Of a stretch of 64,000 nt of DNA, positions 1 through 64,000 are shown piece by piece. How positions within the stretch are numbered: the first letter of the stretch is position 1; the number at the start of each line of letters is the position of its first letter. Both the position numbers and the translations under genes were made by a program. This DNA comes from an uncultured virus (IMG/VR IMGVR_UViG_3300013233_000702) (lineage: Duplodnaviria; Heunggongvirae; Uroviricota; Caudoviricetes). The DNA is taken from the IMG/VR virus record IMGVR_UViG_3300013233_000702. One strand, 5' to 3'. The notes beneath the pieces were generated by a model. The model made no database searches. It was given only the letters and a program-made list of their open reading frames with translations, and was not told the origin of the DNA.

Positions 1-167
1 GGCGCGGGGCGCGGCCCCGAGGGGGGGGGCGCGGCGGCCCGGCCGCCCGGCCACGAAGGCCCCGGCGCGGGGCGGCCCCGAGGGGGGAGCAGGACGCAGG
101 ACGCAGGACGCAGGACGCCGCAGCATGCGGCTGCGGTGAGACGCCCGAACGGGCAGAAGGAGACAGC

Positions 168-506
168 ATGGAGCAAATGACGATGGCGATGGCGAAGGCG
201 GTTGAGGCGGCACAGAAGGCCGCCCTCAAGCGAATCGCGAAGGTGAGGGACAACGTCCTCGACAAGTACGAGCATGCGGACATCGACACGCTGGAGTTCG
301 ATGAAGCAGCGAACAAGTACAAGGTCCAGATCATCTGCGCGTGCGGGGCTCGCCGGTGGACCTACACGTCGGATCTCTTCCAGATCAAGCAGTGCGACAA
401 GTGCCGGGCCGAGGCCCGGAAGGCCAGGAAGCGGATCAAGGGGGAAGAGCTCAAGCGGCTCCTCGCCCTCCTGAAGGAGCAGGAGGCCGCGAAGGCCGAG
501 GACTAA
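168..506 (+). CDS. Zn-ribbon protein, paralogue 1 of 3
   Basis: AGGAG RBS; ICACG...CDKC motif; highly similar to 2796-3155 and 5479-5886. Confidence 0.85.
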   Translation: MEQMTMAMAKAVEAAQKAALKRIAKVRDNVLDKYEHADIDTLEFDEAANKYKVQIICACGARRWTYTSDLFQIKQCDKCRAEARKARKRIKGEELKRLLALLKEQEAAKAED

Positions 507-509
507 TCA

Positions 510-585
510 CCCAGCTGATGAGGCCCGGTGGCCCCGGGCCGAAACGGGCCTCCCCCGCTTTCCACGGGGGAAGGCCCGTCCTGGG
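510..585 (+). ncRNA. Type I hammerhead ribozyme, copy 1
   Basis: Stem I CCCAG/CTGGG; core CTGATGA 515-521; stem II GGCCCGG/CCGGGCC; GAAA 541-544; stem III CGGGCCT/AGGCCCG; GTC triplet ending at 580. Confidence 0.93.
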
Positions 586-668
586 AAGCTTTCCAAGGGG
601 GAAAGTTGACCGTGTAGGCTTTCCATGGGGGAAAGCCGCAACCGCCCGAATGGGCGGAAGGAGGTTGC

Positions 669-1049
669 ATGGAGCTTATCACCAGCTTTTACCGGGCCGA
701 ATCCTTGATGAAGGATGTCGCTCGTGTGGTCATGGAGACGGATCCTCGGACTTCGGGCCTCGTGGAGGGCGAGGATTGGCAGTTCGTTCTGGTCTCTCCA
801 GAGTGCGGAGAATCCTTGATGAAGGTTGACCTTCGAGTCCGTGGTTTGGCCAATTCTGAGCGCGCTCGGGTCGCTGACATCATCTTTTTTACGGCTCATG
901 CCTTTGATATGCTGACGCCTGGTGCGTCGTTCATCGATGAGGCTGAGGGAGTCAGCCTTTCTGGGGAGCCCTTGAAGGCTCTACGGAGGATTCAGCTCGG
1001 AGCGATGGAGAGGCTCCGGGCGACCTTGACGTCGGAGCCTATCAGCTAG
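669..1049 (+). CDS. hypothetical protein
   Basis: Leader hairpin plus AAGGAGG RBS; 126 aa ORF. Confidence 0.8.
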   Translation: MELITSFYRAESLMKDVARVVMETDPRTSGLVEGEDWQFVLVSPECGESLMKVDLRVRGLANSERARVADIIFFTAHAFDMLTPGASFIDEAEGVSLSGEPLKALRRIQLGAMERLRATLTSEPIS

Positions 1050-1133
1050 GCTTTCCAGGGTGGAAGGTTGGATCCTTGGCTTGGCCGCCCCGCTTTCCAC
1101 GGGGGAAAGCGGGGCGGGCCTTGGGGCGGGGGG

Positions 1134-1181
1134 CTTGCGCGGGGCCGAGCCGCCCGCCACGGGGGCGGCGGCGCGGGGCGC
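1134..1181 (+). promoter_or_regulatory. GC-rich bipartite promoter-like motif
   Basis: CTTGCGCGG-N13-GCCACGGG upstream of the gene at 1246; about 16 copies in the window. Confidence 0.6.
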
Positions 1182-1245
1182 GCCGGCAGCGGGGCCGCAA
1201 GGGGCGGCCCGCAAGAGAGAGCCCGAACGGGCAGAAGGAGGTTGT

Positions 1246-1659
1246 ATGGAGTTTGACTTTGTGGAAGTGATCCGGTGGGAGCCGGAGGCCGACCCCCTGA
1301 TGGAGGACCTGGTAAGGGTGCTTATGTACCATGCGCCCTTCAATCCAAGGATCCTTCCCGTCGAGGGGAAGACCTGGGAGATCAGGTCGGATGGCCACGA
1401 GAAGGCCCTCATGCTCAGGACGCCCGAGGAAGAGGCCTCCGAATGGAGGCAGAGGATCCTCTGGAATCGGGAGGCCTTCGATCTCCTGACGCCTGAGGCG
1501 GCGGTTCTTGGGGCCCACAGCCCAAATAAGGGCTTTCCATGGAGGAAAGCGGGGGATCGGACTACCACGCCGGCTCTTGCCTCCCTCCGAAGGCTCCAGG
1601 CTCATGCGAGGGACGTCGTGACCAAGACGCTCGAAGCCCCAGCTGATGAGGCCCGGTAG
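1246..1659 (+). CDS. hypothetical protein
   Basis: ATG at 1246 after hairpin and AGGAGG; stop codon lies in loop II of hammerhead 2. Confidence 0.75.
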   Translation: MEFDFVEVIRWEPEADPLMEDLVRVLMYHAPFNPRILPVEGKTWEIRSDGHEKALMLRTPEEEASEWRQRILWNREAFDLLTPEAAVLGAHSPNKGFPWRKAGDRTTTPALASLRRLQAHARDVVTKTLEAPADEAR

Positions 1660-1714
1660 CTCCGGGCCGAAACGGCCCCCTCCCTCTTGCACCGCGGGAG
1701 GGGGCCGTCCTGGG
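1638..1714 (+). ncRNA. Type I hammerhead ribozyme, copy 2
   Basis: CCCAG-CTGATGA-GGCCCGG/CCGGGCC-GAAA, 12-bp stem III, GTC ending at 1709, CTGGG. Confidence 0.93.
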
Positions 1715-1795
1715 AAGCTTTCCAAGGGGGAAAGCCCCTGACATGCGGTTTCCATGGGGGAAACCGCAACGCCCGAACGGGCAGAAGGAGGAAGC

Positions 1796-2170
1796 ATGGT
1801 TGAAATGGAGGAGTTTGACCTCGTGACACAGGGCGAGGAGCTTTGTTCACTTCCAGTGAAGCAGGAGGACCGGTGGTATGTCCACCAGATCGCATTGACC
1901 AAGATGGTCATGCGATCAAAAGGAATCGCGTGGGCGGCGGTGATCCGAACTAGCTCGGAGTACCCCGGACATCGCCTGCACTTCTACGTGAAAGAGGGTG
2001 CCAAGGAGCTCGAGCGCCAGATCGAGGCGGTGACCCGCTTCCTCCTCCAATTGGAAGAGGAGAAGGGGAGAGATGCGGACTTCGTCCGCGAGATGCTCAA
2101 GGAGCGGCTGAGGGAGGAGCCGTTCCTTGAGCCGGAGATCCACCCCACCACCGCAGGGAATACCCTCTAA
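1796..2170 (+). CDS. hypothetical protein
   Basis: ATG after hairpin and AGGAGG. Confidence 0.8.
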   Translation: MVEMEEFDLVTQGEELCSLPVKQEDRWYVHQIALTKMVMRSKGIAWAAVIRTSSEYPGHRLHFYVKEGAKELERQIEAVTRFLLQLEEEKGRDADFVREMLKERLREEPFLEPEIHPTTAGNTL

Positions 2171-2229
2171 GGCGGCTTGGCCGCCCCGCTTTCCACGGGG
2201 GAAAGCGGGGCGGGCCTTGGGGCGGGGGG

Positions 2230-2277
2230 CTTGCGCGGGGCCGAGCCGCCCGCCACGGGGGCGGCGGCGCGGGCGCG
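2230..2277 (+). promoter_or_regulatory. GC-rich bipartite promoter-like motif
   Basis: Near-identical to 1134-1181, inside a ~100 bp duplicated intergenic block. Confidence 0.6.
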
Positions 2278-2352
2278 GCCGCTGGGGCCCGCCTGCAAAA
2301 GCGGTTTCCATGGGGGAAAGCCGCTTCGCCCGAACGGGCAGAAGGAGGTTGT

Positions 2353-2628
2353 ATGGAATTGGTAAGAGCGCAGTACGTCGGACTCGACGGGGAAGACCTT
2401 TGGATCAAGGTGGCCGTCGATCTCAAGATCGGGAGCCGGATTCGGCATGGCTTCCTTCTCTTTGAGAACGACGGAAGGGACCTAGAGATCGAGGGGGAGC
2501 TGGAGCCCTTTTCAACCTTGATCATGGGCCCGGGTCTCGAGGCGATCTACAAGGATCCGGAGCAGGAGAACCTTCTTGTGGCCGAGCTGGAGAAGGGTCG
2601 AGAGGCTCTTGAACGGTCTCGAGCCTAG
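2353..2628 (+). CDS. hypothetical protein
   Basis: Hairpin plus AGGAGG RBS; 91 aa. Confidence 0.8.
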   Translation: MELVRAQYVGLDGEDLWIKVAVDLKIGSRIRHGFLLFENDGRDLEIEGELEPFSTLIMGPGLEAIYKDPEQENLLVAELEKGREALERSRA

Positions 2629-2715
2629 TCCCAGCTGATGAGGCCGGGTTGCTCCCGCGCCGAAACGGCCCCCTCCCTTCACGGTCTTGCACCGCGGGAG
2701 GGGGCCGTCCTGGGA
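2629..2715 (+). ncRNA. Type I hammerhead ribozyme, copy 3
   Basis: TCCCAG-CTGATGA, variant stem II (GGC-CGGG/CCCG-C-GCC), GAAA, stem III, GTC ending at 2709, CTGGGA. Confidence 0.9.
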
Positions 2716-2795
2716 AGCTTTCCAAGGGGGAAAGCCCCTGACATGCGGTTTCCATGGGGGAAACCGCAACGCCCGAACGGGCAGAAGGAGGCAGT

Positions 2796-3155
2796 ATGGA
2801 AATGACAGCAGCGATGGCGAAGGCGGTCGAGGCGGCACAGAAGGCTGCCCTCAAACGGTTGAAGAAGGTGAGAGACAACGTCCTCGACAAGTACGAGCAT
2901 GCGGACGTGGATACTCTCGAGTTCGATGAGAGTGCCAACAAGTACCGGGTGCAGATCATCTGCACCCAGTGCGGGGCCCGGAGGTGGACCTTCACGTCGG
3001 ATCTGTTCCAGATCAAGCTCTGCGATGGCTGCCGGGCCGAGGCCCGGAAGGCGCGTAAGAAGATCAAGGGGGAGGAGCTCAAGCGGCTCCTGCTCCTCCT
3101 GAAGGAGGAGGAGACGAAGGCCGAGCCAGTTTCCGATGAGGAAACCGGGGCCTAG
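2796..3155 (+). CDS. Zn-ribbon protein, paralogue 2 of 3
   Basis: CTQC...CDGC; highly similar to 168-506. Confidence 0.85.
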   Translation: MEMTAAMAKAVEAAQKAALKRLKKVRDNVLDKYEHADVDTLEFDESANKYRVQIICTQCGARRWTFTSDLFQIKLCDGCRAEARKARKKIKGEELKRLLLLLKEEETKAEPVSDEETGA

Positions 3156-3241
3156 TCCCAGCTGATGAGGCCCGGTGGCCCCGGGCCGAAACGGCTCCCT
3201 CCCTTCACGGTTTTGCACCGCGGGAGGGGGCCGTCCTGGGA
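3156..3241 (+). ncRNA. Type I hammerhead ribozyme, copy 4
   Basis: TCCCAG-CTGATGA-GGCCCGG/CCGGGCC-GAAA, stem III with one G-U pair, GTC ending at 3235, CTGGGA. Confidence 0.92.
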
Positions 3242-3386
3242 AGCTTTCCAACGGGGAAAGCAGTTCTGGCGTGAACTCAGGATAGATCCGTTGATCGTCA
3301 AGACGTTCTTTGGGTCTCGGCCGTTTGAGAAGGAGCGGCAGAGAGTCTGTGCCTTTCTCTTCTTCGTACACCGAAAGGAGGTTAGG

Positions 3387-3578
3387 ATGATCAAGGTCGG
3401 TCGTGGTTGTAGGTTGTATCGCACAAGGTGTGACCGTCGGAAAGCAGTCGCCATGTTATTGAAGGATGGCTTCAATTATTTTACGGGTTTCAGGGATTCT
3501 CATCCGAGCCATCCGGCTGGCCTGTCATATGCCAGGGCGGATTGGCCCGGTCTCTTTCCGTACATCAAGGATGTCTGA
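3387..3578 (+). CDS. small hypothetical protein
   Basis: AAGGAGG RBS before ATG 3387; 63 aa. Confidence 0.55.
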   Translation: MIKVGRGCRLYRTRCDRRKAVAMLLKDGFNYFTGFRDSHPSHPAGLSYARADWPGLFPYIKDV

Positions 3579-3580
3579 TG

Positions 3581-3632
3581 TTTCTGGCCCCGCTTTCCCC
3601 AGGGGAGCGGGGCCAGAAAAATTTTTCTTTTT
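3581..3632 (+). terminator. intrinsic terminator-like hairpin
   Basis: 14-bp stem TTTCTGGCCCCGCT/AGCGGGGCCAGAAA followed by T-rich tract, at the end of the + strand block. Confidence 0.7.
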
Positions 3633-3647
3633 GATTTACTCTTTAGT

Positions 3648-3820
3648 TTGGCCCTTCTGTATCCGGTCAGATGTGCTTTGGTCGTTGGATCATCCATATC
3701 CGGTCAGATGTGCTTTGGTCGTTGCCCTTCTGTATCCGGTCAGATGTGCTTTGGTCGTTGGCCCTTCTGTATCCGGTCAGATGTGCTTTGGTCGTTGGCC
3801 CTTCTGTATCCGGTCAGATG
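3648..3820. repeat. 37-bp tandem repeat, about 4.7 copies
   Basis: ATCCGGTCAGATG at 3661, 3698, 3734, 3771 and 3808; no unique spacers. Confidence 0.95.
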
Positions 3821-3853
3821 GCCTTCACTGAACCGCTTTCCATCGAGGAAAAT

Positions 3854-3907
3854 GGGCGGCACCCCGTGCGGTGCTCGGCACTTGGCCTTCACCTGGGGGC
3901 GCCGCCC
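3854..3907 (-). terminator. long-loop GC hairpin 3' of a minus-strand gene
   Basis: 12-bp stem with a G-U pair only on the minus strand, followed by ATTTT; sister copy at 5421-5470. Confidence 0.5.
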
Positions 3908-3924
3908 GCCCTCAATTCGTTTCC

Positions 3925-4263
3925 TCAAGCCCTTGGGATCATCAGGGTGAGCTGGTGAAGTGCCCACTCCCTGATCCGTTCAAGCGCATCGTATTCGGTC
4001 AGATGCTTGACGTCGCACCAGGCCTCGTCGATCACCGACCCCGCAGGGTGCAGCAGTTGAAGAGCCTTTTGATGCTCCCGGATCGTCCTCCACAGGTTCC
4101 TGGCTTCCTCCTCGGTGACGTCGGCGTGGACCTCGATCGCTGTGCCGCGCTTGTCCTTGATCGTCTTGACCTCGAAGGGCACCTCTTGCTTGGAGAGAAC
4201 CACCTTGGAGATGTCAAGCAAAAGATCGTATCCCCCATCCTGCATCCATGAGATCACTTCCAT
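3925..4263 (-). CDS. hypothetical protein
   Basis: Hairpin plus AAGGAGG RBS; promoter-like motif at 4323-4370. Confidence 0.75.
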   Translation of the reverse strand: MEVISWMQDGGYDLLLDISKVVLSKQEVPFEVKTIKDKRGTAIEVHADVTEEEARNLWRTIREHQKALQLLHPAGSVIDEAWCDVKHLTEYDALERIREWALHQLTLMIPRA

Positions 4264-4413
4264 GCCTACCTCCTTGCCCGAGCGGGCTCAATCCCAGCGG
4301 GCTCGATCCCAGCGGGGCGGCCGCGCCCCGCGCCGCCGCCCCCGTGGCGGGCCGCTTGGCCCCGCGCAAGACCCCGCAGGCTAGCTTAACGGATGGGTCT
4401 AGATGCGGATCGC

Positions 4414-4920
4414 TTAGCCCCCGAAATGCTTGATCAAGGCCGCCGTGATTGCCTGCTCTGCAGCGGCCTCGGATCGGACGAACCAGTATATGGTCTCGGC
4501 TCGGACGTTCTCATTGCCCTCGGTCAGCAATGTCCTGGCGACCATGGGCAGGTGGGTTTTAGGCACTGCACTTAAGGCAGCGCGGTTGTTCTTGCAGGCC
4601 TCGAGGCAGATATCCATTTCTCTCTTCTTGTCCGGCACGAATTTCAGGTTGTAGCCGTTCGACCTGATTGCCGCAAGGAAGGCGTCCCTGCCGGCCAGGC
4701 TGTGCCGGAGGAGCTGTGGGGTCCATGGGGCCATTAGCACGATCAGGTTCCTGGTCAGTGGCTCCGGTGTGAGTCCACCGCATCTGTAGTCAAGTTCGCC
4801 GCTGATGAGCTTCCTGCAGAGAGTCCCTGTCCTCTGGACCGATAGTCTGTTTGGTAGGCCCGGTCGCAGGGCGGCGATTATCGACTCGATCTCTGGCCGG
4901 GTCAGGCCTGTGGGATCCAT
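4414..4920 (-). CDS. divergent DUF4116-like family member
   Basis: MDPTGLTRPEI N-terminus; AAIRSNGYNLKFVP...DICLEACKNN repeat. Confidence 0.7.
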   Translation of the reverse strand: MDPTGLTRPEIESIIAALRPGLPNRLSVQRTGTLCRKLISGELDYRCGGLTPEPLTRNLIVLMAPWTPQLLRHSLAGRDAFLAAIRSNGYNLKFVPDKKREMDICLEACKNNRAALSAVPKTHLPMVARTLLTEGNENVRAETIYWFVRSEAAAEQAITAALIKHFGG

Positions 4921-5109
4921 GTGACTCCCCTTTCCTTGTATGGCTTCCCGCCCGCCTTTCCCTCATGGAAAGATGTGACAGGAGGCTTGCCTCTGGCCCC
5001 TTTCTCTGACAAGCCTCCTGCCTGATCCTTGATCTTCCTCCTTTGGGCCACGTTTCAGGAGGAAGCCGTAAACGGGGGTGCTCTTGGCATCGTCGCTCCT
5101 TCCTTTAGC

Positions 5110-5391
5110 TCAGGCGTTTGGCACGACGTCCTGGAATGCGACGTGATTGTTCGGCAAAAGGGTTCTGCCGACGCTTTTCCAGAGGCGGTCGCTGGCGTCG
5201 ACCAGGAACGTGGTCGGTCCTCCAGGTCCGAGCCAGAGGACGCGCCTTTTCCCCTTACGGGCGAGGGTGACCCTGCCGAGTCCCCTGTTTGTCTGGACGA
5301 TGAGCGTTGAACCGTGTACGCCCCACTTGATGCCGTTCTGGAGCTCATCGAGGATCTTTCTTGAAAGCTCCTTGCTCGCTTTGAGCATCAT
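5110..5391 (-). CDS. hypothetical protein
   Basis: AGGAG RBS; 93 aa ORF. Confidence 0.65.
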   Translation of the reverse strand: MMLKASKELSRKILDELQNGIKWGVHGSTLIVQTNRGLGRVTLARKGKRRVLWLGPGGPTTFLVDASDRLWKSVGRTLLPNNHVAFQDVVPNA

Positions 5392-5478
5392 CTTTCTCCT
5401 TGTGCAGAGGCTTCTGAAATGGGCGGCACCCCTTGCTGTGTTCCCTGGTGTGTCTCTCGGGGTGCCGCCCGCCCTCGG

Positions 5479-5886
5479 TCAGTCCTGGGTCTCCTCCGGC
5501 TCGGTCTCCTCCGGCTCGGTCTCCTCCGGCTCGGTCTCCTCCGGCTCGGTCTTGGCCGAGGCCTTCGCCTCCTGCTCCTTCAGGAGGAGCAGGAGCCGCT
5601 TGAGCTCCTCCCCCTTGATCTTCTTACGCGCCTTCCGGGCCGAGGCCCGGCAGCCATCGCAGAGCTTGATCTGGAAGAGATCGGAGGTGAAGGTCCAACG
5701 GCGAGCCCCGCATTCCTCGCAGATGATCTGCACCCGATACTTCTGTGCGGTCTCGTCGAAGGTGAGCGTGTCCACGTCCGCGTGAGGGTACTTCGCCGAG
5801 ATGTTCTCGCGGACCTTCTTGATCCGCTTGAGAGCGGCCTTCTGTGCCGCCTCGACCGCTTTCTCCTGCAGAGCTGTGATCTCCAT
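5479..5886 (-). CDS. Zn-ribbon protein, paralogue 3 of 3, with EPEET repeat tail
   Basis: CEEC...CDGC; 15-bp tandem repeat at ~5487-5550. Confidence 0.85.
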   Translation of the reverse strand: MEITALQEKAVEAAQKAALKRIKKVRENISAKYPHADVDTLTFDETAQKYRVQIICEECGARRWTFTSDLFQIKLCDGCRASARKARKKIKGEELKRLLLLLKEQEAKASAKTEPEETEPEETEPEETEPEETQD

Positions 5887-6232
5887 TGCTTCCTCCTCGC
5901 CCGTTCGGGCATCTGGGTGATGTCTTGTTGGGCGCGCGTGCCCCTGCGCGCCCCTGCGGGGCGGCCGCCCCGCGCCGCCGCCCCCGTGGCCGGCGGCTTG
6001 GACCCGCGCAAGACGGGTCCAAGCGGCCCACGAAGGCTAATGTGTGCTTCTGCGCCTACGGACCCGTTCCTTGACCGCCTCCCATTCCTCAGCGGTCCGG
6101 TTCTTGGCAAGCAGCCTGCGGAGAACCGGGTTGTCCCCGAGCCTCTGCACGATCCGGTGTGCCTTTTCACGGCGAAATGGTGTCCTTACGCCACTCATAA
6201 TCATCTCCTTTCCTTGCCCGGCCTCCAAGCGT

Positions 6233-6436
6233 TCACGAGGGCTTGACGTACGCATTGATGTTCAGGGTGACCCCGCCGAACTTGGTCGCGCCGCCGGTGG
6301 AGGCGACCCTGACCGTCTTGCCGGAGGCGGATAGACCACCCCGGTGGGTCCGGTCGACACGGAGCACGATGAAGTCCCCGTCCTCCTCGGCCTGCACGTT
6401 CTCACCGATCATCACCTTCTCGCTTGTCGCTGCCAT
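6233..6436 (-). CDS. small phage protein (SASGKT..ASTGG motif)
   Basis: Hairpin plus GAGGAGG RBS; motif recalled from small phage proteins. Confidence 0.7.
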   Translation of the reverse strand: MAATSEKVMIGENVQAEEDGDFIVLRVDRTHRGGLSASGKTVRVASTGGATKFGGVTLNINAYVKPS

Positions 6437-6560
6437 TTCTACCTCCTCGCCCGTTCGGGCATCGATCCCCCTGCGGGGCGGCCGCGCCCCGCGCCGCCGC
6501 CCCCGTGGCCGGCGGCTCGCCCCCGCGCAAGACGGGCGAGCCGCCTCATGAAGGCCTGTT

Positions 6561-7094
6561 TCAGCTCTGTGCCTGGTCTTCGGTCGTGGCCAGATTAGCT
6601 GCCTCATTGAGGGCCTCCCGGTCCTCGAGGCCGAGCTTGTTCGCCAATTCAGCCCAGCCCTGAAGGACTGAAGCCCTTTCCCTCGCGTGGACCGATTCGA
6701 CCTTGACGAGCCAGGTTCCGTCCTTCCACGGGCTCAACCTGAGGTAAAGCCCTTTAGGAGTGGTCAGCCCAGCTGCGATGGACCAAACCGGTGCTTGATC
6801 GCCCTCCCGTTCAGGACCAACGCCCACATAAGGAACAGCTCCCCCTTCCAGGAAGTCCCGTTCGGCAATTCTGGCAAGGATCGCTTCCACCGCGATCGAG
6901 TGTCCAGCCACATTGCCCGGAAGCCTTCCGTCCAGAATGTTCGAGATCTCCCGCAAAAGGCCTCCCGCCTTGACCCAGTCCTTCACGGAGTTCGAATCCG
7001 CCCCGCAGGCCTCCTTTGTCTTCTCCAGCAAGGCCGAAGCCGTGTCCAGGTCCACGCCAAGAATTCCAAGCTGGTCTCCACTTTCCTCAAACAT
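6561..7094 (-). CDS. hypothetical protein
   Basis: Hairpin plus GAGGAGG RBS; promoter-like motif at 7141-7188. Confidence 0.75.
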   Translation of the reverse strand: MFEESGDQLGILGVDLDTASALLEKTKEACGADSNSVKDWVKAGGLLREISNILDGRLPGNVAGHSIAVEAILARIAERDFLEGGAVPYVGVGPEREGDQAPVWSIAAGLTTPKGLYLRLSPWKDGTWLVKVESVHARERASVLQGWAELANKLGLEDREALNEAANLATTEDQAQS

Positions 7095-7267
7095 CCCTGC
7101 CTCCTCGCCCGTTCGGGCATTGATCCCCAGCGGGGCGGCCGCGCCCCGCGCCGCCGCCCCCGTGGCCGGCGGCTCGCCCCCGCGCAAGACCCCGCAGGCT
7201 GGCTTGATGGCTTGCAAGCGGAACGAGCACGGCAGGGCTTGGTCAAGGATAGTTCCGGCCCGGCGGA

Positions 7268-7879
7268 TCACCCCTGCACGGCAGGGCTTGGCCCCTTGAC
7301 GAACTTGGCAGCAGCCCCATCCCGTCTCACGGCCTCCATGCAGATCTTAGGAGTCTGCTTCCTAACGAACTGCAGGACATAACCAGCCTGTCTCACCGCC
7401 GCCAGGCAGATCTCGGGGGTCTGAACCCTGACGAACTGAAGGGCATATCCGTTCTCCCTTACTGCCTCCAGACAGATCTCGGGCATCTGAACCCTGACGA
7501 ACTGCAAGGCCAGGCCATGTTCCCTGACCGCCGCGAGACACAGCTCCGGAGTCTGATCCCTGACATGCTCAATTGCATGGCCGATGTTCCTCACCGCCTC
7601 CATGCAGATCTCGGGCGTCTGCTCCCTGACGCGCTCAAGCGCGTACCCGTTCTTCCTGACCGCAGCAAGGCAGAGCTCGGGCGTCTGGTTCCTGACGAAC
7701 TGAAGGCAATACTGCGGATTTATCCTGCCCTCTGCCAGGTATTGGACGACACCGGCAACGGATGCCCTTGCGGGATTCATTGCCTCGTCCCTCGGCGGAA
7801 CCAGGCACTCCACGCCCGCGCGCCTAGTTGCCTGAACGAGGTCAAGGACCTCATCCTTCGACAGGTTCGTCAAGTCCAT
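7268..7879 (-). CDS. DUF4116-like 22-aa repeat protein
   Basis: MDLTNLSKDEV; about 6 QTPEICLxAVRxNGxAL repeats. Confidence 0.85.
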   Translation of the reverse strand: MDLTNLSKDEVLDLVQATRRAGVECLVPPRDEAMNPARASVAGVVQYLAEGRINPQYCLQFVRNQTPELCLAAVRKNGYALERVREQTPEICMEAVRNIGHAIEHVRDQTPELCLAAVREHGLALQFVRVQMPEICLEAVRENGYALQFVRVQTPEICLAAVRQAGYVLQFVRKQTPKICMEAVRRDGAAAKFVKGPSPAVQG

Positions 7880-7949
7880 CCCGTACCTCCTTCCCGCCTG
7901 CGGGCTTTCCACGTTGGAAAGCCCGCTACAGAGTCCTTTACTCCTTGAT

Positions 7950-8381
7950 TCACGCCGCCCTGAACGCCCTCGCCGCCCTGAACGCCCTCGCCGCCCTCAC
8001 ACCCTCCTCCAAGCAGGCCTTCGGGTCCCCGACGAACCCATAGCAGGAATCCACGATCTCATAATCCTTGACCACCTCGAACCCATAGCACCTACCACCG
8101 AGCCACTGCGAATAGGCATCCACCTCAGCGTCGACCGCCGCACGCACCAGCTCCCGCTCCTTCCGGGAGACCTTCTCGACGCCAAACGCCGTAAGGATGC
8201 GCTCCACCGGAACAAAGGCGAAACCAATCTGGCCGGAATCCCACGGACACGGGAACGGCGTCGTCGCCAACGACAGACCAGAATGATCATACATGAAGAC
8301 CGGCACAACCTCCGCCCCAGGATATTCAAGCATGATCTCCTTCCGAAGCCCATCCCAGTCCTTTTCTTCCATCTGGCGCAC
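7950..8381 (-). CDS. conserved phage protein (YDHSG/WDSGQ motif), possibly 5'-truncated
   Basis: MYDHSGLSL...WDSGQIGF; preceded out of frame by an MDLSRLN leader fragment starting at 8449. Confidence 0.7.
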   Translation of the reverse strand: MRQMEEKDWDGLRKEIMLEYPGAEVVPVFMYDHSGLSLATTPFPCPWDSGQIGFAFVPVERILTAFGVEKVSRKERELVRAAVDAEVDAYSQWLGGRCYGFEVVKDYEIVDSCYGFVGDPKACLEEGVRAARAFRAARAFRAA

Positions 8382-8535
8382 TTATCGGTCTCCTTTGCCG
8401 CCTTGACCAGCGTCCTGATCTCCTTCTCGTTCAGCCTTGAAAGGTCCATTGATCTTCTCCTCTTCTCGACGGCGCCCCAAGACCACGTCGGTCCTAGCCC
8501 TGTGCCTCCACCCAGCAAGGCGTCCTCGTTCCCTC

Positions 8536-9012
8536 TCAACGCCCCCGCAGGCACGGCTCCTTCCACTTCTTCCCCAGGAGCTCATAGATCCGCTCCTCCG
8601 AGCGCGCCTCCAGAAGCCTCCCCTCCCCGTCGAACAGACCATGCTGGTTCAGCAGCCACCCCTTCCGCTTCGCCTTCATCCGGTACGCGATCACGTACCG
8701 CGACGGACCGGTCAGGTAGAAAAGCTGCGCGCCCCACTCATCCTCCGTCCCATGGAACAGGTTCACCTGCTGCCCATCCACCAGGACCGTGGACCGGGAC
8801 GCCCCCGCCTCCACGACCTCCCCCAGGAGGGGGGCCAGCGTCAGAAGGTCCCCCTCCACGAGCAGATCGACGTCACCGATGAGTTGCTCGCCCCGGAGCA
8901 GGCTCCCGACCACCTGCACCCGCGCAGCCCCGGCATTCCTAAGCCTGCCAGTCAGTCGTTCCGCGAGCTGCACCGCCTGCTGCCTCGACATCTGCACCTT
9001 GTGACTGATCAT
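8536..9012 (-). CDS. minimal family X DNA polymerase-like nucleotidyltransferase
   Basis: GSLLRG...GDVDLL, YLTGP, LNQHGLF, EERIYELLG motifs; about 158 aa. Confidence 0.85.
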   Translation of the reverse strand: MISHKVQMSRQQAVQLAERLTGRLRNAGAARVQVVGSLLRGEQLIGDVDLLVEGDLLTLAPLLGEVVEAGASRSTVLVDGQQVNLFHGTEDEWGAQLFYLTGPSRYVIAYRMKAKRKGWLLNQHGLFDGEGRLLEARSEERIYELLGKKWKEPCLRGR

Positions 9013-9550
9013 TGTTCCCCTTTCCTTGGTGTCTGCCCACGGCCTCGGCCGCGACCGCAGCCTTCTTCTGCAGGAAATGGCCGCGCACCGCCTCGACCGC
9101 GACTGCCTTCGCCTCCTTATTGGTCGCGATGATGTTCCACAGGCCGCTCTCGACCTGCAGAGCCGTGATGGACGCGTCCGGCAACCACTTCTCTGGAACG
9201 AGCCTAATCTCCTCCGGATAGCACCTGCACGCCGCCACGTAGACCTCCTTCGTCCGAAGCTCCTCCTTGACGTGTCTGAGAACCAGACGCGACTGCTGGA
9301 CCGCCCAGATGACATCCTCTTCCCTGGTCAGGAAAGTAGCTGCCTGCGGCGCATTCCCGACGATGGCCAGTGCGATGTTCTTGGTGAACCCGTTCACGTC
9401 GATCATGTACAGATAATGATCAAACTTCCCGTCGATGAGCTTCCTGAGAAGCGTACTCGTCTGCTGCCTCCCAATCCTCTTCGGGAGGACCGGTCGGAGC
9501 GCATCGATCAGCGTCGTGATCTCCTCCTCGTTCAACCCAGACAGGTCCAT
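8939..9550 (-). CDS. divergent DUF4116-like family member
   Basis: MDLSGLNEEEI N-terminus; degenerate repeats. Confidence 0.75.
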   Translation of the reverse strand: MDLSGLNEEEITTLIDALRPVLPKRIGRQQTSTLLRKLIDGKFDHYLYMIDVNGFTKNIALAIVGNAPQAATFLTREEDVIWAVQQSRLVLRHVKEELRTKEVYVAACRCYPEEIRLVPEKWLPDASITALQVESGLWNIIATNKEAKAVAVEAVRGHFLQKKAAVAAEAVGRHQGKGNNDQSQGADVEAAGGAARGTTDWQA

Positions 9551-9599
9551 GTCATCTCCTTTCAGGCGGGCGTCAGGCGGGCGGCCCCTTACCAATCAA

Positions 9600-10157
9600 T
9601 TAGGAAGTCCCTATGAAACCTCCTTGAAATCTTGAAGGCAAGCTTGCTGTAAGCCTCCTTGAAATCTTGAAGGCAAGCTTGCTGTAAGCCTTCCAGGTCT
9701 TACGCTTCCTTGAGAGGAACTCAAGACTGAACATCAAGCCATACAGCGCGCTTGCCTCTGCATAGAAGTTCTCACTCCGGGCGTACAGCCTCTCCAGGCG
9801 AGACTTCGCACTCTCCACGACCTCGACCTCGCAGGCATCCATGCCGACCACTCTGATCACATGGCTGCCCTTGAAGATCTTGTTGGCGATCTCACGGACC
9901 TTCTTCGTTCCCCTCCGCTTCAGGCCGTCCCTGAGGCGCCAGGTGTACACGACCTCCGACCTGCGGACATCCGTCCTCACGAGCCTGACCGTGACATACC
10001 TGTTTCCAGTCTCCGGAGCGCGCGGGACCGGCGGCTTCTCCTTGCACCTCTTGAGCTCGATCTCATACTCACGGTCCGCGTCCGCCCAGGCCTTCCTGAT
10101 CCTGGTGATCTCGCTCTCGAAGTCCTTCTTGATGCTCTTGATTTTGCTGCTCTCCAT
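9600..10157 (-). CDS. hypothetical basic protein
   Basis: AAGGAGG RBS; 35-bp tandem duplication 9619-9688 at the 3' end. Confidence 0.7.
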   Translation of the reverse strand: MESSKIKSIKKDFESEITRIRKAWADADREYEIELKRCKEKPPVPRAPETGNRYVTVRLVRTDVRRSEVVYTWRLRDGLKRRGTKKVREIANKIFKGSHVIRVVGMDACEVEVVESAKSRLERLYARSENFYAEASALYGLMFSLEFLSRKRKTWKAYSKLAFKISRRLTASLPSRFQGGFIGTS

Positions 10158-10175
10158 GTTGCCTCCTTTCGCGTC

Positions 10176-10607
10176 CTAACTCAGGCGCATCAACAGAAAC
10201 TTGCCCCTAAACGGAACCAGCTTGAACCTCCCGAGACCGTTCAACGTCAGCTTCAACCCCCGCGTCCCCTCGCACGAGCACTCGCCATGCGCCACCAGAT
10301 CCACCCGCCCAGCCCCGTACCCCTCCTCGATCTCCCCCGAGAAGGTCAGGTACTCGAACGGGTGGTCCTCCACCGGGATGGTCAAGAGCCGCTCCCCGGG
10401 CTCCGGGAGCCTCGCCTTCGGGATGACCCAGGAGCGCAGGACCGAGCGCGGCCCCTCCGGGACCGGTCTTGGCTCCGGGCTGGTCTCGAAGTGTCTCTTT
10501 GCAACGTAGCAGCCCAGGGCGTCCGGATCCCCCGGCATCTCGACCCGGAGGTCCCAGTGCTTGCCGGCGCGCTTGGCGTGGTGCTCCTGAATGCAGAACA
10601 TCGGCAT
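10176..10607 (-). CDS. stand-alone LigD-type 3'-phosphoesterase domain
   Basis: IQEHHA...HWDLRVE, LRSWVIPK, VEDHPFEY, GYGAG motifs. Confidence 0.88.
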   Translation of the reverse strand: MPMFCIQEHHAKRAGKHWDLRVEMPGDPDALGCYVAKRHFETSPEPRPVPEGPRSVLRSWVIPKARLPEPGERLLTIPVEDHPFEYLTFSGEIEEGYGAGRVDLVAHGECSCEGTRGLKLTLNGLGRFKLVPFRGKFLLMRLS

Positions 10608-11567
10608 TTGTCTTCTCCTTTCTCATGGGGTGCGGCTAGCTGCACGGCGTGGAGGAGGTGGGTTCCTCAGAGGGCTTGGCTCTTATATGGAAAGGTCCTT
10701 GCTCCTTTTTGGCTCGTTCGACCCTGGGCTTGCGCTTGCCGACGCCCGTAAGGCCAGGGCATAGCCGTCCTGCTTGACTGCTTGGAGAACAAGTTCCGGG
10801 GTCTGGTTCAGGACGTACTTGAGGGCGCGGCCGTTCTGTTTGACTGCTGCCGTGCATAGTTCGGGGGTCTGTTTTTTGACGAGGTAGATGGCGAAGCCGT
10901 TTTGTTTTACTGCTGCCAGGCAGATGTCGTGGGTCTGGTTCAGGACGTGCTTGAGGGTGCTGCCGTCCTGTGTTACTGCTGCCAGGCAGATGTCGTGGGT
11001 CTGGTTCAGGACGTGCTCGAGGGCGCTGCCGTTCTGCTTGACTGCTTGGAGGCATAGTTCGGGGGTTTGTTCCTTGATGTATTCGAGGGCGAGGCTCAGG
11101 TATTGGTTTAGCTTGCCCTCGGTGAGTTGCTCTAGGATTTCTGTCCTTGTTCGGTATGTCGGTTGGGTTTTCTGTAGGGCGGTGAGTAGGTCTTCGATCT
11201 CTTTCCTTGTTAGTCTTGTGAGGTCCATGAGTGGTTCTCCAGTCTGGGTTCTTGCAGCCGGGCCATATGGCCCGCTCGCCGCTGGCTCGATCAGTCGACG
11301 ACCGCTTCTCCGAGCTTCCTGCTGAGACTCTAAGAGGTGCCTAAAAAGAATTTTACAGGACCGATCAAGGCCTTCGCTGCGGCCTGTTCCGCGTCTGGAC
11401 GGAACCTGGTGAGCCAGGTTATCGTTTCGATCCGGACTTCCTCGCCCCCTTCCGTCAACATGTGCTTGCCGGCGCGCTTGGCGTGGTGCTCCTGAATGCA
11501 GAACATCGGCATTTGTCTTCTCCTTTCTCATGGGGTGCGGCTAGCTGCACGGCGTGGAGGAGGTGGG
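10557..11567. repeat. 106-bp exact direct repeat (10557-10662 and 11462-11567)
   Basis: Identical sequence at offset 905, covering the phosphoesterase RBS and first codons. Confidence 0.9.
10683..11228 (-). CDS. DUF4116-like repeat protein (A/C-rich subfamily)
   Basis: MDLTRLTRKEIEDLL; about 5 repeats. Confidence 0.85.
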   Translation of the reverse strand: MDLTRLTRKEIEDLLTALQKTQPTYRTRTEILEQLTEGKLNQYLSLALEYIKEQTPELCLQAVKQNGSALEHVLNQTHDICLAAVTQDGSTLKHVLNQTHDICLAAVKQNGFAIYLVKKQTPELCTAAVKQNGRALKYVLNQTPELVLQAVKQDGYALALRASASASPGSNEPKRSKDLSI

Positions 11568-11964
11568 CACGCCGTGCAGCCGGGACCACATGGCCCACTC
11601 GCCGCTGGCTTGTTCCTACTTGTCTCTGAAGTGTTGCGGCAGGATGCCCTCACACCGCTCGAACGTGGAGCCCCGGTACAGCTGCTGTAGGGCGGACGCC
11701 AGCCTCGCATGGAACGAGCATCCGACGAACCTGTACGGCCCGGCCCCCAGATCGACAGCCCGCTCACGAGGGGTCTCTCATGATGAGTCATGGTGAAGTA
11801 GGCGTTCTCGATCCGTGTCATTCGACCTCCTCCGGTTCGAAGCAATGCCTTCTCGCTGACCTGAGCCATGGATATCTCCTTCTCTTGAGGTGAGCGCGTC
11901 CGAGCGGCCCGCGCCGCCCGGCGCCGCCCCCGTGGCGGGCCGCTTGATCCCGCGCAAGACCACC

Positions 11965-12205
11965 AAGCAGATCTCAGGCATCCGCCGCCATACAGAGCTC
12001 CGGCGTCCGCTTCTTCACGAACCGCAGGGCCCGGCCATCCTGCTTCACAGCCGCCATGCAGATGTTCTCAGTCTGTTCCCCATCAAGGAGGGCATAGAGA
12101 AGAATGTTCTTCTTGACGAGATCGACCTTACCCTCACTAAGATGCTCCATGATGGTCTGGTCACGCCATTTCGGACGAATCCTGCGGGGCTCACCTCCTC
12201 AGTAA
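11965..12205 (-). pseudogene. decayed DUF4116-like gene
   Basis: Nucleotide similarity to the 5' part of 12258-12872, but frame is broken. Confidence 0.6.
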
Positions 12206-12257
12206 ATCGGCTCCTCTGCACCGCGCGCAGAAACATCAGCATGGAAAGTGCTCGCAC

Positions 12258-12872
12258 TTAACACGCACCTGGCCCGCCCCTTACGTGCCTCACCGCCTCC
12301 GGGCAGACCTGCTCCCTCACGAACTTGAGAGCCAGTCTATCCTGCTTCACCGCCTCCAGGCAGATCTCGGGGGTTTGCTCCTTCACGGAGCCAAGAGCAT
12401 AACCATCCTGCTTCACCGCCTCCATGCAGATCTCGGGGGTCTGCTCCCTCACATACTGAAGAACCATCCCATTCTGCTTCACCGCCGCCAGACAGATCTC
12501 GGGGGTCTGCTCCTTAACGAACTCAAGAGCCAATCCATTCTGCCTCACCGCCTCCAGGCAGAGCTCCGGCGTCTGCTCCCTAAGGTACCCGATGGCCTCA
12601 CCATCCTGCTTCACCGCTTCCAAGCAGATCTCCTCGGTCTGCTCCTTCACGTGCTCCAGTGCCAGGCCATCCTGCTTCACAGCCGCCAGGCAGATGTTCT
12701 CAGTCTGCTCCCCAACAAGGAGGACATAGAGAAGAACATTCTTCTTGACGAGATCGATCTTCCCCGCGCCAAGGTGCTTCAGGATAGTCTGGTCACTCCA
12801 CTTCGGATGGATTCGACGTACAGCGGAGATCAGCGTCCTGATCTCTTCCTCGTTCAACCTAGACAGATCCAT
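12258..12872 (-). CDS. DUF4116-like repeat protein
   Basis: MDLSRLNEEEI; about 6 repeats. Confidence 0.88.
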   Translation of the reverse strand: MDLSRLNEEEIRTLISAVRRIHPKWSDQTILKHLGAGKIDLVKKNVLLYVLLVGEQTENICLAAVKQDGLALEHVKEQTEEICLEAVKQDGEAIGYLREQTPELCLEAVRQNGLALEFVKEQTPEICLAAVKQNGMVLQYVREQTPEICMEAVKQDGYALGSVKEQTPEICLEAVKQDRLALKFVREQVCPEAVRHVRGGPGAC

Positions 12873-13000
12873 GCCTCACCTCCTCCCGCGCACAAGAACA
12901 TTCCAACATGGAAACCCAAAAGCTGAGGCCCACCCATTGCCTGGCTGTCTCAGGCGAGCAGATGCTTCGACGAGATCAACACTACCAGCAGCGGGATGTC

Positions 13001-13885
13001 TCAATGTCCTTGATCTCCTACGCAAGGTGTTCCTTTTTTCCTCCAGCGCAGAAACCTCCAGCATGGGCGACCCTTGAACTGCTCCCTCTGCTTCACCGCC
13101 GCCTGATGGATCTCCGGCGTCTGCTCCTTCACGAACTGGAAGGCAGTCCCATCCTGCTTTACCGCCGCCAGGCAGATCTCCGGCGTCTGCTCCTTAACGA
13201 ACTCAAGAGCCAATCCATTCTGCCTCACCGCCTCCAGGCAGAGCTCCGGCGTCTGCTCCCTAAGGCACCCGATGGCCTCACCATCCTGTCTCACCGCCGC
13301 CAGGCAGAGCTCCGGCGTCTGCTCATCAATGGCAGAGATGGCAGAACCATCCTGTTGAACCGCCGCCATACAGACCTCCGGCGTCTTGTCCCTGATGAGA
13401 CGAATGTTTTTCCCGACATGCCGTACGGCCTCCAGACAGAGCTCCCGAGTCTGCTCCTCCACGCACCCAATGGCAAAACTGGCACGCTTCACGGCCTCCA
13501 TGCAGATCTCGGGGGTCTGCTCCTTCACGAACCGCAGGGCACCCCCATCCTGCTTCACCGCCGCCAGACAGATCTCTGGTGTCTGCTCCTCAACGAACTG
13601 GAGAGCCATCCCATCCTGTCTCACCGCCGCCAGGCAGAGCTCGGGGGTCTGCTCCTTCACGTGCCACAGGGCCTTCCCGCTCTGACGAACTGCTGCTAGA
13701 CAGATCGCTTCGGTCTGCTCCCCGACGATGAGCACATGTAGTAGAAGACCCATGTGCACGAACTCATCACCGTCCTTCTGGATGAAGTCACTGAGGATCG
13801 TCTCAGCGTCCTCGTCGATCATGACCCTCCTTGCCGCACTGATCAGCGTCCTGACCTCCACCTCGTTCAACCCCGTGATGTCCAT
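13001..13885 (-). CDS. DUF4116-like repeat protein
   Basis: MDITGLNEVEV; about 9-10 repeats. Confidence 0.88.
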   Translation of the reverse strand: MDITGLNEVEVRTLISAARRVMIDEDAETILSDFIQKDGDEFVHMGLLLHVLIVGEQTEAICLAAVRQSGKALWHVKEQTPELCLAAVRQDGMALQFVEEQTPEICLAAVKQDGGALRFVKEQTPEICMEAVKRASFAIGCVEEQTRELCLEAVRHVGKNIRLIRDKTPEVCMAAVQQDGSAISAIDEQTPELCLAAVRQDGEAIGCLREQTPELCLEAVRQNGLALEFVKEQTPEICLAAVKQDGTAFQFVKEQTPEIHQAAVKQREQFKGRPCWRFLRWRKKGTPCVGDQGH

Positions 13886-13888
13886 GAC

Positions 13889-14779
13889 TCACCTCCTCTC
13901 GCGCACAAGAACTGCTCCCTCTACCGCCAGACAGAGCTCCGGCGTCTGCTCCTTCACGAACTGGAGGGCATCCCCATTCTGCTTGACCGCCTCCATGCAG
14001 ATCTCGGGGGTCTGCTCCTTCACGAATGGGAGAGCCCGGCCATCCTGCTTTACCGCCTCCAGGCAGACCTCTGGGGTCTTTTTCTTGACATAATAGAGGG
14101 CACTACCACCCTGCCTCACCGCCGCCAGACAGAGCTCGGGGGTCTGCTCCTTCACGTACTGGAGGGCATCCCCATTCTGCTTGACCGCCTCCATGCAGAT
14201 CTCGGGGGTCTGCTCCTTCACGAACATGAGAGCCGCGCCATTCTGCTGAACCGCCTCCAGGCAGACCTCTGGGGTCTTTTTCTTGACATAATAGAGGGCA
14301 CTACCATCCTGTCTCACCGCCGCCAGGCAGAGCTCCGGCGTCTGCTCCCTCACATACTGAAGCGCCCCACCGCTCTGCCTGACTGCTGCCATACAGACTT
14401 CTGGAGTCCGATCCTTGACGTGCTGCAGAACGTAGCCATTCTGCTTGACCACCTCCAGACACATATCCGGGGTCTGCCTCCGCACATACCGTAAGGCCCT
14501 GAGGCTCCGCCTCAGGGCCTCCATGCAGATCTCCGGCGTCTGCTCCCTCACGTGCTGCAGGGTCCAACCATTCTCCTTTACCGCCGCCAGACAGATCCTC
14601 TCGGTCTGCTCGCCAACGAGCAGTACGTAAAGGAGAATGTTCAACCCATAGAGGTCAATCTTACCCTCAACGAGCTTATTTAGGATAATACTTTCTCTCC
14701 ACCTCGAGCATTTGTCCGTCGACTTCACCGCCTTGACCAGCGTCCTGACCTCCTCCTCGTTCAACCCAGACAGGTCCAT
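13889..14779 (-). CDS. DUF4116-like repeat protein
   Basis: MDLSGLNEEEV; about 10 repeats with an internal 3-repeat duplication. Confidence 0.88.
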   Translation of the reverse strand: MDLSGLNEEEVRTLVKAVKSTDKCSRWRESIILNKLVEGKIDLYGLNILLYVLLVGEQTERICLAAVKENGWTLQHVREQTPEICMEALRRSLRALRYVRRQTPDMCLEVVKQNGYVLQHVKDRTPEVCMAAVRQSGGALQYVREQTPELCLAAVRQDGSALYYVKKKTPEVCLEAVQQNGAALMFVKEQTPEICMEAVKQNGDALQYVKEQTPELCLAAVRQGGSALYYVKKKTPEVCLEAVKQDGRALPFVKEQTPEICMEAVKQNGDALQFVKEQTPELCLAVEGAVLVRERR

Positions 14780-14944
14780 CCTCACCTCCTATCCACAAGG
14801 TTCTTCCATCGAAGGGCAACCCAGACAGGTCCATCCCTCACCTCCATCCTCTGCTTCTTATGCGAGCCAGGATCTGAACAACCGGGCGGCGGGCCGCCCC
14901 GCGCCGCCGCCCCCGTGGCGGGCCGCTTGATCCCGCGCAAGATG

Positions 14945-15320
14945 CCACAGGCGCAGCTCATAAATCCTTGTAAGATATCAGTCAGGACCGTTCTGGAAAC
15001 TTGTATCGCGGGCACGAATTCACAATGTGCGTGATATGCACATTGTGGTTTATAGATATTAAAGAGCACCTTAAAGACATATCTTACCCTAACGAGACTT
15101 TAAGAGGACCCTAAAAGGAATTTTAAAGGACCCTAAGAGACCCTAACAAAATATCTCTGATATATCAGAGAATCTGTATCTTGCATCGGAGATACCTCGG
15201 AAGGCCAGGAAGATACAGCTCCGACGCGGGGTGAAATTCGAGGGCTCATGAGCGGTCTGACTCTCTCCCGTGCCCATTGCCCTATGTGCATACTTGACAC
15301 TTGGGATCAATAATTCCCAT
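14945..15320. other. AT-rich non-coding island, candidate origin
   Basis: Low GC; ACCCTAA x4; perfect 18-bp palindrome 15154-15171. Confidence 0.45.
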
Positions 15321-15436
15321 TCTCCTTTAATAATTTCCCATTTCCTGGTCTGAAGGGTAGGTCTCCTATCCCCTTCCTGGTTAGGTGTGTCCTACTTGAG
15401 TTTTTAAGAAAGAAACTCAAGTATGGGGGTCCTTGA

Positions 15437-16324
15437 TCACTCTTCTCGCGGTTTAGAGGGCCGGAGTCTGCTCCTAGATGCTTTATCGCCATCGGGTCCT
15501 AGCACCCTGGCCCGTACGTAAAGGAGAATGTTCAACCCATAGAGGTCAATCTTACCCTCAACGAGCTTATTTAGGATAGTACTTTCTCTCCACCTCGAGC
15601 ACTTGGCCGTCGACTTCACCGCCTTGACCAGCGTCCTGACCTCCTCCTCATTCAGCCTAGACAGGTCCCTCACGTGCCTCACCGCCTCTAGGCAGATGTT
15701 CTCGGTCTGCTCCTTCACGAACTGTAATGCCCAGCTATTCTGCTTGACCGCCTCCAGGCAGAGCCTCTCGGTCTGCTCCTTCACGAACTGTAGTGCTCGG
15801 CCATTCTGCTTGACCGCCTCCATGCAGATCTCGGGGGTCTGCTCCTTCACGAACTCGAGAGTCAGGCCATTCTGCTTGATCGCCTCCAGGCGGATCTCCT
15901 CAGTCTGTTCCCCGAGGTAGTGAAGGGCAAATCCGTTCTTCCTCACCGCCTCTAGGCAGATCTCGGGAGTCTGCTCCTTAACGTGCTGCAGGATCAGACC
16001 ATTCTTCTTGACCGCCTCTAGGCAGAGCCTCTCGGTCTGCTCCTTTACGAATTGGAGTGCCCGGCCGTTCTGCTTGACCGCCTCTAGGCAGATCTCGGGG
16101 GTCTGCTTTTTCACGTTCTGTAGAACGAGCCCGTCCTGCTTAACAGCAGCCATGCACATGTTCTCAGTCTGCTCCCCATCAATGTAGAGAAGAACATTGA
16201 CGAGCTTGATCTTCCCCTCGCCAAGGTGCTTCAGGATAGTCCGGTCATGCCATTTCGGGTTCGTCCTGCGGACGGCTCTGATCAGCGTCTTGATCTCCTC
16301 TTCGTTTAGCCTTGTCAGGTCCAT
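15437..16324 (-). CDS. DUF4116-like repeat protein with a second leader domain fused at the C-terminus
   Basis: About 8 repeats, then DLSRLNEEEVRTLVKAVKS matching the start of 13889-14779. Confidence 0.85.
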   Translation of the reverse strand: MDLTRLNEEEIKTLIRAVRRTNPKWHDRTILKHLGEGKIKLVNVLLYIDGEQTENMCMAAVKQDGLVLQNVKKQTPEICLEAVKQNGRALQFVKEQTERLCLEAVKKNGLILQHVKEQTPEICLEAVRKNGFALHYLGEQTEEIRLEAIKQNGLTLEFVKEQTPEICMEAVKQNGRALQFVKEQTERLCLEAVKQNSWALQFVKEQTENICLEAVRHVRDLSRLNEEEVRTLVKAVKSTAKCSRWRESTILNKLVEGKIDLYGLNILLYVRARVLGPDGDKASRSRLRPSKPREE

Positions 16325-16406
16325 GTCTCGCCTCCTCGGTTGATCGGCTCTTGCCTTGGTGACAGAGCGGGGTGTTTGATCCCGTGCAAGATGTCACATG
16401 GGCAGC

Positions 16407-17003
16407 TCATAAGTGCTCATGTGCCGGGCTGAAGGGTTGGTCTCCTATCTCTTTCCTGGTTAGGGTGTGTCTGTCTTCCTTGAGTTTCTTTCTTAGTGAT
16501 TGGTGTTGGATTGTTTTGTTTGTAGACAGATGGCTTTTTATTAAGGTAGTTGTTTCCTCCATTTGTTCTTTGAGTTTTGGGTTTTTGATGTGTTGGAGGG
16601 TGTGGCCGTTCTGTTTGATGGCTTGTAGGCAGATTTCTTCTGTTTGGTGTTTGACGTAGTAGAGGGCGTGGCCGTTCTGTTTGACTGCTTGTTGGCAGAT
16701 TTCTTCTGTTTGGTGTTGGGCGTGTTTGAGGGCGTGGCCGTTCTGTTTGACTGCTTGTTGGCAGATTTCTTCTGTTTGGTGTTGGGCGTGTTTGAGGGCG
16801 TGGCCGTTCTGTTTGACTGCTTGTTGGCAGATGGCGGGGGTTTGGTTCTTGACGTATTGGAGGGCTTGTCTTAGGAGTGAGGAGTGTTGTCCTTTGATGA
16901 GTTGTTTGAGGATGGTTGTTCTTGGTTGTTTCTGTGGGAGGACTTTCTGTAGGGCTTGTATGAGGTCTTCTATTTCTTCTTTGGTTAGGTTTGTGAGGTC
17001 CAT
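16407..17003 (-). CDS. DUF4116-like repeat protein (A/C-rich subfamily)
   Basis: MDLTNLTKEEIEDL; near-exact 66-bp repeats. Confidence 0.88.
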   Translation of the reverse strand: MDLTNLTKEEIEDLIQALQKVLPQKQPRTTILKQLIKGQHSSLLRQALQYVKNQTPAICQQAVKQNGHALKHAQHQTEEICQQAVKQNGHALKHAQHQTEEICQQAVKQNGHALYYVKHQTEEICLQAIKQNGHTLQHIKNPKLKEQMEETTTLIKSHLSTNKTIQHQSLRKKLKEDRHTLTRKEIGDQPFSPAHEHL

Positions 17004-17746
17004 GCTTCCTCCTTGAGCTCTTGTTCGAGTTTCTTTCTTAGCTTCTTCATTAGTGTTTGGTCTTTGACGTATTGGAGGGATTGTTCGTTCTGTTTGATTG
17101 CTTGTTGGCAGATTTCTGGTGTTTGGTGTTTGACGTATTGGAGGATCAGTCCATCTTGTTTGACTGCTGCGAGGCAGATTTCTTCTGTTTGGTGTTTGAC
17201 GTATTGGAGGGCCCAGCCGTTTTGTTTGATTGCTTGTAGGCAGATGTCGGGGGCCTGGTGTTTGACGAAGTTGAGGGCGAGGCCGGTTTGTTTGACTGCT
17301 TGTTGGCAGAGTCCCGGGGTTTGGTTCTTGACGAAGTGGAGGGCGAGGCCGTCCTGTTTGATTGCTTGTTGGCAGATTTCGGGGGTTTTGTTCTGGACGT
17401 ATTGGAGGGTGTATCCGTCCTGTTTGACTGCTTGGAGGCAGATGTCGTGGGTTTGTTCCTCGATGAAGTGGAGGGCCCAGCCGTCCTTTTTGACTGCTTG
17501 TAGGCAGATGTCGGGGGTTTGGTTCTGGACGTGCTTGATGGCGAGGCCGTTTTCATTGACTGCTGCGAGGCAGATGTTGGTGGTTTGGTTCTTGACGTAT
17601 TGGAGGGCTTGCTTTAGGAGTGAGGAGAGTTGTCCTTTGATGAGTTGTTCTAGGATGGTGGTTCTTGGTTGTTTCTGTGGGAGGACTTTCTGTGTGGCTT
17701 GTATGAGGTCTTCTATTTCTTCTTTGGTTAGGTTTGTGAGGTCCAT
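16985..17746 (-). CDS. DUF4116-like repeat protein (A/C-rich subfamily)
   Basis: MDLTNLTKEEIEDL; about 8 repeats. Confidence 0.88.
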   Translation of the reverse strand: MDLTNLTKEEIEDLIQATQKVLPQKQPRTTILEQLIKGQLSSLLKQALQYVKNQTTNICLAAVNENGLAIKHVQNQTPDICLQAVKKDGWALHFIEEQTHDICLQAVKQDGYTLQYVQNKTPEICQQAIKQDGLALHFVKNQTPGLCQQAVKQTGLALNFVKHQAPDICLQAIKQNGWALQYVKHQTEEICLAAVKQDGLILQYVKHQTPEICQQAIKQNEQSLQYVKDQTLMKKLRKKLEQELKEEAWTSQT

Positions 17747-18342
17747 GCCTCCTCCTTGAGCTCTTGTTTGAGTTTCTTTCTTAGTGTGGGGTCTTTGACG
17801 TATTGGAGGGCGTGTTCATTCTGTTTGACTGCTGTGAGGCAGAGTCCTGGTGTTTGGTGCTTGACGTATTGGAGGGCGTGGCCGTCCTGTTTGACTGCTT
17901 GTTGGCAGATGTCTGGTGTTTGGTTCTTGACGTACCTGAGGGCGTGGCTGTTTTGTTGGACTGCTGCGAGGCAGATGGCCTCTGTTTGGTGTTTGACGTG
18001 TAGGAGGGCGTAGCCGGTTTGTTTGACTGCTTGTTGGCAGATGTCCTCGGTTTGGTGCTGGACGTAGGCGAGGGCGTGGACGTTCTGTTTGATTGCTGCC
18101 AGGCAGGTGTCGGGGGCCTGGTGCTTGACGTGGTAGAGAGCGAGTCCGTTCTGTTTGACTGCTTGGAGGCAGATGGCAGGGGTTTGTCTATAGGCGAGGT
18201 TTTTGAGTGCTTGTCCTAGGTATGAGGATAGCCGTCCTTGGATGAGCTGTTCGAGGGTGGTTATTCTTGGTTGTGGTTTGAGTTTCTGTATGGCTTGGAG
18301 GAGGTCTTCTATTTCGTCCTTGGTTAGGTTTGTGAGGTCCAT
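17728..18342 (-). CDS. DUF4116-like repeat protein (A/C-rich subfamily)
   Basis: MDLTNLTKDEIEDL; about 6 repeats. Confidence 0.88.
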   Translation of the reverse strand: MDLTNLTKDEIEDLLQAIQKLKPQPRITTLEQLIQGRLSSYLGQALKNLAYRQTPAICLQAVKQNGLALYHVKHQAPDTCLAAIKQNVHALAYVQHQTEDICQQAVKQTGYALLHVKHQTEAICLAAVQQNSHALRYVKNQTPDICQQAVKQDGHALQYVKHQTPGLCLTAVKQNEHALQYVKDPTLRKKLKQELKEEAWTSQT

Positions 18343-18343
18343 G

Positions 18344-18943
18344 CTATTCCTCCTTGAGCTCTTGTTTGAGTTTCTTTCTTAGTGCGGGGTCTTTGACGTA
18401 TTGGAGGGCGAGTCCGTTATACTTGACTGCTTGTTGGCAGAGGTCTTCGGTTTGGTGCTGGACGTAGAAGAGGGCGTGGCCGTCCTGTTTGACTGCTTGT
18501 TGGCAGATTTCTGTGGTTTGGCGTTTGACGTACTCGAGGGCTGTGCCGTCCTGCCTTACAGCCTCCAGGCTGATGTCTTCGGTTTGGTGCTGGACGTAGT
18601 AGAGGGCAGTGCCGTCCTGTTTTATTGCTGCGAGGCAGATGTCCTCGGTTTGGTGCTGGACATAGTGGAGTGCGAGTCCGTTTTGTTTGACTGCTTGTAT
18701 GCAGATGTCCTCGGTTTGGTGCCTGACGTGCTGGAGGGCTCGACCGTTTTGTTTGACTGCTGCGAGGCAGATGGCCTCGGTTTGGTGCTTGACGTGTTGG
18801 AGGGCTTGCTCTAGGTGCGGAGAATGTTGTCCTTGGATTAGTTGTTTTAGGATGGCGATTCGTGGTTGTTTCTGTTGTTGGGTTTTCTGTATGGCTTGGA
18901 GGAGGTCTTCTATCTCTTCCTTGGTTAGGTTTGTGAGGTCCAT
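18344..18943 (-). CDS. DUF4116-like repeat protein (A/C-rich subfamily)
   Basis: MDLTNLTKEEIEDL; about 6 repeats. Confidence 0.88.
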   Translation of the reverse strand: MDLTNLTKEEIEDLLQAIQKTQQQKQPRIAILKQLIQGQHSPHLEQALQHVKHQTEAICLAAVKQNGRALQHVRHQTEDICIQAVKQNGLALHYVQHQTEDICLAAIKQDGTALYYVQHQTEDISLEAVRQDGTALEYVKRQTTEICQQAVKQDGHALFYVQHQTEDLCQQAVKYNGLALQYVKDPALRKKLKQELKEE

Positions 18944-19611
18944 GCTTCCTCCTTGAGTTTGTGCCGGAGTTTGTACTTGAGTTTCGTGCTCTTGACATAT
19001 TGGAGGGCTTTTTCGTTCTGTTGGACTGCTGCGAGGCAGATGTTTGGGATTTTGTGCTTGACGTACCTGAGGGCGTGTCCGTTTTCATTGACTGCTTGCA
19101 TGCAGATGTCTTCTGTTTGGTGCTTGATGTACTTGAGGGCAGTGCCGTCCTGTTTGACTGCTTGTAGGCAGATTTCCTCGGTTTGGTGCTGGACGTAGTA
19201 GAGGGCCCAGCCAGCCTCTTTGACTGCTTGGAGGCAGATGTCCTCGGTCTGGCGTTGGACGTACTTGAGGGCCAAGCCGTTTTCTTTGACTGCTGCGAGG
19301 CAGATTTCCTCGGTCTGGTTCTGGACGTACTTGAGGACGTAGCCTTTCTGTTTGACTGCTGTGAGGCAGATGTCTGGTGTTTGGTGCTGGACGTATTGGA
19401 GGGCTCTGCCGTTCTGTTTGACAGCTGCCTGACAGATTTTCTTGGTCTGTCTGTGAGCGAGATTGTTGAGGGCTTGCCCTAGGAATGAGGAGAGTTGTTG
19501 TCCTTGGACGAGTTGTTCTAGGATGGCGATTCGTGGTTTCTGAGGGAAGATTTTCTGTATTGCTTGGAGGAGGTCTTCTATTTCTTCCTTGGTTAGGTTT
19601 GTGAGGTCCAT
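18925..19611 (-). CDS. DUF4116-like repeat protein (A/C-rich subfamily)
   Basis: MDLTNL start at 19611; about 7 repeats. Confidence 0.88.
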   Translation of the reverse strand: MDLTNLTKEEIEDLLQAIQKIFPQKPRIAILEQLVQGQQLSSFLGQALNNLAHRQTKKICQAAVKQNGRALQYVQHQTPDICLTAVKQKGYVLKYVQNQTEEICLAAVKENGLALKYVQRQTEDICLQAVKEAGWALYYVQHQTEEICLQAVKQDGTALKYIKHQTEDICMQAVNENGHALRYVKHKIPNICLAAVQQNEKALQYVKSTKLKYKLRHKLKEEAWTSQT

Positions 19612-19636
19612 GCTGTCTCCTCCTTGAGGTTCTTTC

Positions 19637-20212
19637 TTAGCGTGGGGTCTTGACGTACTTGAGGACTCGACCGTTCTGTTTGATTGCTTGTTGGCAGATT
19701 TCTTCTGTTTGGTGCTTGACGTATTGGAGGGCCCAGCCGTTTTCTTTGACTGCTGTGAGGCAGATAGCTGTGGTTTGATGCTGGACGTAATACAGGGCGA
19801 GGCCGTCCTGTTTGACAGCTGTGTGGCAGAGTTCGGGGGTTTGGTGTTTGACATACCTGAGGACGAGGCCGAATTGTTTGACAGCTGTGTGGCTGAGTTC
19901 GGGGGTTTGGTGCTTGACGCACTGGAGGGCGTGGCCGTCATGTTTGACTGCTGCTAGGCAGATGGCCTCGGTTTGGTGCTTGACGCATTGGAGGGCGTAA
20001 GCGTCCTGTTTTACTGCTGCGAGGCAGATGGCTGGGGTCTGTTTGTGGGCGAGGGCGAGGCTGTTGAGGGCTTTCCTGATGAAGCTGGGCTCTAGCTCGC
20101 CGTTGATGAGTTGTTCGAGGGTGGTTGTTCTTGGTTGTTTTCGTGGGAGGACCTTCTGCATGGCTTGGAGGAGGTCTTCTATCTCTTCCTTGGTAAGGTT
20201 TGTGAGGTCCAT
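19637..20212 (-). CDS. DUF4116-like repeat protein (A/C-rich subfamily)
   Basis: MDLTNL; about 6 repeats. Confidence 0.88.
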   Translation of the reverse strand: MDLTNLTKEEIEDLLQAMQKVLPRKQPRTTTLEQLINGELEPSFIRKALNSLALAHKQTPAICLAAVKQDAYALQCVKHQTEAICLAAVKHDGHALQCVKHQTPELSHTAVKQFGLVLRYVKHQTPELCHTAVKQDGLALYYVQHQTTAICLTAVKENGWALQYVKHQTEEICQQAIKQNGRVLKYVKTPR

Positions 20213-20233
20213 GTTTTCCTCTCTGGAAATGTT

Positions 20234-21526
20234 TTAGCTGGCCCAGGGGACGATGGTTCCCCAGTCTGGGTTCTGTCCTCCTTTCGTTATTGCCCAATAC
20301 ATGTTCCAGGGGCGTGGCTTGGCCGGTTGGATGAAGTAGCCGTCGGTCAATGCGACGACGACGTCCTTGTTGGTTATGTCCTTGACCTGATCGAAGGCCT
20401 GGTCGACGTCGGTTCCTCCTCTGCCGATGATCTTGATCTTCTTCCATTCTCCTCTTCGGTAGGCTGTGCGCTTGGTGGTTCCGACGTCGAACTGGATGAC
20501 TTCGATCTTGCTGACGTGGTCGGTGAAGCGCTCGATGATGCCGAAGAAGTCGGAGAGGTCTTTGTTGGAGATGGATCCGGAGGTGTCGATGAAGACGATG
20601 AGCCTGGCTCTGTTGCGGCGGCTGTGGCCGGGGATGCCGAACTTTGGGATCCGGCGCGATCTGCGCTTGAGGGTTGGTCTTCTTCCCCCGAGTTCCCTGG
20701 CGACGTGGTTGCGGAGGATGCTTTTTGGGTCGATGATGACCTTGTTGAGGAGCTTGATGGCGTCGGTGAGGTGCCCTGGTGCTCCGCCGGCGGCCTTGGT
20801 GCTTTCCTCGGTGAGCTTCTTGATTACCTGTCTGACGTTTTCGGCGTTGGCGTCGTCCCAGCCGGTGTGGTCGTCCATGCCTTGGTGGCCCTTGCCGGTT
20901 CCACAGACGGGGCAGCCCGGTCCTCCCTTGCCTTGGCAGGCGGGGCAGCCCTTGTGGGCTCCTCCTTGGTGGCCCTTGTTGGCACCGTCCTTCCCCTCCT
21001 TCCCCTCCTGGCCGCACTGTCCATGTTTGGCGTCCTGTCCGTTTTGGCCTTTCTTTGGGTCATGCTTGGCGTTGACGACGTGTTCCTTGCGCCATTGGCG
21101 GAGCTTGGCGTAGACCTCTTCTGAGGAGGACTTGGTCCAGTCGTCCGGGATGAAGACTGCACCTTCTGGGAGCCCGTGGGTCTTGCCGTCGTCCTGGACG
21201 ACGAGTGCTGGGCTCTTCCTGGTGCCGTTGATGACCATGTCTGTTGCGATGTTGAGCATGTCGTTCATGCCGAGGAAGCGGACGCAGTGGAGGCGCACGA
21301 TGTGCTCGATTTCGTGCATGATGACGCATTGGACCTGCTGGTCGGTGAGCTTTCCGGTCCATTCCTTGTTGTAGAGCAGGACTGGCTGGTTGTCCCTGAT
21401 GTAGACTCCCATGGTCGGGACGTTTGGGGACGGGTGGATTTCGAGCTGGTTGGCGAAGGCTCCATACCAGACGTGTTCGGTCTGGAGCAGGAGCCTGCAG
21501 ACTGCCTCCCTGATCTGTTCGGACAT
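20234..21526 (-). CDS. DUF2201-like metallopeptidase-vWA protein
   Basis: HEIEH (HExxH); DTSGS MIDAS; GRGGTD; LTDGY. Confidence 0.88.
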   Translation of the reverse strand: MSEQIREAVCRLLLQTEHVWYGAFANQLEIHPSPNVPTMGVYIRDNQPVLLYNKEWTGKLTDQQVQCVIMHEIEHIVRLHCVRFLGMNDMLNIATDMVINGTRKSPALVVQDDGKTHGLPEGAVFIPDDWTKSSSEEVYAKLRQWRKEHVVNAKHDPKKGQNGQDAKHGQCGQEGKEGKDGANKGHQGGAHKGCPACQGKGGPGCPVCGTGKGHQGMDDHTGWDDANAENVRQVIKKLTEESTKAAGGAPGHLTDAIKLLNKVIIDPKSILRNHVARELGGRRPTLKRRSRRIPKFGIPGHSRRNRARLIVFIDTSGSISNKDLSDFFGIIERFTDHVSKIEVIQFDVGTTKRTAYRRGEWKKIKIIGRGGTDVDQAFDQVKDITNKDVVVALTDGYFIQPAKPRPWNMYWAITKGGQNPDWGTIVPWAS

Positions 21527-21535
21527 TTCGCTCTC

Positions 21536-21820
21536 CTATTCGATGGTGAGGTCGCTGAGTTCGTGTTCCGCTCTGCACGCGGTGCAGAGGACCTTTTCGT
21601 CCTCAGTGTCGGCCGGTCCGCCGTCCTCGGGCCTGTATTCGAAGCCGTCGAGGTGGAGCGGGGTGTTCGGATGAACGGTTCCTTCATGGCTCTTGACCTG
21701 GGCGACGATGAGAGCCTGTCTGCCGCAGGTGGGGCAGGCATCCAGCCATTGGCTGTAGTGGTTGCCCTGGTGGAGCTGGTTTCTGAGCTGGTCGTGCCTT
21801 GCGATGGCGTTCTGGTGCAT
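21536..21820 (-). CDS. small Zn-binding protein
   Basis: CPTC...CTAC. Confidence 0.7.
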   Translation of the reverse strand: MHQNAIARHDQLRNQLHQGNHYSQWLDACPTCGRQALIVAQVKSHEGTVHPNTPLHLDGFEYRPEDGGPADTEDEKVLCTACRAEHELSDLTIE

Positions 21821-21850
21821 TTCTTCTCTCCCTTTTCGGTTCCTGGGCTC

Positions 21851-22957
21851 CTACTTCTGGATGCCGGCGATCTTGCGGATGCGGCCGTAGAGCTTTTCGC
21901 GTTTGGCGATGGCGGCGAGGAGGGGGTTTCTTTCGCCGAGGATCGCTGCGATCGCGGGGTTGAGCGCGGTGACCCTGCCGAGTGCCGCCTTGTCCTGGAC
22001 GATGCGGCTGATGGCCATGACGGCGCTGTCGGGGTCGTTCTCGCAGAGATACTCGATGAAGTCGGCGACGTTGTCGGCCTGCTTTGCCTTGACCTCCTTG
22101 AGGAGGGAGCCGACCCCGTGTGCGAGGGCGGTGCGTTGTCCGCGGTTGAGGTCGTCGAGGACGGGCTTGACCTTGCTGAAGGGTCCCTTGATGATGTCCT
22201 TGGCGGAGATCGGGAGGGCCTCCTTTTCGTAGGCGAGGGCGAGGGCGGTGCCGATCCAGCCGGCCCGGAGGATCCGCTTGACCGCCTTGCTGGCCTTGGT
22301 GCGCTCGATCCTGGGGATCCAGGACCAGGACCGTGGTGACGGGTGGACGGGGTGCCCGATGTCCTCGGTCACGGGTGCGAAGAGGTGTTCCTTGGACTGG
22401 GTGGTGAACTGAATGACGTTGAGGACGTGCTCGTCGGTCCCTTCCTTTCCGACGAGCCAGTCGGTCCACTCCTCGACGTACTTGCTGGTCGTCTCGAGCA
22501 CGACGTGGCAGAAGCGGTCGAAGAGGGCGTCGTCCAGGTTGTTGACCTGGTAGTCGGCCCCGGCGAAGTTGCAGGCTGAGACGACGGTCCAGCCGTCGGG
22601 AAGCCTGTATGACCCGAGGCGCCGTTCGGTGATGAGCTGGAAGACGCTCTGGAGGACGGGGTCGGAGGCCCGGTTGAGCTCGTCGAGGAAGAGGAGGCCC
22701 TGCCCCTCGTGGGGGAGGTCTTCGGGCGGGAGGTATGCGGTGACGAGCCGTCCGTCCCGTTCGACGTCCTTTGGGAGGCCCCGGAGGTCTGTCTCTTCGA
22801 TCTGGGAGAGCCGGAAGTCCCTGAATCCGAGCTCCCTGTCCTTGCAGAAGGCCCTGGTGATCTGCGACTTGCCGATTCCGTGGGCTCCCCAGACCATGAG
22901 GGGCATCTTGAGCTGGCTGGCGGTCTGGAGCGCTTCCTTGTACTGGCTTGGCTTCAT
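21851..22957 (-). CDS. MoxR-like AAA+ ATPase
   Basis: GAHGIGKS Walker A; LFLDELNRA Walker B; DRF; SPRSW; vWA partner downstream. Confidence 0.9.
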   Translation of the reverse strand: MKPSQYKEALQTASQLKMPLMVWGAHGIGKSQITRAFCKDRELGFRDFRLSQIEETDLRGLPKDVERDGRLVTAYLPPEDLPHEGQGLLFLDELNRASDPVLQSVFQLITERRLGSYRLPDGWTVVSACNFAGADYQVNNLDDALFDRFCHVVLETTSKYVEEWTDWLVGKEGTDEHVLNVIQFTTQSKEHLFAPVTEDIGHPVHPSPRSWSWIPRIERTKASKAVKRILRAGWIGTALALAYEKEALPISAKDIIKGPFSKVKPVLDDLNRGQRTALAHGVGSLLKEVKAKQADNVADFIEYLCENDPDSAVMAISRIVQDKAALGRVTALNPAIAAILGERNPLLAAIAKREKLYGRIRKIAGIQK

Positions 22958-23078
22958 TTCTTTCTCCTCTCTTGACTGTCCGTGGGGGCGGCCGGCCCGC
23001 CCCGCGCCGCCCGCCCCGTGGCGGGCCGCTTGATCCCGCGCAAGATGCCCGAATATGCTCGGGGGTGCTTCGAGACAC

Positions 23079-23684
23079 CTACGCCGTTGATGCTCTTGAC
23101 CGCCTGTTCTGGACTGCCCGCATTAGCCCCTGTATCTCCTTGTCAGCTTGGTCAGGCTCGGGGGTGCAGATCGTCTGCACCCAGTACGGAGATCGGAGGT
23201 TGAGATAGTGAATGGCCTCCACATTCTGCTTCACCGCCTCCAAGCAGATCTCTTCAGTCTGTTCTCTCACGAAGTGGATGGCACGACCGTTCTGCTTCAC
23301 CGCCGCCATACAGATCTCGGGGGTCTGTTTCTTCACGAAATGCAGGGTATGACCATTCTGCTTCACCGCCTCCATGCAGATCTCGGGGGTCTGCTTCTGC
23401 ACATACGTCAGGTTATGTCCTTCCTGCTTCACCGCCTCCATGCAGATCTCGGGGGTCTGCTTCTTCACGTGCTGTAGGGCGAGACCGTCCTGCTTCACCG
23501 CCTCTAGACAGATCCCCTCTGTCTGGTTCTCGATGAGCATGAGGACCAAACCAGGATCTACCGCGCCAGAGATCAGCTTCTGGATTATGGTGCTAACCTT
23601 GACCCGTACATGGAGCCCGATGATGTTCTTGACTGCCAGTATTAGGTCCTGTATCTCCTCCTTAGTCAGCTTGGCCAAATCCAT
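23079..23684 (-). CDS. DUF4116-like repeat protein
   Basis: MDLAKLTKEEI; about 5 repeats. Confidence 0.85.
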   Translation of the reverse strand: MDLAKLTKEEIQDLILAVKNIIGLHVRVKVSTIIQKLISGAVDPGLVLMLIENQTEGICLEAVKQDGLALQHVKKQTPEICMEAVKQEGHNLTYVQKQTPEICMEAVKQNGHTLHFVKKQTPEICMAAVKQNGRAIHFVREQTEEICLEAVKQNVEAIHYLNLRSPYWVQTICTPEPDQADKEIQGLMRAVQNRRSRASTA

Positions 23685-24079
23685 TTCGAATCTCCCCGGA
23701 CTCTCTGTTTGGCATGCCTTCTTGAGGCCACGTGATGTGGCGGATGACCTCCACATTCTGCTTCACCGCCTCCAGGCAGTCGTTGATCCTTCTGGTTGCC
23801 CTTATCAGGCCATGGATCTCCTTTTCGCTCATTTCCAAGAGGTTCATTGGTTGCTCCTTGAGAGTTTCCGGATTGGAAATTGTTACTGTACGGTTATCGG
23901 GCTCTGCAGAGTTCGGGGGTCTGCTCGAGACCGGGGAAGATATCCTGCATGAGGATCTCGCCTCGCTGGAGGTATTCGAGGATGGTTGCCTCCTTTAACC
24001 TTCGGTGGTTGCCGTCGATGGTCCTGACTGAGTCTATCAGGTCCGTGATCTCTTGCTTGCCTAGCTTCGAGAGGTCCAT
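23662..24079 (-). pseudogene. two truncated DUF4116-like genes (23662-23847, 23894-24079)
   Basis: Leader domains with only a partial repeat each. Confidence 0.6.
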
Positions 24080-24159
24080 TTCTTTTTCTCCCATATGGGA
24101 GCGGCCAGCCAGAACAAGTCCTGGCTGGCCGCTCTTCGTTTCAGAGGCTATCAGGGCCG

Positions 24160-24783
24160 TCAAGCCTCGGTGGTGGCCTCTGCCGTTTTCCTGACCTCGG
24201 CGTAGCCCTTCCGGAGGAAGTGCTCGATGGCCTCTTCTGCGGTCATGCTGCCGCGGAGCTCCTTTTTCTGCACTCCGTCCTTGCCCTTCTGGGCCACGAT
24301 GAACTTCTTGCCCTTGAGGGGATAGCGTGAGCCTGTGGCATTCTTGCCGACGCTGATGGTTCCGTCCTGCTTGACGTAGGTGTTGAGGACGAAGTAGGTC
24401 TTGCGCTTCGCGTTGACGACGACGTGGCTAATGAGGCTGTAGTTCGAATGGTTGAACGGCGACTGCTTTGCGAGGTGGACTCCTCCGCAGGACTCGATCC
24501 ATGCGTCGAGGTCGAACGTCTTGATCTCCTTCTTCATGTTTCTTCTCCTGTCCTTGGTCGCCTCCCCCACGGCACTTCCCTCCGTTCGCCCGCTTTCCTG
24601 GCGACCTATGCGCGAGCGGTGTGCCCTAAAGACGATCCCGTCAGGCCCACGCAGCCTGATCTGGGTCCTGCTTGGCCTTCCGTTCTCCTGGACGTATTCG
24701 ACGAACTCGTAGACGTCAGGCAGGGTCTCACCGTTCAGGTGGGTCAGCCTGACGGCGTCTCCTGGCTTGAGCTTTTCAGCCAT
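24160..24783 (-). CDS. hypothetical protein
   Basis: GGAGG RBS before MAEKLKPGD; a second internal start is possible. Confidence 0.7.
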   Translation of the reverse strand: MAEKLKPGDAVRLTHLNGETLPDVYEFVEYVQENGRPSRTQIRLRGPDGIVFRAHRSRIGRQESGRTEGSAVGEATKDRRRNMKKEIKTFDLDAWIESCGGVHLAKQSPFNHSNYSLISHVVVNAKRKTYFVLNTYVKQDGTISVGKNATGSRYPLKGKKFIVAQKGKDGVQKKELRGSMTAEEAIEHFLRKGYAEVRKTAEATTEA

Positions 24784-25099
24784 CCTTGCTTCCTCCTGGT
24801 CCGTGGACCAGGGTACCGGGGTATGACTCCCGGTCAATACCCATTCTTGCGGCGAGGCCGCGCACAGCAAACGAGACGGTTCCGTCCTCGTTGACGCCGT
24901 ACCTCTCGCAGAGCTCCTTGGTGCGCTCGGTCCGGAAGCAGATGACGATCCCCTTCTCCTTCGCCTGTCCGAGGCCAGCCGGGTCGAGGACGCCGAGTCC
25001 GATCGCCTCCTCGAGGATGGCTTCGAACTCCTCCTTGTCCATGATGACGCTGTAGTGTGGGCCGTTCTGTAGGTTGAACCGGTACGTGACTGCCTTCAT
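24776..25099 (-). CDS. hypothetical protein
   Basis: AGGAGG RBS; coupled to neighbours. Confidence 0.7.
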   Translation of the reverse strand: MKAVTYRFNLQNGPHYSVIMDKEEFEAILEEAIGLGVLDPAGLGQAKEKGIVICFRTERTKELCERYGVNEDGTVSFAVRGLAARMGIDRESYPGTLVHGPGGSKDG

Positions 25100-25665
25100 G
25101 CTACACCTCCTTTTCTGTTCATGTGGTCCTTCAATGATGTCTTGACGGCCTCTATGGCGATGCTCTGTGCCCCCGGTATCTCGTCCAGCACGATGTGCAG
25201 GACCTTTTCACTGTGAAGGTCGAGGGCCAGCAGGGCCAGCTCCTTCGTCGGCAAGATCCGAAGAGCTTCTACGTAACCACGTCTTATTACGTCAGCGATG
25301 AGGTCCGGCTCGATGAATTCATCCGGGACGTGGTCAATGCATTCCTGGTTCAGCTTGACGGCCTTCGAGATTAGGACGGACTTCTCCTGCCGGCTGATCG
25401 GCAGCTTTGCTATACTGTAGGGTATCCTACTACAGCAGGACGCGAGGGCTATGCAGAGTGCCGGTGTCATGTCGCTTTCGTCGATCAAGGCCCTTAGGTA
25501 GGCCACGTTTAAGATCTTCCCCATGGACATCCGGCGCAGGATGGTGGCATCCTTCATCCTGGCTAGGACCCGGTTCAGCTTGCGGGCAGCATGCAGCAGG
25601 ACCCTGAGTTCGCTCTCGTTCAGACATTCAAGGCAAGGGGTCTTCACTGGATGTCCTCCTTTCAA
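25096..25665 (-). CDS. divergent leader-domain family protein
   Basis: LNESELRVLLHAAR...RMKDATILRR. Confidence 0.7.
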   Translation of the reverse strand: MKGGHPVKTPCLECLNESELRVLLHAARKLNRVLARMKDATILRRMSMGKILNVAYLRALIDESDMTPALCIALASCCSRIPYSIAKLPISRQEKSVLISKAVKLNQECIDHVPDEFIEPDLIADVIRRGYVEALRILPTKELALLALDLHSEKVLHIVLDEIPGAQSIAIEAVKTSLKDHMNRKGGVA

Positions 25666-26202
25666 GCTCCGTAGCCATGGCCTTCATGGCGAGGGGGAGG
25701 AGGTCCGGGATTGCCCTCAAGATCTCGCCCAGGGCCTGCTTGGTTCCGTGATTGGCTGCCACCATGGCGGCTTCGACCAGGCACTCGGGACGAGCATACC
25801 TAAGGTATTGTGGATTTACCCTCGTTGCCACGAGGACAGCTGCGTCATATTCGCAATCGCTCAGGAGGAGCTTCCATTTTTCTCCCCTGTAGTAGCCAAG
25901 GACTTCCGGGTTCGTCTTGATCGCCTTCAAGAGATATCCATCTTGTCGCTTGGGCATCTCGGACCGGCTATGACAGTGTAGACGAGTGAAGGCTTTGGTC
26001 TTGCGAGGGCAAGGGCTAGGTTTGGTGTCAGCCTTTTCACGTCCAGGTCGGAATACCCCATGGACGCAGATCCCTCTGCTATCCTCCTGATCAGAGTGGC
26101 ATCCTTCATCCTGGCCGCGTTTCCGTCCACCCTGCGGGCGGCGGACAGCAGAGTCTTGATCTCTTTGCCGTCCAGTTGTTCTAGGTCAACTGACATGTCC
26201 AT
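25628..26202 (-). pseudogene. leader-domain family gene, apparently frameshifted near 25960
   Basis: N-part 25927-26202 (RMKDATLIRR) and C-part 25628-25957 are in different frames. Confidence 0.5.
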
Positions 26203-26288
26203 ATTCACCTCCTTGCCCGTTCGGGCATCCTTGAGTCTGCCTTCATGATACTCCTTACCAATGGCTAGGTTCCTGTCTGGCTGACAGG

Positions 26289-26645
26289 CTATAGGCTGTA
26301 CATTGCGGTGCGCTTGAGCTTGAAGGATGGGCTGCTGCAGGTTCCGCTGCGCCACCATGCGCCGTCGTCCGGCCTTGGTGGGCTGGCGATCGCGAGCACG
26401 TGGCCGAGGCCGTCGGCCCAGTCGACCAGGTCGTCCTTGAAGGACTCCCTTGACTCCTGGGCCGGATTGGCCCTCCATTCTGCAGCTGCTTCGGCTACGA
26501 CGAGGCCCTGCATGTGCAGGAGGACGGCATGATGACCCTTCGAGGATATGTCCTCCAGGAGGCAGTGGAGGTCGTTGACGTCGTTTGCGTCTATGAACCG
26601 CCCGACCTCGGCCAGTACGGCTTCTTTATCTTCTGTCATGAGCAT
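26289..26645 (-). CDS. hypothetical protein
   Basis: GGAGG RBS; 118 aa. Confidence 0.65.
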   Translation of the reverse strand: MLMTEDKEAVLAEVGRFIDANDVNDLHCLLEDISSKGHHAVLLHMQGLVVAEAAAEWRANPAQESRESFKDDLVDWADGLGHVLAIASPPRPDDGAWWRSGTCSSPSFKLKRTAMYSL

Positions 26646-27229
26646 TTAGTCGCCTCCAGTCCTAGTTTTTCCTTGGTCCGCGATGCGTCTGCAGCTTCGA
26701 TGCAGATAGCCTCTGTCTGCTCCTTCACGTACTTTAGAGCCCACCCATCCTTCTTCACCGCCGCCAGACAGATCTCGGGATTTTGTTCCCGAACAAGTTG
26801 CAGAGCCCTCCCATTCTCCTTCACGGCCTCCAGGCAGATCTCGGGAGTCTGCTCCTTGACGTAGCAAAGTGCGAGTCCGTTCTCCTTCACGGCCTCCAGG
26901 CAGATCTCGGGAGTCTGCTCCTTGACGTGCTCCAGGAGCAGCCCATTCAGCTTCATGACCTTCATGCAGACCATTGGAGTCTGATTCCTGATGTCCGTGA
27001 AGACGTGGCAGTTACCCCTAACTGCAGCCAGGCAGATCTCCTCGGTCTGCTCCTTGACATACTGCAGGGCAGCTGGATCCTGCTCTACGATGGCCTTGCA
27101 GATCCTTGGTGTCTGCCCCCTGAGCCTGAGGAGCAGCTCGATGACGTCGATCTTGCCCTCCGCTAGGAGGCAAATGAGGGCCTCCACGAGGAGGCCGGCC
27201 TCATGCCGGTCCAGCTTGCTCAGGTCCAT
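26636..27229 (-). CDS. DUF4116-like repeat protein
   Basis: MDLSKLDRHEA; about 6 repeats. Confidence 0.85.
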   Translation of the reverse strand: MDLSKLDRHEAGLLVEALICLLAEGKIDVIELLLRLRGQTPRICKAIVEQDPAALQYVKEQTEEICLAAVRGNCHVFTDIRNQTPMVCMKVMKLNGLLLEHVKEQTPEICLEAVKENGLALCYVKEQTPEICLEAVKENGRALQLVREQNPEICLAAVKKDGWALKYVKEQTEAICIEAADASRTKEKLGLEATKCS

Positions 27230-27385
27230 CGCCCTTCTCCTTCCATTTTTCGCAGGGGTTGTCGGCCAGGAGCGTGTTCCAGGCCTCGACGGTGAGGTCG
27301 TCAGCGTGCGTGAAGGGAGGGTTCGGCATGTAGAGCACCTTGCTGTCCTCAATGGTCCTGCAGGCCTCGCACTTTCCGCATCTGG

Positions 27386-27826
27386 TCATCTCGGTCTCCT
27401 TTCCCTTGCGTATCTCTCGTGGACGCTGCGGATGGCCCGTTCCGGGTCCCCCTCCAGCAGGGAGACGTGGCCGCAGCGGGCCGGATACATCCTGATCCAG
27501 CCGACCTCGAAGGTGACTGGGCCGGTCGGGAAGCACCATCTGAACTTCACGAGGTGCCTGTCCACTGCCCGTACGGACTTCGGCAGGGCCGCGAGGACCT
27601 GGACCCTGTCGAGCCCGAAGTTTCTCAGGATGAGGAACTCGGGGGAGCAGACGAACAGTTCGCCGGGCAGCCATTCATTCCTGAGGGCTGAGCGGTTCGG
27701 TCCGTGGTGGATGGAGCTGAAGACGTCCGTGGGGACGCTCCTGTTGTAGGAGAGGCTGACTTCGCGGACCTTGAGCCTCTTCCTGACTGCGGGGTCGTGC
27801 CATTGTCTCCATTCGAGTCTTGGCAT
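27386..27826 (-). CDS. hypothetical protein
   Basis: 146 aa ORF in operon orientation. Confidence 0.6.
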   Translation of the reverse strand: MPRLEWRQWHDPAVRKRLKVREVSLSYNRSVPTDVFSSIHHGPNRSALRNEWLPGELFVCSPEFLILRNFGLDRVQVLAALPKSVRAVDRHLVKFRWCFPTGPVTFEVGWIRMYPARCGHVSLLEGDPERAIRSVHERYARERRPR

Positions 27827-28044
27827 TTCGTCTTCTCCTCGAAGCAGGGGCAGGTTTCGATGCTTTCTTCATGTCTTGAGATGTGTCCGCCGCTGACTAC
27901 GAAGTCGTGCAGGTACATCGCAGCGGGGATGCTTGGCTTCTGTATCTCGAAGGTGCACTTGCCTTCGCCGGACGGGTGTAGGGCACCTGTCTTGGTACGG
28001 TACCACTCTGCGTATCTGCACTTCATGCAGATGCTTTTTGTCAT
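27625..28044 (-). CDS. Cys-rich small protein
   Basis: GGAGG RBS; CMKC...C...CPC; long C-terminal overlap with the next gene. Confidence 0.55.
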   Translation of the reverse strand: MTKSICMKCRYAEWYRTKTGALHPSGEGKCTFEIQKPSIPAAMYLHDFVVSGGHISRHEESIETCPCFEEKTKCQDSNGDNGTTPQSGRGSRSAKSASPTTGASPRTSSAPSTTDRTAQPSGMNGCPANCSSAPPSSSS

Positions 28045-28056
28045 GTTCTTCCTCCC

Positions 28057-29682
28057 TTAGAGGCTGAGCTTGCGCTTCTCGGTCGTGGCCTGTTCATCGT
28101 TGGCCCGGACGGCGTAGACCTTCGCCCATTGGACCATCTCCTTCAGGCTCTCCTTCTGGCTCTGGCTGACGGGGGTTGTGTTGAGGAGGGCCGAGTAGAC
28201 GAAGTCCATCTTGAGGTCCTTTCTCTCGCCGGAGGTCTGGTCGCGGTGGAAGGCGGTGTAGAGGGCGGAGACGACGGACTCCTCGATCTCTGCGCCGCTG
28301 AATCCCTCGCTGGCGTCGATGCACTCCTTCCAGGCCTTCTCGACCTTCATCTTCGTGAGGAAGTCCTCGTCCCTGCGGGAGCGGACGTGGATCGAGAGGA
28401 TCTCCTCGCGCTCCTCACGGCTCGGAAGGTCGACGAAGAAGATCTCGTCGAACCGACCCTTCCTGAGAAGCTCGGGTGGCAGCCCGCCGATCCGGTTGAC
28501 GGTGGCCACGACGAAGGCGGATCCCTTCTTCTCCTGCATCCAGGTGAGGAACTGGCCGAAGACGCGCTGGGTGACGCCGCTGTCACCGGACTGGGTCCCT
28601 GAGGCCCCGGCGAAGGCCTTCTCCATCTCGTCGATCCAGACGACGCAGTTGCCGATCGCCTCGATCGTCGAGATCGCGTTCCTCATGTTGGTCTCGGACT
28701 GCCCGACGAGGCCGGCGAACACGCGGCTGACGTCGAACCGGATGAGCGGGACCCTGAGGACGCTGGCCGTGGCCTTCGCCGCCAGGGACTTTCCGCATCC
28801 GGGGAGCCCGACCATTACGTAGCCCCTCGGGGAGGGGAGGCCGTACTCCCTGGCCTCGGAGGTGAGGGCCAGCTTGCGGAGCTCGAGCCATTTCTTGAGG
28901 CGGCGGAGCCCGCCGATGTCGGACGGGATGGTCTTGGCGTCGAAGTATTCGAGGACGCCGGTCTTCTTGACGGCGTCGGCCTTCTCGGCCATGACGAGCT
29001 CGGAGATGGGACGTTCGTCCCCGGTCATGTTCTGGATGATGGCCTTGGCGAAGGCGTTCTCGGCCTCCAGGGAGGTGAGGCCGCGCGCAGCCTCCATGAT
29101 CTTCTCGACCTCGTCCTTGTCCTGCTCGATCTTGTTGGTCTCTGCGATCGCGTCCCACGCCGTGCGGAGGGCCGTCCGGTCGGGGAGGGCCAGCTCGACC
29201 ACCGCGACGTCGCGCTCGAGCTCCGGCGGAAGCTTCTTGACCGGGGAGAGCAGGATCATGGTCCTGTCGCCGGAGCGGAAGCGCCGGGAGACGTCCCGGA
29301 CGAGGCGGACGACCGCCGGGTTGTTGAAGTGGGCGTGCAGGTCCTCCATGACGTAGACCACGCCGGTCTGGTTCTCGTCCAGGATCTTGTTGAGGGCCTT
29401 GACGGGCGGCTTGGCCGCGTCGTCCAGGACGGAGATCCCGAGGCCACCGCCGGGCTGCCTGGTGAGGCGGGAGAGACCCGAGGTGCAGGTCCAGCTGACC
29501 ACCTTTCGGGCACGCTTCGTGGCCACGGCCGCGACCGCGATCTCCTGCTCGGCCCTGACCTCCTCGGAGGAGGGGATCAGGAGGACGGGATATGCCGCCT
29601 TCATGTAGAGCTGCAGGTTCTTGCTGAAGCCTGAGAGGCACTCTCCTTTTTCCTCTTCCTTTCCGGTCTGCTTCTTGCTCAT
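28057..29682 (-). CDS. Ycf46-like AAA ATPase
   Basis: KAAYPVLLI N-domain; DIGGL; GLPGCGKS; WIDEMEK; PPELLRKGRFDEIFFVDLP. Confidence 0.9.
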   Translation of the reverse strand: MSKKQTGKEEEKGECLSGFSKNLQLYMKAAYPVLLIPSSEEVRAEQEIAVAAVATKRARKVVSWTCTSGLSRLTRQPGGGLGISVLDDAAKPPVKALNKILDENQTGVVYVMEDLHAHFNNPAVVRLVRDVSRRFRSGDRTMILLSPVKKLPPELERDVAVVELALPDRTALRTAWDAIAETNKIEQDKDEVEKIMEAARGLTSLEAENAFAKAIIQNMTGDERPISELVMAEKADAVKKTGVLEYFDAKTIPSDIGGLRRLKKWLELRKLALTSEAREYGLPSPRGYVMVGLPGCGKSLAAKATASVLRVPLIRFDVSRVFAGLVGQSETNMRNAISTIEAIGNCVVWIDEMEKAFAGASGTQSGDSGVTQRVFGQFLTWMQEKKGSAFVVATVNRIGGLPPELLRKGRFDEIFFVDLPSREEREEILSIHVRSRRDEDFLTKMKVEKAWKECIDASEGFSGAEIEESVVSALYTAFHRDQTSGERKDLKMDFVYSALLNTTPVSQSQKESLKEMVQWAKVYAVRANDEQATTEKRKLSL

Positions 29683-29719
29683 TGCTCCTCCTTTCGCTGG
29701 GTGAATGCTGATGAATGCT

Positions 29720-30163
29720 TCACGCTGTGGCGTTCCGTTCCTCATCTACGGCGAGGTCGATCTTCTTCTTGAGCTTCGTGAAGCAAGGGCGGCAGAGGAT
29801 CTTGTCCCTGTGGAGGGGATCGACGTACCTGTGCCATTCGTCGTTCGGTACCATGAACATCTCCGGCCATTTCTCACCACAGAGCGCGCAGAGAATAGGC
29901 CAGGCGGTGAACCTGATCCTGCCGTGCCTGGCCAGTATCTCTGCCCACTTGCGCGCTTCGTTCTCCGGAAGGCCGTCTCTGTAGACCGACTCCGGAAGCC
30001 CGGAGAAGGGCTTGTCCGGGTCGAAGCTTGGGTAGAACCGCCTGTACGGACAGTCGCAGGAGATCATCTGCCCGAGGCAGAAGGGGCAGCGTTCCATATC
30101 ACAACCCGTTCCGTGGAACTGACCTTCGAGGCATCCGCAGTCTCCACAACTCTTCCTATCCAT
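29720..30163 (-). CDS. Cys-rich phage protein
   Basis: CGDCGC...H..GCDMERCPFC..QMISCDC. Confidence 0.8.
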   Translation of the reverse strand: MDRKSCGDCGCLEGQFHGTGCDMERCPFCLGQMISCDCPYRRFYPSFDPDKPFSGLPESVYRDGLPENEARKWAEILARHGRIRFTAWPILCALCGEKWPEMFMVPNDEWHRYVDPLHRDKILCRPCFTKLKKKIDLAVDEERNATA

Positions 30164-30233
30164 TGTCTCCTCCTTCCTCCTTCGTTCCTCGGCCCGCGCC
30201 CACGCGGGCGCCGCCCGCCCCGTGGCGGGGCGC

Positions 30234-30758
30234 TCAGTCCGCCGCAAGATTACCGAATACTGAACAGATTCTCCTGAACTCCGGATTCCTGATCCTGGAG
30301 ATGACCATTGGGTTCTGCTTCACGGCCTCGATGCAGACCGCGAGGGTCTGTTCCTTGATGTGCTCCAGGGCCCATCCGTTCTGCTTGACCGCTTCAAGGC
30401 AGAGTTCCTCGGTCTGTTCCCGCACGAACCGGATGTTCAGCCCGTCCTTGCGCACGGCGCAGAGGCAGATGGCCGGGGTCTGGCAGACGACGTGCCGGAT
30501 CGAGCGTGAACGCCTGGAGACGGCAGCCAGGCAGAGTTCTTCGGTCTGTTCATCAAGCTCGGGCAGGATCCACGGGTCCTGCTTGACGGCTGCAAGGCAG
30601 ATTCCCGGCGTCTGTTCCTCGAGATTGGCAATGACCACGGTCAAGGGCAGCCGATTGATCTCAATGAGACAGTCGTCGTCGCGGAGGTGAGGAACGACCT
30701 TCCTGACTGCCCTGATCAGGATGCGCAGTTCGCGCTCGTTCAACCTAGACAGGTCCAT
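30234..30758 (-). CDS. DUF4116-like repeat protein
   Basis: MDLSRLNERELRILI; about 5 repeats. Confidence 0.85.
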   Translation of the reverse strand: MDLSRLNERELRILIRAVRKVVPHLRDDDCLIEINRLPLTVVIANLEEQTPGICLAAVKQDPWILPELDEQTEELCLAAVSRRSRSIRHVVCQTPAICLCAVRKDGLNIRFVREQTEELCLEAVKQNGWALEHIKEQTLAVCIEAVKQNPMVISRIRNPEFRRICSVFGNLAAD

Positions 30759-31188
30759 TCAGGTCTCCTTTCAGGCATGCCGTCTTTAGGGATCGGTCTG
30801 CTTCATACAGAGCTTCTACGAAGTACGGATTCCTGACCATGGAGACGGCCCTCGGGTTCTGCTTCACGGCCTCAATGCAGACCGCAAGGGTTTGGTCCAT
30901 GACGTGCTCCAGGACCAACCCGTTCTGCTTGACCGCTTCAAGGCAGAGTTCCTCGGTCTGTTCTCCGAACTCGGAAAGGAGCCTGGGATCTCGCTTCACG
31001 ATGGCAAGGCCGATTTCAGGCGTCAGTTCATCGAGGACGGCGAAAACAGAGATCATGGGAATCTGACTTATTTCAAGGAGGCAGTCGCCGTCGTTGGGCC
31101 GTGGAGCCCCTTTGAAAGTGAGCATTACTTTTCTGACTGCCCTGATCAGGATGCGCAGTTCTCGCTCGCTCAGCCTAGACAGGTCCAT
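30745..31188 (-). CDS. DUF4116-like repeat protein
   Basis: MDLSRLSERELRILI; about 3 repeats. Confidence 0.85.
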   Translation of the reverse strand: MDLSRLSERELRILIRAVRKVMLTFKGAPRPNDGDCLLEISQIPMISVFAVLDELTPEIGLAIVKRDPRLLSEFGEQTEELCLEAVKQNGLVLEHVMDQTLAVCIEAVKQNPRAVSMVRNPYFVEALYEADRSLKTACLKGDLNGPV

Positions 31189-31244
31189 TCAGGCCTCCTT
31201 TCGGGCAGGTCGGCTTCAGGGACTGGATGATCAAGGTCGTAGGT

Positions 31245-32903
31245 TCAGATGCAGGTGCTGCATACCTTGATGAGGCCCGAGGCAAGGTGCTTCCTGTCCG
31301 GCCTGCCACCGCCGCCCTCGAGGATATCGTTGAACAGGTTCACTGCGGTCTTCTCGTCAGGACTGAGGCCGGCCAGAACCATGATCCGCTCGGCGAACGA
31401 CCTGAAGTCAGGCCGACCCGAGATGAGCGCCTGATAGACTGCTGTAAGGAGCTTGATCCTGATGCGGTCCAGGTGCTGACCGATGCGCTGCTTCGACACT
31501 GGACGGTCTCCTCCGAGCCGGTTGAAGTGCTCCGCGATCCAGGAAGCCCTCTGCGCCTCTGGCCGGAACGTCCAGGGGGACCCTGGAATAATCCTTCCAG
31601 GACCGATTTCAGCCAGGGCCCTGACCCTGTCCTCGTCGCCCGAGAGGGGAAGGCCATAGCGCCAGCACAGGACGATCTCCTGTTCGGCCGTCAGGGAGGC
31701 AAGCTTCCTGGCCCTGTCAATGACCATGGGCAGGAGCTTCTGGAGTTCCCGCCCCTCGTGGTCGTCCACGACGTGCCTCACGTGCTCCTCGCTGATCTGC
31801 TTGATCTCCGGGCTCGGCCGGCGGCAAGCCTGCCTGACGAGGTCCCCTACGGTCGGTGTCTTGACAGGATCGTAGAGGTCGAGCTGGCCATAGAGGCGGT
31901 CGACGACGTCGATAAGGTCGTGTCTGAGGGCCGGAGGAAGCTCCGAGAGCCTCAGGCTCTGCCTGACCGCCGTAGTCTGCGCCCTGGAGTTGCCAATCTT
32001 CTGAACAGGAATCGTGCGGAGCTTGGATGGAGCAAGGACTGGCTCCTCGGGAGGGAGCAGCCCGATTCCCTTCATCGAGTTCAGGAACCTCGTCCTGGCC
32101 TCCTTGGCCCGTATCCTGGCCTCCTTCTCGATCTCGACGGAGACCGTCTGGGCCTTTCGGATCGCCTCTGCCTTCCTGGCGGCTAGCTCCTGGTCGTTCT
32201 GGACAAGCTCCTCGAGCTTGATGAGGGCTTGCCTGTTGCATCCGTCGGCCCAGGCTGCATTCCTTCTCCTGGAGTTCCGGCGGAGCTCCTTCACGAAGGT
32301 TGGAGCGTGGCCGGCGAGCAGGTCGTGCAACTGGTCCTGCTCAACGTTGCGGTAGCATGAGTATCCTCGCCTGTGCGCTGCCGCGTCCAGCTCGTGGGCC
32401 AGCCAGTTTCCTTGCAGGAAAGATGTGACGGTCACGAGGGCGTCAGTTGGGGAGTGGCCCGAGTCGGCTCTCCTGACTACCCTGCCTGACACGACCGGCC
32501 TGCGGACTGCGGTCCTGATGTGCTTCCATGCGTGGCTGAAGAATGGACTTATTCCGGCGTCGTGCTGCACTGCGGCGAGGACGCCAAGGACCCCGTTCTG
32601 CTCCGAGTCCTCGTCGATGCGTCTACCCTTGCCGTATCTCCGGCATTGGCCGATGATCGCTCCCTTGAGCTCGCTGATGACCTCGGTCATGGTCCATCCG
32701 CACAGGAGGGGGTGCTTTATCCGCTTGAGCGTCTCGGTTACGTGTGGGAGGGAACTCCATTCGTCGATCTGTTGCTGGGTCGGTATCTCGAACTTGGCGA
32801 GGGTCCTGTCGGTCATCCTGGACGTGCCCTCGAGCCAATGCCCGTAGGACCCGCCCGGAAGACGGAGATTCCCTACGGCACTGCAGAGCTGCTCTCTGGT
32901 CAT
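31245..32903 (-). CDS. divergent sigma70-family-like factor
   Basis: Region-2-like EDSEQNGVLGVLAAV...FFSHAWKHIRTAV; region-4-like LTAEQEIVLCWRYGL...VSKQRIGQHL. Confidence 0.65.
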   Translation of the reverse strand: MTREQLCSAVGNLRLPGGSYGHWLEGTSRMTDRTLAKFEIPTQQQIDEWSSLPHVTETLKRIKHPLLCGWTMTEVISELKGAIIGQCRRYGKGRRIDEDSEQNGVLGVLAAVQHDAGISPFFSHAWKHIRTAVRRPVVSGRVVRRADSGHSPTDALVTVTSFLQGNWLAHELDAAAHRRGYSCYRNVEQDQLHDLLAGHAPTFVKELRRNSRRRNAAWADGCNRQALIKLEELVQNDQELAARKAEAIRKAQTVSVEIEKEARIRAKEARTRFLNSMKGIGLLPPEEPVLAPSKLRTIPVQKIGNSRAQTTAVRQSLRLSELPPALRHDLIDVVDRLYGQLDLYDPVKTPTVGDLVRQACRRPSPEIKQISEEHVRHVVDDHEGRELQKLLPMVIDRARKLASLTAEQEIVLCWRYGLPLSGDEDRVRALAEIGPGRIIPGSPWTFRPEAQRASWIAEHFNRLGGDRPVSKQRIGQHLDRIRIKLLTAVYQALISGRPDFRSFAERIMVLAGLSPDEKTAVNLFNDILEGGGGRPDRKHLASGLIKVCSTCI

Positions 32904-32983
32904 GTGCTGGTTCTCCTCCCCGGATCGGGCATTTTATCACGCAGAGCGTGTGTGGTCAAGTGGTGTCACTGGTGCAGCGTCTG

Positions 32984-33385
32984 CTAACGCCGGTTGATGT
33001 TCAGGCCGGTCGGCTCGCCGTCTAGAATGAATAGGTGGTAGATGTTCGCTTCGTCCACGACCTCGTCCTTGGGCGGAAAGACCTGGACTGCCCATCTGCC
33101 GGGGTAGCGGTCTGTGAAGGTTGCCCATACCTCTGTCCAGGACATGGACCGGTCGTCGGTGCGTCTGACCTTGATGTACTCGACTGGGCCCAGAGATGAA
33201 TTCCTTGACCCCATCTCTTGGACGTATGCATGCGCGCCAGATGGCCCCCATCGGACACCGCTGTGGCGTCCCTCGACGTCGGCCTCGAGCTTCAACAGTT
33301 GCTTCTCCATCGCGGCGTCCTTCATTTCCCTGTCCCATCTGCCGGTTCCGTCGATCATCCTTCCTCCCTTCTGTCTATAGTTCAA
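32984..33385 (-). CDS. conserved phage protein
   Basis: SWTEVW...AVQVFPPKDEVVDEANIYHLF. Confidence 0.7.
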   Translation of the reverse strand: MNYRQKGGRMIDGTGRWDREMKDAAMEKQLLKLEADVEGRHSGVRWGPSGAHAYVQEMGSRNSSLGPVEYIKVRRTDDRSMSWTEVWATFTDRYPGRWAVQVFPPKDEVVDEANIYHLFILDGEPTGLNINRR

Positions 33386-33644
33386 GGACGCGGAGCCCCT
33401 CGATCCGGCAGGAGGCCGTGGAACCTTCCTCCTCGAGGATCCGTTCGTGCAGTCCGCTAACGAAGGCCTTCTGGACGACCTCCCTTACCTCAACAGGCAT
33501 CCGGTCCGGCGCAGCTAGCCTTCCGCTCCGCCAGACCGCCGTGAACTGCTCGTACTTGTTCTCGACGAGCATCGTGCCAGCCCCGATGGGCGTCAATCCC
33601 CAAAGCTCGGATTTGTCCTCCTTCTTGATGACGACGTAGATCAT
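33375..33644 (-). CDS. hypothetical protein
   Basis: GGAGG RBS; start overlaps the upstream stop. Confidence 0.65.
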   Translation of the reverse strand: MIYVVIKKEDKSELWGLTPIGAGTMLVENKYEQFTAVWRSGRLAAPDRMPVEVREVVQKAFVSGLHERILEEEGSTASCRIEGLRVLEL

Positions 33645-33901
33645 CGCGCTGCCTCCACGCGCCCGAGGTTCTCCTTGAGCCAGGCCACCTCGGCCTGGAG
33701 GGCCGATTCCCTGTCGTCGAACGGCCCGAGGACGGGACCGCCGACCGGGCTCAGGTCGGCGGTCCAGCGGCAGTCGTCCGTCGGCTCCACGTGAGAGGCC
33801 CTGCGGATTTCGGACTTGCCGTGTCTCAGCAGCCCGCGCAGGCCGTCCCTGTAGACGAAGGTAATGCTTCCGTCCGGTGCGATCCTGATCTTGTCAGCCA
33901 T
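33641..33901 (-). CDS. conserved small protein (RRASHVEP...WxADLSPVGGPVLGPF)
   Basis: Motif recalled from proteins adjacent to DUF1257/DUF2997 in Planctomycetota elements. Confidence 0.75.
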   Translation of the reverse strand: MADKIRIAPDGSITFVYRDGLRGLLRHGKSEIRRASHVEPTDDCRWTADLSPVGGPVLGPFDDRESALQAEVAWLKENLGRVEAAR

Positions 33902-34085
33902 GAAGCTCCTCCCTCTCCTGTTCCTCCTCGGCGTAGAACTCGTCCTTGAGCTCCTGCTCCGTCCGGGACCCGAGGGCGTTCTCGATCCCCTCGGTGAGGC
34001 TGGTGCAGGAGGCCCCCATGACGTCGACCGGCTCGACCCGTACCTTGGTCCCGTCCTTGCTGATCCTGATCTTGATCCGTGCCAT
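33894..34085 (-). CDS. DUF2997-like protein
   Basis: IxIxxDG...GASCxxLTEGIENALG, acidic tail. Confidence 0.8.
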   Translation of the reverse strand: MARIKIRISKDGTKVRVEPVDVMGASCTSLTEGIENALGSRTEQELKDEFYAEEEQEREELHG

Positions 34086-34109
34086 TTCGTTCCTCCTTTC
34101 ATCTGGTGG

Positions 34110-34469
34110 TCAGTTGGAGACGAAGACCTCGATAGAGCCGTCCTGCAGCACCTGCTCTTCCTCGAGGTAGAATCCTGCCTCCTCGGCCTCCGCCAGGGCG
34201 ACCTCGCGGCCGTAGGCCCTGGTGACCGAGTGCAGGTCATCGAGGTTTCCCCACTGGCCGTTGTAGTTGTCGTAGTGTAGACCCTCGCTGTTCACGGCGA
34301 CCGGATATTGCCAGCCCTCGAGGTGGAAGCTGAAGTCCGCGTCGACCGTCTTGCTGTAGAGCTTGACCCGGTGCTTCCCCTCCGTAAAGCTGATTTTCTT
34401 GTCCTGGAGGACCTTCTTGAAGGTGGGCAGGTCCTTGATCTCGGTCTTCACCGTCGCTACGTGGCTCAT
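34110..34469 (-). CDS. DUF1257 (Ycf35)-like protein
   Basis: MSHVATVKTEIKD...YDNYNGQWG...EEQVLQDGSIEV. Confidence 0.82.
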   Translation of the reverse strand: MSHVATVKTEIKDLPTFKKVLQDKKISFTEGKHRVKLYSKTVDADFSFHLEGWQYPVAVNSEGLHYDNYNGQWGNLDDLHSVTRAYGREVALAEAEEAGFYLEEEQVLQDGSIEVFVSN

Positions 34470-34608
34470 GGTGCTCTCCTTTCTCCGCCAACGCGGATAG
34501 GTAGCCTCGGGCGGGCATCGCCGCCCGCCCGTGGCCGTCCCGTGGCCGTCCGCTCGGTCCGCCGCAAGATCCCCGACGGCCGACGGAGACCTGGACAAAG
34601 ATACTGAC

Positions 34609-34926
34609 ATGGCAAGGGCCCAGAAGATCGACAAGTCCTCCAGGCAGAAGCAGAGGGCCGTCTCCGTGCAGTTCGGAAACGGTCCGGTACGGACGGTCGT
34701 GGTGAAGCCACCACCGCCAGGGCACTGCAGCGTCTGCCACCGCCGGCACAGGCCCGAGGAGCCTCACGACCCGACGTCCCTGCCCTATCAGATCTCGTTC
34801 AGACAGGAACATGGAAGGGGCGTGACATGGAAGGATGCTCTCGGGCACTGCCCTGAGACTATCAGGCGGTTCTGGCGGGAGAACCTCCAGAAGCGCAGCC
34901 GCTGGACCGAGCCCGGTCAGGGCTGA
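34609..34926 (+). CDS. Cys/His-rich hypothetical protein, antisense to the block
   Basis: CSVCHRRH...PH...TWKDALGHC. Confidence 0.7.
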   Translation: MARAQKIDKSSRQKQRAVSVQFGNGPVRTVVVKPPPPGHCSVCHRRHRPEEPHDPTSLPYQISFRQEHGRGVTWKDALGHCPETIRRFWRENLQKRSRWTEPGQG

Positions 34927-35531
34927 CCCTGGTCCCTAGCCTTCCTGGCGTTCTCTGCCCAGCGAGGAATAAGCCCGGTAGCGTCCTCTACCTGTCTCAG
35001 GATCCTGGCGAGCCTCTCTGCCCTGCCGATGGAGCGAGGAACCGGCCCTATAGCGGCCTCGACCTGGTCCAGGATCCTCTTGGGCACGTGATACACCATG
35101 CTCGGGTTCCGCTCCAAGGCGGTCCAGCACATCTCGAGGTCCTTAAGGGAGTCCGGGACATCAAGTAGCGCCCTGGGGTCGCTCCGCACGGCCGCAATGC
35201 ATACCTCCCTGGTCCTGATCCTTCGCGGGACCATCTTCAGGGCCATCCCATTATTCTGCACAGCCTCGAGGCAGACCTCCCTGGTCCTCAGGTTGAGCGG
35301 TACGAGGTTCAGGGCCTCGCCGCATTGCTTGAGGCAGGCCAGGCAGATCGGAACGGTAAGGGGCTTGACGTGCACAAGGACAGGTCTGACGTTGAAGTCG
35401 CTCCTGACGATCTTCGTCAGGACCTCTGCGACGGCCCAGGAACACCGCTGCTCAAAGGTCCTGTTCCAGCTTTCCCGCACTGCTCCCATGATGCTCTTGA
35501 TCTCTGCTTCGTTCAGTCCGGTGACGTCCAT
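34917..35531 (-). CDS. DUF4116-like repeat protein (24-aa RTREVC type)
   Basis: MDVTGLNEAEI; RTREVCLEAVQNNGMALKMVP. Confidence 0.82.
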   Translation of the reverse strand: MDVTGLNEAEIKSIMGAVRESWNRTFEQRCSWAVAEVLTKIVRSDFNVRPVLVHVKPLTVPICLACLKQCGEALNLVPLNLRTREVCLEAVQNNGMALKMVPRRIRTREVCIAAVRSDPRALLDVPDSLKDLEMCWTALERNPSMVYHVPKRILDQVEAAIGPVPRSIGRAERLARILRQVEDATGLIPRWAENARKARDQGQP

Positions 35532-35544
35532 CTTTCCGTCCTCC

Positions 35545-36234
35545 TCAGAGCAGGAGCTTGCGCATGCCGACTCCGGACAGGGTCTCGACCGTACTGCGGT
35601 CTACGCTATCGTCGGCAAGCTCGGCATAGAGGCGGTCAGTCCAGTCGGCAGGCCGGTCTCCGCCGAGGTCGAGCATTCTCTGCTCGATCCGGACACAGGC
35701 CTTCTGGACGCGCGCAAGCAGGCCGAGCAGGTAGCGGCGAACCCTTCCGGAGAGGTCCGGATCCGCGCTCCTGCGTTCGAGGACTGCGTCGCCGTAGGTC
35801 TTGATCTCCTCGGTCCTGTCCTTCCAGAGGAGGAGCTCGACGGAGCCCCTGCCCCATGCACCGTCCAGCTTTACACGGACGGCCTCGTCGGGATCGTACG
35901 ATCCGAGCTTCCTCAGTCTGTTGTTACGGAGGCCGACCCAGGCGGTCCCTGAGACCCTCCACTGGTGGCCAATGGTCCTTGCAGTCCTGGTCTCCTCCGT
36001 GGCCTTCTCGTCGTCGACCTTGACGTACCTCTTTCCGGGGACGTCGCGGGTCTTCTCCGCCACCTTCTTCTGGATGAAGGCCTGTGCCTCGTTGCTGCTG
36101 CGGAAGTCATGATCGACGGTGCGTAGGTTCAGGCCCAGCCTGCCGTACCGGATCCTGACCCGGTTGCCGTCTAGGAGCTCATGCGTCCAGATCTTGTTCG
36201 ACTTGCCGTCCTTGCTGATGTATTTGATCTCCAT
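35545..36234 (-). CDS. WGR-domain protein
   Basis: SNKIW...VRIRYGRLG...EAQAFIQKKVAEK. Confidence 0.75.
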   Translation of the reverse strand: MEIKYISKDGKSNKIWTHELLDGNRVRIRYGRLGLNLRTVDHDFRSSNEAQAFIQKKVAEKTRDVPGKRYVKVDDEKATEETRTARTIGHQWRVSGTAWVGLRNNRLRKLGSYDPDEAVRVKLDGAWGRGSVELLLWKDRTEEIKTYGDAVLERRSADPDLSGRVRRYLLGLLARVQKACVRIEQRMLDLGGDRPADWTDRLYAELADDSVDRSTVETLSGVGMRKLLL

Positions 36235-36842
36235 TTCGTCGTCTCCTTTTCAGAGATGGTCTGTACCAGTTCCTTCCTGGTCTCCTTCAGCTTCTCCAAC
36301 CGTCTTTCCTCGATCGGCGAAAGACGGCCCAGGCACATCTCGACCGACTTCAGTAGGTCATGCAGGGACTGGGCCGGAACCGTATCCCGGTCCACCAACA
36401 GGAACTGGACCGGATCCATGTCAATCAGGTCGCGCATGACGTCCCACGTCCTGTACTCTACCGGGATGCCGCCCTTCCATCTATCCAGCGACCTGCATGC
36501 CAGCAGGTAGTGCTCGTACGTCCTTTCCTTCTTTGGAATGAAGGGAATGTTGCTTCCTCGGTACGAGAGGGCCTCGGACCGAACCTTCTCGGTCTGCAGT
36601 TCCGCCGGGATGCAGCGGATGATGTCTCCCCCGAGGAGGCCCAGGAATAGCTCCAGGCTGCCATCGTCCTTCGGTTCATAGTTGCGGTAGATCCTGAAGA
36701 GGACCGCGTGACTGGCGTCCTCGATCAGGTATCTGACCAGGGTCTCCGGCTTCATTGAGGCCATCCGTTTGTTGGTCCGGCGGGCGGCGTCGATGAAGCG
36801 AACCACCTGTTCTCCGTCTAACGTCTTAAGGAACTGTTCCAT
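36171..36842 (-). CDS. divergent leader-domain family protein
   Basis: LDGEQVVRFIDAARR...MKPETLVR; degenerate repeats. Confidence 0.65.
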   Translation of the reverse strand: MEQFLKTLDGEQVVRFIDAARRTNKRMASMKPETLVRYLIEDASHAVLFRIYRNYEPKDDGSLELFLGLLGGDIIRCIPAELQTEKVRSEALSYRGSNIPFIPKKERTYEHYLLACRSLDRWKGGIPVEYRTWDVMRDLIDMDPVQFLLVDRDTVPAQSLHDLLKSVEMCLGRLSPIEERRLEKLKETRKELVQTISEKETTKWRSNTSARTASRTRSGRMSS

Positions 36843-36916
36843 CTCTTCTCCTTTCTGTCGACACCCAGAGCAAAGATAACCCTGAACCATGGAGCATGGT
36901 GCATGGAGCATGAGAA

Positions 36917-37309
36917 ATGATAGACGAAATGATCACGGAGGCCCTTGCCGACATCGTCGAGGCCCAGTACGGTAATCCTGACCACGGTGAGGCGAGCGGC
37001 ACCATCGAGGTACCGATCCCAGACGACGAACTTCAAGCACTGGAGCAGGCCACGCCGGGCGTAGACTGGGACGACGTGATCACCCTGAACGTCGAGTACG
37101 AGTATGAGTGGAACAGGATCGAGGAGCCGACCGGTCCCGAGGAATATGCCTCAGTCCATGAGGACTATGAGGTGGACGAGCTCAACTTCGAGGCCAAGGC
37201 CGGCGACCGGGACGTGACCGGTGCCCTGTCGACGCATCTCCTTGGCTCCATAGAGGAGCAGATCCGCGACAAGATCCGTCTAGAGGATCAGCCCTGGCTC
37301 GGGGGTTAG
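36917..37309 (+). CDS. highly acidic small protein
   Basis: About 35 D/E against about 6 K/R in 130 aa (hand count). Confidence 0.75.
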   Translation: MIDEMITEALADIVEAQYGNPDHGEASGTIEVPIPDDELQALEQATPGVDWDDVITLNVEYEYEWNRIEEPTGPEEYASVHEDYEVDELNFEAKAGDRDVTGALSTHLLGSIEEQIRDKIRLEDQPWLGG

Positions 37310-37563
37310 TCCGCAAGGGCCTTCTGCCACTCCTTATCGAGAGCATCGACTCCCCTGGCGATCGTCATCGACGCGGCCTGAAGGAATGACGCCGCACCTG
37401 CCATTGCGTCCGTGAGGGCCTCGACCCTCGAGACCGTGGCGCACGGCCTGAACTCGCTCAGTTCAAGCCGGGCTCCCTCCGGGTCCGCTGCAGGGATGAT
37501 GTCCACGAAGACCTCCCTGGTGTCGTCGAAGTAGCTCGTGACTGCCCATGCCTGTTTCGCCAT
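37306..37563 (-). CDS. hypothetical protein
   Basis: AGGAG RBS; 85 aa. Confidence 0.65.
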   Translation of the reverse strand: MAKQAWAVTSYFDDTREVFVDIIPAADPEGARLELSEFRPCATVSRVEALTDAMAGAASFLQAASMTIARGVDALDKEWQKALAD

Positions 37564-37582
37564 CCTTAGTTCTCCTTTCTCT

Positions 37583-37798
37583 CTATCGTCTGTGGTTCGC
37601 CGGCTTCTTGAGCATGTCGAACTCGGACCTGCTCTCCGTCATGACGAGTACACCACCGGTCTTGTGCCCATACTCCATGATCCCGAGCAAGGGCGGCTTC
37701 TCTGTCGTACAGTGGATGCAGTACTCCGTCCCGAGCAGCTCCAGTCTCTCGTCTGGAACGTCCCTTCCGCACGTTGGGCACTTGTGCGTTCTGGCCAT
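37583..37798 (-). CDS. TraR/DksA-type C4 zinc-finger protein
   Basis: CPTCGRDVPDERLE...YCIHC. Confidence 0.75.
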   Translation of the reverse strand: MARTHKCPTCGRDVPDERLELLGTEYCIHCTTEKPPLLGIMEYGHKTGGVLVMTESRSEFDMLKKPANHRR

Positions 37799-37811
37799 GT
37801 CGCCTCCTTCC

Positions 37812-39755
37812 TCACTGGCCAAGCATCCCGAGGAGATCCTCCTCGGAGATGACCTGGACGCCGTACTTCATCGCCTTCCTGGCCTTGGAGCTGCCACTAC
37901 CGGGATCCGCAGCCACCAGGAAGTCCAAGTCCTTCGAAACCCTCGAGGCAGGGACCCCGCCTGCTGCGGCGATCATCGCCTCGATCTCCCTGCGCGGCCT
38001 GCTCATTGCCCCGGTGAGGCAGAAGGACTTGCCGCCGAGCGCACCGGCGGGTTGCTGTTCCCCCGTGCTGGGCGGACGGACTCCCGCCTCGAGCAGCTCC
38101 CGGATCCTCGGGCCGAGCTCAAGGAGCGAGGCATGCACCGCCTCAGCCTTCCTGTGGCCGATCCCCTCCAGGGTCTCCAGGTCCTCCACCCCGGCGTTCA
38201 GGATCCACTCCAGCTGCTCCGTCGGATCGACCGTTCCGGCGGCAGCGAGCTGGTCGACGAGCTTCTTGGCCTGACGCCGGCCAAGGAAGGTAACTCCGAC
38301 CGAGCCAAGCAGGTCCGGTACGGAGCAGGTCTTCGAGGCCTCGATCTGCTCCATGATGCGGGTTGCGTTCGATCCCACCGTGCCGGATCCGAGGCTGACT
38401 CCGGACAGGAACTCCTCTGTCAGGCGGTAGAGGTCCGCCGGACGCCTGATCCGGCAGTCCGTGAAGAGCTTCCTCAGGAGGGTATCGCCGAGGTAGAGGA
38501 TGTTGCGCTTCACCACCCAGGAGTTCAGGAGACGGTACTGTCGCTCCGTGCAGTCTGCGTTCCTGCAGAAAAGGTTCGCGCCCTCCTCCGTGAGGACCGA
38601 GCCGCACGACGGACAGCTGTCGGGCGGGACGACCGGCGTACGGGAGACGGCCTCCTCGGTCACCCCGACCACCTTCGGAATGACGTCCCCGGCGCGGACC
38701 ACGTGGACGAGGTCGCCGACCGCGAGGCCCAGGCGCTCGATCTCGCCATAGTTGTTCAGGAGAGCCGAGGTTACGGTCACGCCACCGATCTGGACCGGCG
38801 CGAGGTCGGCCGTCGGCACGATCTGCCCGGTGTGGCCGACGGTGACCTTGACGCCCAGGAGCTCGGTGTCCGCCCCCATGGCCCGGAACTTGTAGGCCAC
38901 GGCGCCCTTCGGCCTCCCGTGCCGCTCCCCCATGGCGAGGAACCTGGCCTCTTCGTCGATCCTGACGACGAGCCCGTCGATCTCGAACGGGAGCGAGTCC
39001 CTGGTGTTCTGATGCTCCTCGTGCACCGCGTCGACCTGCTCCGAGGTGTCCAGGACCCGGAACCAGACGGCGTCGAAGCCGAGCTCGGCGATGCACTCCA
39101 GCCTCTCGCGGTGGGTCGCGAACTGCCTGTCGCCGGAGATCAGGTCGTAGGCAATGAACGAGATATGCTCCGCCCCGGTCCCGTCGCTCCTGCGGACGGT
39201 CCCATTGGCCGCGTTCCGGGGGTTCGAGGCGTCGGCAAAGTGCTCCCTGAAGTCCTCCAGGAGCAACAGGGCCTCTCCCCGGACCGATCCGGAGAATCCG
39301 GGAACGTGCTCGGGCACTCCCTTGAAGCGGCGGGCGTTCCTGGTGACGTCCTCGCCGACGTGCCCGTCACCGCGCGTGATCGCCTGCTTGAGCCTTCCGT
39401 CCTCGTAGAGGAGCTCGATCGAGCTGCCGTCGAGCTTGTGCATGACGATGACCCGTCCCCCTCCGTGCTTTGCGTGCCATTCCTTGTAGGAGGGGTTCGC
39501 CTTGTCTCCGTTCCTCGTTGCGTTGGAGAGCGAACCCATCGGGATGGCATGCTCCGCCTTCTGGAGGTGTCCAGCTTCCGGCGGCGGCGCCCCGACCCTC
39601 TTCAGGACCTCGTTTCCGGGGTCGATCCTGCGCAGTTCGTCGACCAGCCTGTCGAAGTCCTCGTCAGGCATGAGCGGTTCGGCGTTGTAGTAGGCGTCCG
39701 CCGCGTTCCGGATCGCGTCCTCGAGACTGAGAATGTGGTCTGCTGTCCTGCTCAT
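37812..39755 (-). CDS. ligA: NAD-dependent DNA ligase
   Basis: AYYN; KLDG; TRGDG; RGEA; NPRNAANG; IDGLVV; AYKF; RAGDVIP; Zn finger; HhH; BRCT. Confidence 0.96.
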   Translation of the reverse strand: MSRTADHILSLEDAIRNAADAYYNAEPLMPDEDFDRLVDELRRIDPGNEVLKRVGAPPPEAGHLQKAEHAIPMGSLSNATRNGDKANPSYKEWHAKHGGGRVIVMHKLDGSSIELLYEDGRLKQAITRGDGHVGEDVTRNARRFKGVPEHVPGFSGSVRGEALLLLEDFREHFADASNPRNAANGTVRRSDGTGAEHISFIAYDLISGDRQFATHRERLECIAELGFDAVWFRVLDTSEQVDAVHEEHQNTRDSLPFEIDGLVVRIDEEARFLAMGERHGRPKGAVAYKFRAMGADTELLGVKVTVGHTGQIVPTADLAPVQIGGVTVTSALLNNYGEIERLGLAVGDLVHVVRAGDVIPKVVGVTEEAVSRTPVVPPDSCPSCGSVLTEEGANLFCRNADCTERQYRLLNSWVVKRNILYLGDTLLRKLFTDCRIRRPADLYRLTEEFLSGVSLGSGTVGSNATRIMEQIEASKTCSVPDLLGSVGVTFLGRRQAKKLVDQLAAAGTVDPTEQLEWILNAGVEDLETLEGIGHRKAEAVHASLLELGPRIRELLEAGVRPPSTGEQQPAGALGGKSFCLTGAMSRPRREIEAMIAAAGGVPASRVSKDLDFLVAADPGSGSSKARKAMKYGVQVISEEDLLGMLGQ

Positions 39756-39797
39756 GTATTCTCCTTTCAATTAGGGGCTTAAGCTGCGCGGTGCGCC

Positions 39798-40220
39798 CTA
39801 CACGACCCTTCCACTCATCGCGTGGACGTTCCGTAGCGGGGAACGCGACGGCGTGCGGTCCCAGGAGCCATACCTTTCGATGACGAAGCCGCTCCCGACC
39901 CCGTCCACGGCCTCCCTGCGGTCGGTGCCGAATCCGGCGACGGCCCCGTCCCTGAACACGACGGCGACGGGGTTCTCCCTGAGCAGGCAGAACACGGCGA
40001 GAGGCTTGAAGCCGGACCTCGGAAGCATGACACTCGCGACCGCGCCCGAGTTCCAGTTCGTCCCGCGCCTGATCCCGACGGTCCCTCCGAGGTATTCCTC
40101 GACGAGGGCTGCTCCCTCTTCCGTGAGGTCGAGAAGGATCCTTGTTCCGGTGCTGTCCGCCTCTCCGGTGAGGTAGCGGATACCGAAGTGCTCCAGATCG
40201 AGCCAGTTCCGAACGATCAT
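39798..40220 (-). CDS. conserved phage protein
   Basis: GIRYLTGEAD...LLDLTEEG...NWNSG...RNVHAMSGR. Confidence 0.75.
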   Translation of the reverse strand: MIVRNWLDLEHFGIRYLTGEADSTGTRILLDLTEEGAALVEEYLGGTVGIRRGTNWNSGAVASVMLPRSGFKPLAVFCLLRENPVAVVFRDGAVAGFGTDRREAVDGVGSGFVIERYGSWDRTPSRSPLRNVHAMSGRVV

Positions 40221-40403
40221 GTGTTGTCTCCTTTTTCTATTCTTCCACCTTTCGCGATGTCCCGAATCCTCCGCCGAAATCTGGCCGCGGCTTCCCGCCT
40301 TGAAAGGCCGTAGTACGTCCTTCGGACAAGGTAGCTGTCCACGATGTCCGAAACGTGGACGGCTCCCGTAACTCGGTTGCGTTCGATTAACAAAGCGAGC
40401 CTC

Positions 40404-40820
40404 CTAGGAAAGGTCCAGTCGCCTGACCTGGACGTCCGCACTGAGCTTCTCTAGCCTCTTGACCTCCTCGGTGAGGTCAAAGAGCCTGGCTTTGAGCTTG
40501 ACGTAGTCCTCCTCCATCGCGGCTCTCTTGTCGGCCTCGAGCTTGGCCTTGCGCCGGTGCCCATCCACCCTTTCTGCCTTCTTGCGGAGGGACTTCATCT
40601 CCTGCCTATCGGAGCGTGCCGACTCCTTTGCCGTCTCGAGCAGCAGGTCCACGGCCGGGGTGTGACCGAACCTGGCCAGCTGCCACTTGATGGCCGAGAG
40701 GTAGTCCGTCAGGTCTCCGGGCCCGTGCCCGTAGCTTGACTCCCTCTGCACGTGCGCGCCGAGGTCGACCATGCCGTCGAACGTCCGGCCGCATGAGCAG
40801 ACGTACAGTCTCTCCTTCAT
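40404..40820 (-). CDS. C2H2-like finger plus coiled-coil protein
   Basis: YVCSCGRTF...LGAH; GAGG RBS. Confidence 0.65.
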   Translation of the reverse strand: MKERLYVCSCGRTFDGMVDLGAHVQRESSYGHGPGDLTDYLSAIKWQLARFGHTPAVDLLLETAKESARSDRQEMKSLRKKAERVDGHRRKAKLEADKRAAMEEDYVKLKARLFDLTEEVKRLEKLSADVQVRRLDLS

Positions 40821-40831
40821 CGTCGGCCCTC

Positions 40832-41734
40832 CTACTCCAGGTCTAGCTTGCGCTTGCCGACGCCCTCGAGGAGGCCCTGGAAGCGTCCCGCGAGCTCCTC
40901 CGCGCCTCCGTTGAGGACCTCGGCGTAGGCGCCGATCCTCTGCTTGATGCTCTGGATCCTGTTGTGGAGGTTGGTCTCCCAACGCTCTCCCCGCTGGAGG
41001 TCTCCCGAGAGGACGCGGTCGATCTCGGCAGCGAGGGATGCGAAGCTCTGCTCGGCCTCCCTGGTCAGGGCCTCCTTGACCGCGTCCTTGCTCTGCTGGA
41101 CATGGGGGAGAGGAAGCGTGGAGAGCGTGCAACCCGTGCCGATCCTGTCCGTGAGGTCCCGGATCCTGTCGAGGACGTGCCGGAAGGTGGCCGGGACGAA
41201 GTAGACGCAGCCCTGCTCACGCATCTGGACGATGTCCGCCTCGGACTTGAGGATGCGCTGGATCAGGCGGGTGACGTCTCCGGACCGGAAGCGAAGCTTC
41301 TCCCTGGCATAATGGGCGACAAGAGCCTCCTTGATGGCCGGGTCACAGCGCGTGACGCACGCACCGAAGTCGGAGCCGGTCCGGAAGACCTCCTTGCTGA
41401 TGACGACCTTGGTCTCGCGGACATAGTCGAGCGCGGCCTCGTCTCCGGTGCCGGTGATGATCTCTGCGGTGAACTGGTAGACGAGTTGATCCTTGTCCTC
41501 GAGGACCTTTCTGATGATTCGCTTCTGCTCCATGTTTCGGAAGGCACGGATGACCGCACTACGGTAGTTGTGCTCCCGCACGAAACCGGGCTGGAGACCG
41601 GACTCCCTGAGCCACTGCTCGAGATCATGAAGGCCGACGTCCACGTTGCGCACGTTCCACCACGTGACGTACCCAAGGATGCTGAACCTCGTCGTTCCCT
41701 CGGAGTATTCCGTAAGCATGCTTCTCTCGCTCAT
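40832..41734 (-). CDS. DUF6744/DUF3150-like protein
   Basis: LGYVTWWNV...GCVYFVP; AGGAGG RBS; promoter-like motif upstream. Confidence 0.65.
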   Translation of the reverse strand: MSERSMLTEYSEGTTRFSILGYVTWWNVRNVDVGLHDLEQWLRESGLQPGFVREHNYRSAVIRAFRNMEQKRIIRKVLEDKDQLVYQFTAEIITGTGDEAALDYVRETKVVISKEVFRTGSDFGACVTRCDPAIKEALVAHYAREKLRFRSGDVTRLIQRILKSEADIVQMREQGCVYFVPATFRHVLDRIRDLTDRIGTGCTLSTLPLPHVQQSKDAVKEALTREAEQSFASLAAEIDRVLSGDLQRGERWETNLHNRIQSIKQRIGAYAEVLNGGAEELAGRFQGLLEGVGKRKLDLE

Positions 41735-41845
41735 CCTGCTCCTCCTTTCCGGGCGCGGCCCCGTGCCGCCCCGCCGTCCCCGTGGCGGCGCGCTCGGTCC
41801 CGCGCAAGATCCCCCAAGACATGGCCAGTCCACTCCTAACCACTC

Positions 41846-42226
41846 CTATAGCCGTTCCCAGTTCCTGCGCATCCGGTCGACGGTGAACTGCGGCACTCCG
41901 TGGACGCTCTTCCAGTTCCCCTTCGCCTCCACGATCCGCAGCCCGCATCCGTGCCTCCGGGCCATCTCGACGTATGGCCTGATCTCCCGCTTCCGGACGA
42001 AGGTATTGGCGACGACCACGTCGCGCCCCTCACTGAGGAGCTTCTCGGTCCTCCTCCTGCACCATGCGTGGGCCGCTCCGATTCGGGAGGGAACAAAGAC
42101 ATACCGACCGTTCCGGACCATATACAGGTCGGCCTCCACCAGCTCGTGGCCGGGGAAGTCGCGCTCCGCCATGGTGGTCTTTCCGCTTCCGGGCAGGCCT
42201 CTAATCAGGACAAGTTCAGCCATCAT
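41846..42226 (-). CDS. P-loop kinase (AAA_33/PNK-like)
   Basis: IRGLPGSGKTT; EAD; VVVANTF; SVHGVP. Confidence 0.85.
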   Translation of the reverse strand: MMAELVLIRGLPGSGKTTMAERDFPGHELVEADLYMVRNGRYVFVPSRIGAAHAWCRRRTEKLLSEGRDVVVANTFVRKREIRPYVEMARRHGCGLRIVEAKGNWKSVHGVPQFTVDRMRRNWERL

Positions 42227-42969
42227 TCCTCCCGTGGATTGAGTCCGTCCGTGAACGCCAAGGCATGGCTGTAGAGGAGAGCGAGGATGCCCAGTGGCAC
42301 GATAAACCACGAGGCCTTCTGGGTCCACTTTCTGTGCCGGAAGGAATCGTCATGCCACCCGGCCTGACTGATGAAGCCAGTACTGTCCAGGTTCTTTGCT
42401 CCGACCGAGATATAGAGATCCATTCCGGAATAGTCGCCCTTCAGGGGCTTGCCGTCCTCATGGCACAGGAAGAATCTGGTCCGCTTGCCATCCGGCAGAG
42501 GAACTGCCCTGAGGGGCACGTCGTCCGGAGATCCAGTGGGGGCAATCTCCTTGCCGGTCCTTGCGCTCTCGAGAAATCTCTTGGTCGCCGAGACCTTGAT
42601 TGAGTCGTCAACGCCGGGAGCTTGACAGAGCTCCAGCTTATTGCCGACGACCCTCCATGCCCACCCGAGGCTGTCCTTGAACTTGGCGTCGTCGAAGCTC
42701 CTTGCCCTGTGGATCCGGTGCCTGTCCCCGGCTGCCCTGACGCCCGCATACTTATCGTCCACGTCAGCAAGACCGCTGGCAAGCCAGATCGCCGCAAGGC
42801 CGACCAGGAAGTTAGCCTTCGGACCGGTCACGTGCAGCTTGTAGAAGAGCCTGCTGGAGACCACGATTAGCCAACCGATGAACACGACCGCTAGGTAGGC
42901 GATGTACAGGAACACCGCCGTCTTGGCGAAGTCCAGGACTGACTCAGCTGCTCCCCTTTTCTCACTCAT
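42223..42969 (-). CDS. membrane protein
   Basis: Hydrophobic segments at both termini. Confidence 0.7.
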   Translation of the reverse strand: MSEKRGAAESVLDFAKTAVFLYIAYLAVVFIGWLIVVSSRLFYKLHVTGPKANFLVGLAAIWLASGLADVDDKYAGVRAAGDRHRIHRARSFDDAKFKDSLGWAWRVVGNKLELCQAPGVDDSIKVSATKRFLESARTGKEIAPTGSPDDVPLRAVPLPDGKRTRFFLCHEDGKPLKGDYSGMDLYISVGAKNLDSTGFISQAGWHDDSFRHRKWTQKASWFIVPLGILALLYSHALAFTDGLNPREE

Positions 42970-43571
42970 CTTCCTCTCCTTTTCTCTGCGGCCATCTCCT
43001 CAGCCAAACGCCGTATCTCGGTCCAGCGGCTGTTCTCGACATGGACAAGCGCGACCCTGTCGTTCAGGTAAGCCGCAGCGCACGTCCTGTTGGTCCTTTT
43101 CCGGACGTACGCCAGGAGATGTCCCTTGCGGGCCACCGCCTCGAGGCAGATCCTCTCGGTCTGGTTCCGGACGTAGTGAAGCATCTCTGGGTTGAGCCGG
43201 ACCGCCTCGAGACACATCGCCTCGGTCTGGCGGTCGACGTAGCGGATGGCCTCAGGCCTGATCCGGACAGCCTCCAGGCACAGGCCGTGGTCCTGCCTCA
43301 CCTCGGCAATGGCCTTCGCGGTCTGCATGACCGCCATGAGGACGGTCGTGCGGTCGACCTCCCTCCTTATGAGGAAGATGGCCCTGCACGTGGTGTGCGC
43401 GGGGAGACAACAGGAGTGAATGTGTCTGAGGATTGGCTCGTCCTTCATTCTCGCATAGTTGCCGTTGGAGAGGCGTACCGCCTCAATGAGGCGCCGCAGC
43501 TGTCCTCCCTTCATCCTGGACAGCAGACGGTCCATGATGGCGACGTTCTGTTCCCTTCTCCCTGTTATCAT
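42966..43571 (-). CDS. DUF4116-like repeat protein
   Basis: RMKDEPIL leader; QTEAMCLEAV repeats. Confidence 0.8.
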   Translation of the reverse strand: MITGRREQNVAIMDRLLSRMKGGQLRRLIEAVRLSNGNYARMKDEPILRHIHSCCLPAHTTCRAIFLIRREVDRTTVLMAVMQTAKAIAEVRQDHGLCLEAVRIRPEAIRYVDRQTEAMCLEAVRLNPEMLHYVRNQTERICLEAVARKGHLLAYVRKRTNRTCAAAYLNDRVALVHVENSRWTEIRRLAEEMAAEKRRGR

Positions 43572-44124
43572 CGGCCTTCCTCCGTAACGCGAGGACGTCC
43601 AGGAACCTCTGCCTGGAGATCGCAACCGAGCCATCCTGCGCGGCCAGGCGCCTAATCTCGACGGTCTTGTCCCTGACGAACTCTATGCTGTGTGGCTGCT
43701 CCCGCACCGCAGCCAGACAGATCTCCTCGGTCTGCTCCTCTACGTCCCGGAGCGTCCAGCCGTTCTGGCGGACGGCTTCCAGGCACATTTCAGGAGTCTG
43801 CCTTCGCACGTAGCGGAGGGCCCATGGGGTGGCCCGGACCGCCTCCAGGCACGTCTCCGGATCCTGCTTGGCGTAGATGAGGGCCTTTGCGCTCTGCATC
43901 ACGGCCACCAGGACTAAGGTCCGGTCGACCGGTCCATCCAGCCCGTTGACGGCCGTGCAGATGGTCTTCCGTGGAATGCTGCCGTGGAACAGGTGCTTGA
44001 TGACTGTCGAGTCCTTCATCCGCCCGTAGTTGCTGTTCGCGTCCTTGATGGCCGCAATCAATTGCCGTAGGGGCTCTTCGCCGATCCTGTTCATTAGGTC
44101 GGATAGGATCCGTTCATGCCTCAT
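43483..44124 (-). CDS. DUF4116-like repeat protein
   Basis: RMKDSTVI leader; QTPEMCLEAVRQNGW repeats. Confidence 0.8.
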   Translation of the reverse strand: MRHERILSDLMNRIGEEPLRQLIAAIKDANSNYGRMKDSTVIKHLFHGSIPRKTICTAVNGLDGPVDRTLVLVAVMQSAKALIYAKQDPETCLEAVRATPWALRYVRRQTPEMCLEAVRQNGWTLRDVEEQTEEICLAAVREQPHSIEFVRDKTVEIRRLAAQDGSVAISRQRFLDVLALRRKADDNREKGTERRHHGPSAVQDEGRTAAAPH

Positions 44125-44803
44125 GTCCTGTCTCCTTTGCCGGCCCGTAGACGACGTCCCTGCCGTTGTCTCCGGATCTCCACTTGACCTTGACCATCTG
44201 GGCGTTCTTGACCGCCCTGTCCACGTCTCCCTTCAGGGTTCCCCTTCGGCGCTTGACCACGACGCCTTCGGACCACGGAAGGCGGATGCTCTCGTTGAAC
44301 AGGTCCATGAACCCTTCCCTTACGGTCCTTACTGCCTTGACCGGTCCGTCCAGACCAGCCTTCCGGATCAGGTCCCTTGTCCTGGTCCATCGCTCCCAGG
44401 CGGGGACCTGGCCCATCCAGTGGTCGTCCCGCCACAGGACGTCGAACAGGAAGAGGGTCTCTGGTAGCTCTCCCTTCGTTCTGCGGGCCATCCATTCTCC
44501 GAGAAGTATGCTGCGGTCCGGGAGGTCCAGGCTGGCCACCTGCTCGACGATCTCCTCGGAGGCGGGAACGTCCGTCGGTCCGCCCCTGCTGGCGTCCCGG
44601 CGGGTCACGAGGTACAGTCCGTCCCCGAGGTTCCGGTGCTGCCCGAACCTGCTGAGGGTCTCGCCCTGGCGGTCCTTGACGGCGTAGCAGGCGTAGCCGT
44701 CCACCTTGAGCTGGGCGAAGTGCGTTCCTTCGGCGTCGAGGCGTTCAAGGCTGGCCTTGACGTCGTTGAGGAGGTATGGCTTGTCCGCGTATCTGAAGAT
44801 CAT
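44114..44803 (-). CDS. ATP-dependent ligase/capping-superfamily nucleotidyltransferase (core domain only)
   Basis: QLKVDG; LLGEW; FLFDVL; EGVVVK; MVKVK. Confidence 0.8.
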   Translation of the reverse strand: MIFRYADKPYLLNDVKASLERLDAEGTHFAQLKVDGYACYAVKDRQGETLSRFGQHRNLGDGLYLVTRRDASRGGPTDVPASEEIVEQVASLDLPDRSILLGEWMARRTKGELPETLFLFDVLWRDDHWMGQVPAWERWTRTRDLIRKAGLDGPVKAVRTVREGFMDLFNESIRLPWSEGVVVKRRRGTLKGDVDRAVKNAQMVKVKWRSGDNGRDVVYGPAKETGHEA

Positions 44804-44877
44804 CGTCCCTTCCTCCGTGGATGGGTTTCCTTTCTGGAAAGGCCTTCAGTGGCCCGATCGCGCCTGGCACCAGATTC

Positions 44878-45600
44878 CTAATGTCCGACAGCGGCATCTC
44901 TCGCCATACGCTTCAGAAGACAGATACGACCTACAAAGGTATCCGTGTCACCATGCGTCTCGAATGCATTGCGAGCACTCGGCAGCAGGCTTCCCGCTTT
45001 TCCATCAAATTCGATCGTATTGAGGTGTTCATCACCTGTGTCAAGAGCAGTCTTGACTTGGCCGAGAAATTCCGGACTTGCGTTCCTGAATGATATTCCG
45101 GCAGTCTTGCCTACTGCCAAGTAGTATTCGTCGTGCGTTACCCTGCCGTTCAGGTAATCTTTTCTTGTAATCAAGCCCTCAGGCTCGCGGTGCCGAGATT
45201 TTGCCGATCCGTCAAGGGATTCTCCATCCGAGGATCCTACCGGATCATGAGCCCTTGCACTGTCAAGCATGTGCGCCCTTGCGTCCATTACCACGACGTA
45301 CGAAGGCGTCACCATGGCCGCTCCTCCGCCGAAGGCTCCTGGTTCCGGTTTGCTGCACGTGTGTGCCCACGAGAACACAAGCGGCTTGCTTCGGCCAGTC
45401 TCGACCAGCCAGTCCTTGAGAACGTAGAGCAGCTTGTCCAGGTCGGTCCCCTCGTCGCACCATGCGTGGACCCCTTCGTCGGTCTTCAGCAGGTCCAGCC
45501 CCTCGGGGGCCTCCTTCTTGAGGAGGGCGATGAGGTCCTCGGCCTCTGCGTCCGTACTGCACTCGATCAGTTCGGAGAACTGCGTGTAGTAGTTGGCCAT
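44878..45600 (-). CDS. conserved phage protein
   Basis: MANYYTQFS...SWAHTCSKP...FGGGA. Confidence 0.7.
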   Translation of the reverse strand: MANYYTQFSELIECSTDAEAEDLIALLKKEAPEGLDLLKTDEGVHAWCDEGTDLDKLLYVLKDWLVETGRSKPLVFSWAHTCSKPEPGAFGGGAAMVTPSYVVVMDARAHMLDSARAHDPVGSSDGESLDGSAKSRHREPEGLITRKDYLNGRVTHDEYYLAVGKTAGISFRNASPEFLGQVKTALDTGDEHLNTIEFDGKAGSLLPSARNAFETHGDTDTFVGRICLLKRMARDAAVGH

Positions 45601-45610
45601 CTTCTTTCTC

Positions 45611-46684
45611 CTAGACCCTGGCCCGTCTCTTGGGCACCAGACCGTGCTCGCTGAGGACTTCGGCGATCTCGCTGAAGGTCTCTGAGTTCCATGCCTTTTC
45701 GGGGTTCCAGAAGTCACCCTTCCTGTCGCAGTCGTAGTACAGCAGTCCCTGCACGTCCGAGACGACCTTGCGCAGCTCGTCCTCGGAGAGGTCTGCGGCG
45801 GAGCGGAATCCTGGTGTACTAGGCTTGTTCATCCTTTTTCCTCCTTCTCCATGCCCGGAACTCGTCCAGGCTCATTGGCCGTCCCAGCTCCTCTCCGTCG
45901 TGGGGCAGTTCGGTCTCGAGGAGCAGGGGGCCTCCGTGCTCGAGAGCCACGGCGAGCTTCCGCCGGACCTCGTCAAACGCTATCCTGCCGTACTTGGTCA
46001 GCCCGATCCGGTCGTCGCTCCTGACCAGGAACCCTGTGGAGACGTAGAAGCTGATCACCTGCTTCGCTATCAGGTGCAGGTTAACGCCGTCGACCGGTGC
46101 GTCGTGACGGACTGCGTCGACTATCCTGCGGACCACGTCGCCAAGCTGCTCGGTCTCCCTGATCCTGCTCAGGGGCCTCACGGAGAGGACCATCGAGGCG
46201 TTGATGGCGCGGTGCTCCTCGCTTTTCATTCCGCACCTCCCCTGCGGTCCTCTATGGTCAGGGAGCCTCCGTTCCCGAAGTCCACGCTGATGGTGCTGCC
46301 ATTTCCGTTCTGGACCAGCCTACCGGTCGGGTTCAGCTTGCCGTTCTCCGCGAGGATGGTGCGCATGAGGAACTCGTCCGGGTGCATGCTCTCGTGGTGG
46401 GCCTCGTCAGTCACCAGCATGGACTGCACGGTGCAGGGAAACACGTCGAGGTAGCTGATGAGCCCGTGCTCGACCTTGAGACAGACGGAGACGAGTCCGG
46501 TCTTCTCCTCGCGGAGGCCTATGCTGCCGAGCCTCCACGGGACGCCGTCGAGATACGAGCCTATGCAGGCCTGGACCCAGGGATGCAGGTCCTTTCCGTC
46601 GTGCTCGTGGAACTCCATCTTTCCGTCGCCGATGAGCTTTTCGAAGGCGTCGGAGTGCGGCCATGGTGCCGTGATTGTCTTCAT
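45611..46684 (-). CDS. three coupled hypothetical genes (45611-45832, 45819-46229, 46226-46684)
   Basis: Overlapping start/stop codons with RBSs. Confidence 0.65.
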
Positions 46685-46745
46685 TCTTGGTCTCCTGTGG
46701 ACGCCAGGGCGGCACCCTGGACTGCCGGGTACCGCCCTGCTGGCC

Positions 46746-47393
46746 CTAGCTGCGAAAGAAGGGGGTGGTCATCTTGACCAGCTTCTCACCCTCGGCCTGC
46801 TCGAACTTCTTGCGCAGTTCGGGATCGAAGCGCCGAGTCTCGTGCAGATAGGAGGTGGGCTTGTAGAACTGCTTGATGCTGAACAGCTCGAAGAACTTGG
46901 CCTCCTTGGTCTGCTGGTCATCGCCCCTCTTCGAGACGGCGTCCATGAGCTTCGGGATCAGCTCCTCGATCCGCTGCATCGCAAGGGGCGACAAGCCGAT
47001 CTCGGTGATCTGCGAGAAGCACTGGTCGAACTTGCCCCCGAAGATCGCCCGGAGCTTGTCCCCGGAGTCGGAGTCGATCGCCGAGTACTTGTTCTGCGTC
47101 ACGAGGGTGACGGGCGGCTCGTTTCCGGCCTGGACCTTCACGGCCGAGAAGTGCTTGCCCTCCCTGCGGCAGAGATCGTCCGCAGCGGAGATGGCTGCGG
47201 GCTTGAGCACCTCCTCTGCCTGCTTGCGGCGGGTGTTGGCGTCGACCTCGGCGGTCTTTGCGCTCCGCCAGTCCTTGTGGGCCTTCACCAGCTCCTCGTC
47301 CTCCCCCAGCTTGATCACGGGGGTGTTGCTCTTGCTCTTCGCCGGCTTGACGTTCTGCTTCGCACCGCGCTTGAGCAGGTCGTTGATCCCCAT
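46746..47393 (-). CDS. hypothetical protein
   Basis: GGAGGAG RBS; 215 aa. Confidence 0.75.
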   Translation of the reverse strand: MGINDLLKRGAKQNVKPAKSKSNTPVIKLGEDEELVKAHKDWRSAKTAEVDANTRRKQAEEVLKPAAISAADDLCRREGKHFSAVKVQAGNEPPVTLVTQNKYSAIDSDSGDKLRAIFGGKFDQCFSQITEIGLSPLAMQRIEELIPKLMDAVSKRGDDQQTKEAKFFELFSIKQFYKPTSYLHETRRFDPELRKKFEQAEGEKLVKMTTPFFRS

Positions 47394-47443
47394 AGTCCAT
47401 TCTCCTCCCTTGAAATGGCGGCCCTCTTGGCCGCGCCCTTGTA

Positions 47444-47833
47444 CTACGCTCTCATCAGAAACTCGCTACGGTCCTGGCGGAGCACCGTGGCTCCGTCCGG
47501 GCCATAGGCCTTCGCGATGAAGCCTTCCCCGTAGAAGGCGTTCATCTCCTCGATCGTCCTGAAGTATTCCTGGTCGTTCGGCAGCTCCTCAAGGGTCCAG
47601 TCGCCCTCGGCGTACGTCAGGATAGCCCGCATGGACCTGTTGACCCAGACGCCGAAGTAGTGCGCGTCCTGGTCGGTGTCGTACTGGGCCCAGCCGCCGG
47701 ACTTGAAGTCCGGAGCAAAGTCCACGACGTACCTGTCCATGTCCGCATAGATCCTCTTCGAGGTTGGCCTGTGTGTGAGGATCTTTCCGTTCTTCCTGAT
47801 CGCCTTGCAGATGGTCTCTACCTTGATGGCCAT
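47444..47833 (-). CDS. conserved phage protein (WAQYDTDQDAHYFGVW)
   Basis: Leader hairpin plus GGAGG; promoter-like motif upstream. Confidence 0.75.
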   Translation of the reverse strand: MAIKVETICKAIRKNGKILTHRPTSKRIYADMDRYVVDFAPDFKSGGWAQYDTDQDAHYFGVWVNRSMRAILTYAEGDWTLEELPNDQEYFRTIEEMNAFYGEGFIAKAYGPDGATVLRQDRSEFLMRA

Positions 47834-47941
47834 TTCTTTTCCTCCCTGCCCATTCGGGCGTCCATGCGGAAGCGGCGCGGACCACCGCGCCGCTCCCGCC
47901 CCGTGGCGGCGTGCTCCGTCCCGCGCAAGATCCCCGAGGGA

Positions 47942-49132
47942 TCAGCCGATCAGCGCGCGGCCGGCGTCGTATGAGAGCCTCGAGCGCACGCTCACGAAGT
48001 CTTCGAACTCACCGAACTCGGTCTTCGACTCCTCCAGGTCGTACTCCCGGGAGATCATGGCCCCCGTGAACTTGTTCATCAGGGCCACGGCCTTGCCGGT
48101 CAGCTGATGGGTCGCCAGCTCCGAGGCTAGGCACAGCAGCTCGTACACCGTGCAGCGGACCGGAATGGCCCGCATCCGCTTCTCCGAAATCGAGGCCAGC
48201 TGCGCTACCCCGTACTGCGCCCTCATGTCTCCCACGAGGTCCCAGAACGAGGCCAGAGCAGCGGCCCTAGGTGGCGTGCTGTCTCCGGCTGCGAACATGT
48301 TAGCAATGAACGACAGGCGGAAGTCGCCCTGTAACAGGCTCTTCAGCAGCCGCAGGAACGATAGGGCCTCGAGCAGGGAGGCATAGGACCGCTGCGCGGA
48401 GGTCATCCTCTGCTGCATCGCGGAGAAGGCCTCCTCGTTGCTGTAGGACTCGACCACCCGGCAGATCGTGTCCACCACCGAGTCCTTCTTGCCCACCGTC
48501 ACGCCGGACCGGAAGACCGACGCGTCCCCAGCGATGCACGTTCCACTGCCCTCCCTCGAGAGGAGCGGGATCACGACCGGCATTCCATAGCCGTCCACCG
48601 GGATCTCCAATTGGAACTTCATGCTGTAGCTGTCCGGACCGGCCTCGAGCAGGCCTCCCCTCTCGGGGCTGTGCAGCGAGACCATCGTTCCGGCCCTGTA
48701 GTCCATCCCCTCAGGCGAGAGCCTGCCCAGGGCAGCGACCGCGTCATCGAAGTAGACCTTCTTCGTGCCCGGCGAGGACACGCCGAGGGCGACTTGCCCC
48801 TCCCATCTGCTGTCCTCCACGTAGGGGGTCCTCTGGATGCAGAGTCTGACCGGCCTGGACACGGTCCTGCTGATCCGGTCGAAGACCTCCCTGTGGGTGA
48901 AGTAGCGGAAGATCGTCTGCGTGACCTGATATCGGCTCCAGACGGAGCACCAGAACCTGTCCGATGGACTAAGCACCTCTCCACGGAGGGTGATCTCGGA
49001 GACCTCGGGTACCTTCGGCGGCACCCCCTCAGCCTTGACCTCGTATGTCTTGGCCTTCACACCGAGGTCGGCCGGAACGACCTCCCTGTACTCGAACGTG
49101 GGCATGTCGACGATGTCGCTCATTTTAGTCAT
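47942..49132 (-). CDS. hypothetical protein (possibly DUF932-like)
   Basis: 396 aa ORF coupled to the helicase. Confidence 0.65.
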   Translation of the reverse strand: MTKMSDIVDMPTFEYREVVPADLGVKAKTYEVKAEGVPPKVPEVSEITLRGEVLSPSDRFWCSVWSRYQVTQTIFRYFTHREVFDRISRTVSRPVRLCIQRTPYVEDSRWEGQVALGVSSPGTKKVYFDDAVAALGRLSPEGMDYRAGTMVSLHSPERGGLLEAGPDSYSMKFQLEIPVDGYGMPVVIPLLSREGSGTCIAGDASVFRSGVTVGKKDSVVDTICRVVESYSNEEAFSAMQQRMTSAQRSYASLLEALSFLRLLKSLLQGDFRLSFIANMFAAGDSTPPRAAALASFWDLVGDMRAQYGVAQLASISEKRMRAIPVRCTVYELLCLASELATHQLTGKAVALMNKFTGAMISREYDLEESKTEFGEFEDFVSVRSRLSYDAGRALIG

Positions 49133-50201
49133 CCTCCAGTAGTCCGGCGAACTTGTTGTTTCCAGACAGGACAGAGGGCAGGTCGGCCCTGCGCCTCTTC
49201 CAGAGCTGGTTCATGACCTTGTCCGCGACAGCCTTGGTGGCCGTCCCCTCCCCGAGCTCCCGCCACTGTCCATGCGTCTGCACGAACTGGCGCAGCGGGG
49301 ATGCTGACCTTGAGAAGGGATAGCGCGTGTTCGCGGACTGCACCACCCTGGCGACCTTTCCGGGACGCAGCACCCTCCCGGACATCTGGATCGTGGGCAG
49401 TTTCCCGGAGTCCCTGACCCAGACCGTCTTCAGGGCTGGACAGTCGTATCCCTCCGTTAGGAGGTAGACGTTCACCAGGACGTCCAGGCGTCCCTCGTCG
49501 AAGGCGTCCAGGACCTCGTCGCGGCGGGCCGTGGGATCCGTGCCCATGAGCATCTCCGTCCTGGCACCGCCTGCGCGGATCAGCTGGACGGCCTCCCTGC
49601 ACGAGTCCGAGTCGACGAAGAACATGAGGGACCTGCCCCACCTTTCCCGGTCGCGGAGATAGGCGTCCGCGACCGTCCTTGGGCAGTACTTTTCCAGGGC
49701 ATATTGCTCGAAGGGAGCCAGGTAGCCCTTGTCGATCAGGAACCGGATACCACAGTCCCTGATGACCTTCTCGTAGGCCAGCCGGATCCTGTCGGTCCGG
49801 AAGGGGGTCGCCGTGAGGCCCAGGGACCATTCGGCCCCCACCATGGAGTGGAGCTGGGCGCAGGTCGCTGCGGCGTCATGCTGCGCCTCGTCGACCACGA
49901 GCATGTCGGCCCTCGGGGGTCTCCTGTCGAACATGGAGACGAAGGTGATCCTGTCCATGTCCAGCCCTACGGCCTGGGCCGTCTGCCTGGCCTGGCCAAG
50001 GAGGTTGCGGCGCATCGCGGTCCAGGCCACGCGCATGTCCGCCCGGTCCTTCATCAGGCGGTCCAGGGATAGCATGGCCATGACGGTCTTGCCGGAGCCG
50101 GTCGGACTCTCGACCATGACGTTCCTGTAGCGGTCCACGGTGAAGGACCGGACGATCTTCTCAACGATCCTGCACTGATAGTCCCGCTCCTCAATCCGCA
50201 T
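49125..50201 (-). CDS. superfamily 2 helicase
   Basis: SPTGSGKT; VDEAQH; GLTATPFR; LTEGYDCP; QMSGRVLR. Confidence 0.92.
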   Translation of the reverse strand: MRIEERDYQCRIVEKIVRSFTVDRYRNVMVESPTGSGKTVMAMLSLDRLMKDRADMRVAWTAMRRNLLGQARQTAQAVGLDMDRITFVSMFDRRPPRADMLVVDEAQHDAAATCAQLHSMVGAEWSLGLTATPFRTDRIRLAYEKVIRDCGIRFLIDKGYLAPFEQYALEKYCPRTVADAYLRDRERWGRSLMFFVDSDSCREAVQLIRAGGARTEMLMGTDPTARRDEVLDAFDEGRLDVLVNVYLLTEGYDCPALKTVWVRDSGKLPTIQMSGRVLRPGKVARVVQSANTRYPFSRSASPLRQFVQTHGQWRELGEGTATKAVADKVMNQLWKRRRADLPSVLSGNNKFAGLLEDD

Positions 50202-50550
50202 CGTGCCCCTCCCCGATGATGTCTCCGGCCTCGTAGTGCCTGCGTAGGTCGTCCGTGAGGCTCCGTACGTGAATGGCCGCAGCCGAGATGGCCCGGAAGT
50301 AGGACCTCACCTGGGCCTTCTGTCCGCCGTCCAGATGGAGCATGTCCTGGTCCAGGGCTGTGGCGTCCTCGAGCATGTGGTCCATGTGCTCCTTTAGGAT
50401 CACGATGTCCTCCACGAGCCTTGCCGCGATCTCCTTGATCTGCTCCTTGCTGTGCTGGGCGGGATTCACTATCCCGATCTCCGTCAGCCAGTTGCTCGGA
50501 ACTGGGTTGATCCGATTGTCCATCTCTTGCTCCTTCCCTGTACTGCCCAT
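50191..50550 (-). CDS. hypothetical protein
   Basis: AGGAG RBS; first gene of the leftward block. Confidence 0.65.
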   Translation of the reverse strand: MGSTGKEQEMDNRINPVPSNWLTEIGIVNPAQHSKEQIKEIAARLVEDIVILKEHMDHMLEDATALDQDMLHLDGGQKAQVRSYFRAISAAAIHVRSLTDDLRRHYEAGDIIGEGHDAD

Positions 50551-50604
50551 TCTGCTTCTCCTTTCTGCCCGGTCGGGCTCCCGTATCGACGACCAACTTC
50601 CGTG

Positions 50605-50825
50605 AAAGTCCGTGGTGGCGCGCTCAGTACCGCGCAAGATCCCCGAGGTCCGAGGTCCAGGGTCCAGCCCTGCAGCGGCGAGGCGGCGCGCCGCCCCCTC
50701 TCCCCGTGGCGGCGCGCTCAGTCCCGCGCAAGATCCCCGAGGTCCGGGGTCCAGCCCTGCAGCGGCGAGGCGGCGCGCCGCCCCCTCTCCCCGTGGCGGC
50801 GCGCTCAGTCCCGCGCAAGACCCCC
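50605..50825 (-). promoter_or_regulatory. three stacked promoter-like motifs, including an 87-bp-period duplication
   Basis: Motif ends at 50638, 50732 and 50819; heads the ~47 kb leftward block. Confidence 0.65.
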
Positions 50826-50915
50826 CGAGAGGACTTGTCGACGACGCAGCTACGATAGCGGAGATGAGGACGTAGTCGGGAGATCAAACAAGCTACTATA
50901 AACGGGAGGATCAAG

Positions 50916-51425
50916 ATGCCTGTATCGAATAAGGTCTTAGTCTTGGTTGTTACGCTGATAGCGTCACTAGCCCTTAATGCTTACTGCAAGGACAAGAAGC
51001 CGCCCCTTCCGGACAAGCTCCTGGTCGAGACCGATATGGTCCTGGCAGATCAGTCTGCAAGCAAGAAGGAAATAAGGAAGGCATTGGCCGAGATGCGGGA
51101 AGGATACGCTAAGCTGTTGCAGAAGAACAAGACACTGCACTCCTTGGAAATGAATGCACGCAGGGACGACGTCGAGCAGATCGACAAGGTCATTCAAGCA
51201 AACAAGGATTTTCTCCGTGCAAGTCGTGAAATCACGAAGATTCAAAACAGCTTCGAGGCACTAATCAAGGTCAATGACGGCTTGTTAGCCAAGCTCAAGA
51301 AGGCAAACGCCCTCATAGAACTGCACAAGAAGATAGAAAACGAGCTGCTAGTGGGGCTTGCAAAGCATGACCTGAATTATGCATTAAAGGTGAAGAGGGC
51401 TATGGACAATATACTCGGCAAATAG
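50916..51425 (+). CDS. membrane-anchored or secreted coiled-coil protein
   Basis: N-terminal hydrophobic helix followed by Cys; lower GC. Confidence 0.75.
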   Translation: MPVSNKVLVLVVTLIASLALNAYCKDKKPPLPDKLLVETDMVLADQSASKKEIRKALAEMREGYAKLLQKNKTLHSLEMNARRDDVEQIDKVIQANKDFLRASREITKIQNSFEALIKVNDGLLAKLKKANALIELHKKIENELLVGLAKHDLNYALKVKRAMDNILGK

Positions 51426-51458
51426 GCACAGGTGCCCATAAGGATTCGATAAGAATCA

Positions 51459-51513
51459 TGACTTTCCAATATGGAAAGCTTTGTTAACGAGAGCTTTCCA
51501 TATTGGAAAGTCA
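51459..51513. repeat. 55-bp inverted repeat with 22-bp perfect arms
   Basis: TGACTTTCCAATATGGAAAGCT-N11-AGCTTTCCATATTGGAAAGTCA. Confidence 0.9.
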
Positions 51514-51783
51514 GGCCGGTATTGTGATCCTCTTTTTATTCCGTGGGGACGGTGGACACGCCATTGGCGGCCCCGGCGGATTCAGCCTGACGAGTGGCCT
51601 GACATATCCGGTCCTATCGTCCAGCGGGCAGCCGCATCCGGTGCGGACCGCGAACTGCGCTGGCGCACGGGAGCCGGTCCTGGTCCACTTGCCGAACAGG
51701 AGTTGATAGTTCTCCTCGGGGGTGCACTGCAGGCAGGACTTCCTGGGAAGCTCCTCGGTCGCCGTGCAGTCGGTGATCGGCAT
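51511..51783 (-). CDS. Cys-rich hypothetical protein
   Basis: Starts 3 nt after the HTH gene stop. Confidence 0.5.
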   Translation of the reverse strand: MPITDCTATEELPRKSCLQCTPEENYQLLFGKWTRTGSRAPAQFAVRTGCGCPLDDRTGYVRPLVRLNPPGPPMACPPSPRNKKRITIPA

Positions 51784-51786
51784 TTC

Positions 51787-52179
51787 CTATACTTCCAGCT
51801 CAGGAAACATCTTCGTGACCTTGGTTCCGACCGCCCTCGACAATTTCTTCATGGTGTCGAAGCTTGGCTTGCGGGTGATGTCCTTCTCCTTGGACTTGTA
51901 TCTCGATATGGTGCTCGGATTCACGTCGACTTCCTGCGCTATCGTCTCCTGAGACTTGCCGGAATTCTTATAGGCCTTACCGACTGGAGAAGACTGGTTC
52001 TTCAGGTTGCCGATTGGGGTCTCCGCACCCCTTATTCGCCTCTTTCCCTTTCCCTTGCCCTTGCCCTTTCCCTTGCCCTTTCCCTTGCCCTTGCCCTTTC
52101 CCTTGCCCTTTCCCTTGCCCTTGCCCTCATCCTTCTCCATGAGGGGAATCCGCCGGACATGTAGGCCGTTAAGCTTCAT
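51787..52179 (-). CDS. XRE-family HTH regulator with (GK)n tract
   Basis: SQETIAQEVDVNPSTISRY...KPSFDTMKKLS; about 15 GK units. Confidence 0.85.
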   Translation of the reverse strand: MKLNGLHVRRIPLMEKDEGKGKGKGKGKGKGKGKGKGKGKGKGKGKRRIRGAETPIGNLKNQSSPVGKAYKNSGKSQETIAQEVDVNPSTISRYKSKEKDITRKPSFDTMKKLSRAVGTKVTKMFPELEV

Positions 52180-52398
52180 TTTGCACTCGCTCCTGTCTCA
52201 AGAACCTCGCCGTAAATAGGTTTGCGCGGAGCAAACATCACTAGATGGCAAGGGAGGACGGGATGGCGAAGGTCAAGATAATCGACACCAACGGAAGGAT
52301 ACGCTCGCACCGCAACAGCCTAGCCGAAGCACTCCACAAGGCACTAGACAAGAAGAACAGGGGCAGTAAGAACAAGAACAACAAGAAAGTGAGGAGAG

Positions 52399-52761
52399 CT
52401 ACCTCTTGAGCCCGGACAGGACCTTGCCCATGTCGAATATCTCGGGCTGACAGCACCACATCCGCAGAACACCGGAAGGCATCTTCGACAGGACCTCAGG
52501 ACTGTCCTCGAACATCACGTCCAGACCCAGCTTTCCAGCCAGCTCCCCCTTCCACTCAGGCGCGTACACGATTCCGTCTGGAAGGTGAAGGCCGTCGTAT
52601 GAGATGCCCCACTCCCGGAGCTGCTCGATTACCTTCTCCCTATCGTCCCGATAGGTGATCACGTGCACCTCGTGCCCCGCCTCCCTAAGGGCACGCGTCA
52701 GCAGGGAATATAGCCACGGTGCCTCGTCCATGGTGCCGTCCACGTCAATCCCTATCTTCAT
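52399..52761 (-). CDS. HAD-family hydrolase
   Basis: IGIDVDGT; VITYR; MFEDSPE. Confidence 0.85.
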   Translation of the reverse strand: MKIGIDVDGTMDEAPWLYSLLTRALREAGHEVHVITYRDDREKVIEQLREWGISYDGLHLPDGIVYAPEWKGELAGKLGLDVMFEDSPEVLSKMPSGVLRMWCCQPEIFDMGKVLSGLKR

Positions 52762-53044
52762 CTCTGCCTCCCTTACAGTGTCTCCGATGGTTCGTGAGGG
52801 CGAACGCCTTCGTAAAGGACCGCCCGCACGCACAGACGTACCTGTCCACAGGAGCAGGAGCAGCACCGACCGACCTATGGACCACGTCGCTGAACAATAC
52901 CAGCCTGCCCGCCCTCCTCAAGGACCATCTCCCGTCGACGCGGTCCGCTATCACCGGAAGGTGCGAGCCGCATGAGAAGACGATGGAGTCCTCCGCCGGA
53001 TCGTTCCCGCGCAGCCACTTGGTAATGACCTTTTCATCCTCCAT
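52745..53044 (-). CDS. small protein with a C-terminal C2H2 finger
   Basis: YVCACGRSF...LTNHRRHC; GGAGG RBS. Confidence 0.6.
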   Translation of the reverse strand: MEDEKVITKWLRGNDPAEDSIVFSCGSHLPVIADRVDGRWSLRRAGRLVLFSDVVHRSVGAAPAPVDRYVCACGRSFTKAFALTNHRRHCKGGRDEDRD

Positions 53045-53122
53045 GGACCTCCCTCCGTGCAAATGCTCTTGTTGACGAAGTATCGCGCCAGGTAGATACG
53101 GCAACCACGGGAGGAATAGACA

Positions 53123-53608
53123 ATGGGAAGAATGGTACAGCTGGACGAACTTGGTGTAGCAGTGGAGAAGTACCGCAATTACGGACACAAGATAGTCTGG
53201 ACCAACGGATGCTTCGACGTCCTGCACGTAGGGCACGCATGGGTCCTCGACCAGGCAAAGAAGCTGTTCGACGACGCAGCCCTGGTGGTCGGCGTGAACT
53301 CCGACGACAGCGTCAGGAGGATCAAGGGAGAACAGAGACCGATCTTCAACCAGGAGGACAGGGCCAAGCTCCTGTCCTACATGGCGGCGGTAGACCTCGT
53401 CACCATATACGACGAACCGACCCCCATCGAGGCAATACGCATCGCCAGGCCCGACGTCATAGTCAAGGGAGGAGACTGGGCACCTGACGGCATAGTCGGC
53501 AAGGAATTCGTCGAGTCCTACGGCGGAACCGTAAGGACGATCCCCCTTATTCGCGGAAGGTCCACCACCAGGGCCATAGCCGAGATCATAAGGAAATGCC
53601 ATGCATGA
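53123..53608 (+). CDS. heptose-1-phosphate adenylyltransferase (HldE/RfaE domain II)
   Basis: TNGCFDVLHVGH; VGVNSDDSVRRIKG..RPI; VKGGDW; STT. Confidence 0.92.
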   Translation: MGRMVQLDELGVAVEKYRNYGHKIVWTNGCFDVLHVGHAWVLDQAKKLFDDAALVVGVNSDDSVRRIKGEQRPIFNQEDRAKLLSYMAAVDLVTIYDEPTPIEAIRIARPDVIVKGGDWAPDGIVGKEFVESYGGTVRTIPLIRGRSTTRAIAEIIRKCHA

Positions 53609-54482
53609 CAGACTGGCCAGGGTCATGAAAGATTGGACGCCGCGCATGGCGGTGATCGGCGACGCCATGCTCGACGTCTACGTCCAGTGCGAGGTCGTGG
53701 GGCCATCCCCCGAGGACGAACTGGCGCACAAGGTCAAGCCCGTCAAGACCACCAGCTCAATGGGCGGCGCGGCGAACGTCGCCGCCAACCTCCGTGCAAT
53801 GGGCGCAGACGTGACGCTGTTCGCCGTGGTCGGAGAGGACGACGAGACGATCCGCCAGGAGTTCGGAGACTCTATGTACGTCCTCCCCGGACGCAGGACG
53901 ACCGTCAAGAAGCGCATCGTGACCAAGTCCGGACGGCACATAGTCAGGATAGACGAGGAGACCACCGAGAACATACCCCCAGACCTAGCCGACGCCGTGC
54001 TGCACATGATCAGGAACGGCGGATTCGACGGAACCGTCGTCTCCGACTACGCCAAGGGCATGGTAACCGACCGCCTCCTGGACGGACTTCCCCCAGGGTA
54101 CGTCGCCGACCCGAAGGGACGGAACATGTCCAGATACGCCGATGCGCACACCATCACCCCCAACGCAACGGAGTACGCACAGGCCAGCAGCCTGCCGGAC
54201 TGCCACGTAGTTGTCACTTGCGCCTCTGAGGGGGCCATCCTGCACGGACACGGAACGGAGAGAAGGATACCGCAGCCTAACCCTAGGTCCTTCGGAGACC
54301 CCACCGGATGCGGAGACAGCTTCCTGGCCGGGCTCGCAATCGGCCTAGTCTCCGGCCTGACCATCGAGGAGTCGATAACGGTCGGAAACGCGGCAGGAGC
54401 CCTGGCCTACGAGTCGTCCGGAACCACCGCGATAACCATGCACCAGGTGCTCAAGGAGCTAAGCAGGACCAGTCCCAGTTAA
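53601..54482 (+). CDS. heptose-7-phosphate kinase (HldE/RfaE domain I, PfkB family)
   Basis: IGDAMLDVY; GGAANVAANL; SDYAKG; DPKG; ITPN..E; DPTGCGDSF. Confidence 0.92.
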   Translation: MHDRLARVMKDWTPRMAVIGDAMLDVYVQCEVVGPSPEDELAHKVKPVKTTSSMGGAANVAANLRAMGADVTLFAVVGEDDETIRQEFGDSMYVLPGRRTTVKKRIVTKSGRHIVRIDEETTENIPPDLADAVLHMIRNGGFDGTVVSDYAKGMVTDRLLDGLPPGYVADPKGRNMSRYADAHTITPNATEYAQASSLPDCHVVVTCASEGAILHGHGTERRIPQPNPRSFGDPTGCGDSFLAGLAIGLVSGLTIEESITVGNAAGALAYESSGTTAITMHQVLKELSRTSPS

Positions 54483-54508
54483 AGATAGGACGGACTGGGA
54501 GGGAGAAA

Positions 54509-54940
54509 ATGCTGCCATCGACCGACCGAAACATCGAGACACCCGGCGGAATCCAGCCCGGAGACCTGTGCATCCGGCATCCCGACATGGACGGTCGCAT
54601 CATGGTTATAAGGGGGCTGCAGTCCAACGAGGCCAAGGTGCTGGCCGCCCGACTCTCGAAGTGCACAACCCTGGACCAGATACAGGACGAGGTGGCCAGC
54701 TTCACCGGCACCAAGAAGGGTCGCAGCAAGTACCTCCTGACCGACGGCATAGACAAGGTTCTGGACGTGACCCTGCACAGACTGGCGGAGGCGAAGGACC
54801 GCACCAACCTTTACTGCCCCCACTGCAAGAAGACGACGCCGCACAAGGTCGAGGACAAGTACGGCAGAACCTTCTACAGGTGCAACGCCTGCGGACGCCT
54901 AGCGAGCAACCGAAAGCAACCAGTCGCAACGGAGAGCTAA
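54509..54940 (+). CDS. Zn-ribbon protein
   Basis: YCPHCKKTTPH...RCNACG. Confidence 0.7.
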   Translation: MLPSTDRNIETPGGIQPGDLCIRHPDMDGRIMVIRGLQSNEAKVLAARLSKCTTLDQIQDEVASFTGTKKGRSKYLLTDGIDKVLDVTLHRLAEAKDRTNLYCPHCKKTTPHKVEDKYGRTFYRCNACGRLASNRKQPVATES

Positions 54941-54944
54941 CGAG

Positions 54945-55229
54945 ATGCCGGCAAAGAGCAAGGCGCAGCAGAGGCTCATGGGGATGGTCTACCGCTACAA
55001 GAAGGAAGGCGGAAAGCCGCCCAGCAAGGCCGTCGCCAAGATAGCCAAGTCAATGTCCACCAAGTCCGCCAAGGACTATGCCTCGACCCCGAGCAAGAAC
55101 CTTCCATCCAAGAAGGAGTCCCTCCTACGCTCGAGGGAGGTGCTCAGCTTCCTCGAGGACACCAGGGCTGACGTCCCGGACCTGTCCACCAGGCTCGACG
55201 AGGCCCTTGACGGCCTGACCAAGAAATGA
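54945..55229 (+). CDS. DUF3008-like protein
   Basis: MPAKSKAQQR...KSMSTKSAKDYAST. Confidence 0.75.
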   Translation: MPAKSKAQQRLMGMVYRYKKEGGKPPSKAVAKIAKSMSTKSAKDYASTPSKNLPSKKESLLRSREVLSFLEDTRADVPDLSTRLDEALDGLTKK

Positions 55230-55280
55230 ATCCGCAGGCCAAAGATACCAGGTGACCTGACACCCTGGTAGATACCGACC

Positions 55281-57776
55281 ATGCGGCAATGCGCAACCCC
55301 GACGCCAACCGAGCCAGCCGACGTCTGCAGCGTCGTAGGACTCTCCCTTGACCCCTTCGACGGCCAGACCTTCATAGACTTCGCGGGCATCAAGTGGGTC
55401 TTCGACGGCAGGACCAAGTGCTGGCAGCGCAAGGGTCGCGTCGACAGCGTCCCACTGGCGGACTCCACCACCACCGGCCTGCTCTCTGCACGCGACAAGT
55501 TCCTCCTGGACGGCATCCCACCCGCCGGAGGTGGCTTCGCCATCGTCACCAAGCCGGTCCTCAACATCCCCCAACCCCGTACCAAGCTCAATCCAGACCA
55601 GGTCATCTTCGGAGACGTGATCCTGACCAGCGACTCCCTCGACATAGACTGCGTCTTCGCTGACGGCAGAAAGGCAGGTCCCGGCTGCACGAGGATGGTC
55701 TTCAAGGAGTCCGACGACCAACCGCCAGGGTTCGACCTAAACTTCTCCGAGACCCTCCTGAAGACCCTCTGCGTCGAGATACCAGGCAGCCAGGGGCCGA
55801 GGGGGCCAAAGGGCGTCAAGGGACAGTCCGGCAAGGACGGCACCGGAGACGGACCAAAGGGGACCAAGGGACCGCCTGGGAGGAACGCCACCGTCCGTAT
55901 TCCCCTCACTAGGTGCAGGGTTGAGGACGTAGAGGACGTCTTCGACACGGCCGTGGTCAGGACGGAGCTCCGGCAGGAGCTCGGAAAGCTCTTCCTCACC
56001 AAGGCAAGGATGAACATCAGGGGCGAGGATGCCGCCGCAGAACAGCTCATCGCCACCCGCATAGCAAGGGACGTCAAGTTCACCGGAGACTGCTTCAAGT
56101 ACGAGATCAGGACCATCCCCTGCAGACCCAACGACGACCTAGAGGACCCGGACCCGGTGATAGGATACTTTCCAAATCACTTCGACCAGGACGACGCCGA
56201 CAGGACCTACCAGGTAGCCAGACGCAGGCTCAGCGACCTCGTGAACGACCTGGTTGACCATCATCAAAAGGAACTAGACCGCATCAGTGACCAGTACGAC
56301 GAGGAGCTCGAGAAGTTCATCAAGGAGCACGACCGGGCGGCCAGGACCAAGCTCGACCAGCTCGGAGACAGGCTCGCCGAATGCGAGAACATCACCTACC
56401 TAGAATACTGCCTGAGCCCCTTCGAGTGCAAGGAGGGGCGCGGAGGCCAGAACGTGGTCGTCGACGTCCCCGCCGGCAGGCCCGAGTGTGCAGCGATAGC
56501 CGATGCCCTTGGCAAGACAGGAGCTGACTGCCAGATACTGGACTCGCAGACCCTCGTGGCGACCAACCCCGTCTTCTCCTTCAAGTCCGTGGAGAGGCAA
56601 CAAATTAGCAGCAGTGGCACCACCAAGCCGCCAGGAGCCGGGCTTAGCCCACCAACGTTCACGAAATGCAAGAACAAGGGTGGGTGCTGCATCATAAATT
56701 CGCGAGGACTAGCGCTGCTAATTCCGTTTGGTGGTTTCATCACGCCAGGATGGACGGTGACGAAGAACCGAGCATGTAGTCAGCAGAAGTTTGCCGGCAA
56801 GAAGTTCGCTAGCCTAGTGGCTAGTGGTATAGCGTCTCCACCGCCACGTGTTGAAGGAGTCAATGCTTGTAATAGCAGGCTCCAAGGCTGCGCATTAGCG
56901 GTTGCAGACAACAACAACACCTACCTGAATGCCCTCACCTCCAACCTCAACCGGGGCGTGACCGTGTACAGGAAGTCCCAGTTCCGCTCCGGACCGTCGA
57001 CCACCGAGTTCCCGCCGGGCACCTACGCGTTCGTGTACCTCGGGGGAGCCTTCCGCCAGGAGCGCAACCCAGGAGTGGATTCGGTCAACGAGACAACTGC
57101 GATTCCTGGGCCATTCAACGACTACTGGGTCGGCAACGAGGGCGGAGGGACCGCCCAGGGACCAGTCTTCGTCGTGGACCACGTCAGTAACTCCAGGAGG
57201 CCGGTCACCACTGCAGTCGCCACGACCGAGATAGGGCTCGAGATCGGCTTCGCGCCCACGTCCTATCAGGAGCTGATCCCCGAGGACTTCCTGACCAGCC
57301 ACAGGTATGAGCCCGCAGGCGAGGTCGGCGAGGTGGCCAACCGCATCCCCTACTCCAGGACCGACTTCGACGCGCTGATAACCCCCGCTATGCAGGCCCA
57401 GGAGAACCTCATACAATGGAAGCCCTTCCCGACCGTGCAGGGCAGCAAGACCGACAAGGAGTCGATCGAGTCCGCCTACCTGCAGGGGCTCGTGACCGGT
57501 AGGATGGTCACCTTCGAGACCACCCAGCCCGGGCTCTTCTTCGCCAGGGTCAAGACGGCGTACTCGATACTCACCTTCAACTCGGCCCTCCTGATGCCGC
57601 CGGTCAAGCGAGACCAGAACGGTGACTTCTCGGACAACAGGCCCCTCGTCGCCCTTCTGAGTGACCCCACCCAGAGGTCCAGGATACCGGTCGTCCACGC
57701 CCGACCGGTCGCCGAGGGGCAGGTGCAGGTCCAGGTCGTCAAGGTGGGCGGAGCACCGACTGGACAGGGAGCCTAG
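55281..57776 (+). CDS. putative virion fibre/structural protein with collagen-like segment
   Basis: ADSTTTGLLSARDKFLLDG motif; Gly-X-Y run; Cys-rich. Confidence 0.7.
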   Translation: MRQCATPTPTEPADVCSVVGLSLDPFDGQTFIDFAGIKWVFDGRTKCWQRKGRVDSVPLADSTTTGLLSARDKFLLDGIPPAGGGFAIVTKPVLNIPQPRTKLNPDQVIFGDVILTSDSLDIDCVFADGRKAGPGCTRMVFKESDDQPPGFDLNFSETLLKTLCVEIPGSQGPRGPKGVKGQSGKDGTGDGPKGTKGPPGRNATVRIPLTRCRVEDVEDVFDTAVVRTELRQELGKLFLTKARMNIRGEDAAAEQLIATRIARDVKFTGDCFKYEIRTIPCRPNDDLEDPDPVIGYFPNHFDQDDADRTYQVARRRLSDLVNDLVDHHQKELDRISDQYDEELEKFIKEHDRAARTKLDQLGDRLAECENITYLEYCLSPFECKEGRGGQNVVVDVPAGRPECAAIADALGKTGADCQILDSQTLVATNPVFSFKSVERQQISSSGTTKPPGAGLSPPTFTKCKNKGGCCIINSRGLALLIPFGGFITPGWTVTKNRACSQQKFAGKKFASLVASGIASPPPRVEGVNACNSRLQGCALAVADNNNTYLNALTSNLNRGVTVYRKSQFRSGPSTTEFPPGTYAFVYLGGAFRQERNPGVDSVNETTAIPGPFNDYWVGNEGGGTAQGPVFVVDHVSNSRRPVTTAVATTEIGLEIGFAPTSYQELIPEDFLTSHRYEPAGEVGEVANRIPYSRTDFDALITPAMQAQENLIQWKPFPTVQGSKTDKESIESAYLQGLVTGRMVTFETTQPGLFFARVKTAYSILTFNSALLMPPVKRDQNGDFSDNRPLVALLSDPTQRSRIPVVHARPVAEGQVQVQVVKVGGAPTGQGA

Positions 57777-57777
57777 G

Positions 57778-60700
57778 ATGAAGTTCCCGGAGAACCCCGA
57801 GGACGGGACGATATTCGAGCCAAGGCCCTCCGTCTTCTACGTCTACGAGAAGACCCAGAACCAGTGGACCAGGCTCGGCAACTTCGGCTCCCAGGTGAAG
57901 ACCGCCACGCCCCTCTCCGACGGCCTGATGCCAAGCGAGGACTTCGTCAAGCTCAACGGCCTGATGCTCCCGCCTCCCCAGACCATCATGACTGCGGATG
58001 GGTGCGACGTCAAGTTCGACGAAGGACAGTTCGGCTTCCGCTCGAGCAACGAGGACCTGATCATAGAGCACGAGCTGTCCCTATTCACCGTGGACGGCGA
58101 ACAGCGCGCCGACTGGCACGTCCACGGGGACACCCACGGGATCAACTTCCGTGTGGACCTCGACAAGCTCATAGCCGAGCTCGAGGAGCGGGGAAACCTC
58201 ACGCACCGCAAGTCGATGGGACCGACCGGAGAGCGCGGAGACAGGGGCGACCCCGGCATCGACGGGCTGGAGACCGGTCCTCCCGGAGACCAGGGCGACG
58301 AGGGCACCAACCTACCCTATCCAGGAACCCTCAGGATTGGGACGGAGGACTTCCGAGTAGACCAGGACAACAGGGGCGTAGTGGACGTCCGGGCCGAGAT
58401 CGAGGAAGGAGAGGGCGTCCTCGTGGTCACCAGGGCCAACCTCGGAGACCCCGACTTCTGCCCCAAGTTCCTGAAGCCGTCGCGGGCAAGGTCCAAGTGG
58501 ATAACCGTCGTGGACGAGAGGCCCGTCCACCGCCAGATCCTTAAGGAATGCGGAACCGAATCCTGCGCCGGACCATCGTGCGGAGCGACCACCACCGGCA
58601 CTGCCCAGACCTTCTGCGCAACCAGGCTCCTGTACCTCGACTTCGAACCGATAGAGAAGGCTGTCAGGGCCAGGTTCGACGAGCTCCTGGCCGAGCTCAA
58701 GGACGTAAAGGAGAGGGTGGCGAAGCACTGGCTGGAGACGATGGTGTCCGTCTACGACCAGCAGAAGAGGGCCCTCTGCTGCGCGACGGAGAACTGCGAG
58801 TCCAGGCGGGAGAACCAGAGGCACCGCACCAGGATAGAGGACATCAAGATCCATGCGGCAAGGGACGGCCTCACGGTAGGCATAGACCAGGAGTTCAACG
58901 ACCGCAAGTACGTCGACGCCAACCCCGACAAGGAATGCCCGCAGGACCAGGGTGACCAGGTACTCTCCCCAGGACCAGGTCCGGACGGCGGTCCAGCACC
59001 GGAACCCACCGTAGTCGATCTCACCGTAGACTGCGCGGCGAACTCCCCCGACCTGACGGAGGAGACGGCGGCCAGCATGGACCTGCCCCCAGGAAGGTAC
59101 GAGGTATCGGTGTCCACTTGTTGCTGCTACTCCGTGCGGCCCATAACCGGCCTGGCCTGGCCGGACAACGCCATACAGGTGTCCGAGCAGGAGTGGCAGA
59201 AGGTTGAGAAGGACCAGTCGCTCGTTCCGACCAGGTTGGCCGAGGCATGGCGCAGGAACGAGCCCTACACCTCAGCCGCGACCGTCAGGTGGAACCCGAC
59301 CCCGGACTCCGAGCTGCCAAAGGTGGCCGGAGCGAGGAAGTTCGAGCTGGAGGACGGAACCCTAGTCGCGGTCAGTAACCTGGCGGCGCGGTCCGGGCGG
59401 ACGGTCCAGGCGGTGAACGATGGCCTTGCCTCGGACCCGAGCGCGACCTTCGTCATCGAGCACGTCGGAGGAGCGGTCCTGGCAGTGAATCCGGTTGCCC
59501 ACGGGCTCCAGGCCCTGGAGCGCTCCAGGGCGTTGAAGACCGGCCGGCCCCCGAGTCCTGCGGTGGGGCCGACCGCCGGGAACGAGGGCTCGCTGACGGT
59601 CTCGTTCAAGCTCCTGGGGCCGCTGGAGGGGACCGGAACCGACGTCACTGCCCAGGAGCCCTCGCAGTGCGAGGCCGGCTTCGAGGAGAGCGTGACGGTC
59701 GACTCCGAGGCCAACTCCTTCGGGTTCACGCCGGTGCAGTTCAAGGAGGGCGACAACCAGCTACGCAGCCCGTTCGGACCCTTCTCGGACGACGAGCAGC
59801 GTCCCGTGCTGGTGAACCTCCCTGCCCCTGGACAGTATGAGCTGGAGATAGGCGGTGGTGCCTTCTTCGACGCCTTCACCGTGACCAATTTCCGGGGTGG
59901 AAACCTAGTCGTCACGGAGGAGATGTACGCCGCCGCCGCAGCCGAGGACGAGGACGCCTGGATAGCGGCATGGCGCGGCAGTAGGGACTCGGTGCAGAAC
60001 CTCATCGACGACGACCCGTTCAAGTTCTCCGTGAAGCTTGGGCAGGCCAGCGGGCTCATCAACGACTTCGACACGGTGGAGGCCCTGGTCAGGTCTGGAC
60101 AGACTCCCGGATGGTCGCCTGACGTCCGAAGGCTCCGCCTACTCGCCGCTCAACGAAGGCCATACAACACGGTGGTCACGGCGGTCTACAGCGGCTTCGA
60201 GGACGCGGACGACGACAAGGTGGGGAACGTGGTCATGCGGACCACGGTCCTCGACTCCAGGCCGGAGTTCAAGGTGGATGACCAGTTCGTCCACCGTCAC
60301 GACCCGAAGGAGGGGCCGAAGCAGGACTCCGAGCGGAGCGGCCTGTTCACCCGGCAGCAGGCCGTCGACTCCGGCATCGGCCTGAAGGTGCAGCTGTTCA
60401 CCGCGGGTGGCCAGTTGGCCCTGTTCTTCGACGACAGGGACCTGTACCAGGCGGACAGGCCTCTGCAGGACCAGCCGACGCCGAATCCGAACAGGGGTGC
60501 CGTGTCGGTGACCGTGCGGTGCGTTCCAGACGTCAAGCAGGACTGCGACCGGTCGCAGGTGGAGGTGGTGCTGGACTGTCTCCGGAATTGGAACTCTCCG
60601 AACGCTGTGCAGGTCGCTCTGGAGCCAGGGGAGTACGTCGCGGAGGTGATCGACTGCTGCTGCGAGGTCGGGAGCGGTAGTGCCCGCAGTCCGAAGGCCT

Positions 60701-61494
60701 TCCACGGCAAGTTCTTCGTCGAGTATGACAACGGAAAGGAGACGGCCCTCGGCACCAACGCTCCCCTGGAGGTCGATGGAGTCCTGGAGGATGCCTTCGC
60801 TAGGTACGACAGGAGCACGGTCGCCTTCAGGAACGCCGGGACGAGCATCAGGACCTTCGTCTCGCCCGGAGAGAGGTCGCGCAACTCGGGAGGCACCGTG
60901 AGGATCCGGATCCAGACCAGGGAGTGCTTCGAGACGGCACCCCCGGACCAGGGGACCGGATCCGGTACTACGCTCACGGACCTGACCGGGGGAACGGACG
61001 CCACGGCCGTCGCGGACTTCCTGTGTGACCTTTCCGCCGAGCAGGTCCGGCAGTACGAGTTCGCCTGGATCAACGGCAACTGTTGTGGCTTCCTGATCGA
61101 GTTCGCCGGAACCAAGTGGATCGTGGTGAAGCGCTCCTTCGGGAATGACGTGTCCTGCGGTGGGGGCGAGAGCGAGACCGCCCCGTGCATGCTTGAGGCC
61201 TCGCAGGTTCCGTTCCACCCTGCCATCGCGTTCCCGACGTTCGACGGGCAGAAGTTCCTAGGGAAGCCGTCCTCGGGCTTCCGCCGAATGTTCCGGGACG
61301 TGGAACTGGAGAACGAGCTGGTCTCCAGGCTTAGGCTCGGTGCCTTTGACCTGGCCAAGTCCCGTCAGGGGTTCACGATAGCTCCAGGGAACGTCCTTAG
61401 GGGTCCCATAGAGGATAGGGACCTGGCTTCGGACTTCGCCACCAACTTCGGGTTCGAGTTCGAGGGAATCCTGTTCCCGGTCGAGACGTCGTAG
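57778..61494 (+). CDS. large putative virion protein, N-terminally related to 55281-57776
   Basis: FPENPEDGT start; ATPLSDGLM..EDFVKLNG; Gly-X-Y run; coiled coil; CCC motifs. Confidence 0.7.
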   Translation: MKFPENPEDGTIFEPRPSVFYVYEKTQNQWTRLGNFGSQVKTATPLSDGLMPSEDFVKLNGLMLPPPQTIMTADGCDVKFDEGQFGFRSSNEDLIIEHELSLFTVDGEQRADWHVHGDTHGINFRVDLDKLIAELEERGNLTHRKSMGPTGERGDRGDPGIDGLETGPPGDQGDEGTNLPYPGTLRIGTEDFRVDQDNRGVVDVRAEIEEGEGVLVVTRANLGDPDFCPKFLKPSRARSKWITVVDERPVHRQILKECGTESCAGPSCGATTTGTAQTFCATRLLYLDFEPIEKAVRARFDELLAELKDVKERVAKHWLETMVSVYDQQKRALCCATENCESRRENQRHRTRIEDIKIHAARDGLTVGIDQEFNDRKYVDANPDKECPQDQGDQVLSPGPGPDGGPAPEPTVVDLTVDCAANSPDLTEETAASMDLPPGRYEVSVSTCCCYSVRPITGLAWPDNAIQVSEQEWQKVEKDQSLVPTRLAEAWRRNEPYTSAATVRWNPTPDSELPKVAGARKFELEDGTLVAVSNLAARSGRTVQAVNDGLASDPSATFVIEHVGGAVLAVNPVAHGLQALERSRALKTGRPPSPAVGPTAGNEGSLTVSFKLLGPLEGTGTDVTAQEPSQCEAGFEESVTVDSEANSFGFTPVQFKEGDNQLRSPFGPFSDDEQRPVLVNLPAPGQYELEIGGGAFFDAFTVTNFRGGNLVVTEEMYAAAAAEDEDAWIAAWRGSRDSVQNLIDDDPFKFSVKLGQASGLINDFDTVEALVRSGQTPGWSPDVRRLRLLAAQRRPYNTVVTAVYSGFEDADDDKVGNVVMRTTVLDSRPEFKVDDQFVHRHDPKEGPKQDSERSGLFTRQQAVDSGIGLKVQLFTAGGQLALFFDDRDLYQADRPLQDQPTPNPNRGAVSVTVRCVPDVKQDCDRSQVEVVLDCLRNWNSPNAVQVALEPGEYVAEVIDCCCEVGSGSARSPKAFHGKFFVEYDNGKETALGTNAPLEVDGVLEDAFARYDRSTVAFRNAGTSIRTFVSPGERSRNSGGTVRIRIQTRECFETAPPDQGTGSGTTLTDLTGGTDATAVADFLCDLSAEQVRQYEFAWINGNCCGFLIEFAGTKWIVVKRSFGNDVSCGGGESETAPCMLEASQVPFHPAIAFPTFDGQKFLGKPSSGFRRMFRDVELENELVSRLRLGAFDLAKSRQGFTIAPGNVLRGPIEDRDLASDFATNFGFEFEGILFPVETS

Positions 61495-61502
61495 ATACCG
61501 GC

Positions 61503-62066
61503 ATGATCCGGATAGTGACCTCTCAGTTCTGTGCCCTGGCGCACGACGAGAAGTTCCAGGAGTGGCTAAGGGCGGAGGCGGAGGACCTCATGGCCGACCT
61601 CCTTGGACATCTGGAGGCGGGTCATGGCTGCCGCTCGAACCGTCAGAAGATGATAGAGGTCTACGAGGTCCTGAAGTCCAGGAGGAAGCTGGATGGGCTG
61701 ACGTCCTTTCTTCGCTCGAACTATCCCTTCATGCTCCGCGAGGAAGGGAAAAGGGTGGCAAGGCGCAGCAACACCAAGCGGGGGCATGATGGGAGGCCGG
61801 TCTTCGCGAGGTACAGGCCTGGGCTGCTGACGTTTCCGCACAAGACGGTCCTCATGAACGACAATCCGGTCGCGCTGCGCCGGGACGCCCTCAAGTTCTG
61901 CAGCAGGATGGTGGGGTGTGACTGGGTGATCGTGGGGAACGCGGCCTTCATCGAGTACTTCAAGCCGCAGTACGCTGCGGAGGCAGAGCAGGTCACGGAC
62001 TCGCAGTACGAGGTCAAGGAATATAGGAGGAGGCATGGCCAGAGCACCCGTCGTGCACAAAGATAA
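61503..62066 (+). CDS. hypothetical protein
   Basis: 187 aa ORF in operon orientation. Confidence 0.7.
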   Translation: MIRIVTSQFCALAHDEKFQEWLRAEAEDLMADLLGHLEAGHGCRSNRQKMIEVYEVLKSRRKLDGLTSFLRSNYPFMLREEGKRVARRSNTKRGHDGRPVFARYRPGLLTFPHKTVLMNDNPVALRRDALKFCSRMVGCDWVIVGNAAFIEYFKPQYAAEAEQVTDSQYEVKEYRRRHGQSTRRAQR

Positions 62067-62355
62067 CTATATGAACGCAGTGACGACGATACGGAAGGTT
62101 GTCGGAATACTCGAGTCGAGCTCTCCGGACGTCAGGCTGGCCGTGAACAAGCTCCAGTCGGTCCTCGTCTCAATGGAGGGCTTCATCAAGTGCCCAAAGT
62201 GCGGCTCCAAGGACGTTCTTATCGGCAACGGGGAGGACCCGAACCATTGTGCGGACTGCGGAGAGGAATGGGGCCCTCACGACCATTCCGGAGACGAGAA
62301 GAAGGAAGAGAGAGGCCTGAGTGCGCGCCTGGACTCGGCCCTGGCGGACATATGA
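62035..62355 (+). CDS. Zn-ribbon protein
   Basis: KCPKCGS...HCADCGEEW; GGAGG RBS. Confidence 0.7.
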   Translation: MARAPVVHKDNYMNAVTTIRKVVGILESSSPDVRLAVNKLQSVLVSMEGFIKCPKCGSKDVLIGNGEDPNHCADCGEEWGPHDHSGDEKKEERGLSARLDSALADI

Positions 62356-62500
62356 ACGATGGACCTGGCAGCAGGCATGCGTTGCCCGATGACGAACTCC
62401 CCAGAATCGACCCAGAAGAGTTCGACAGGCTAGTAGATATGGTGGCCGAGGACTGCGCCAGGTTCGAGGTAGAGGAAGGCGAGCCTGACTAGGAGAACGC

Positions 62501-63286
62501 ATGAGCACCCTGTTCGCGCTATGTTCACGGATGGGGGACGTGCTCTGCGGCGTCCCGACCGCAGTCGAGCTGGCAAAGACCCACGACCTGCATTGGCTGA
62601 CCCTCAAGAGATACTTTCCCCTCATTCCACCCGGCATCCTCCCGGTCGCAAGCCGCGAAACTCCACATGGCGAGATTCCGCGCGACGCGGGCAGCAGATA
62701 TGACCGCGTGATAAACGCGCAGCCCATGTGGCACCACGACGAGTGGGTGAGGAGCAGGAAACACGTCCTCGAGCTGATACCGAAGTGGGCCGGAGTGATC
62801 CCTCAGTCCAGGAGGATAACGGTCCACGTGCCGCCGACCACGGTATCGGCCGTGGACCAGCTCAAGCTCGCACCGAGATTCGTCGTAGTCTGCAATAGTC
62901 CGTGCTATAGCTGCAACAACTGGCCTCCGCAGCACAGACAGAGGGTGGTCGACCACCTCCGTTCGCGCGGCCTGGAGGTGGTTACGGTCGGTGGCAGGGA
63001 TGGAATGCCCATGGCCCGATGTCGGAACCTCCACGGCAGGACGAACATGCTCGAGACCGTGGAGGTCGTGCACAGGGCAGTCCTCTATGTCGGCCCGGAC
63101 ACCGGCTGCACGTGGCTGGCCCAGGCGGCCCACGGCACGAAGAAGATATGCCTACTGGACAGGATGAGGTTCCGTCTAGGCGTGGTCGGGTTCGAGAAGT
63201 ATCTGGACGGCGACGAGACCAGGGACGTCCTGTACCAGGACCCATGGGGCAAGCTCGCAGACCTGATCTCGTGGGCGCTCCAGTAG
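62501..63286 (+). CDS. glycosyltransferase family 9 (heptosyltransferase-like)
   Basis: SRMGDVL; NWP; NLHGRTNMLE; YVGPDTGCTWLAQA. Confidence 0.85.
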   Translation: MSTLFALCSRMGDVLCGVPTAVELAKTHDLHWLTLKRYFPLIPPGILPVASRETPHGEIPRDAGSRYDRVINAQPMWHHDEWVRSRKHVLELIPKWAGVIPQSRRITVHVPPTTVSAVDQLKLAPRFVVVCNSPCYSCNNWPPQHRQRVVDHLRSRGLEVVTVGGRDGMPMARCRNLHGRTNMLETVEVVHRAVLYVGPDTGCTWLAQAAHGTKKICLLDRMRFRLGVVGFEKYLDGDETRDVLYQDPWGKLADLISWALQ

Positions 63287-63321
63287 TTCAAAGATACGTG
63301 GTGAATCCACGGAGGACGACC

Positions 63322-63882
63322 ATGACCCTTGAAGAGACGTTGAACGACATCATGGGACGCAGGAAGCTCGAGGACGAGGACGGGCGTCTCAAGTGCCGGT
63401 CCGAGCTGAAGCCGGTCAAGGCCCGTCAGGAGCACATGGCACCCGTGCCGGGAGCCGAGAACAAGCCTCTGGACGTCAACGTCAACCTGCACCGGGAGAG
63501 GGTTCCGTTAAGCGACGATGTCCATGTCGACCAGACGGTCATCGGCGAGGCCAGAGACGACAAGGCCAGAGACGACGAGCGCGAGGACGACCTGATGCCG
63601 GACGACGAGGACCTGATGCCGGACGACGAGGACCTCATGCCGGACGACGAGGACCTCATGCCGGACGAAGGAGGAGAGGCGGAAGGAGAGAAGGAAGACG
63701 GCACGCCGCAGGGGAGCGGGTATGACCTCAAGATGGCAAAGGGACAGCTCGACGGAATCCTCGAGAAATGGATGGACATCGCAGGAACCTATCCGGACGG
63801 CTCTAAGCGCGACGAGTTCATGGAGATCGGAGAGAGGCTCCGCGAAATATCCGGGGTACTGCAGAGGGACTTCCTGGAATGA
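63322..63882 (+). CDS. acidic protein with DDEDLMP repeats
   Basis: GGAGG RBS; 21-bp tandem repeat, about 4 copies, at ~63585-63668. Confidence 0.75.
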   Translation: MTLEETLNDIMGRRKLEDEDGRLKCRSELKPVKARQEHMAPVPGAENKPLDVNVNLHRERVPLSDDVHVDQTVIGEARDDKARDDEREDDLMPDDEDLMPDDEDLMPDDEDLMPDEGGEAEGEKEDGTPQGSGYDLKMAKGQLDGILEKWMDIAGTYPDGSKRDEFMEIGERLREISGVLQRDFLE

Positions 63883-64000
63883 GATTCGAACAGTTCCTAC
63901 GGACGATCCTGCTGGACGAGGAAGAGGCAAGGAGGATCCCAGGCCTTCCGGCCTCGCGGGACCCGCTTGCCCCCATGCGCGACAAGCAAGAACTGTCCAT
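63879..64000 (+). CDS. partial CDS (MRFEQFLRTILLDEEE...)
   Basis: ATGA overlap with the upstream stop; open to the window end. Confidence 0.6.
   Translation, partial: MRFEQFLRTILLDEEEARRIPGLPASRDPLAPMRDKQELS

Follow-up and report, generated by a model that had tools for sequence, protein, structure and literature searches.

What is the purpose of several predicted self-cleaving RNA motifs placed between the members of an array of small protein genes? The question is raised by a stretch of 64,000 nucleotides from an uncultured virus (IMG/VR record IMGVR_UViG_3300013233_000702), referred to here in its full length as the window, in which four sequences resembling hammerhead ribozymes are spread over 2.7 kb. 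The chemistry of hammerheads is established: self-cleavage is Mg2+-dependent and generates 5'-OH and 2',3'-cyclic phosphate ends. On sequence grounds we consider it probable that all four are active type I hammerheads, which split the transcripts of a phage-like element into single-gene mRNAs.

Four type I hammerheads at stop codons

A purpose-made scanner, which demands the core together with stems no shorter than 4, 3 and 4 pairs, was run over both strands of the 64-kb window and returned exactly four complete type I hammerheads, all on the plus strand (Table 1). The number of matches expected by chance, estimated from 100 first-order Markov simulations of the window rather than from a true dinucleotide shuffle, has a mean of 0.01 per window and a maximum of 1. 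The CUGAUGA box (C3-U4-G5-A6-N7-G8-A9) is invariant in 4/4 copies, an A-U pair closing stem III comes after GAAA in each (A15.1-U16.1; pair 36-79 is AU throughout), G10.1-C11.1 closes stem II, and the cleavage triplet GUC lies directly 5' of the 3' strand of stem I. Every copy has three helices, namely an open stem I of 5-6 bp, a stem II of 7 bp and a stem III of 13-14 bp.

Each hammerhead is situated between two plus-strand open reading frames with ribosome-binding sites, and close to the stop codon of the upstream one. The TAA of g1 (504-506) precedes HH1 by 3 nt, the TAG codons of g5 (2626-2628) and g6 (3153-3155) stand directly before HH3 and HH4, and the frame of g3 enters HH2 and terminates at a TAG (1657-1659) inside loop II. 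A preliminary description of this DNA had proposed four complete type I hammerheads at the positions in Table 1, with intact CUGAUGA/GAAA/GUC cores, on the coding strand at or overlapping a stop codon. The scanner, covariance model, folding and pattern of variation all agree with the proposal, the core is confirmed on the sequence, the stop codons of g1, g3, g5 and g6 lie where this implies, and the cuts predicted after 580, 1709, 2709 and 3235 coincide with the GUC sites.

Table 1. Coordinates of the hammerheads, genes and repeated elements of the array; R1 denotes the covariance model described in the following section.
Feature	Position	Strand	Remarks
HH1	510..585	+	type I; stem I CCCAG/CUGGG; stem II 7 bp; stem III 8 bp + 6 bp around a bulged A; predicted cut after C580; R1 38.6 bits, E 5e-9
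HH2	1638..1714	+	type I; predicted cut after C1709; R1 43.7 bits, E 1e-10
HH3	2629..2715	+	type I; stem I 6 bp; stem II with bulged C; stem III 13 bp with distal mini-hairpin; predicted cut after C2709; R1 35.0 bits, E 7e-8
HH4	3156..3241	+	type I; stem I 6 bp; stem III 13 bp including one G-U pair; predicted cut after C3235; R1 41.9 bits, E 5e-10
g1	168..506	+	112-aa zinc-ribbon protein (CxxC...CxxC); paralog of g6 and of minus-strand gene 5479-5886
g2	669..1049	+	126 aa; second gene of unit 1; leader and GGAGG upstream
g3	1246..1659	+	137 aa; first gene of unit 2
g4	1796..2170	+	124 aa; second gene of unit 2; start ATG 1796, 5 nt after GGAGG
g5	2353..2628	+	91 aa; first gene of unit 3
g6	2796..3155	+	119-aa zinc-ribbon protein between HH3 and HH4
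g7	3387..3578	+	63-aa ORF; AAAGGAGG ribosome-binding site; last gene before terminator
Hairpin pair after HH1	587-607, 617-637	+	motif CUUUCC-A-N-G-G-G-GGAAAG; first hairpin begins 6 nt past the cut
Hairpin pair after HH2	about 1716-1736, 1745-1767	+	CUUUCC..GGAAAG motif
Hairpin pair after HH3	2716..2767	+	CUUUCC..GGAAAG motif
Single hairpin after HH4	3242..3262	+	CUUUCC..GGAAAG motif, loop AACGG
Leader mini-hairpin GCCCGAAYGGGC, then Shine-Dalgarno	644..664	+	precedes g2
Other leader copies	143-163, 1221-1241, 1771-1791, 2328-2348, 2771-2791	+	with the copy above, one ahead of each of g1-g6
'B' repeat core	1150..1177	+	G+C-rich; between g2 and g3
Further plus-strand 'B' copies	2246-2273; about 1-88	+	by alignment; between g4 and g5; diverged, before g1
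Terminator, likely intrinsic	3581..3619	+	18-bp hairpin, then T-run; would close the plus-strand array

Membership of the hammerhead class

The assignment was examined with a covariance model, R1, built only from six type I hammerheads of unrelated IMG/VR phage contigs, with roughly calibrated E-values. R1 finds all four elements over the full model with 35-44 bits (E 1e-10 to 7e-8), while the next-best match in the window reaches 15.1 bits (E 0.13); as a positive control, the model yields 24 matches in five hammerhead-bearing viral records. The Rfam search recommended in the preliminary description was also carried out and gave no such match. At gathering score, Rfam 15 has 0 matches in the whole window; at E<=10, the region 1-4500 contains nine weak matches with no ribozyme family among them, and the models RF00163, RF00008, RF02275, RF02276, RF02277 and RF03152 miss the four elements at either threshold. 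This silence is not counted against the assignment, because Rfam at gathering score also returns 0 matches on seven phage loci with obvious hammerheads and its hammerhead models score the phage array L131 at 19-24 bits compared to gathering scores of 37-56. The catalytic core and the three-helix junction are features that the four share with the Rfam hammerhead families.

Folding and pattern of variation

Folded alone, each of the four motifs has the junction as its minimum free energy structure, with a probability of about 0.77, and the three-way junction is also the minimum free energy structure of HH2, HH3 and HH4 with their flanks (z = -6.1, -4.4 and -3.1). When 100-200 nt of upstream RNA are included, the equilibrium probability of the full junction is 0.001-0.27 for HH1, HH2 and HH3 in most contexts; for HH4 it is 0.75-0.78 in longer RNA when the downstream flank is present. 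By eye, no pairing or pseudoknot between loop II (UGGCC, UAGCU, UUGCU and UGGCC) and the flanks is consistent across the four copies. A contact between stem I and loop II, or a pseudoknot, favours rapid cleavage when Mg2+ is low. Because stem I comprises only 5-6 bp and no consistent loop II contact is seen, the four may belong to the 'minimal' hammerheads, and cleavage at the Mg2+ concentrations of the cell may be slow.

The four-copy alignment retains pairing in 97/100 cells, compared to 38-65% in slid controls. Compensatory changes affect three pairs of stem III, all of them distinguishing HH1 from the other three copies, and one G-U pair occurs in HH4. The earlier statement that stems II and III differ between copies and still pair therefore holds for stem III; stem II is the same in HH1, HH2 and HH4 and differs in HH3 alone, where it is shifted in register and has a bulged C. 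None of the 21 columns of stem I and the unpaired core varies, compared to 26 of all 85 columns (hypergeometric P 1e-4, or 4e-3 once loop III is excluded). Conservation sets in exactly at stem I, and the coding sequences upstream are unrelated to one another. A single module has been copied recently to give HH2, HH3 and HH4 together with their flanks, and the four are therefore not independent witnesses; the compensatory changes come from HH1 alone.

These observations bear on whether the elements are hammerhead-shaped but weak or inactive in the cell, being kept as very stable 3' structures that pause or terminate transcription, block exonucleases or bind proteins, with cleavage only incidental. 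The short stem I, the missing consistent tertiary contact by eye, the low junction probability of three of the four in longer RNA and the lack of Rfam matches would fit such a role, as would stems II and III (7 and 13-14 pairs), which are unusually long and G+C-rich compared to other phage hammerheads. However, all 11 unpaired core nucleotides and GUC are intact in 4/4 copies despite the 26 variable columns, which speaks against a purely structural role because a structural element would not need the core nucleotides, and an equally short stem I (4-5 bp) is common among phage hammerheads, also in arrays. We regard this explanation as unlikely.

Genes, leaders and repeats of the array

The genes between the hammerheads are small and partly related to each other. 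The identities of the g1 protein to its paralogs, g6 and the product of the minus-strand gene, are 85% and 76%, and g2, which has no match in Pfam or PHROG, is a distant paralog of g3 (28% identity over 132 aa). An AlphaFold model of g6 (mean pLDDT 77.5) places a three-stranded zinc ribbon between two long helices. For g4, an alternative start at the in-frame ATG 1754, inside the second hairpin, was set aside in favour of ATG 1796, which has GGAGG 5 nt upstream.

Conserved elements follow each predicted cut (Table 1). The preliminary description had noted a hairpin and a ribosome-binding site after the first three cuts; both are found there, and the fourth cut can be added, since ATG 3387 with its ribosome-binding site lies 151 nt downstream of it. 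The leader mini-hairpin has six matches in the array and 0 expected. The 'B' repeat is present in eight copies in the window (0 expected), always oriented with the local genes, and probably serves as a promoter or operator specific to the element, or as some other RNA signal; the promoter role is a guess, and no sigma-70-like site was found on the plus strand of 1-6500. That 'B' represents another ribozyme class was rejected, as no Rfam ribozyme matches it at E<=10 and its sequence, rather than its pairing, is conserved.

The similarity of these modules suggests a further explanation, in which hammerhead, hairpins and leader form a selfish or recently duplicated cassette that spread by duplication or gene conversion, so that conservation would reflect youth. 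The 5' UTRs after HH2 (1710-1798) and HH3 (2710-2798) are identical at 87/89 positions and the flanking genes are unrelated; the CUUUCC..GGAAAG motif also occurs in frame within g3 (1533-1549) and within stem III of HH1, as if self-inserting; and R1 detects no hammerhead in five whole viral records with g6-family relatives (893 kb). This explanation is nevertheless distinctly unlikely, as HH1, although diverged in the three compensatory pairs and in the distal part of stem III, has a perfect core and stem I, and every copy is in register with a stop codon and a ribosome-binding site, on the coding strand only. Mobility and activity are moreover not mutually exclusive.

A model of transcript processing

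The most likely course of events, as suggested by the arrangement of the motifs, is co-transcriptional self-cleavage, by which transcripts of two or three genes would be divided into mRNAs of one gene each, with defined and structured ends. Three short transcription units would each begin at a G+C-rich 'B' repeat, the first comprising B, g1, HH1 and g2, the second B, g3, HH2 and g4, and the third B, g5, HH3, g6, HH4, g7 and the terminator. The hammerhead RNA would fold behind RNA polymerase and cut itself after GUC. Owing to the type I topology, the stop codon and the whole ribozyme should remain on the upstream mRNA, which would thus end in a highly stable fold bearing a 2',3'-cyclic phosphate. 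The mRNA on the downstream side would start with a 5'-OH and the 5-6 nt CUGGG(A), continue with the conserved hairpin and carry, farther downstream, a second hairpin, the leader mini-hairpin and the ribosome-binding site. The presumed outcome is a standardised 5' UTR on each mRNA, by which stability and translation could become independent of the neighbouring gene.

Stem I is common to all four copies, and the 5' product of a type I cut keeps both the core and the cyclic phosphate. It is therefore also conceivable that the hammerheads join RNA besides cutting it, and that the fragment between two cuts is circularised or joined to that of another cassette. Consistent with this, stem I (CCCAG/CUGGG) is invariant in 4/4 copies and stems II and III vary, all copies in the IMG/VR phage arrays G007 and G008 share the stem I CCGC/GCGG and have widely different stems II and III, and the excerpted text of PMC3088659 states that only in type I do the cyclic phosphate and most of the catalytic core remain together, available for ligation to another strand. 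Conversely, a stem I of 5-6 bp favours product release and therefore cleavage over ligation, the L131 array has a different stem I in each copy, and with 'B' repeats acting as promoters or terminators, 2710-3235 would be the sole fragment delimited by two cuts of the same transcript. We regard joining of this kind as highly improbable. Its specific form, in which the 5'-OH of the g6 mRNA (2710-3235) re-pairs with its own 3' hammerhead to give a circle, or fragments are joined across cassettes, appears about equally improbable; the route would be the reverse reaction of the ribozyme or a host ligase for such ends. If true, type I hammerheads would produce a natural translatable, exonuclease-resistant circular or shuffled phage mRNA, and the same logic would extend to the shared-stem-I arrays G007 and G008.

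The carrier element and the search for relatives

The carrier of the array, of which the window covers about half of a 128,400-bp contig, appears to be a phage-like mobile element. In favour of a phage, three proteins match PHROG families (phrog_8638, 2e-131; phrog_1314, 5e-58; phrog_16, 1e-45), and g6 has relatives in viral contigs (see below). Neutral or contrary to this, a scan of 34 proteins recognised none as capsid, terminase or tail, and the AAA ATPase encoded in the window is of a type also common on plasmids. A ligase-like protein (44114-44803) has only a weak NCBIfam DNA ligase domain and no solved relative, and it is not linked to the ribozymes.

The g6 family comprises 445 representative clusters at E<=1e-3, and its profile detects relatives at 12 IMG/VR viral loci, including contigs of 107-247 kb; R1 finds no hammerhead at these 12 loci (best match 12.3 bits, E 0.37). 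A homologue search with g6 returned its own paralogs and a single 39% relative (P0004, on a 4-kb contig), and single-protein searches of viral contigs with g6 and with g2 gave no relatives. A fold search of PDB with the g6 model gave nothing at E<=0.001, and its top-ranking entries were zinc-ribbon overlaps of 31 residues; in the ESM Atlas the model retrieves only unnamed viral clusters with scores of at most 0.90, which serve as a lead only.

The nucleotide searches gave a similar picture. The exact 16-mer CCCAGCTGATGAGGCC occurs in at least 120 genome-contig stretches and eight viral loci; the scanner found a hammerhead in 0 of the 128 loci examined, and these were chance matches. A metagenome scan for a hammerhead together with GTCCTGGGAAGC had 0 matches, a scan with the 20-nt leader identified six metagenome and three viral loci, none related and none with a hammerhead, and blastn of 1-4500 against the phage collection found no match. 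Among the matches listed, no relative of this hammerhead module is present in the genome, viral or metagenome contigs searched.

Comparison with known systems

The arrangement is not new in kind and does not constitute a new class of element, as clustered hammerheads flanking prophage genes were published by Perreault et al. (2011; PMC3088659). According to the excerpts of that paper, the prophage clusters cleave in vitro in three arrangements with polycistronic fragments of ~2 kb, one set also cleaves in E. coli, and the role proposed is the conversion of long transcripts into gene-length mRNAs. The excerpted clusters and the present one have in common several close hammerheads on the coding strand, flanking genes and the same proposed processing role. 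They differ in that the predicted hammerheads of the window alternate with a second conserved intergenic repeat, 'B'.

Arrays of type I hammerheads are also found in further IMG/VR phage contigs (L131/G006, L132/G007, L139/G008 and L142), of which G006, G007 and G008 hold 7, 6 and 7 hammerheads, each within 3-4.5 kb of small ORFs in one genome region. They share with the window the type I topology, the same core, a stem I of 4-5 bp in their case and the position at or over the upstream stop codon. The differences concern length, register and surroundings. The hammerheads of the window measure 74-85 nt compared to 47-66 nt in the IMG/VR phage examples, owing to the 13-14 pairs of stem III. In the IMG/VR arrays the stop of the upstream ORF coincides with the first UGA of CUGAUGA in 20/32 cases; in the window this happens in 0/4, as three stops fall just before stem I and the fourth within loop II. 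A conserved structured 5' UTR of 85 nt follows each hammerhead of the window, whereas most IMG/VR arrays have roughly 20-28 nt in this place; these arrays are devoid of the hairpin, leader and 'B' repeats and show no sequence kinship to the window beyond the consensus. The present locus adds four well-supported hammerheads missed by the curated Rfam models. Since both long-stem-III variants and phage hammerheads with a short stem I fall below Rfam thresholds, phage arrays are probably under-counted.

The preliminary description had also likened the elements to the synthetic insulator RiboJ, which consists of an sTRSV-derived ribozyme and a 23-nt hairpin and, in the excerpted text of PMC6206723, leaves its uncleaved part on the downstream mRNA. 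The likeness applies to the outcome, as in both cases a hammerhead cut would remove the upstream context and a hairpin would precede the ribosome-binding site in a uniform 5' UTR. It does not extend to the topology, since by comparison with that account the ribozyme of the window would stay wholly on the upstream mRNA, leaving only CUGGG(A), 5-6 nt, to the downstream one. Furthermore, RiboJ is placed between a promoter and a gene, whereas the element described here is natural and lies between two translated genes. The locus would offer a clean natural case of a ribozyme cut that leads, between translated genes, into a 5' UTR of fixed structure, and a convenient system in which to follow the effect of hammerhead processing on phage gene expression.

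Four hammerhead motifs in a gene array

Four type I hammerheads (HH1 to HH4) lie within an array of small + strand genes (g1 to g7). Their positions, as given in the preliminary description, were borne out by a reading of nucleotides 1-4500 and by a pattern scanner. A match had to contain CUGANGA, three or more stem II pairs closing ahead of GAAA, four or more stem III pairs from A15.1-U16.1 onward, and a non-G at position 17 leading into a stem I with four or more pairs. Exactly four matches were returned from both strands of the 64-kb window; when 100 sequences were simulated from a first-order Markov model of the window, the mean was 0.01 and the maximum 1.

A search of Rfam 15, which the preliminary description had proposed as a check, gave no match at gathering score in the whole window and, for the hammerhead families, none in 1-4500 even at E<=10. 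For calibration, an IMG/VR pattern search supplied 20 loci, many with textbook-looking type I hammerheads. Rfam at gathering score returned 0 matches in seven of these IMG/VR hammerhead loci, and at the locus L131 the hammerhead families score just 19-24 bits versus gathering scores of 37-56. Since Rfam is without a match in phage hammerhead loci too, its models miss such short-stem I phage hammerheads, and its silence on the window's four is not informative. R1, a covariance model trained on six hammerheads from three unrelated IMG/VR contigs, none from the window, scores the four, along its whole length, at 43.7, 41.9, 38.6 and 35.0 bits, with E-values of 1e-10 to 7e-8 (calibration rough); the best remaining match in the window reaches 15.1 bits (E 0.13). 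Judged by their sequence, the hammerheads are real; their arrangement is already known and self-cleavage is predicted.

Each of g1, g3, g5 and g6 has a hammerhead downstream. The stop codons of g1, g5 and g6 lie 0-3 nt ahead of stem I, and the g3 frame enters HH2 and terminates within loop II. Identity is 76-85% among the zinc-ribbon proteins g1, g6 and the product of 5479-5886 on the minus strand, and 28% between g2 and g3. Pfam and PHROG searches gave no significant family for any of g1-g7, g6 having just two sub-threshold Pfam rows (E 0.004 and 0.009). Tandem repeats are found as well: GCAGGAC (7 bp, x4.3) at 89-118, immediately upstream of g1; a 15-bp unit (x4.3) at 5488-5552, encoding the TEPEE tail of the minus-strand g1/g6 paralog; and a 37-bp unit (TTGGCCCTTCTGTATCCGGTCAGATGTGCTTTGGTCG; x4.7, 91% identity) at 3648-3820, which looks iteron-like and lies in the gap where the + strand array converges with minus-strand genes.

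Features of the window (positions in nucleotides)
Feature	Position	Strand	Remark
HH1	510-585	+	predicted cut after C580
HH2	1638-1714	+	predicted cut after C1709
HH3	2629-2715	+	predicted cut after C2709
HH4	3156-3241	+	predicted cut after C3235
g1	168-506	+	ORF
g2	669-1049	+	ORF
g3	1246-1659	+	ORF
g4	1796-2170	+	ORF
g5	2353-2628	+	ORF
g6	2796-3155	+	ORF
g7	3387-3578	+	ORF
18-bp hairpin and T-run	3581-3619	+	likely array end
Leader copies	143-163, 644-664, 1221-1241, 1771-1791, 2328-2348, 2771-2791	+	20-mer GCCCGAACGGGCAGAAGGAG; mini-hairpin abutting Shine-Dalgarno sequence
CUUUCC-N5-GGAAAG	558-574, 589-605, 619-635, 1093-1109, 1533-1549, 1718-1734, 2189-2205, 2304-2320, 2718-2734, 3244-3260	+	recurs on sense strand
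CUUUCC-N5-GGAAAG	4956-4972, 7905-7921	-	recurs on sense strand
B core	1150-1177, 2246-2273	+	
B core	4327-4354, 5969-5996, 6488-6515, 7145-7172, 14898-14925, 23001-23028	-	
DUF4116 genes	4414-4920, 7268-7912, 13001-19941, 23079-23756, 42966-43634	-	
VWA-like/putative metallopeptidase protein, DUF2201	20234-21526	-	phrog_1314, 5e-58
AAA ATPase	28057-29745	-	phrog_8638, 2e-131
229-aa protein	44114-44803	-	weak ATP-dependent ligase nucleotidyltransferase matches

Fold, variation and predicted cleavage

Folded with short flanks, HH2, HH3 and HH4 take the three-way junction as their minimum-energy structure (z = -6.1, -4.4 and -3.1), and that of HH1 contains stems II and III without the 5-bp stem I. 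In isolation, every motif forms the junction with a probability of about 0.77; when 100-200 nt of upstream RNA is included, the equilibrium value for the complete junction is low in HH1, HH2 and HH3 (0.001-0.27 in most contexts). The modelling thus places the weak point of the fold in the short stem I. The four may act chiefly as structures and cleave poorly, a reading favoured by this short stem and by the lack of a visible tertiary contact. In HH2 only, the minimum-energy fold allows GAAGC (1633-1637) upstream to pair with GCUUU (1717-1721) downstream; stem I then has 10 pairs interrupted by an AA bulge, and this pairing competes with the first downstream hairpin.

Pairing in the four-sequence alignment is kept in 97 of 100 cells, compared to 38-65% with slid partners. 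Variable columns number 26 of 85 overall and 0 of 21 in stem I and the unpaired core (P 1e-4; 4e-3 without loop III). It had been claimed that stems II and III differ between copies and still pair. This holds for stem III, where three pairs are altered on both sides with pairing kept, all in HH1 versus the rest, and a further one turns into G-U; stem II does not change among three copies, and that of HH3 retains its 7 pairs by a register shift that leaves a C bulged. The 5' UTRs downstream of HH2 and HH3 are identical at 87 of 89 positions, and HH2, HH3 and HH4, together with their downstream 5' UTRs, are recent copies. They therefore do not count as independent, and most of the comparative weight falls on HH1. 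Alternatively, the module could be conserved because it is a young cassette that is spreading.

The best reading of the four motifs is predicted co-transcriptional self-cleavage. By the type I topology, the stop codon and the ribozyme would stay with the upstream mRNA, which would acquire a stable 3' end bearing a cyclic phosphate, and the downstream mRNA would begin with a 5'-OH and CUGGG(A), followed by a terminal hairpin. That the common stem I serves re-ligation or circularisation of excised fragments is improbable.

Leaders, hairpins and the B repeat

The hairpin CUUUCC-ANGGG-GGAAAG begins 6 nt 3' of each predicted cut and has 14 matches in the window versus 0.03 expected, two of them being reverse-strand readings of the same palindromic sites. 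A second hairpin and then the leader come after HH1, HH2 and HH3, and the start codon lies 86-88 nt past the cut. The leader, GCCCGAAYGGGC plus a Shine-Dalgarno sequence, precedes the array's small proteins in six copies versus 0 expected. Nine metagenome or viral loci that are otherwise unrelated also have its 20-mer, and in seven of them (L149, L150, L151, L153, L155-L157; four distinct sequences) it stands 5-9 nt ahead of ATG; the count is near what chance gives for a 20-mer, so that either a coincidence or a design for translation initiation that recurs may lie behind it. One copy of CUUUCC-N5-GGAAAG is in frame within g3, coding KGFPWRKAG, and another forms the tip of HH1 stem III.

The conserved stem sequence of this hairpin suggests a protein-binding site at the RNA or DNA level. 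L158, a 247-kb IMG/VR contig encoding the closest viral g6 relative (49% identity), has CUUUCC-ACUCC-GGAAAG, then a leader hairpin and RBS, ahead of its genes (copies at 3521, 4066, 4768 and 6148), and no hammerhead was found in it. This suggests that mRNAs of the lineage normally begin with such a hairpin; in the window, the ribozyme would create that hairpin-headed end inside a transcript.

B, a G+C-rich intergenic repeat, lies at the two junctions that have no hammerhead, g2/g3 and g4/g5, and in the region before g1. Its 28-nt core (CCGCCCGCCACGGGGGCGGCGGCGCGGG) has 8 copies in the window, always in the local gene direction and 60-115 nt before a start codon, and within B direct GCGCGGGGC repeats lie on either side of a 10-bp hairpin. 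B was matched to no known type, and a search of the + strand in 1-6500 gave no sigma-70-like site. B is a putative element-specific promoter or operator, and the array would then be three short units.

Nature of the element

The element is called phage-like because of its AAA ATPase, VWA-like protein, helicase (phrog_16) and many DUF4116 repeat proteins, and because of the IMG/VR loci of the g6 family, whose profile finds 445 representative clusters and, in IMG/VR, 12 loci, several of them on 107-247 kb contigs. Among the 34 proteins scanned from the window, which is half of the 128.4-kb contig, none was recognised as a phage structural protein. Relatives of the ATPase (31-42% identity) occur in phages and plasmids, and its family and that of the VWA-like protein are common in both. 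The DUF4116 genes number at least 12, eight in tandem at 13.0-19.9 kb, and the 16-20 kb part has a lower G+C content (50-52%) and strong skews. The 229-aa protein has weak matches to Pfam RNA_ligase (1.9e-6) and DNA_ligase_A_M (5.7e-5) and to an NCBIfam NHEJ ligase domain (1.5e-5), and no solved relative was found by sequence; it sits 40 kb from the ribozymes and no link is claimed.

Comparison with known systems

Perreault et al. 2011 (PMC3088659) describe prophages in which several hammerheads often border single genes or small groups of genes, which by their account implies that long phage transcripts are processed into gene-length mRNAs; they report cleavage during transcription in vitro for three of these arrangements and in E. 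coli for one. Three IMG/VR records (G006, G007 and G008), two of them complete phage genomes, carry 7, 6 and 7 hammerheads by R1, each set within 3-4.5 kb, and all hammerheads of any one phage are confined to a single stretch of that size. The IMG/VR array hammerheads are placed where small ORFs stop. Of 32 phage type I hammerheads (IMG/VR loci L131, L132, L137, L139, L140, L142 and L146), 20 have an upstream ORF whose stop codon is the first UGA of CUGAUGA, so that the ribozyme core doubles as stop codon; this count is not independent because L132, L139 and L142 are related contigs.

With R1, no hammerhead was found near g6 relatives at 12 viral loci or in five whole records with g6 relatives (893 kb), while a positive control on hammerhead-bearing records matched; the hammerheads are not tied to the g6 gene family. 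The window's array is of the same kind as the prophage clusters (PMC3088659) and the IMG/VR arrays. It differs from them in three respects: a stem III of 13-14 pairs makes its hammerheads long, B repeats alternate with them, and they are followed by a long conserved structured 5' UTR, compared to typically 20-28 nt in IMG/VR arrays.

The preliminary description likened the array to the RiboJ insulator. The likeness lies in the predicted outcome, a fixed 5' end and then a hairpin ahead of the RBS, but it does not extend to the RNA that retains the ribozyme: in RiboJ, as described in the available text (PMC6206723), the uncleaved part of the element remains on the downstream RNA, whereas the type I ribozyme of the window would remain with the upstream mRNA.

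Follow-up and report, generated by a model that had tools for sequence, protein, structure and literature searches.

The window analysed here is a 64,000-nucleotide stretch of a 128.4-kb contig from an uncultured tailed phage, the genes of which carry bacterial-type ribosome binding sites. Between positions 4414 and 44124, within 40 kb, lie about 26 DUF4116 repeat genes and fragments, all on the minus strand (Table 1). Approximately 20 of these appear intact, at least five are fragments or head-only remnants, and one is a fused gene. The genes follow one plan, in which an N-terminal head of about 45 residues (MDLxxLxxEE...) is followed by 2–10 units of 22 aa (66 bp) and, in many cases, by a C-terminal helix. 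Ten genes are almost contiguous at 12258–20212, and the largest number of units in any gene is ten (13001–13885 and 13889–14779). A first-pass annotation made from the sequence had reported about 25 genes and fragments, ten of them nearly contiguous in this same interval, with up to about ten repeats per gene, and scans with unit and head HMMs bore out each of these counts.

Table 1. Genes, remnants and possible divergent members of the DUF4116 repeat family in the window.
Position	Strand	Feature	Evidence
4414..4920	-	Member, 168 aa, head + weak DUF4116 repeats	Head 42.0 bits; PF13475 27.0 bits (cut-off 24.9)
7268..7879	-	Member, 203 aa, head + 6 units	PF13475 E 2.7e-30
8318..8449	-	Remnant, head only, no units behind	Head 39.8 bits
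8939..9550	-	Divergent member P0121, 203 aa, head + degenerate repeat-like region	Head 55.4 bits; no Pfam hit
10683..11228	-	Member, 181 aa from MDL start, head + 5 units	Unit + head scans
11974..12186	-	Fragment, partial head + 1-2 units	Unit + head scans
12258..12872	-	Member, 204 aa, head + 6 units; first by coordinate in ten-gene run	Unit + head scans
13001..13885	-	Member, 294 aa, head + 10 units	Unit + head scans
13889..14779	-	Member, 296 aa, head + 10 units, 198-bp (3-unit) internal duplication	PF13475 E 1.1e-47
15437..16324	-	Member, 295 aa, head + 8 units, second head copy (15539-15667) fused at 3' end	Scans
16407..17003	-	H/Q-type member P0032, 198 aa, head + 4 units	Unit + head scans
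16985..17746	-	H/Q-type member, 253 aa, head + 8 units + C-terminal helix; protein folded	PF13475 E 1e-40; AF2 pLDDT 91.2
17728..18342	-	H/Q-type member, 204 aa, head + 6 units	Unit + head scans
18344..18943	-	H/Q-type member, 199 aa, head + 6 units	Unit + head scans
18925..19611	-	H/Q-type member, 228 aa from MDL start, head + 7 units	Unit + head scans
19637..20212	-	H/Q-type member, 191 aa, head + 6 units; last by coordinate in ten-gene run	Scans
23079..23684	-	Member, 201 aa from MDL start, head + 5 units	Unit + head scans
23755..24079	-	Head-only gene, 23894-24079 (61 aa), plus scraps of units	Unit + head scans
25096..25623	-	Possible divergent member, weak MKD-type head	Head 7.4 bits; DUF4116 not detected
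25927..26178	-	Possible divergent member, weak MKD-type head	Head 11.9 bits
26636..27229	-	Member, 197 aa, short head + 4 units >5 bits	Unit + head scans
30234..30758	-	Member, 174 aa, head + 5 units, partly degenerate	PF13475 E 1.3e-19
30745..31188	-	Member P0123, 147 aa, head + 2 units	Unit + head scans
34917..35531	-	Member P0122, 204 aa, head + 2 units >5 bits + weak third	PF13475 E 2.7e-18
42966..43634	-	Member, MKD-type head (probable start near 43535), 2 units >5 bits + weak third	PF13475 27.7 bits
43483..44124	-	Member P0131, 213 aa, MKD-type head + 3 units	PF13475 E 1e-10; head profile 56.9 bits

The unit HMM was seeded with 53 motif hits and run on the six-frame translation, the plus strand serving as an internal control. 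It returned 120 stretches, 118 on the minus strand and two, both with negative scores, on the plus strand; 95 units scoring at least 15 bits were free of gaps and stops. Tandem Repeats Finder reported a period of 66 and its multiples (132, 198, 264) in arrays spanning 7317–26936. The head HMM gave 28 stretches from 4786 to 44070, none of them on the plus strand; of these, 21 were strong, six weak and one (14706–14834) an out-of-frame artefact of the seed set. Since this HMM was made from those very heads its matches are partly by construction, and independent support comes from a wider head-profile search, in which the head proved rare, with matches in 31 of 1.84 billion cluster representatives. 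An SD-like pentamer is found 4–18 nt upstream of all 21 MD(L/I/P/V) starts, against a background of 130 of the 528 minus-strand ATGs (25%) in 4000–45000. Across the six H/Q-type genes the head hardly varies in its first 17 residues, although pS is 0.08–0.41 in 14 of the 15 pairs (0.00 in the closest pair). The SD-like starts, a dN/dS of 0.26 at scaffold positions and conservation of the head over synonymous change establish that these are real genes. At 18925–19611, a longer ORF reaching up to 19941 was rejected as an open alternative frame within the neighbour's repeats. The gene at 10683–11228 has A-rich third codon positions and lies between two identical 106-nt direct repeats (10557–10662 and 11462–11567).

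The repeat units are those of Pfam DUF4116 (PF13475). All seven members tested exceeded the gathering cut-off of 24.9 bits (27.0–159.8 bits), as did 42966–43634, while the divergent members at 8939–9550 and 25096–25557 had no Pfam match. PHROG matches (17056, 5925, 31839 and 25923, with E down to 4.5e-34) are all of unknown function. Judged by these profile scores, the window genes belong directly to DUF4116, a catalogued but unstudied family. AlphaFold2 (AF2) predicted a confident alpha-solenoid for the protein of 16985–17746 (pTM 0.81), as had been supposed on first inspection, with a helix pair in each unit (helix A, positions 4–13, 10 residues; helix B, positions 15–20, 6 residues). Here the head runs straight on into the solenoid (pLDDT 96–97) and looks like an N-terminal cap. 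The predicted fold is in agreement with a published trRosetta model (PMC8078820).

Foldseek found no match to solved structures at E≤1e-3, with designed armadillo proteins at E 0.07–0.2; the best solved-structure match was 6fsq_A (Z 5.9, rmsd 5.0 over 132 residues). A PDB sequence search gave no match at E≤1, and the members scanned did not match the armadillo, HEAT or ankyrin Pfam families. Among predicted viral structures there were 28 matches at E≤1e-3, the closest being DUF4116 proteins from Klosneuvirus, Hokovirus, Marseillevirus and Bodo saltans virus, with F-box proteins of Marseillevirus also in this group. The heads themselves showed no Pfam match to the F-box at E≤1, hhalign of the head profile against the F-box–DUF4116 protein P0043 gave a probability of 0.3%, and the F-box protein Cdc4 (1nex_B) reached only Z 3.7 in the fold search. 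F-box substrate adaptors carry an N-terminal F-box together with a repeat domain, and no such F-box was found here by Pfam or hhalign comparison. Apart from P0056 and P0030, no head scored well in 37 prokaryotic genome loci or among the 119 top homologues.

Per-position entropy over the 95 units confirmed that a fixed scaffold carries a varying residue after the glycine and two after AL. Scaffold positions Q2, T3, C7, A10, V11, L18 and V21 are each at or below 0.86 bits, and positions 16 and 19 are the most variable, with 3.38 bits at position 16 (after G), 3.16 at position 19 and 2.37 at position 20. The residues at position 16 are L21 H16 R11 Y10 W10 S5 T4 F3 M3 E3 and others, with V, P, N and I absent. 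Measured against a codon-based neutral expectation, these counts show an excess of W, Y, H, L and R (W 10 against 0.5, Y 10 against 2.0, H 16 against 5.5), although the binomial p-values exaggerate significance because the compared units share descent. Position 16 is richer in typical interface residues and far from the neutral expectation; large hydrophobics there would also fit packing between units instead of ligand contact. On the short second helix, positions 16, 19 and 20 stand at i, i+3 and i+4, across from the conserved A17, L18 and V21; on helical periodicity, rather than model coordinates, they should form one stripe. Whether the variable residues line one face, a check suggested with the first-pass annotation, is answered to the extent of this predicted stripe, the exposure of which we infer.

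A further expectation was that the variable residues would be under diversifying selection and diversified at this locus. dN/dS at positions 16, 19 and 20 is 1.05 here, compared with 0.37 and 0.71 in the 145-kb and 320-kb phages described below, and since these values are about 1 or lower, diversifying selection lacks support. At position 16 alone dN/dS is approximately 1.3–1.5 in all three phages, which with 4–6 synonymous changes each is not significant. The same positions vary in 742 units from 119 unrelated DUF4116 proteins, and the pattern is therefore a family-wide trait and not the product of a local diversification mechanism. In the two other phage expansions position 16 is W/Y/H/R-rich or D/Y/R/L/F/H-rich.

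Recombination between 66-bp units was seen, as the first-pass annotation had anticipated. The 198-bp internal duplication in 13889–14779 (TRF period 198, 92% matches) shows five synonymous and six non-synonymous codon changes, and every one of the six falls at unit positions 12–20. A 66-bp unit is identical between 12258–12872 and 13001–13885, within a 118-nt tract of 96% identity, and over 158 nt the second head of 15437–16324 is 96% identical to the head of 13889–14779. For 63 of the 95 units the nearest unit sits in a different gene. A search for a diversity-generating (DGR) target arrangement found no reverse-transcriptase family in the 62 + 7 window ORFs scanned, which come from this 64-kb half of the 128.4-kb contig. 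The family would have grown, and would still be changing, by tandem duplication of whole genes and by unequal or gene-conversion-like recombination in the 66-bp register, both routes probably giving new unit orders and numbers as well as fusions and fragments.

The phage context includes a phrog_8638 AAA ATPase (E 2e-131), a helicase, and a MoxR-like ATPase accompanied by a vWA protein; in tblastn, AAA ATPases from Rhizobium phages matched at 34% identity. The neighbours of the family genes are replication and repair genes, not structural genes. The same plan recurs in a 145-kb viral contig, which has seven contiguous arrays at L003 and two more at its other end (L004), with a head that differs from that of the window. 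In a 320-kb uncultured phage (L013, L015, L016, L020, L043) a homologous head occurs in 14 of the 17 listed ORFs; these heads align with those of the window and a single head profile recovers both. Its proteins, like those in the window, combine the head with DUF4116 units and a 'KDPxLRxxI' tail in about 150–260 aa, and here too variability peaks at position 16 (3.58 bits). However, its GC content is 0.41–0.45 against 0.60 in the window, its heads start MHW..TKEQL rather than MDL..L..EE, and its copies are more dispersed, with an overall dN/dS of 0.31 against 0.61 here.

On balance we favour, at somewhat better than even odds, a recombining DUF4116 solenoid family serving as binding modules that are used on host proteins. 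Each gene would encode a three-helix head, an alpha-solenoid of 2–10 DUF4116 helix-turn-helix units and often a C-terminal capping helix. The solenoids would be protein- or peptide-binding modules in which positions 16, 19 and 20 of the short helices supply a contact stripe, paralogs presumably differing in their targets, and the conserved head may serve all of them as a cap or as a docking element. The phage would deploy them during infection, in takeover or counter-defence. Proteins from other sources join DUF4116 to an F-box (P0043, 33.1 bits; cut-off 20.5) or to an IBR domain (P0038), and the members of the window have isoelectric points of 5.1–10.7, a mixed charge; on account of these fusions and this charge, protein targets appear more likely than nucleic acid. 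The combinatorial repertoire of binders originally proposed is plausible as a set of binders, while its nucleic-acid side finds no support in the isoelectric points, the 22-aa unit or the prevalence of L at position 16. A bolder version, to which we give little credence, is a modular code: positions 16 and 19 of every 22-aa unit would contact a single residue in an extended host peptide, or a single nucleotide, unit order would spell the target, and the approximately 26 paralogs would form a library against varied host defence proteins, coupled by the head to a common effector or docking site. If so, the phage could write new specificities by recombining 66-bp units in register.

Several other explanations bear on the same observations. 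The expansion might be largely neutral or decaying, produced by slippage and unequal crossing-over, most copies having no distinct role and the variable positions being unconstrained surface. The dN/dS of about 1 at positions 16, 19 and 20 and of 0.61 overall, the fragments, remnants and fused gene, and the family-wide variation at identical positions all fit, and the high overall dN/dS with several broken copies may mean that part of the family is decaying. As an account of the whole, however, we consider it rather unlikely, given the constrained scaffold, the head conserved despite synonymous change, the SD-like motif kept at every one of the 21 starts, the position 16 spectrum, and independent expansions in the two other large phages at an overall dN/dS of only 0.20 (145 kb) and 0.31. 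The capsid-targeting sequence of T4 internal proteins offers an analogue for another reading, in which the proteins are packaged in the virion or injected and the head is a common signal, for targeting or docking, by which varied solenoid cargoes are loaded into the capsid. One N-terminal head is common to all members while the remainder varies, and 29 of the 31 profile matches are to small proteins with the head inside their first 76 residues; but the head, continuous with the solenoid, resembles a cap, the genes adjoin replication and repair genes, and in the 145-kb phage the same plan comes with another head, making packaging unlikely.

By analogy with TALE, PPR and PUF proteins, the members could instead read nucleic acid, one unit per base through positions 16 and 19, and the regularity of the scaffold, in which each unit has one or two hypervariable positions, speaks for this. 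PPR chains do appear among the weak fold matches, although at Z 4.3–5.1 and rmsd 10–16 Å these are in the generic solenoid range, and the best match, to alphaRep/armadillo designs, is generic too. The unit of 22 aa differs from the 33–36 aa of TALE, PPR and PUF repeats, none of which gave a Pfam match at E≤0.01; W, Y and L dominate position 16 family-wide, basic charge is not consistent, and the known partner domains are F-box and IBR, so that we regard such readers as very unlikely. Least probable of all, to the point of being remote, are eukaryote-directed effectors in a phage of a protist-associated bacterium, with DUF4116 borrowed from eukaryotes or giant viruses. DUF4116 is common in giant viruses, F-box fusions included, and one Rickettsiales MAG and one Asgard archaeal MAG are among its holders, yet the bacterial holders are mostly gut Clostridia and Bacteroidales MAGs, neither a secretion signal nor an effector domain was seen, and the head is unlike an F-box.

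As putative solenoid binding modules, the window proteins resemble alphaRep and designed armadillo binders, which are likewise two-layer helical solenoids, although the fold matches are weak and generic and the armadillo repeat has 42 aa and three helices where the DUF4116 unit has 22 aa and two. At the level of the genome, the poxvirus ankyrin/F-box and giant-virus ankyrin/F-box/DUF4116 sets likewise comprise many clustered, recombining solenoid-binder paralogs, and the poxvirus repeat families have a role in host range. Unlike these families of large eukaryotic viruses, the set described here belongs to a bacterial virus and is without an F-box. Compared with other DUF4116 proteins, what differs is the presence of about 26 copies within 40 kb of a single phage, together with a rare head.

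The window carries a genuine, clearly bounded expansion of a repeat family that is already catalogued, and for a phage it is unusually large. A motif scan returned 53 matches to the 22-residue unit. The unit HMM derived from these located 120 stretches; all but two are on the minus strand (118), and both plus-strand ones had negative scores. Independent support came from Tandem Repeats Finder, which reported arrays with periods of 66, 132, 198 and 264 nt. All seven members tested against Pfam passed the cut-off for PF13475 (DUF4116; best E 1.1e-47) and an eighth also matches; the repeat proteins additionally match PHROGs 17056, 5925, 31839 and 25923, none of which has a known function, and gave no meaningful match in PADLOC or NCBIfam. 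Every ORF with an array opens with a conserved head, MD(L/I/P/V)xxLxxxE(I/V)xx(L/I)(I/V)xA. A head HMM identified 28 minus-strand stretches between 4786 and 44070 (21 strong, six weak and one out-of-frame artefact), matches that arise partly by construction since the model was seeded with the heads themselves, the artefact stemming from the seed set. The first-pass annotation had put the family at about 25 genes and fragments, ten of them nearly back to back; our count is approximately 26, and the run of ten is present as described. A Shine-Dalgarno-like pentamer lies 4–18 nt upstream of 21/21 strong starts, compared with 25% of regional minus-strand ATGs. The table below gives the positions of these and the other features discussed.

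Positions of repeat-family members and other features in the window
Feature	Coordinates	Strand	Remark
DUF4116 genes and fragments	4414-44124	-	
Genes nearly end to end	12258-20212	-	ten genes
H/Q-type genes	16407-20212	-	six genes; junctions 16985/17003, 17728/17746, 18925/18943
Member folded with AlphaFold2	16985-17746	-	
Member flanked by the direct repeat	10683-11228	-	
Exact direct repeat	10557-10662, 11462-11567		106 nt; 905 nt apart
Members with a common unit	12258-12872, 13001-13885	-	
Member with internal duplication	13889-14779	-	198 bp, three units
Member with second head copy	15437-16324	-	copy at its end
Members with '..RMKDxTI..' head type	25096-25623, 25927-26178, 42966-43634, 43483-44124	-	four members
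Intergenic 85-nt repeat	4308-4392, 5950-6034, 6469-6553, 7126-7210, 11896-11980, 14879-14963, 22982-23066, 41746-41830		eight copies
Nucleic-acid repair set	10176-10607, 35545-36234, 37812-39755, 41846-42226, 44114-44803	-	LigD-type 3'-phosphoesterase, WGR-domain, NAD-dependent DNA ligase with BRCT, AAA_33 kinase-like, RNA-ligase-like
Adjacent large ORFs	55281-57776, 57778-61494	+	831 and 1238 aa
HTH_3 (Xre-type) protein	51787-52179	-	long GK-dipeptide run in N-terminal part
Second small paralog family	168-506 (+), 2754-3155 (+), 5479-5886 (-); also 1754-2170 (+)		

Genes of the H/Q-type block overlap at the junctions listed, with the stop of a gene 19 nt within its neighbour, indicating that the duplicated units were whole genes together with their junctions. 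The six genes of this block and the member flanked by the direct repeat are H- and Q-rich and favour A-ending codons (A3 0.29–0.46, GC3 0.52–0.69); in the remaining family members A3 is mostly 0.05–0.12 (up to 0.21) and GC3 0.67–0.80. The GC content of the DNA falls to 0.50 in this codon-usage island, which may stem from a recently acquired gene that was then amplified. Between 11800 and 23200, neither promoter-like sites (4 versus 2.7) nor terminator-like sites (23 versus 17.5) exceeded the numbers in shuffled sequence.

Analysis of 95 full units bore out the proposal that the residue after the conserved glycine and the two after AL are the variable ones. Position 16 has the highest entropy (3.38 bits), followed by positions 19 (3.16) and 20 (2.37) and then by positions 1 (2.32) and 22 (2.15), with Q2, T3, C7, A10, V11, L18 and V21 at 0.08–0.86 bits. 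Positions 16, 19 and 20 correspond to i, i+3 and i+4 of the second helix of the unit, helix B, with the conserved A17, L18 and V21 on the opposite side, and from this helical periodicity one would expect them to line up as a single exposed stripe that follows the rod. Among 742 units from 119 unrelated DUF4116 proteins, position 16 reaches 3.83 bits and position 19 reaches 3.05, and the profile recurs in the families of two comparison phages, represented by viral contigs of 145 and 320 kb. The variability pattern is therefore a property of the DUF4116 family and is not specific to this locus.

Diversifying selection was not demonstrated. Nei-Gojobori counts over 31 independent nearest unit pairs (62 of the 95 units, at most 14 nt differences) gave a dN/dS of 1.05 at positions 16/19/20, 0.26 for the scaffold and 0.61 for all positions, estimates of a kind that nearest-neighbour pairing and gene conversion bias. 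The corresponding values were 0.37 at 16/19/20 and 0.20 overall for the 145-kb contig (108 units, 40 pairs), and 0.71 and 0.31 for the 320-kb contig (85 units, 33 pairs). Position 16 alone gave approximately 1.5 in the window, and 1.29 and 1.27 in the 145-kb and 320-kb contigs respectively, but each value rests on 4–6 synonymous changes and none is significant. Despite these ratios, position 16 is not free. Relative to an expectation derived from codon composition, tryptophan (10 observed, 0.5 expected), tyrosine (10, 2.0), histidine (16, 5.5) and leucine (21, 8.5) are in excess, and valine, proline, asparagine and isoleucine are absent where 4–9 of each were expected; the associated p-values are inflated because the units share descent. 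This spectrum fits an interaction surface, and could also reflect packing between units.

Recombination between 66-bp units, which the first-pass annotation had put forward as the means of diversifying a repertoire, finds support as a process, though not as a device of adaptive diversification. One member contains an internal three-unit duplication in which 11 codons have changed (five synonymous and six non-synonymous changes, the latter all at unit positions 12–20). Two neighbouring members have in common a DNA-identical unit within a 118-nt tract of 96% identity. The second head copy at the end of another member matches the head of the member with the internal duplication at 96% identity across 158 nt, and marks where a deletion has joined two genes. 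The exact direct repeat resembles the trace that a recent duplication or insertion would leave. Of the 95 units, 63 have their nearest counterpart in a different gene, and five or more loci are truncated or consist of a head only. As it stands, this is a well-documented expanding and recombining repeat-gene family.

A very GC-rich intergenic repeat is also present, mostly directly 3' of minus-strand genes, the DUF4116 genes included, its copies being 66–92% identical to a reference copy. Its predicted RNA fold is no better than that of shuffled sequences (z 0.01), and Rfam has no match in the window, this repeat included.

AlphaFold2, supplied with one H/Q-type protein and an alignment of 56 paralogs and homologues, returned the solenoid that had been anticipated, with high confidence (pLDDT 91.2, pTM 0.81). 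In the model the head forms three helices (residues 8–21, 28–37 and 41–50), each unit forms a helix A (positions 4–13) and a short helix B (positions 15–20), and the rod is closed by a long C-terminal helix (residues 230–252); one unit, residues 145–161, is of low confidence. Searches of the PDB gave no match by sequence at E<=1 and nothing by Foldseek at E<=1e-3, and an exhaustive aligner retrieved only generic solenoids, namely alphaRep, designed armadillo, DARPin and PPR proteins (best Z 5.9). Among predicted viral structures there were 28 matches at E<=1e-3, nearly all to giant-virus DUF4116 proteins, some with an F-box, and a protein of Agrobacterium phage Atu_ph07 fell just below this threshold. 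An alpha-solenoid had been predicted earlier for DUF4116 in PMC8078820.

The head belongs to no Pfam family. It aligns with the heads of the DUF4116 family of the 320-kb contig, where it is present in 14 of the 17 ORFs listed. Searching 1.84 billion cluster representatives with a profile built on 33 heads, drawn from the two phages, gave 31 matches at E<=1e-3; in 29 of these the match falls inside the N-terminal 76 residues of a protein of 72–479 aa, and the two exceptions are long proteins with an internal match, one of them a NACHT/ankyrin/HEAT protein. DUF4116 was found at E<=1e-3 in 17 of the 28 hits scanned, 14 of these above the Pfam cut-off. Ten hits that were looked up belong to the contig of the window, the 320-kb contig, a 138-kb contig and short contigs, and going by these profile matches the head is not confined to the 320-kb phage lineage; the window has it in common with at least two other large contigs. 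A word-indexed protein search with a head profile returned nothing beyond four proteins of the window. The head bears no resemblance to an F-box (hhalign probability 0.3%). The head folded alone (pLDDT 81.3) resembled RNA polymerase omega chains, UBA/CUE domains and others too weakly to be of use (best Z 4.6), and its ESM Atlas matches, at 0.81–0.82, were below the useful range.

Among the phage sets examined, that of the window is the largest, its copies varying in the number and order of units. The 145-kb contig (144.8 kb; ends L003 and L004) has a similar gene plan, with nine arrays totalling 108 units in genes that abut start to stop, but a different head and tail; the family there has expanded in parallel under another cap. 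Its head reads 'MDTISKxKIDHKLQTGKK' and its tail 'YVDPNIFLSEDNENAGGK'. Three or more arrays occur in 10 of the 49 viral or phage loci examined; a single array occurs in 25 of 37 prokaryotic genome loci, and the head in none of the 37. Only six of 50,697 phage records match DUF4116 repeats at all. The one high-GC viral locus (L022, 0.64) was rejected as a relative, having only the repeats in common with the window. The longest arrays among the loci examined, of 32, 34 and 9 units (75 in total within 8.6 kb), are in an uncultured Bacillales MAG (L060).

The window is part of a contig of 128,400 bp. It has a GC content of approximately 60% and densely packed short genes, which from about 3.9 to 52.8 kb are mostly on the minus strand. 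Around the repeat genes are genes for replication and repair and small unknown ones, not structural genes. Their neighbours encode an NAD-dependent DNA ligase with BRCT, a LigD-type 3'-phosphoesterase, a WGR-domain protein, an RNA-ligase-like protein, a helicase, a MoxR-like AAA ATPase with a vWA/DUF2201 protein, a DksA/TraR zinc finger, and DUF2997 and DUF1257 proteins. A further AAA ATPase (phrog_8638, E 2e-131) is 34% identical to counterparts in Rhizobium phages of approximately 109 kb, identifying the element as a large tailed phage without a close sequenced relative; no close relative was confirmed among viral contigs searched with this ATPase. The scattered repair genes may constitute a break or tRNA repair kit. 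Neither of the two adjacent large ORFs is matched in Pfam, PHROGs, PADLOC or NCBIfam, and the longer has no tblastn match among the 50,697 phage records. A second small paralog family, with a common N-terminus like 'AMAKAVEAAQKAALKRxKKVR', matches neither Pfam nor PHROGs; the ORFs at 1754 and 2754 have the leader 'MGETATPERAEGGSM' in common.

The DUF4116 family is large, with members in protists, giant viruses, bacteria and phages; to our knowledge no function has been tested for it. A literature search for DUF4116 or PF13475 found no paper on phages, and a keyword search of the text of the jumbo-phage survey PMC7824862 did not find the family. We lean, by a little, towards a paralogous set of putative protein-binding solenoids that would act on host proteins during infection. 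We counted towards protein binding the predicted solenoid, its expected stripe of aromatic residues, cationic residues and leucines, and the fusions of DUF4116 to F-box (protein P0043) and IBR (protein P0038) domains elsewhere. In other proteins these domains bring substrates to ubiquitin ligases. We also counted one preprint that places PF13475 among domains 'involved in ubiquitination'.

Neutral decay of the paralogs, for which the truncated loci speak and against which the residue spectrum at position 16 speaks, is in our judgement unlikely. It is less probable again that the proteins are packaged, with the head as their loading signal. A nucleic-acid code, which the first-pass annotation had entertained beside host defence proteins as targets, we consider quite improbable, since the proteins are of mixed charge (pI 5.1–10.7) and position 16 is hydrophobic. 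Effectors directed at eukaryotes, the giant-virus F-box proteins among the structural matches notwithstanding, receive hardly any credence from us. Should the paralogs bind different host proteins, as the protein-binding reading would have it, they would offer a compact natural scaffold for binder design, at 22 aa per unit, and would be the bacterial-virus counterpart of the ankyrin and F-box families of large eukaryotic viruses.
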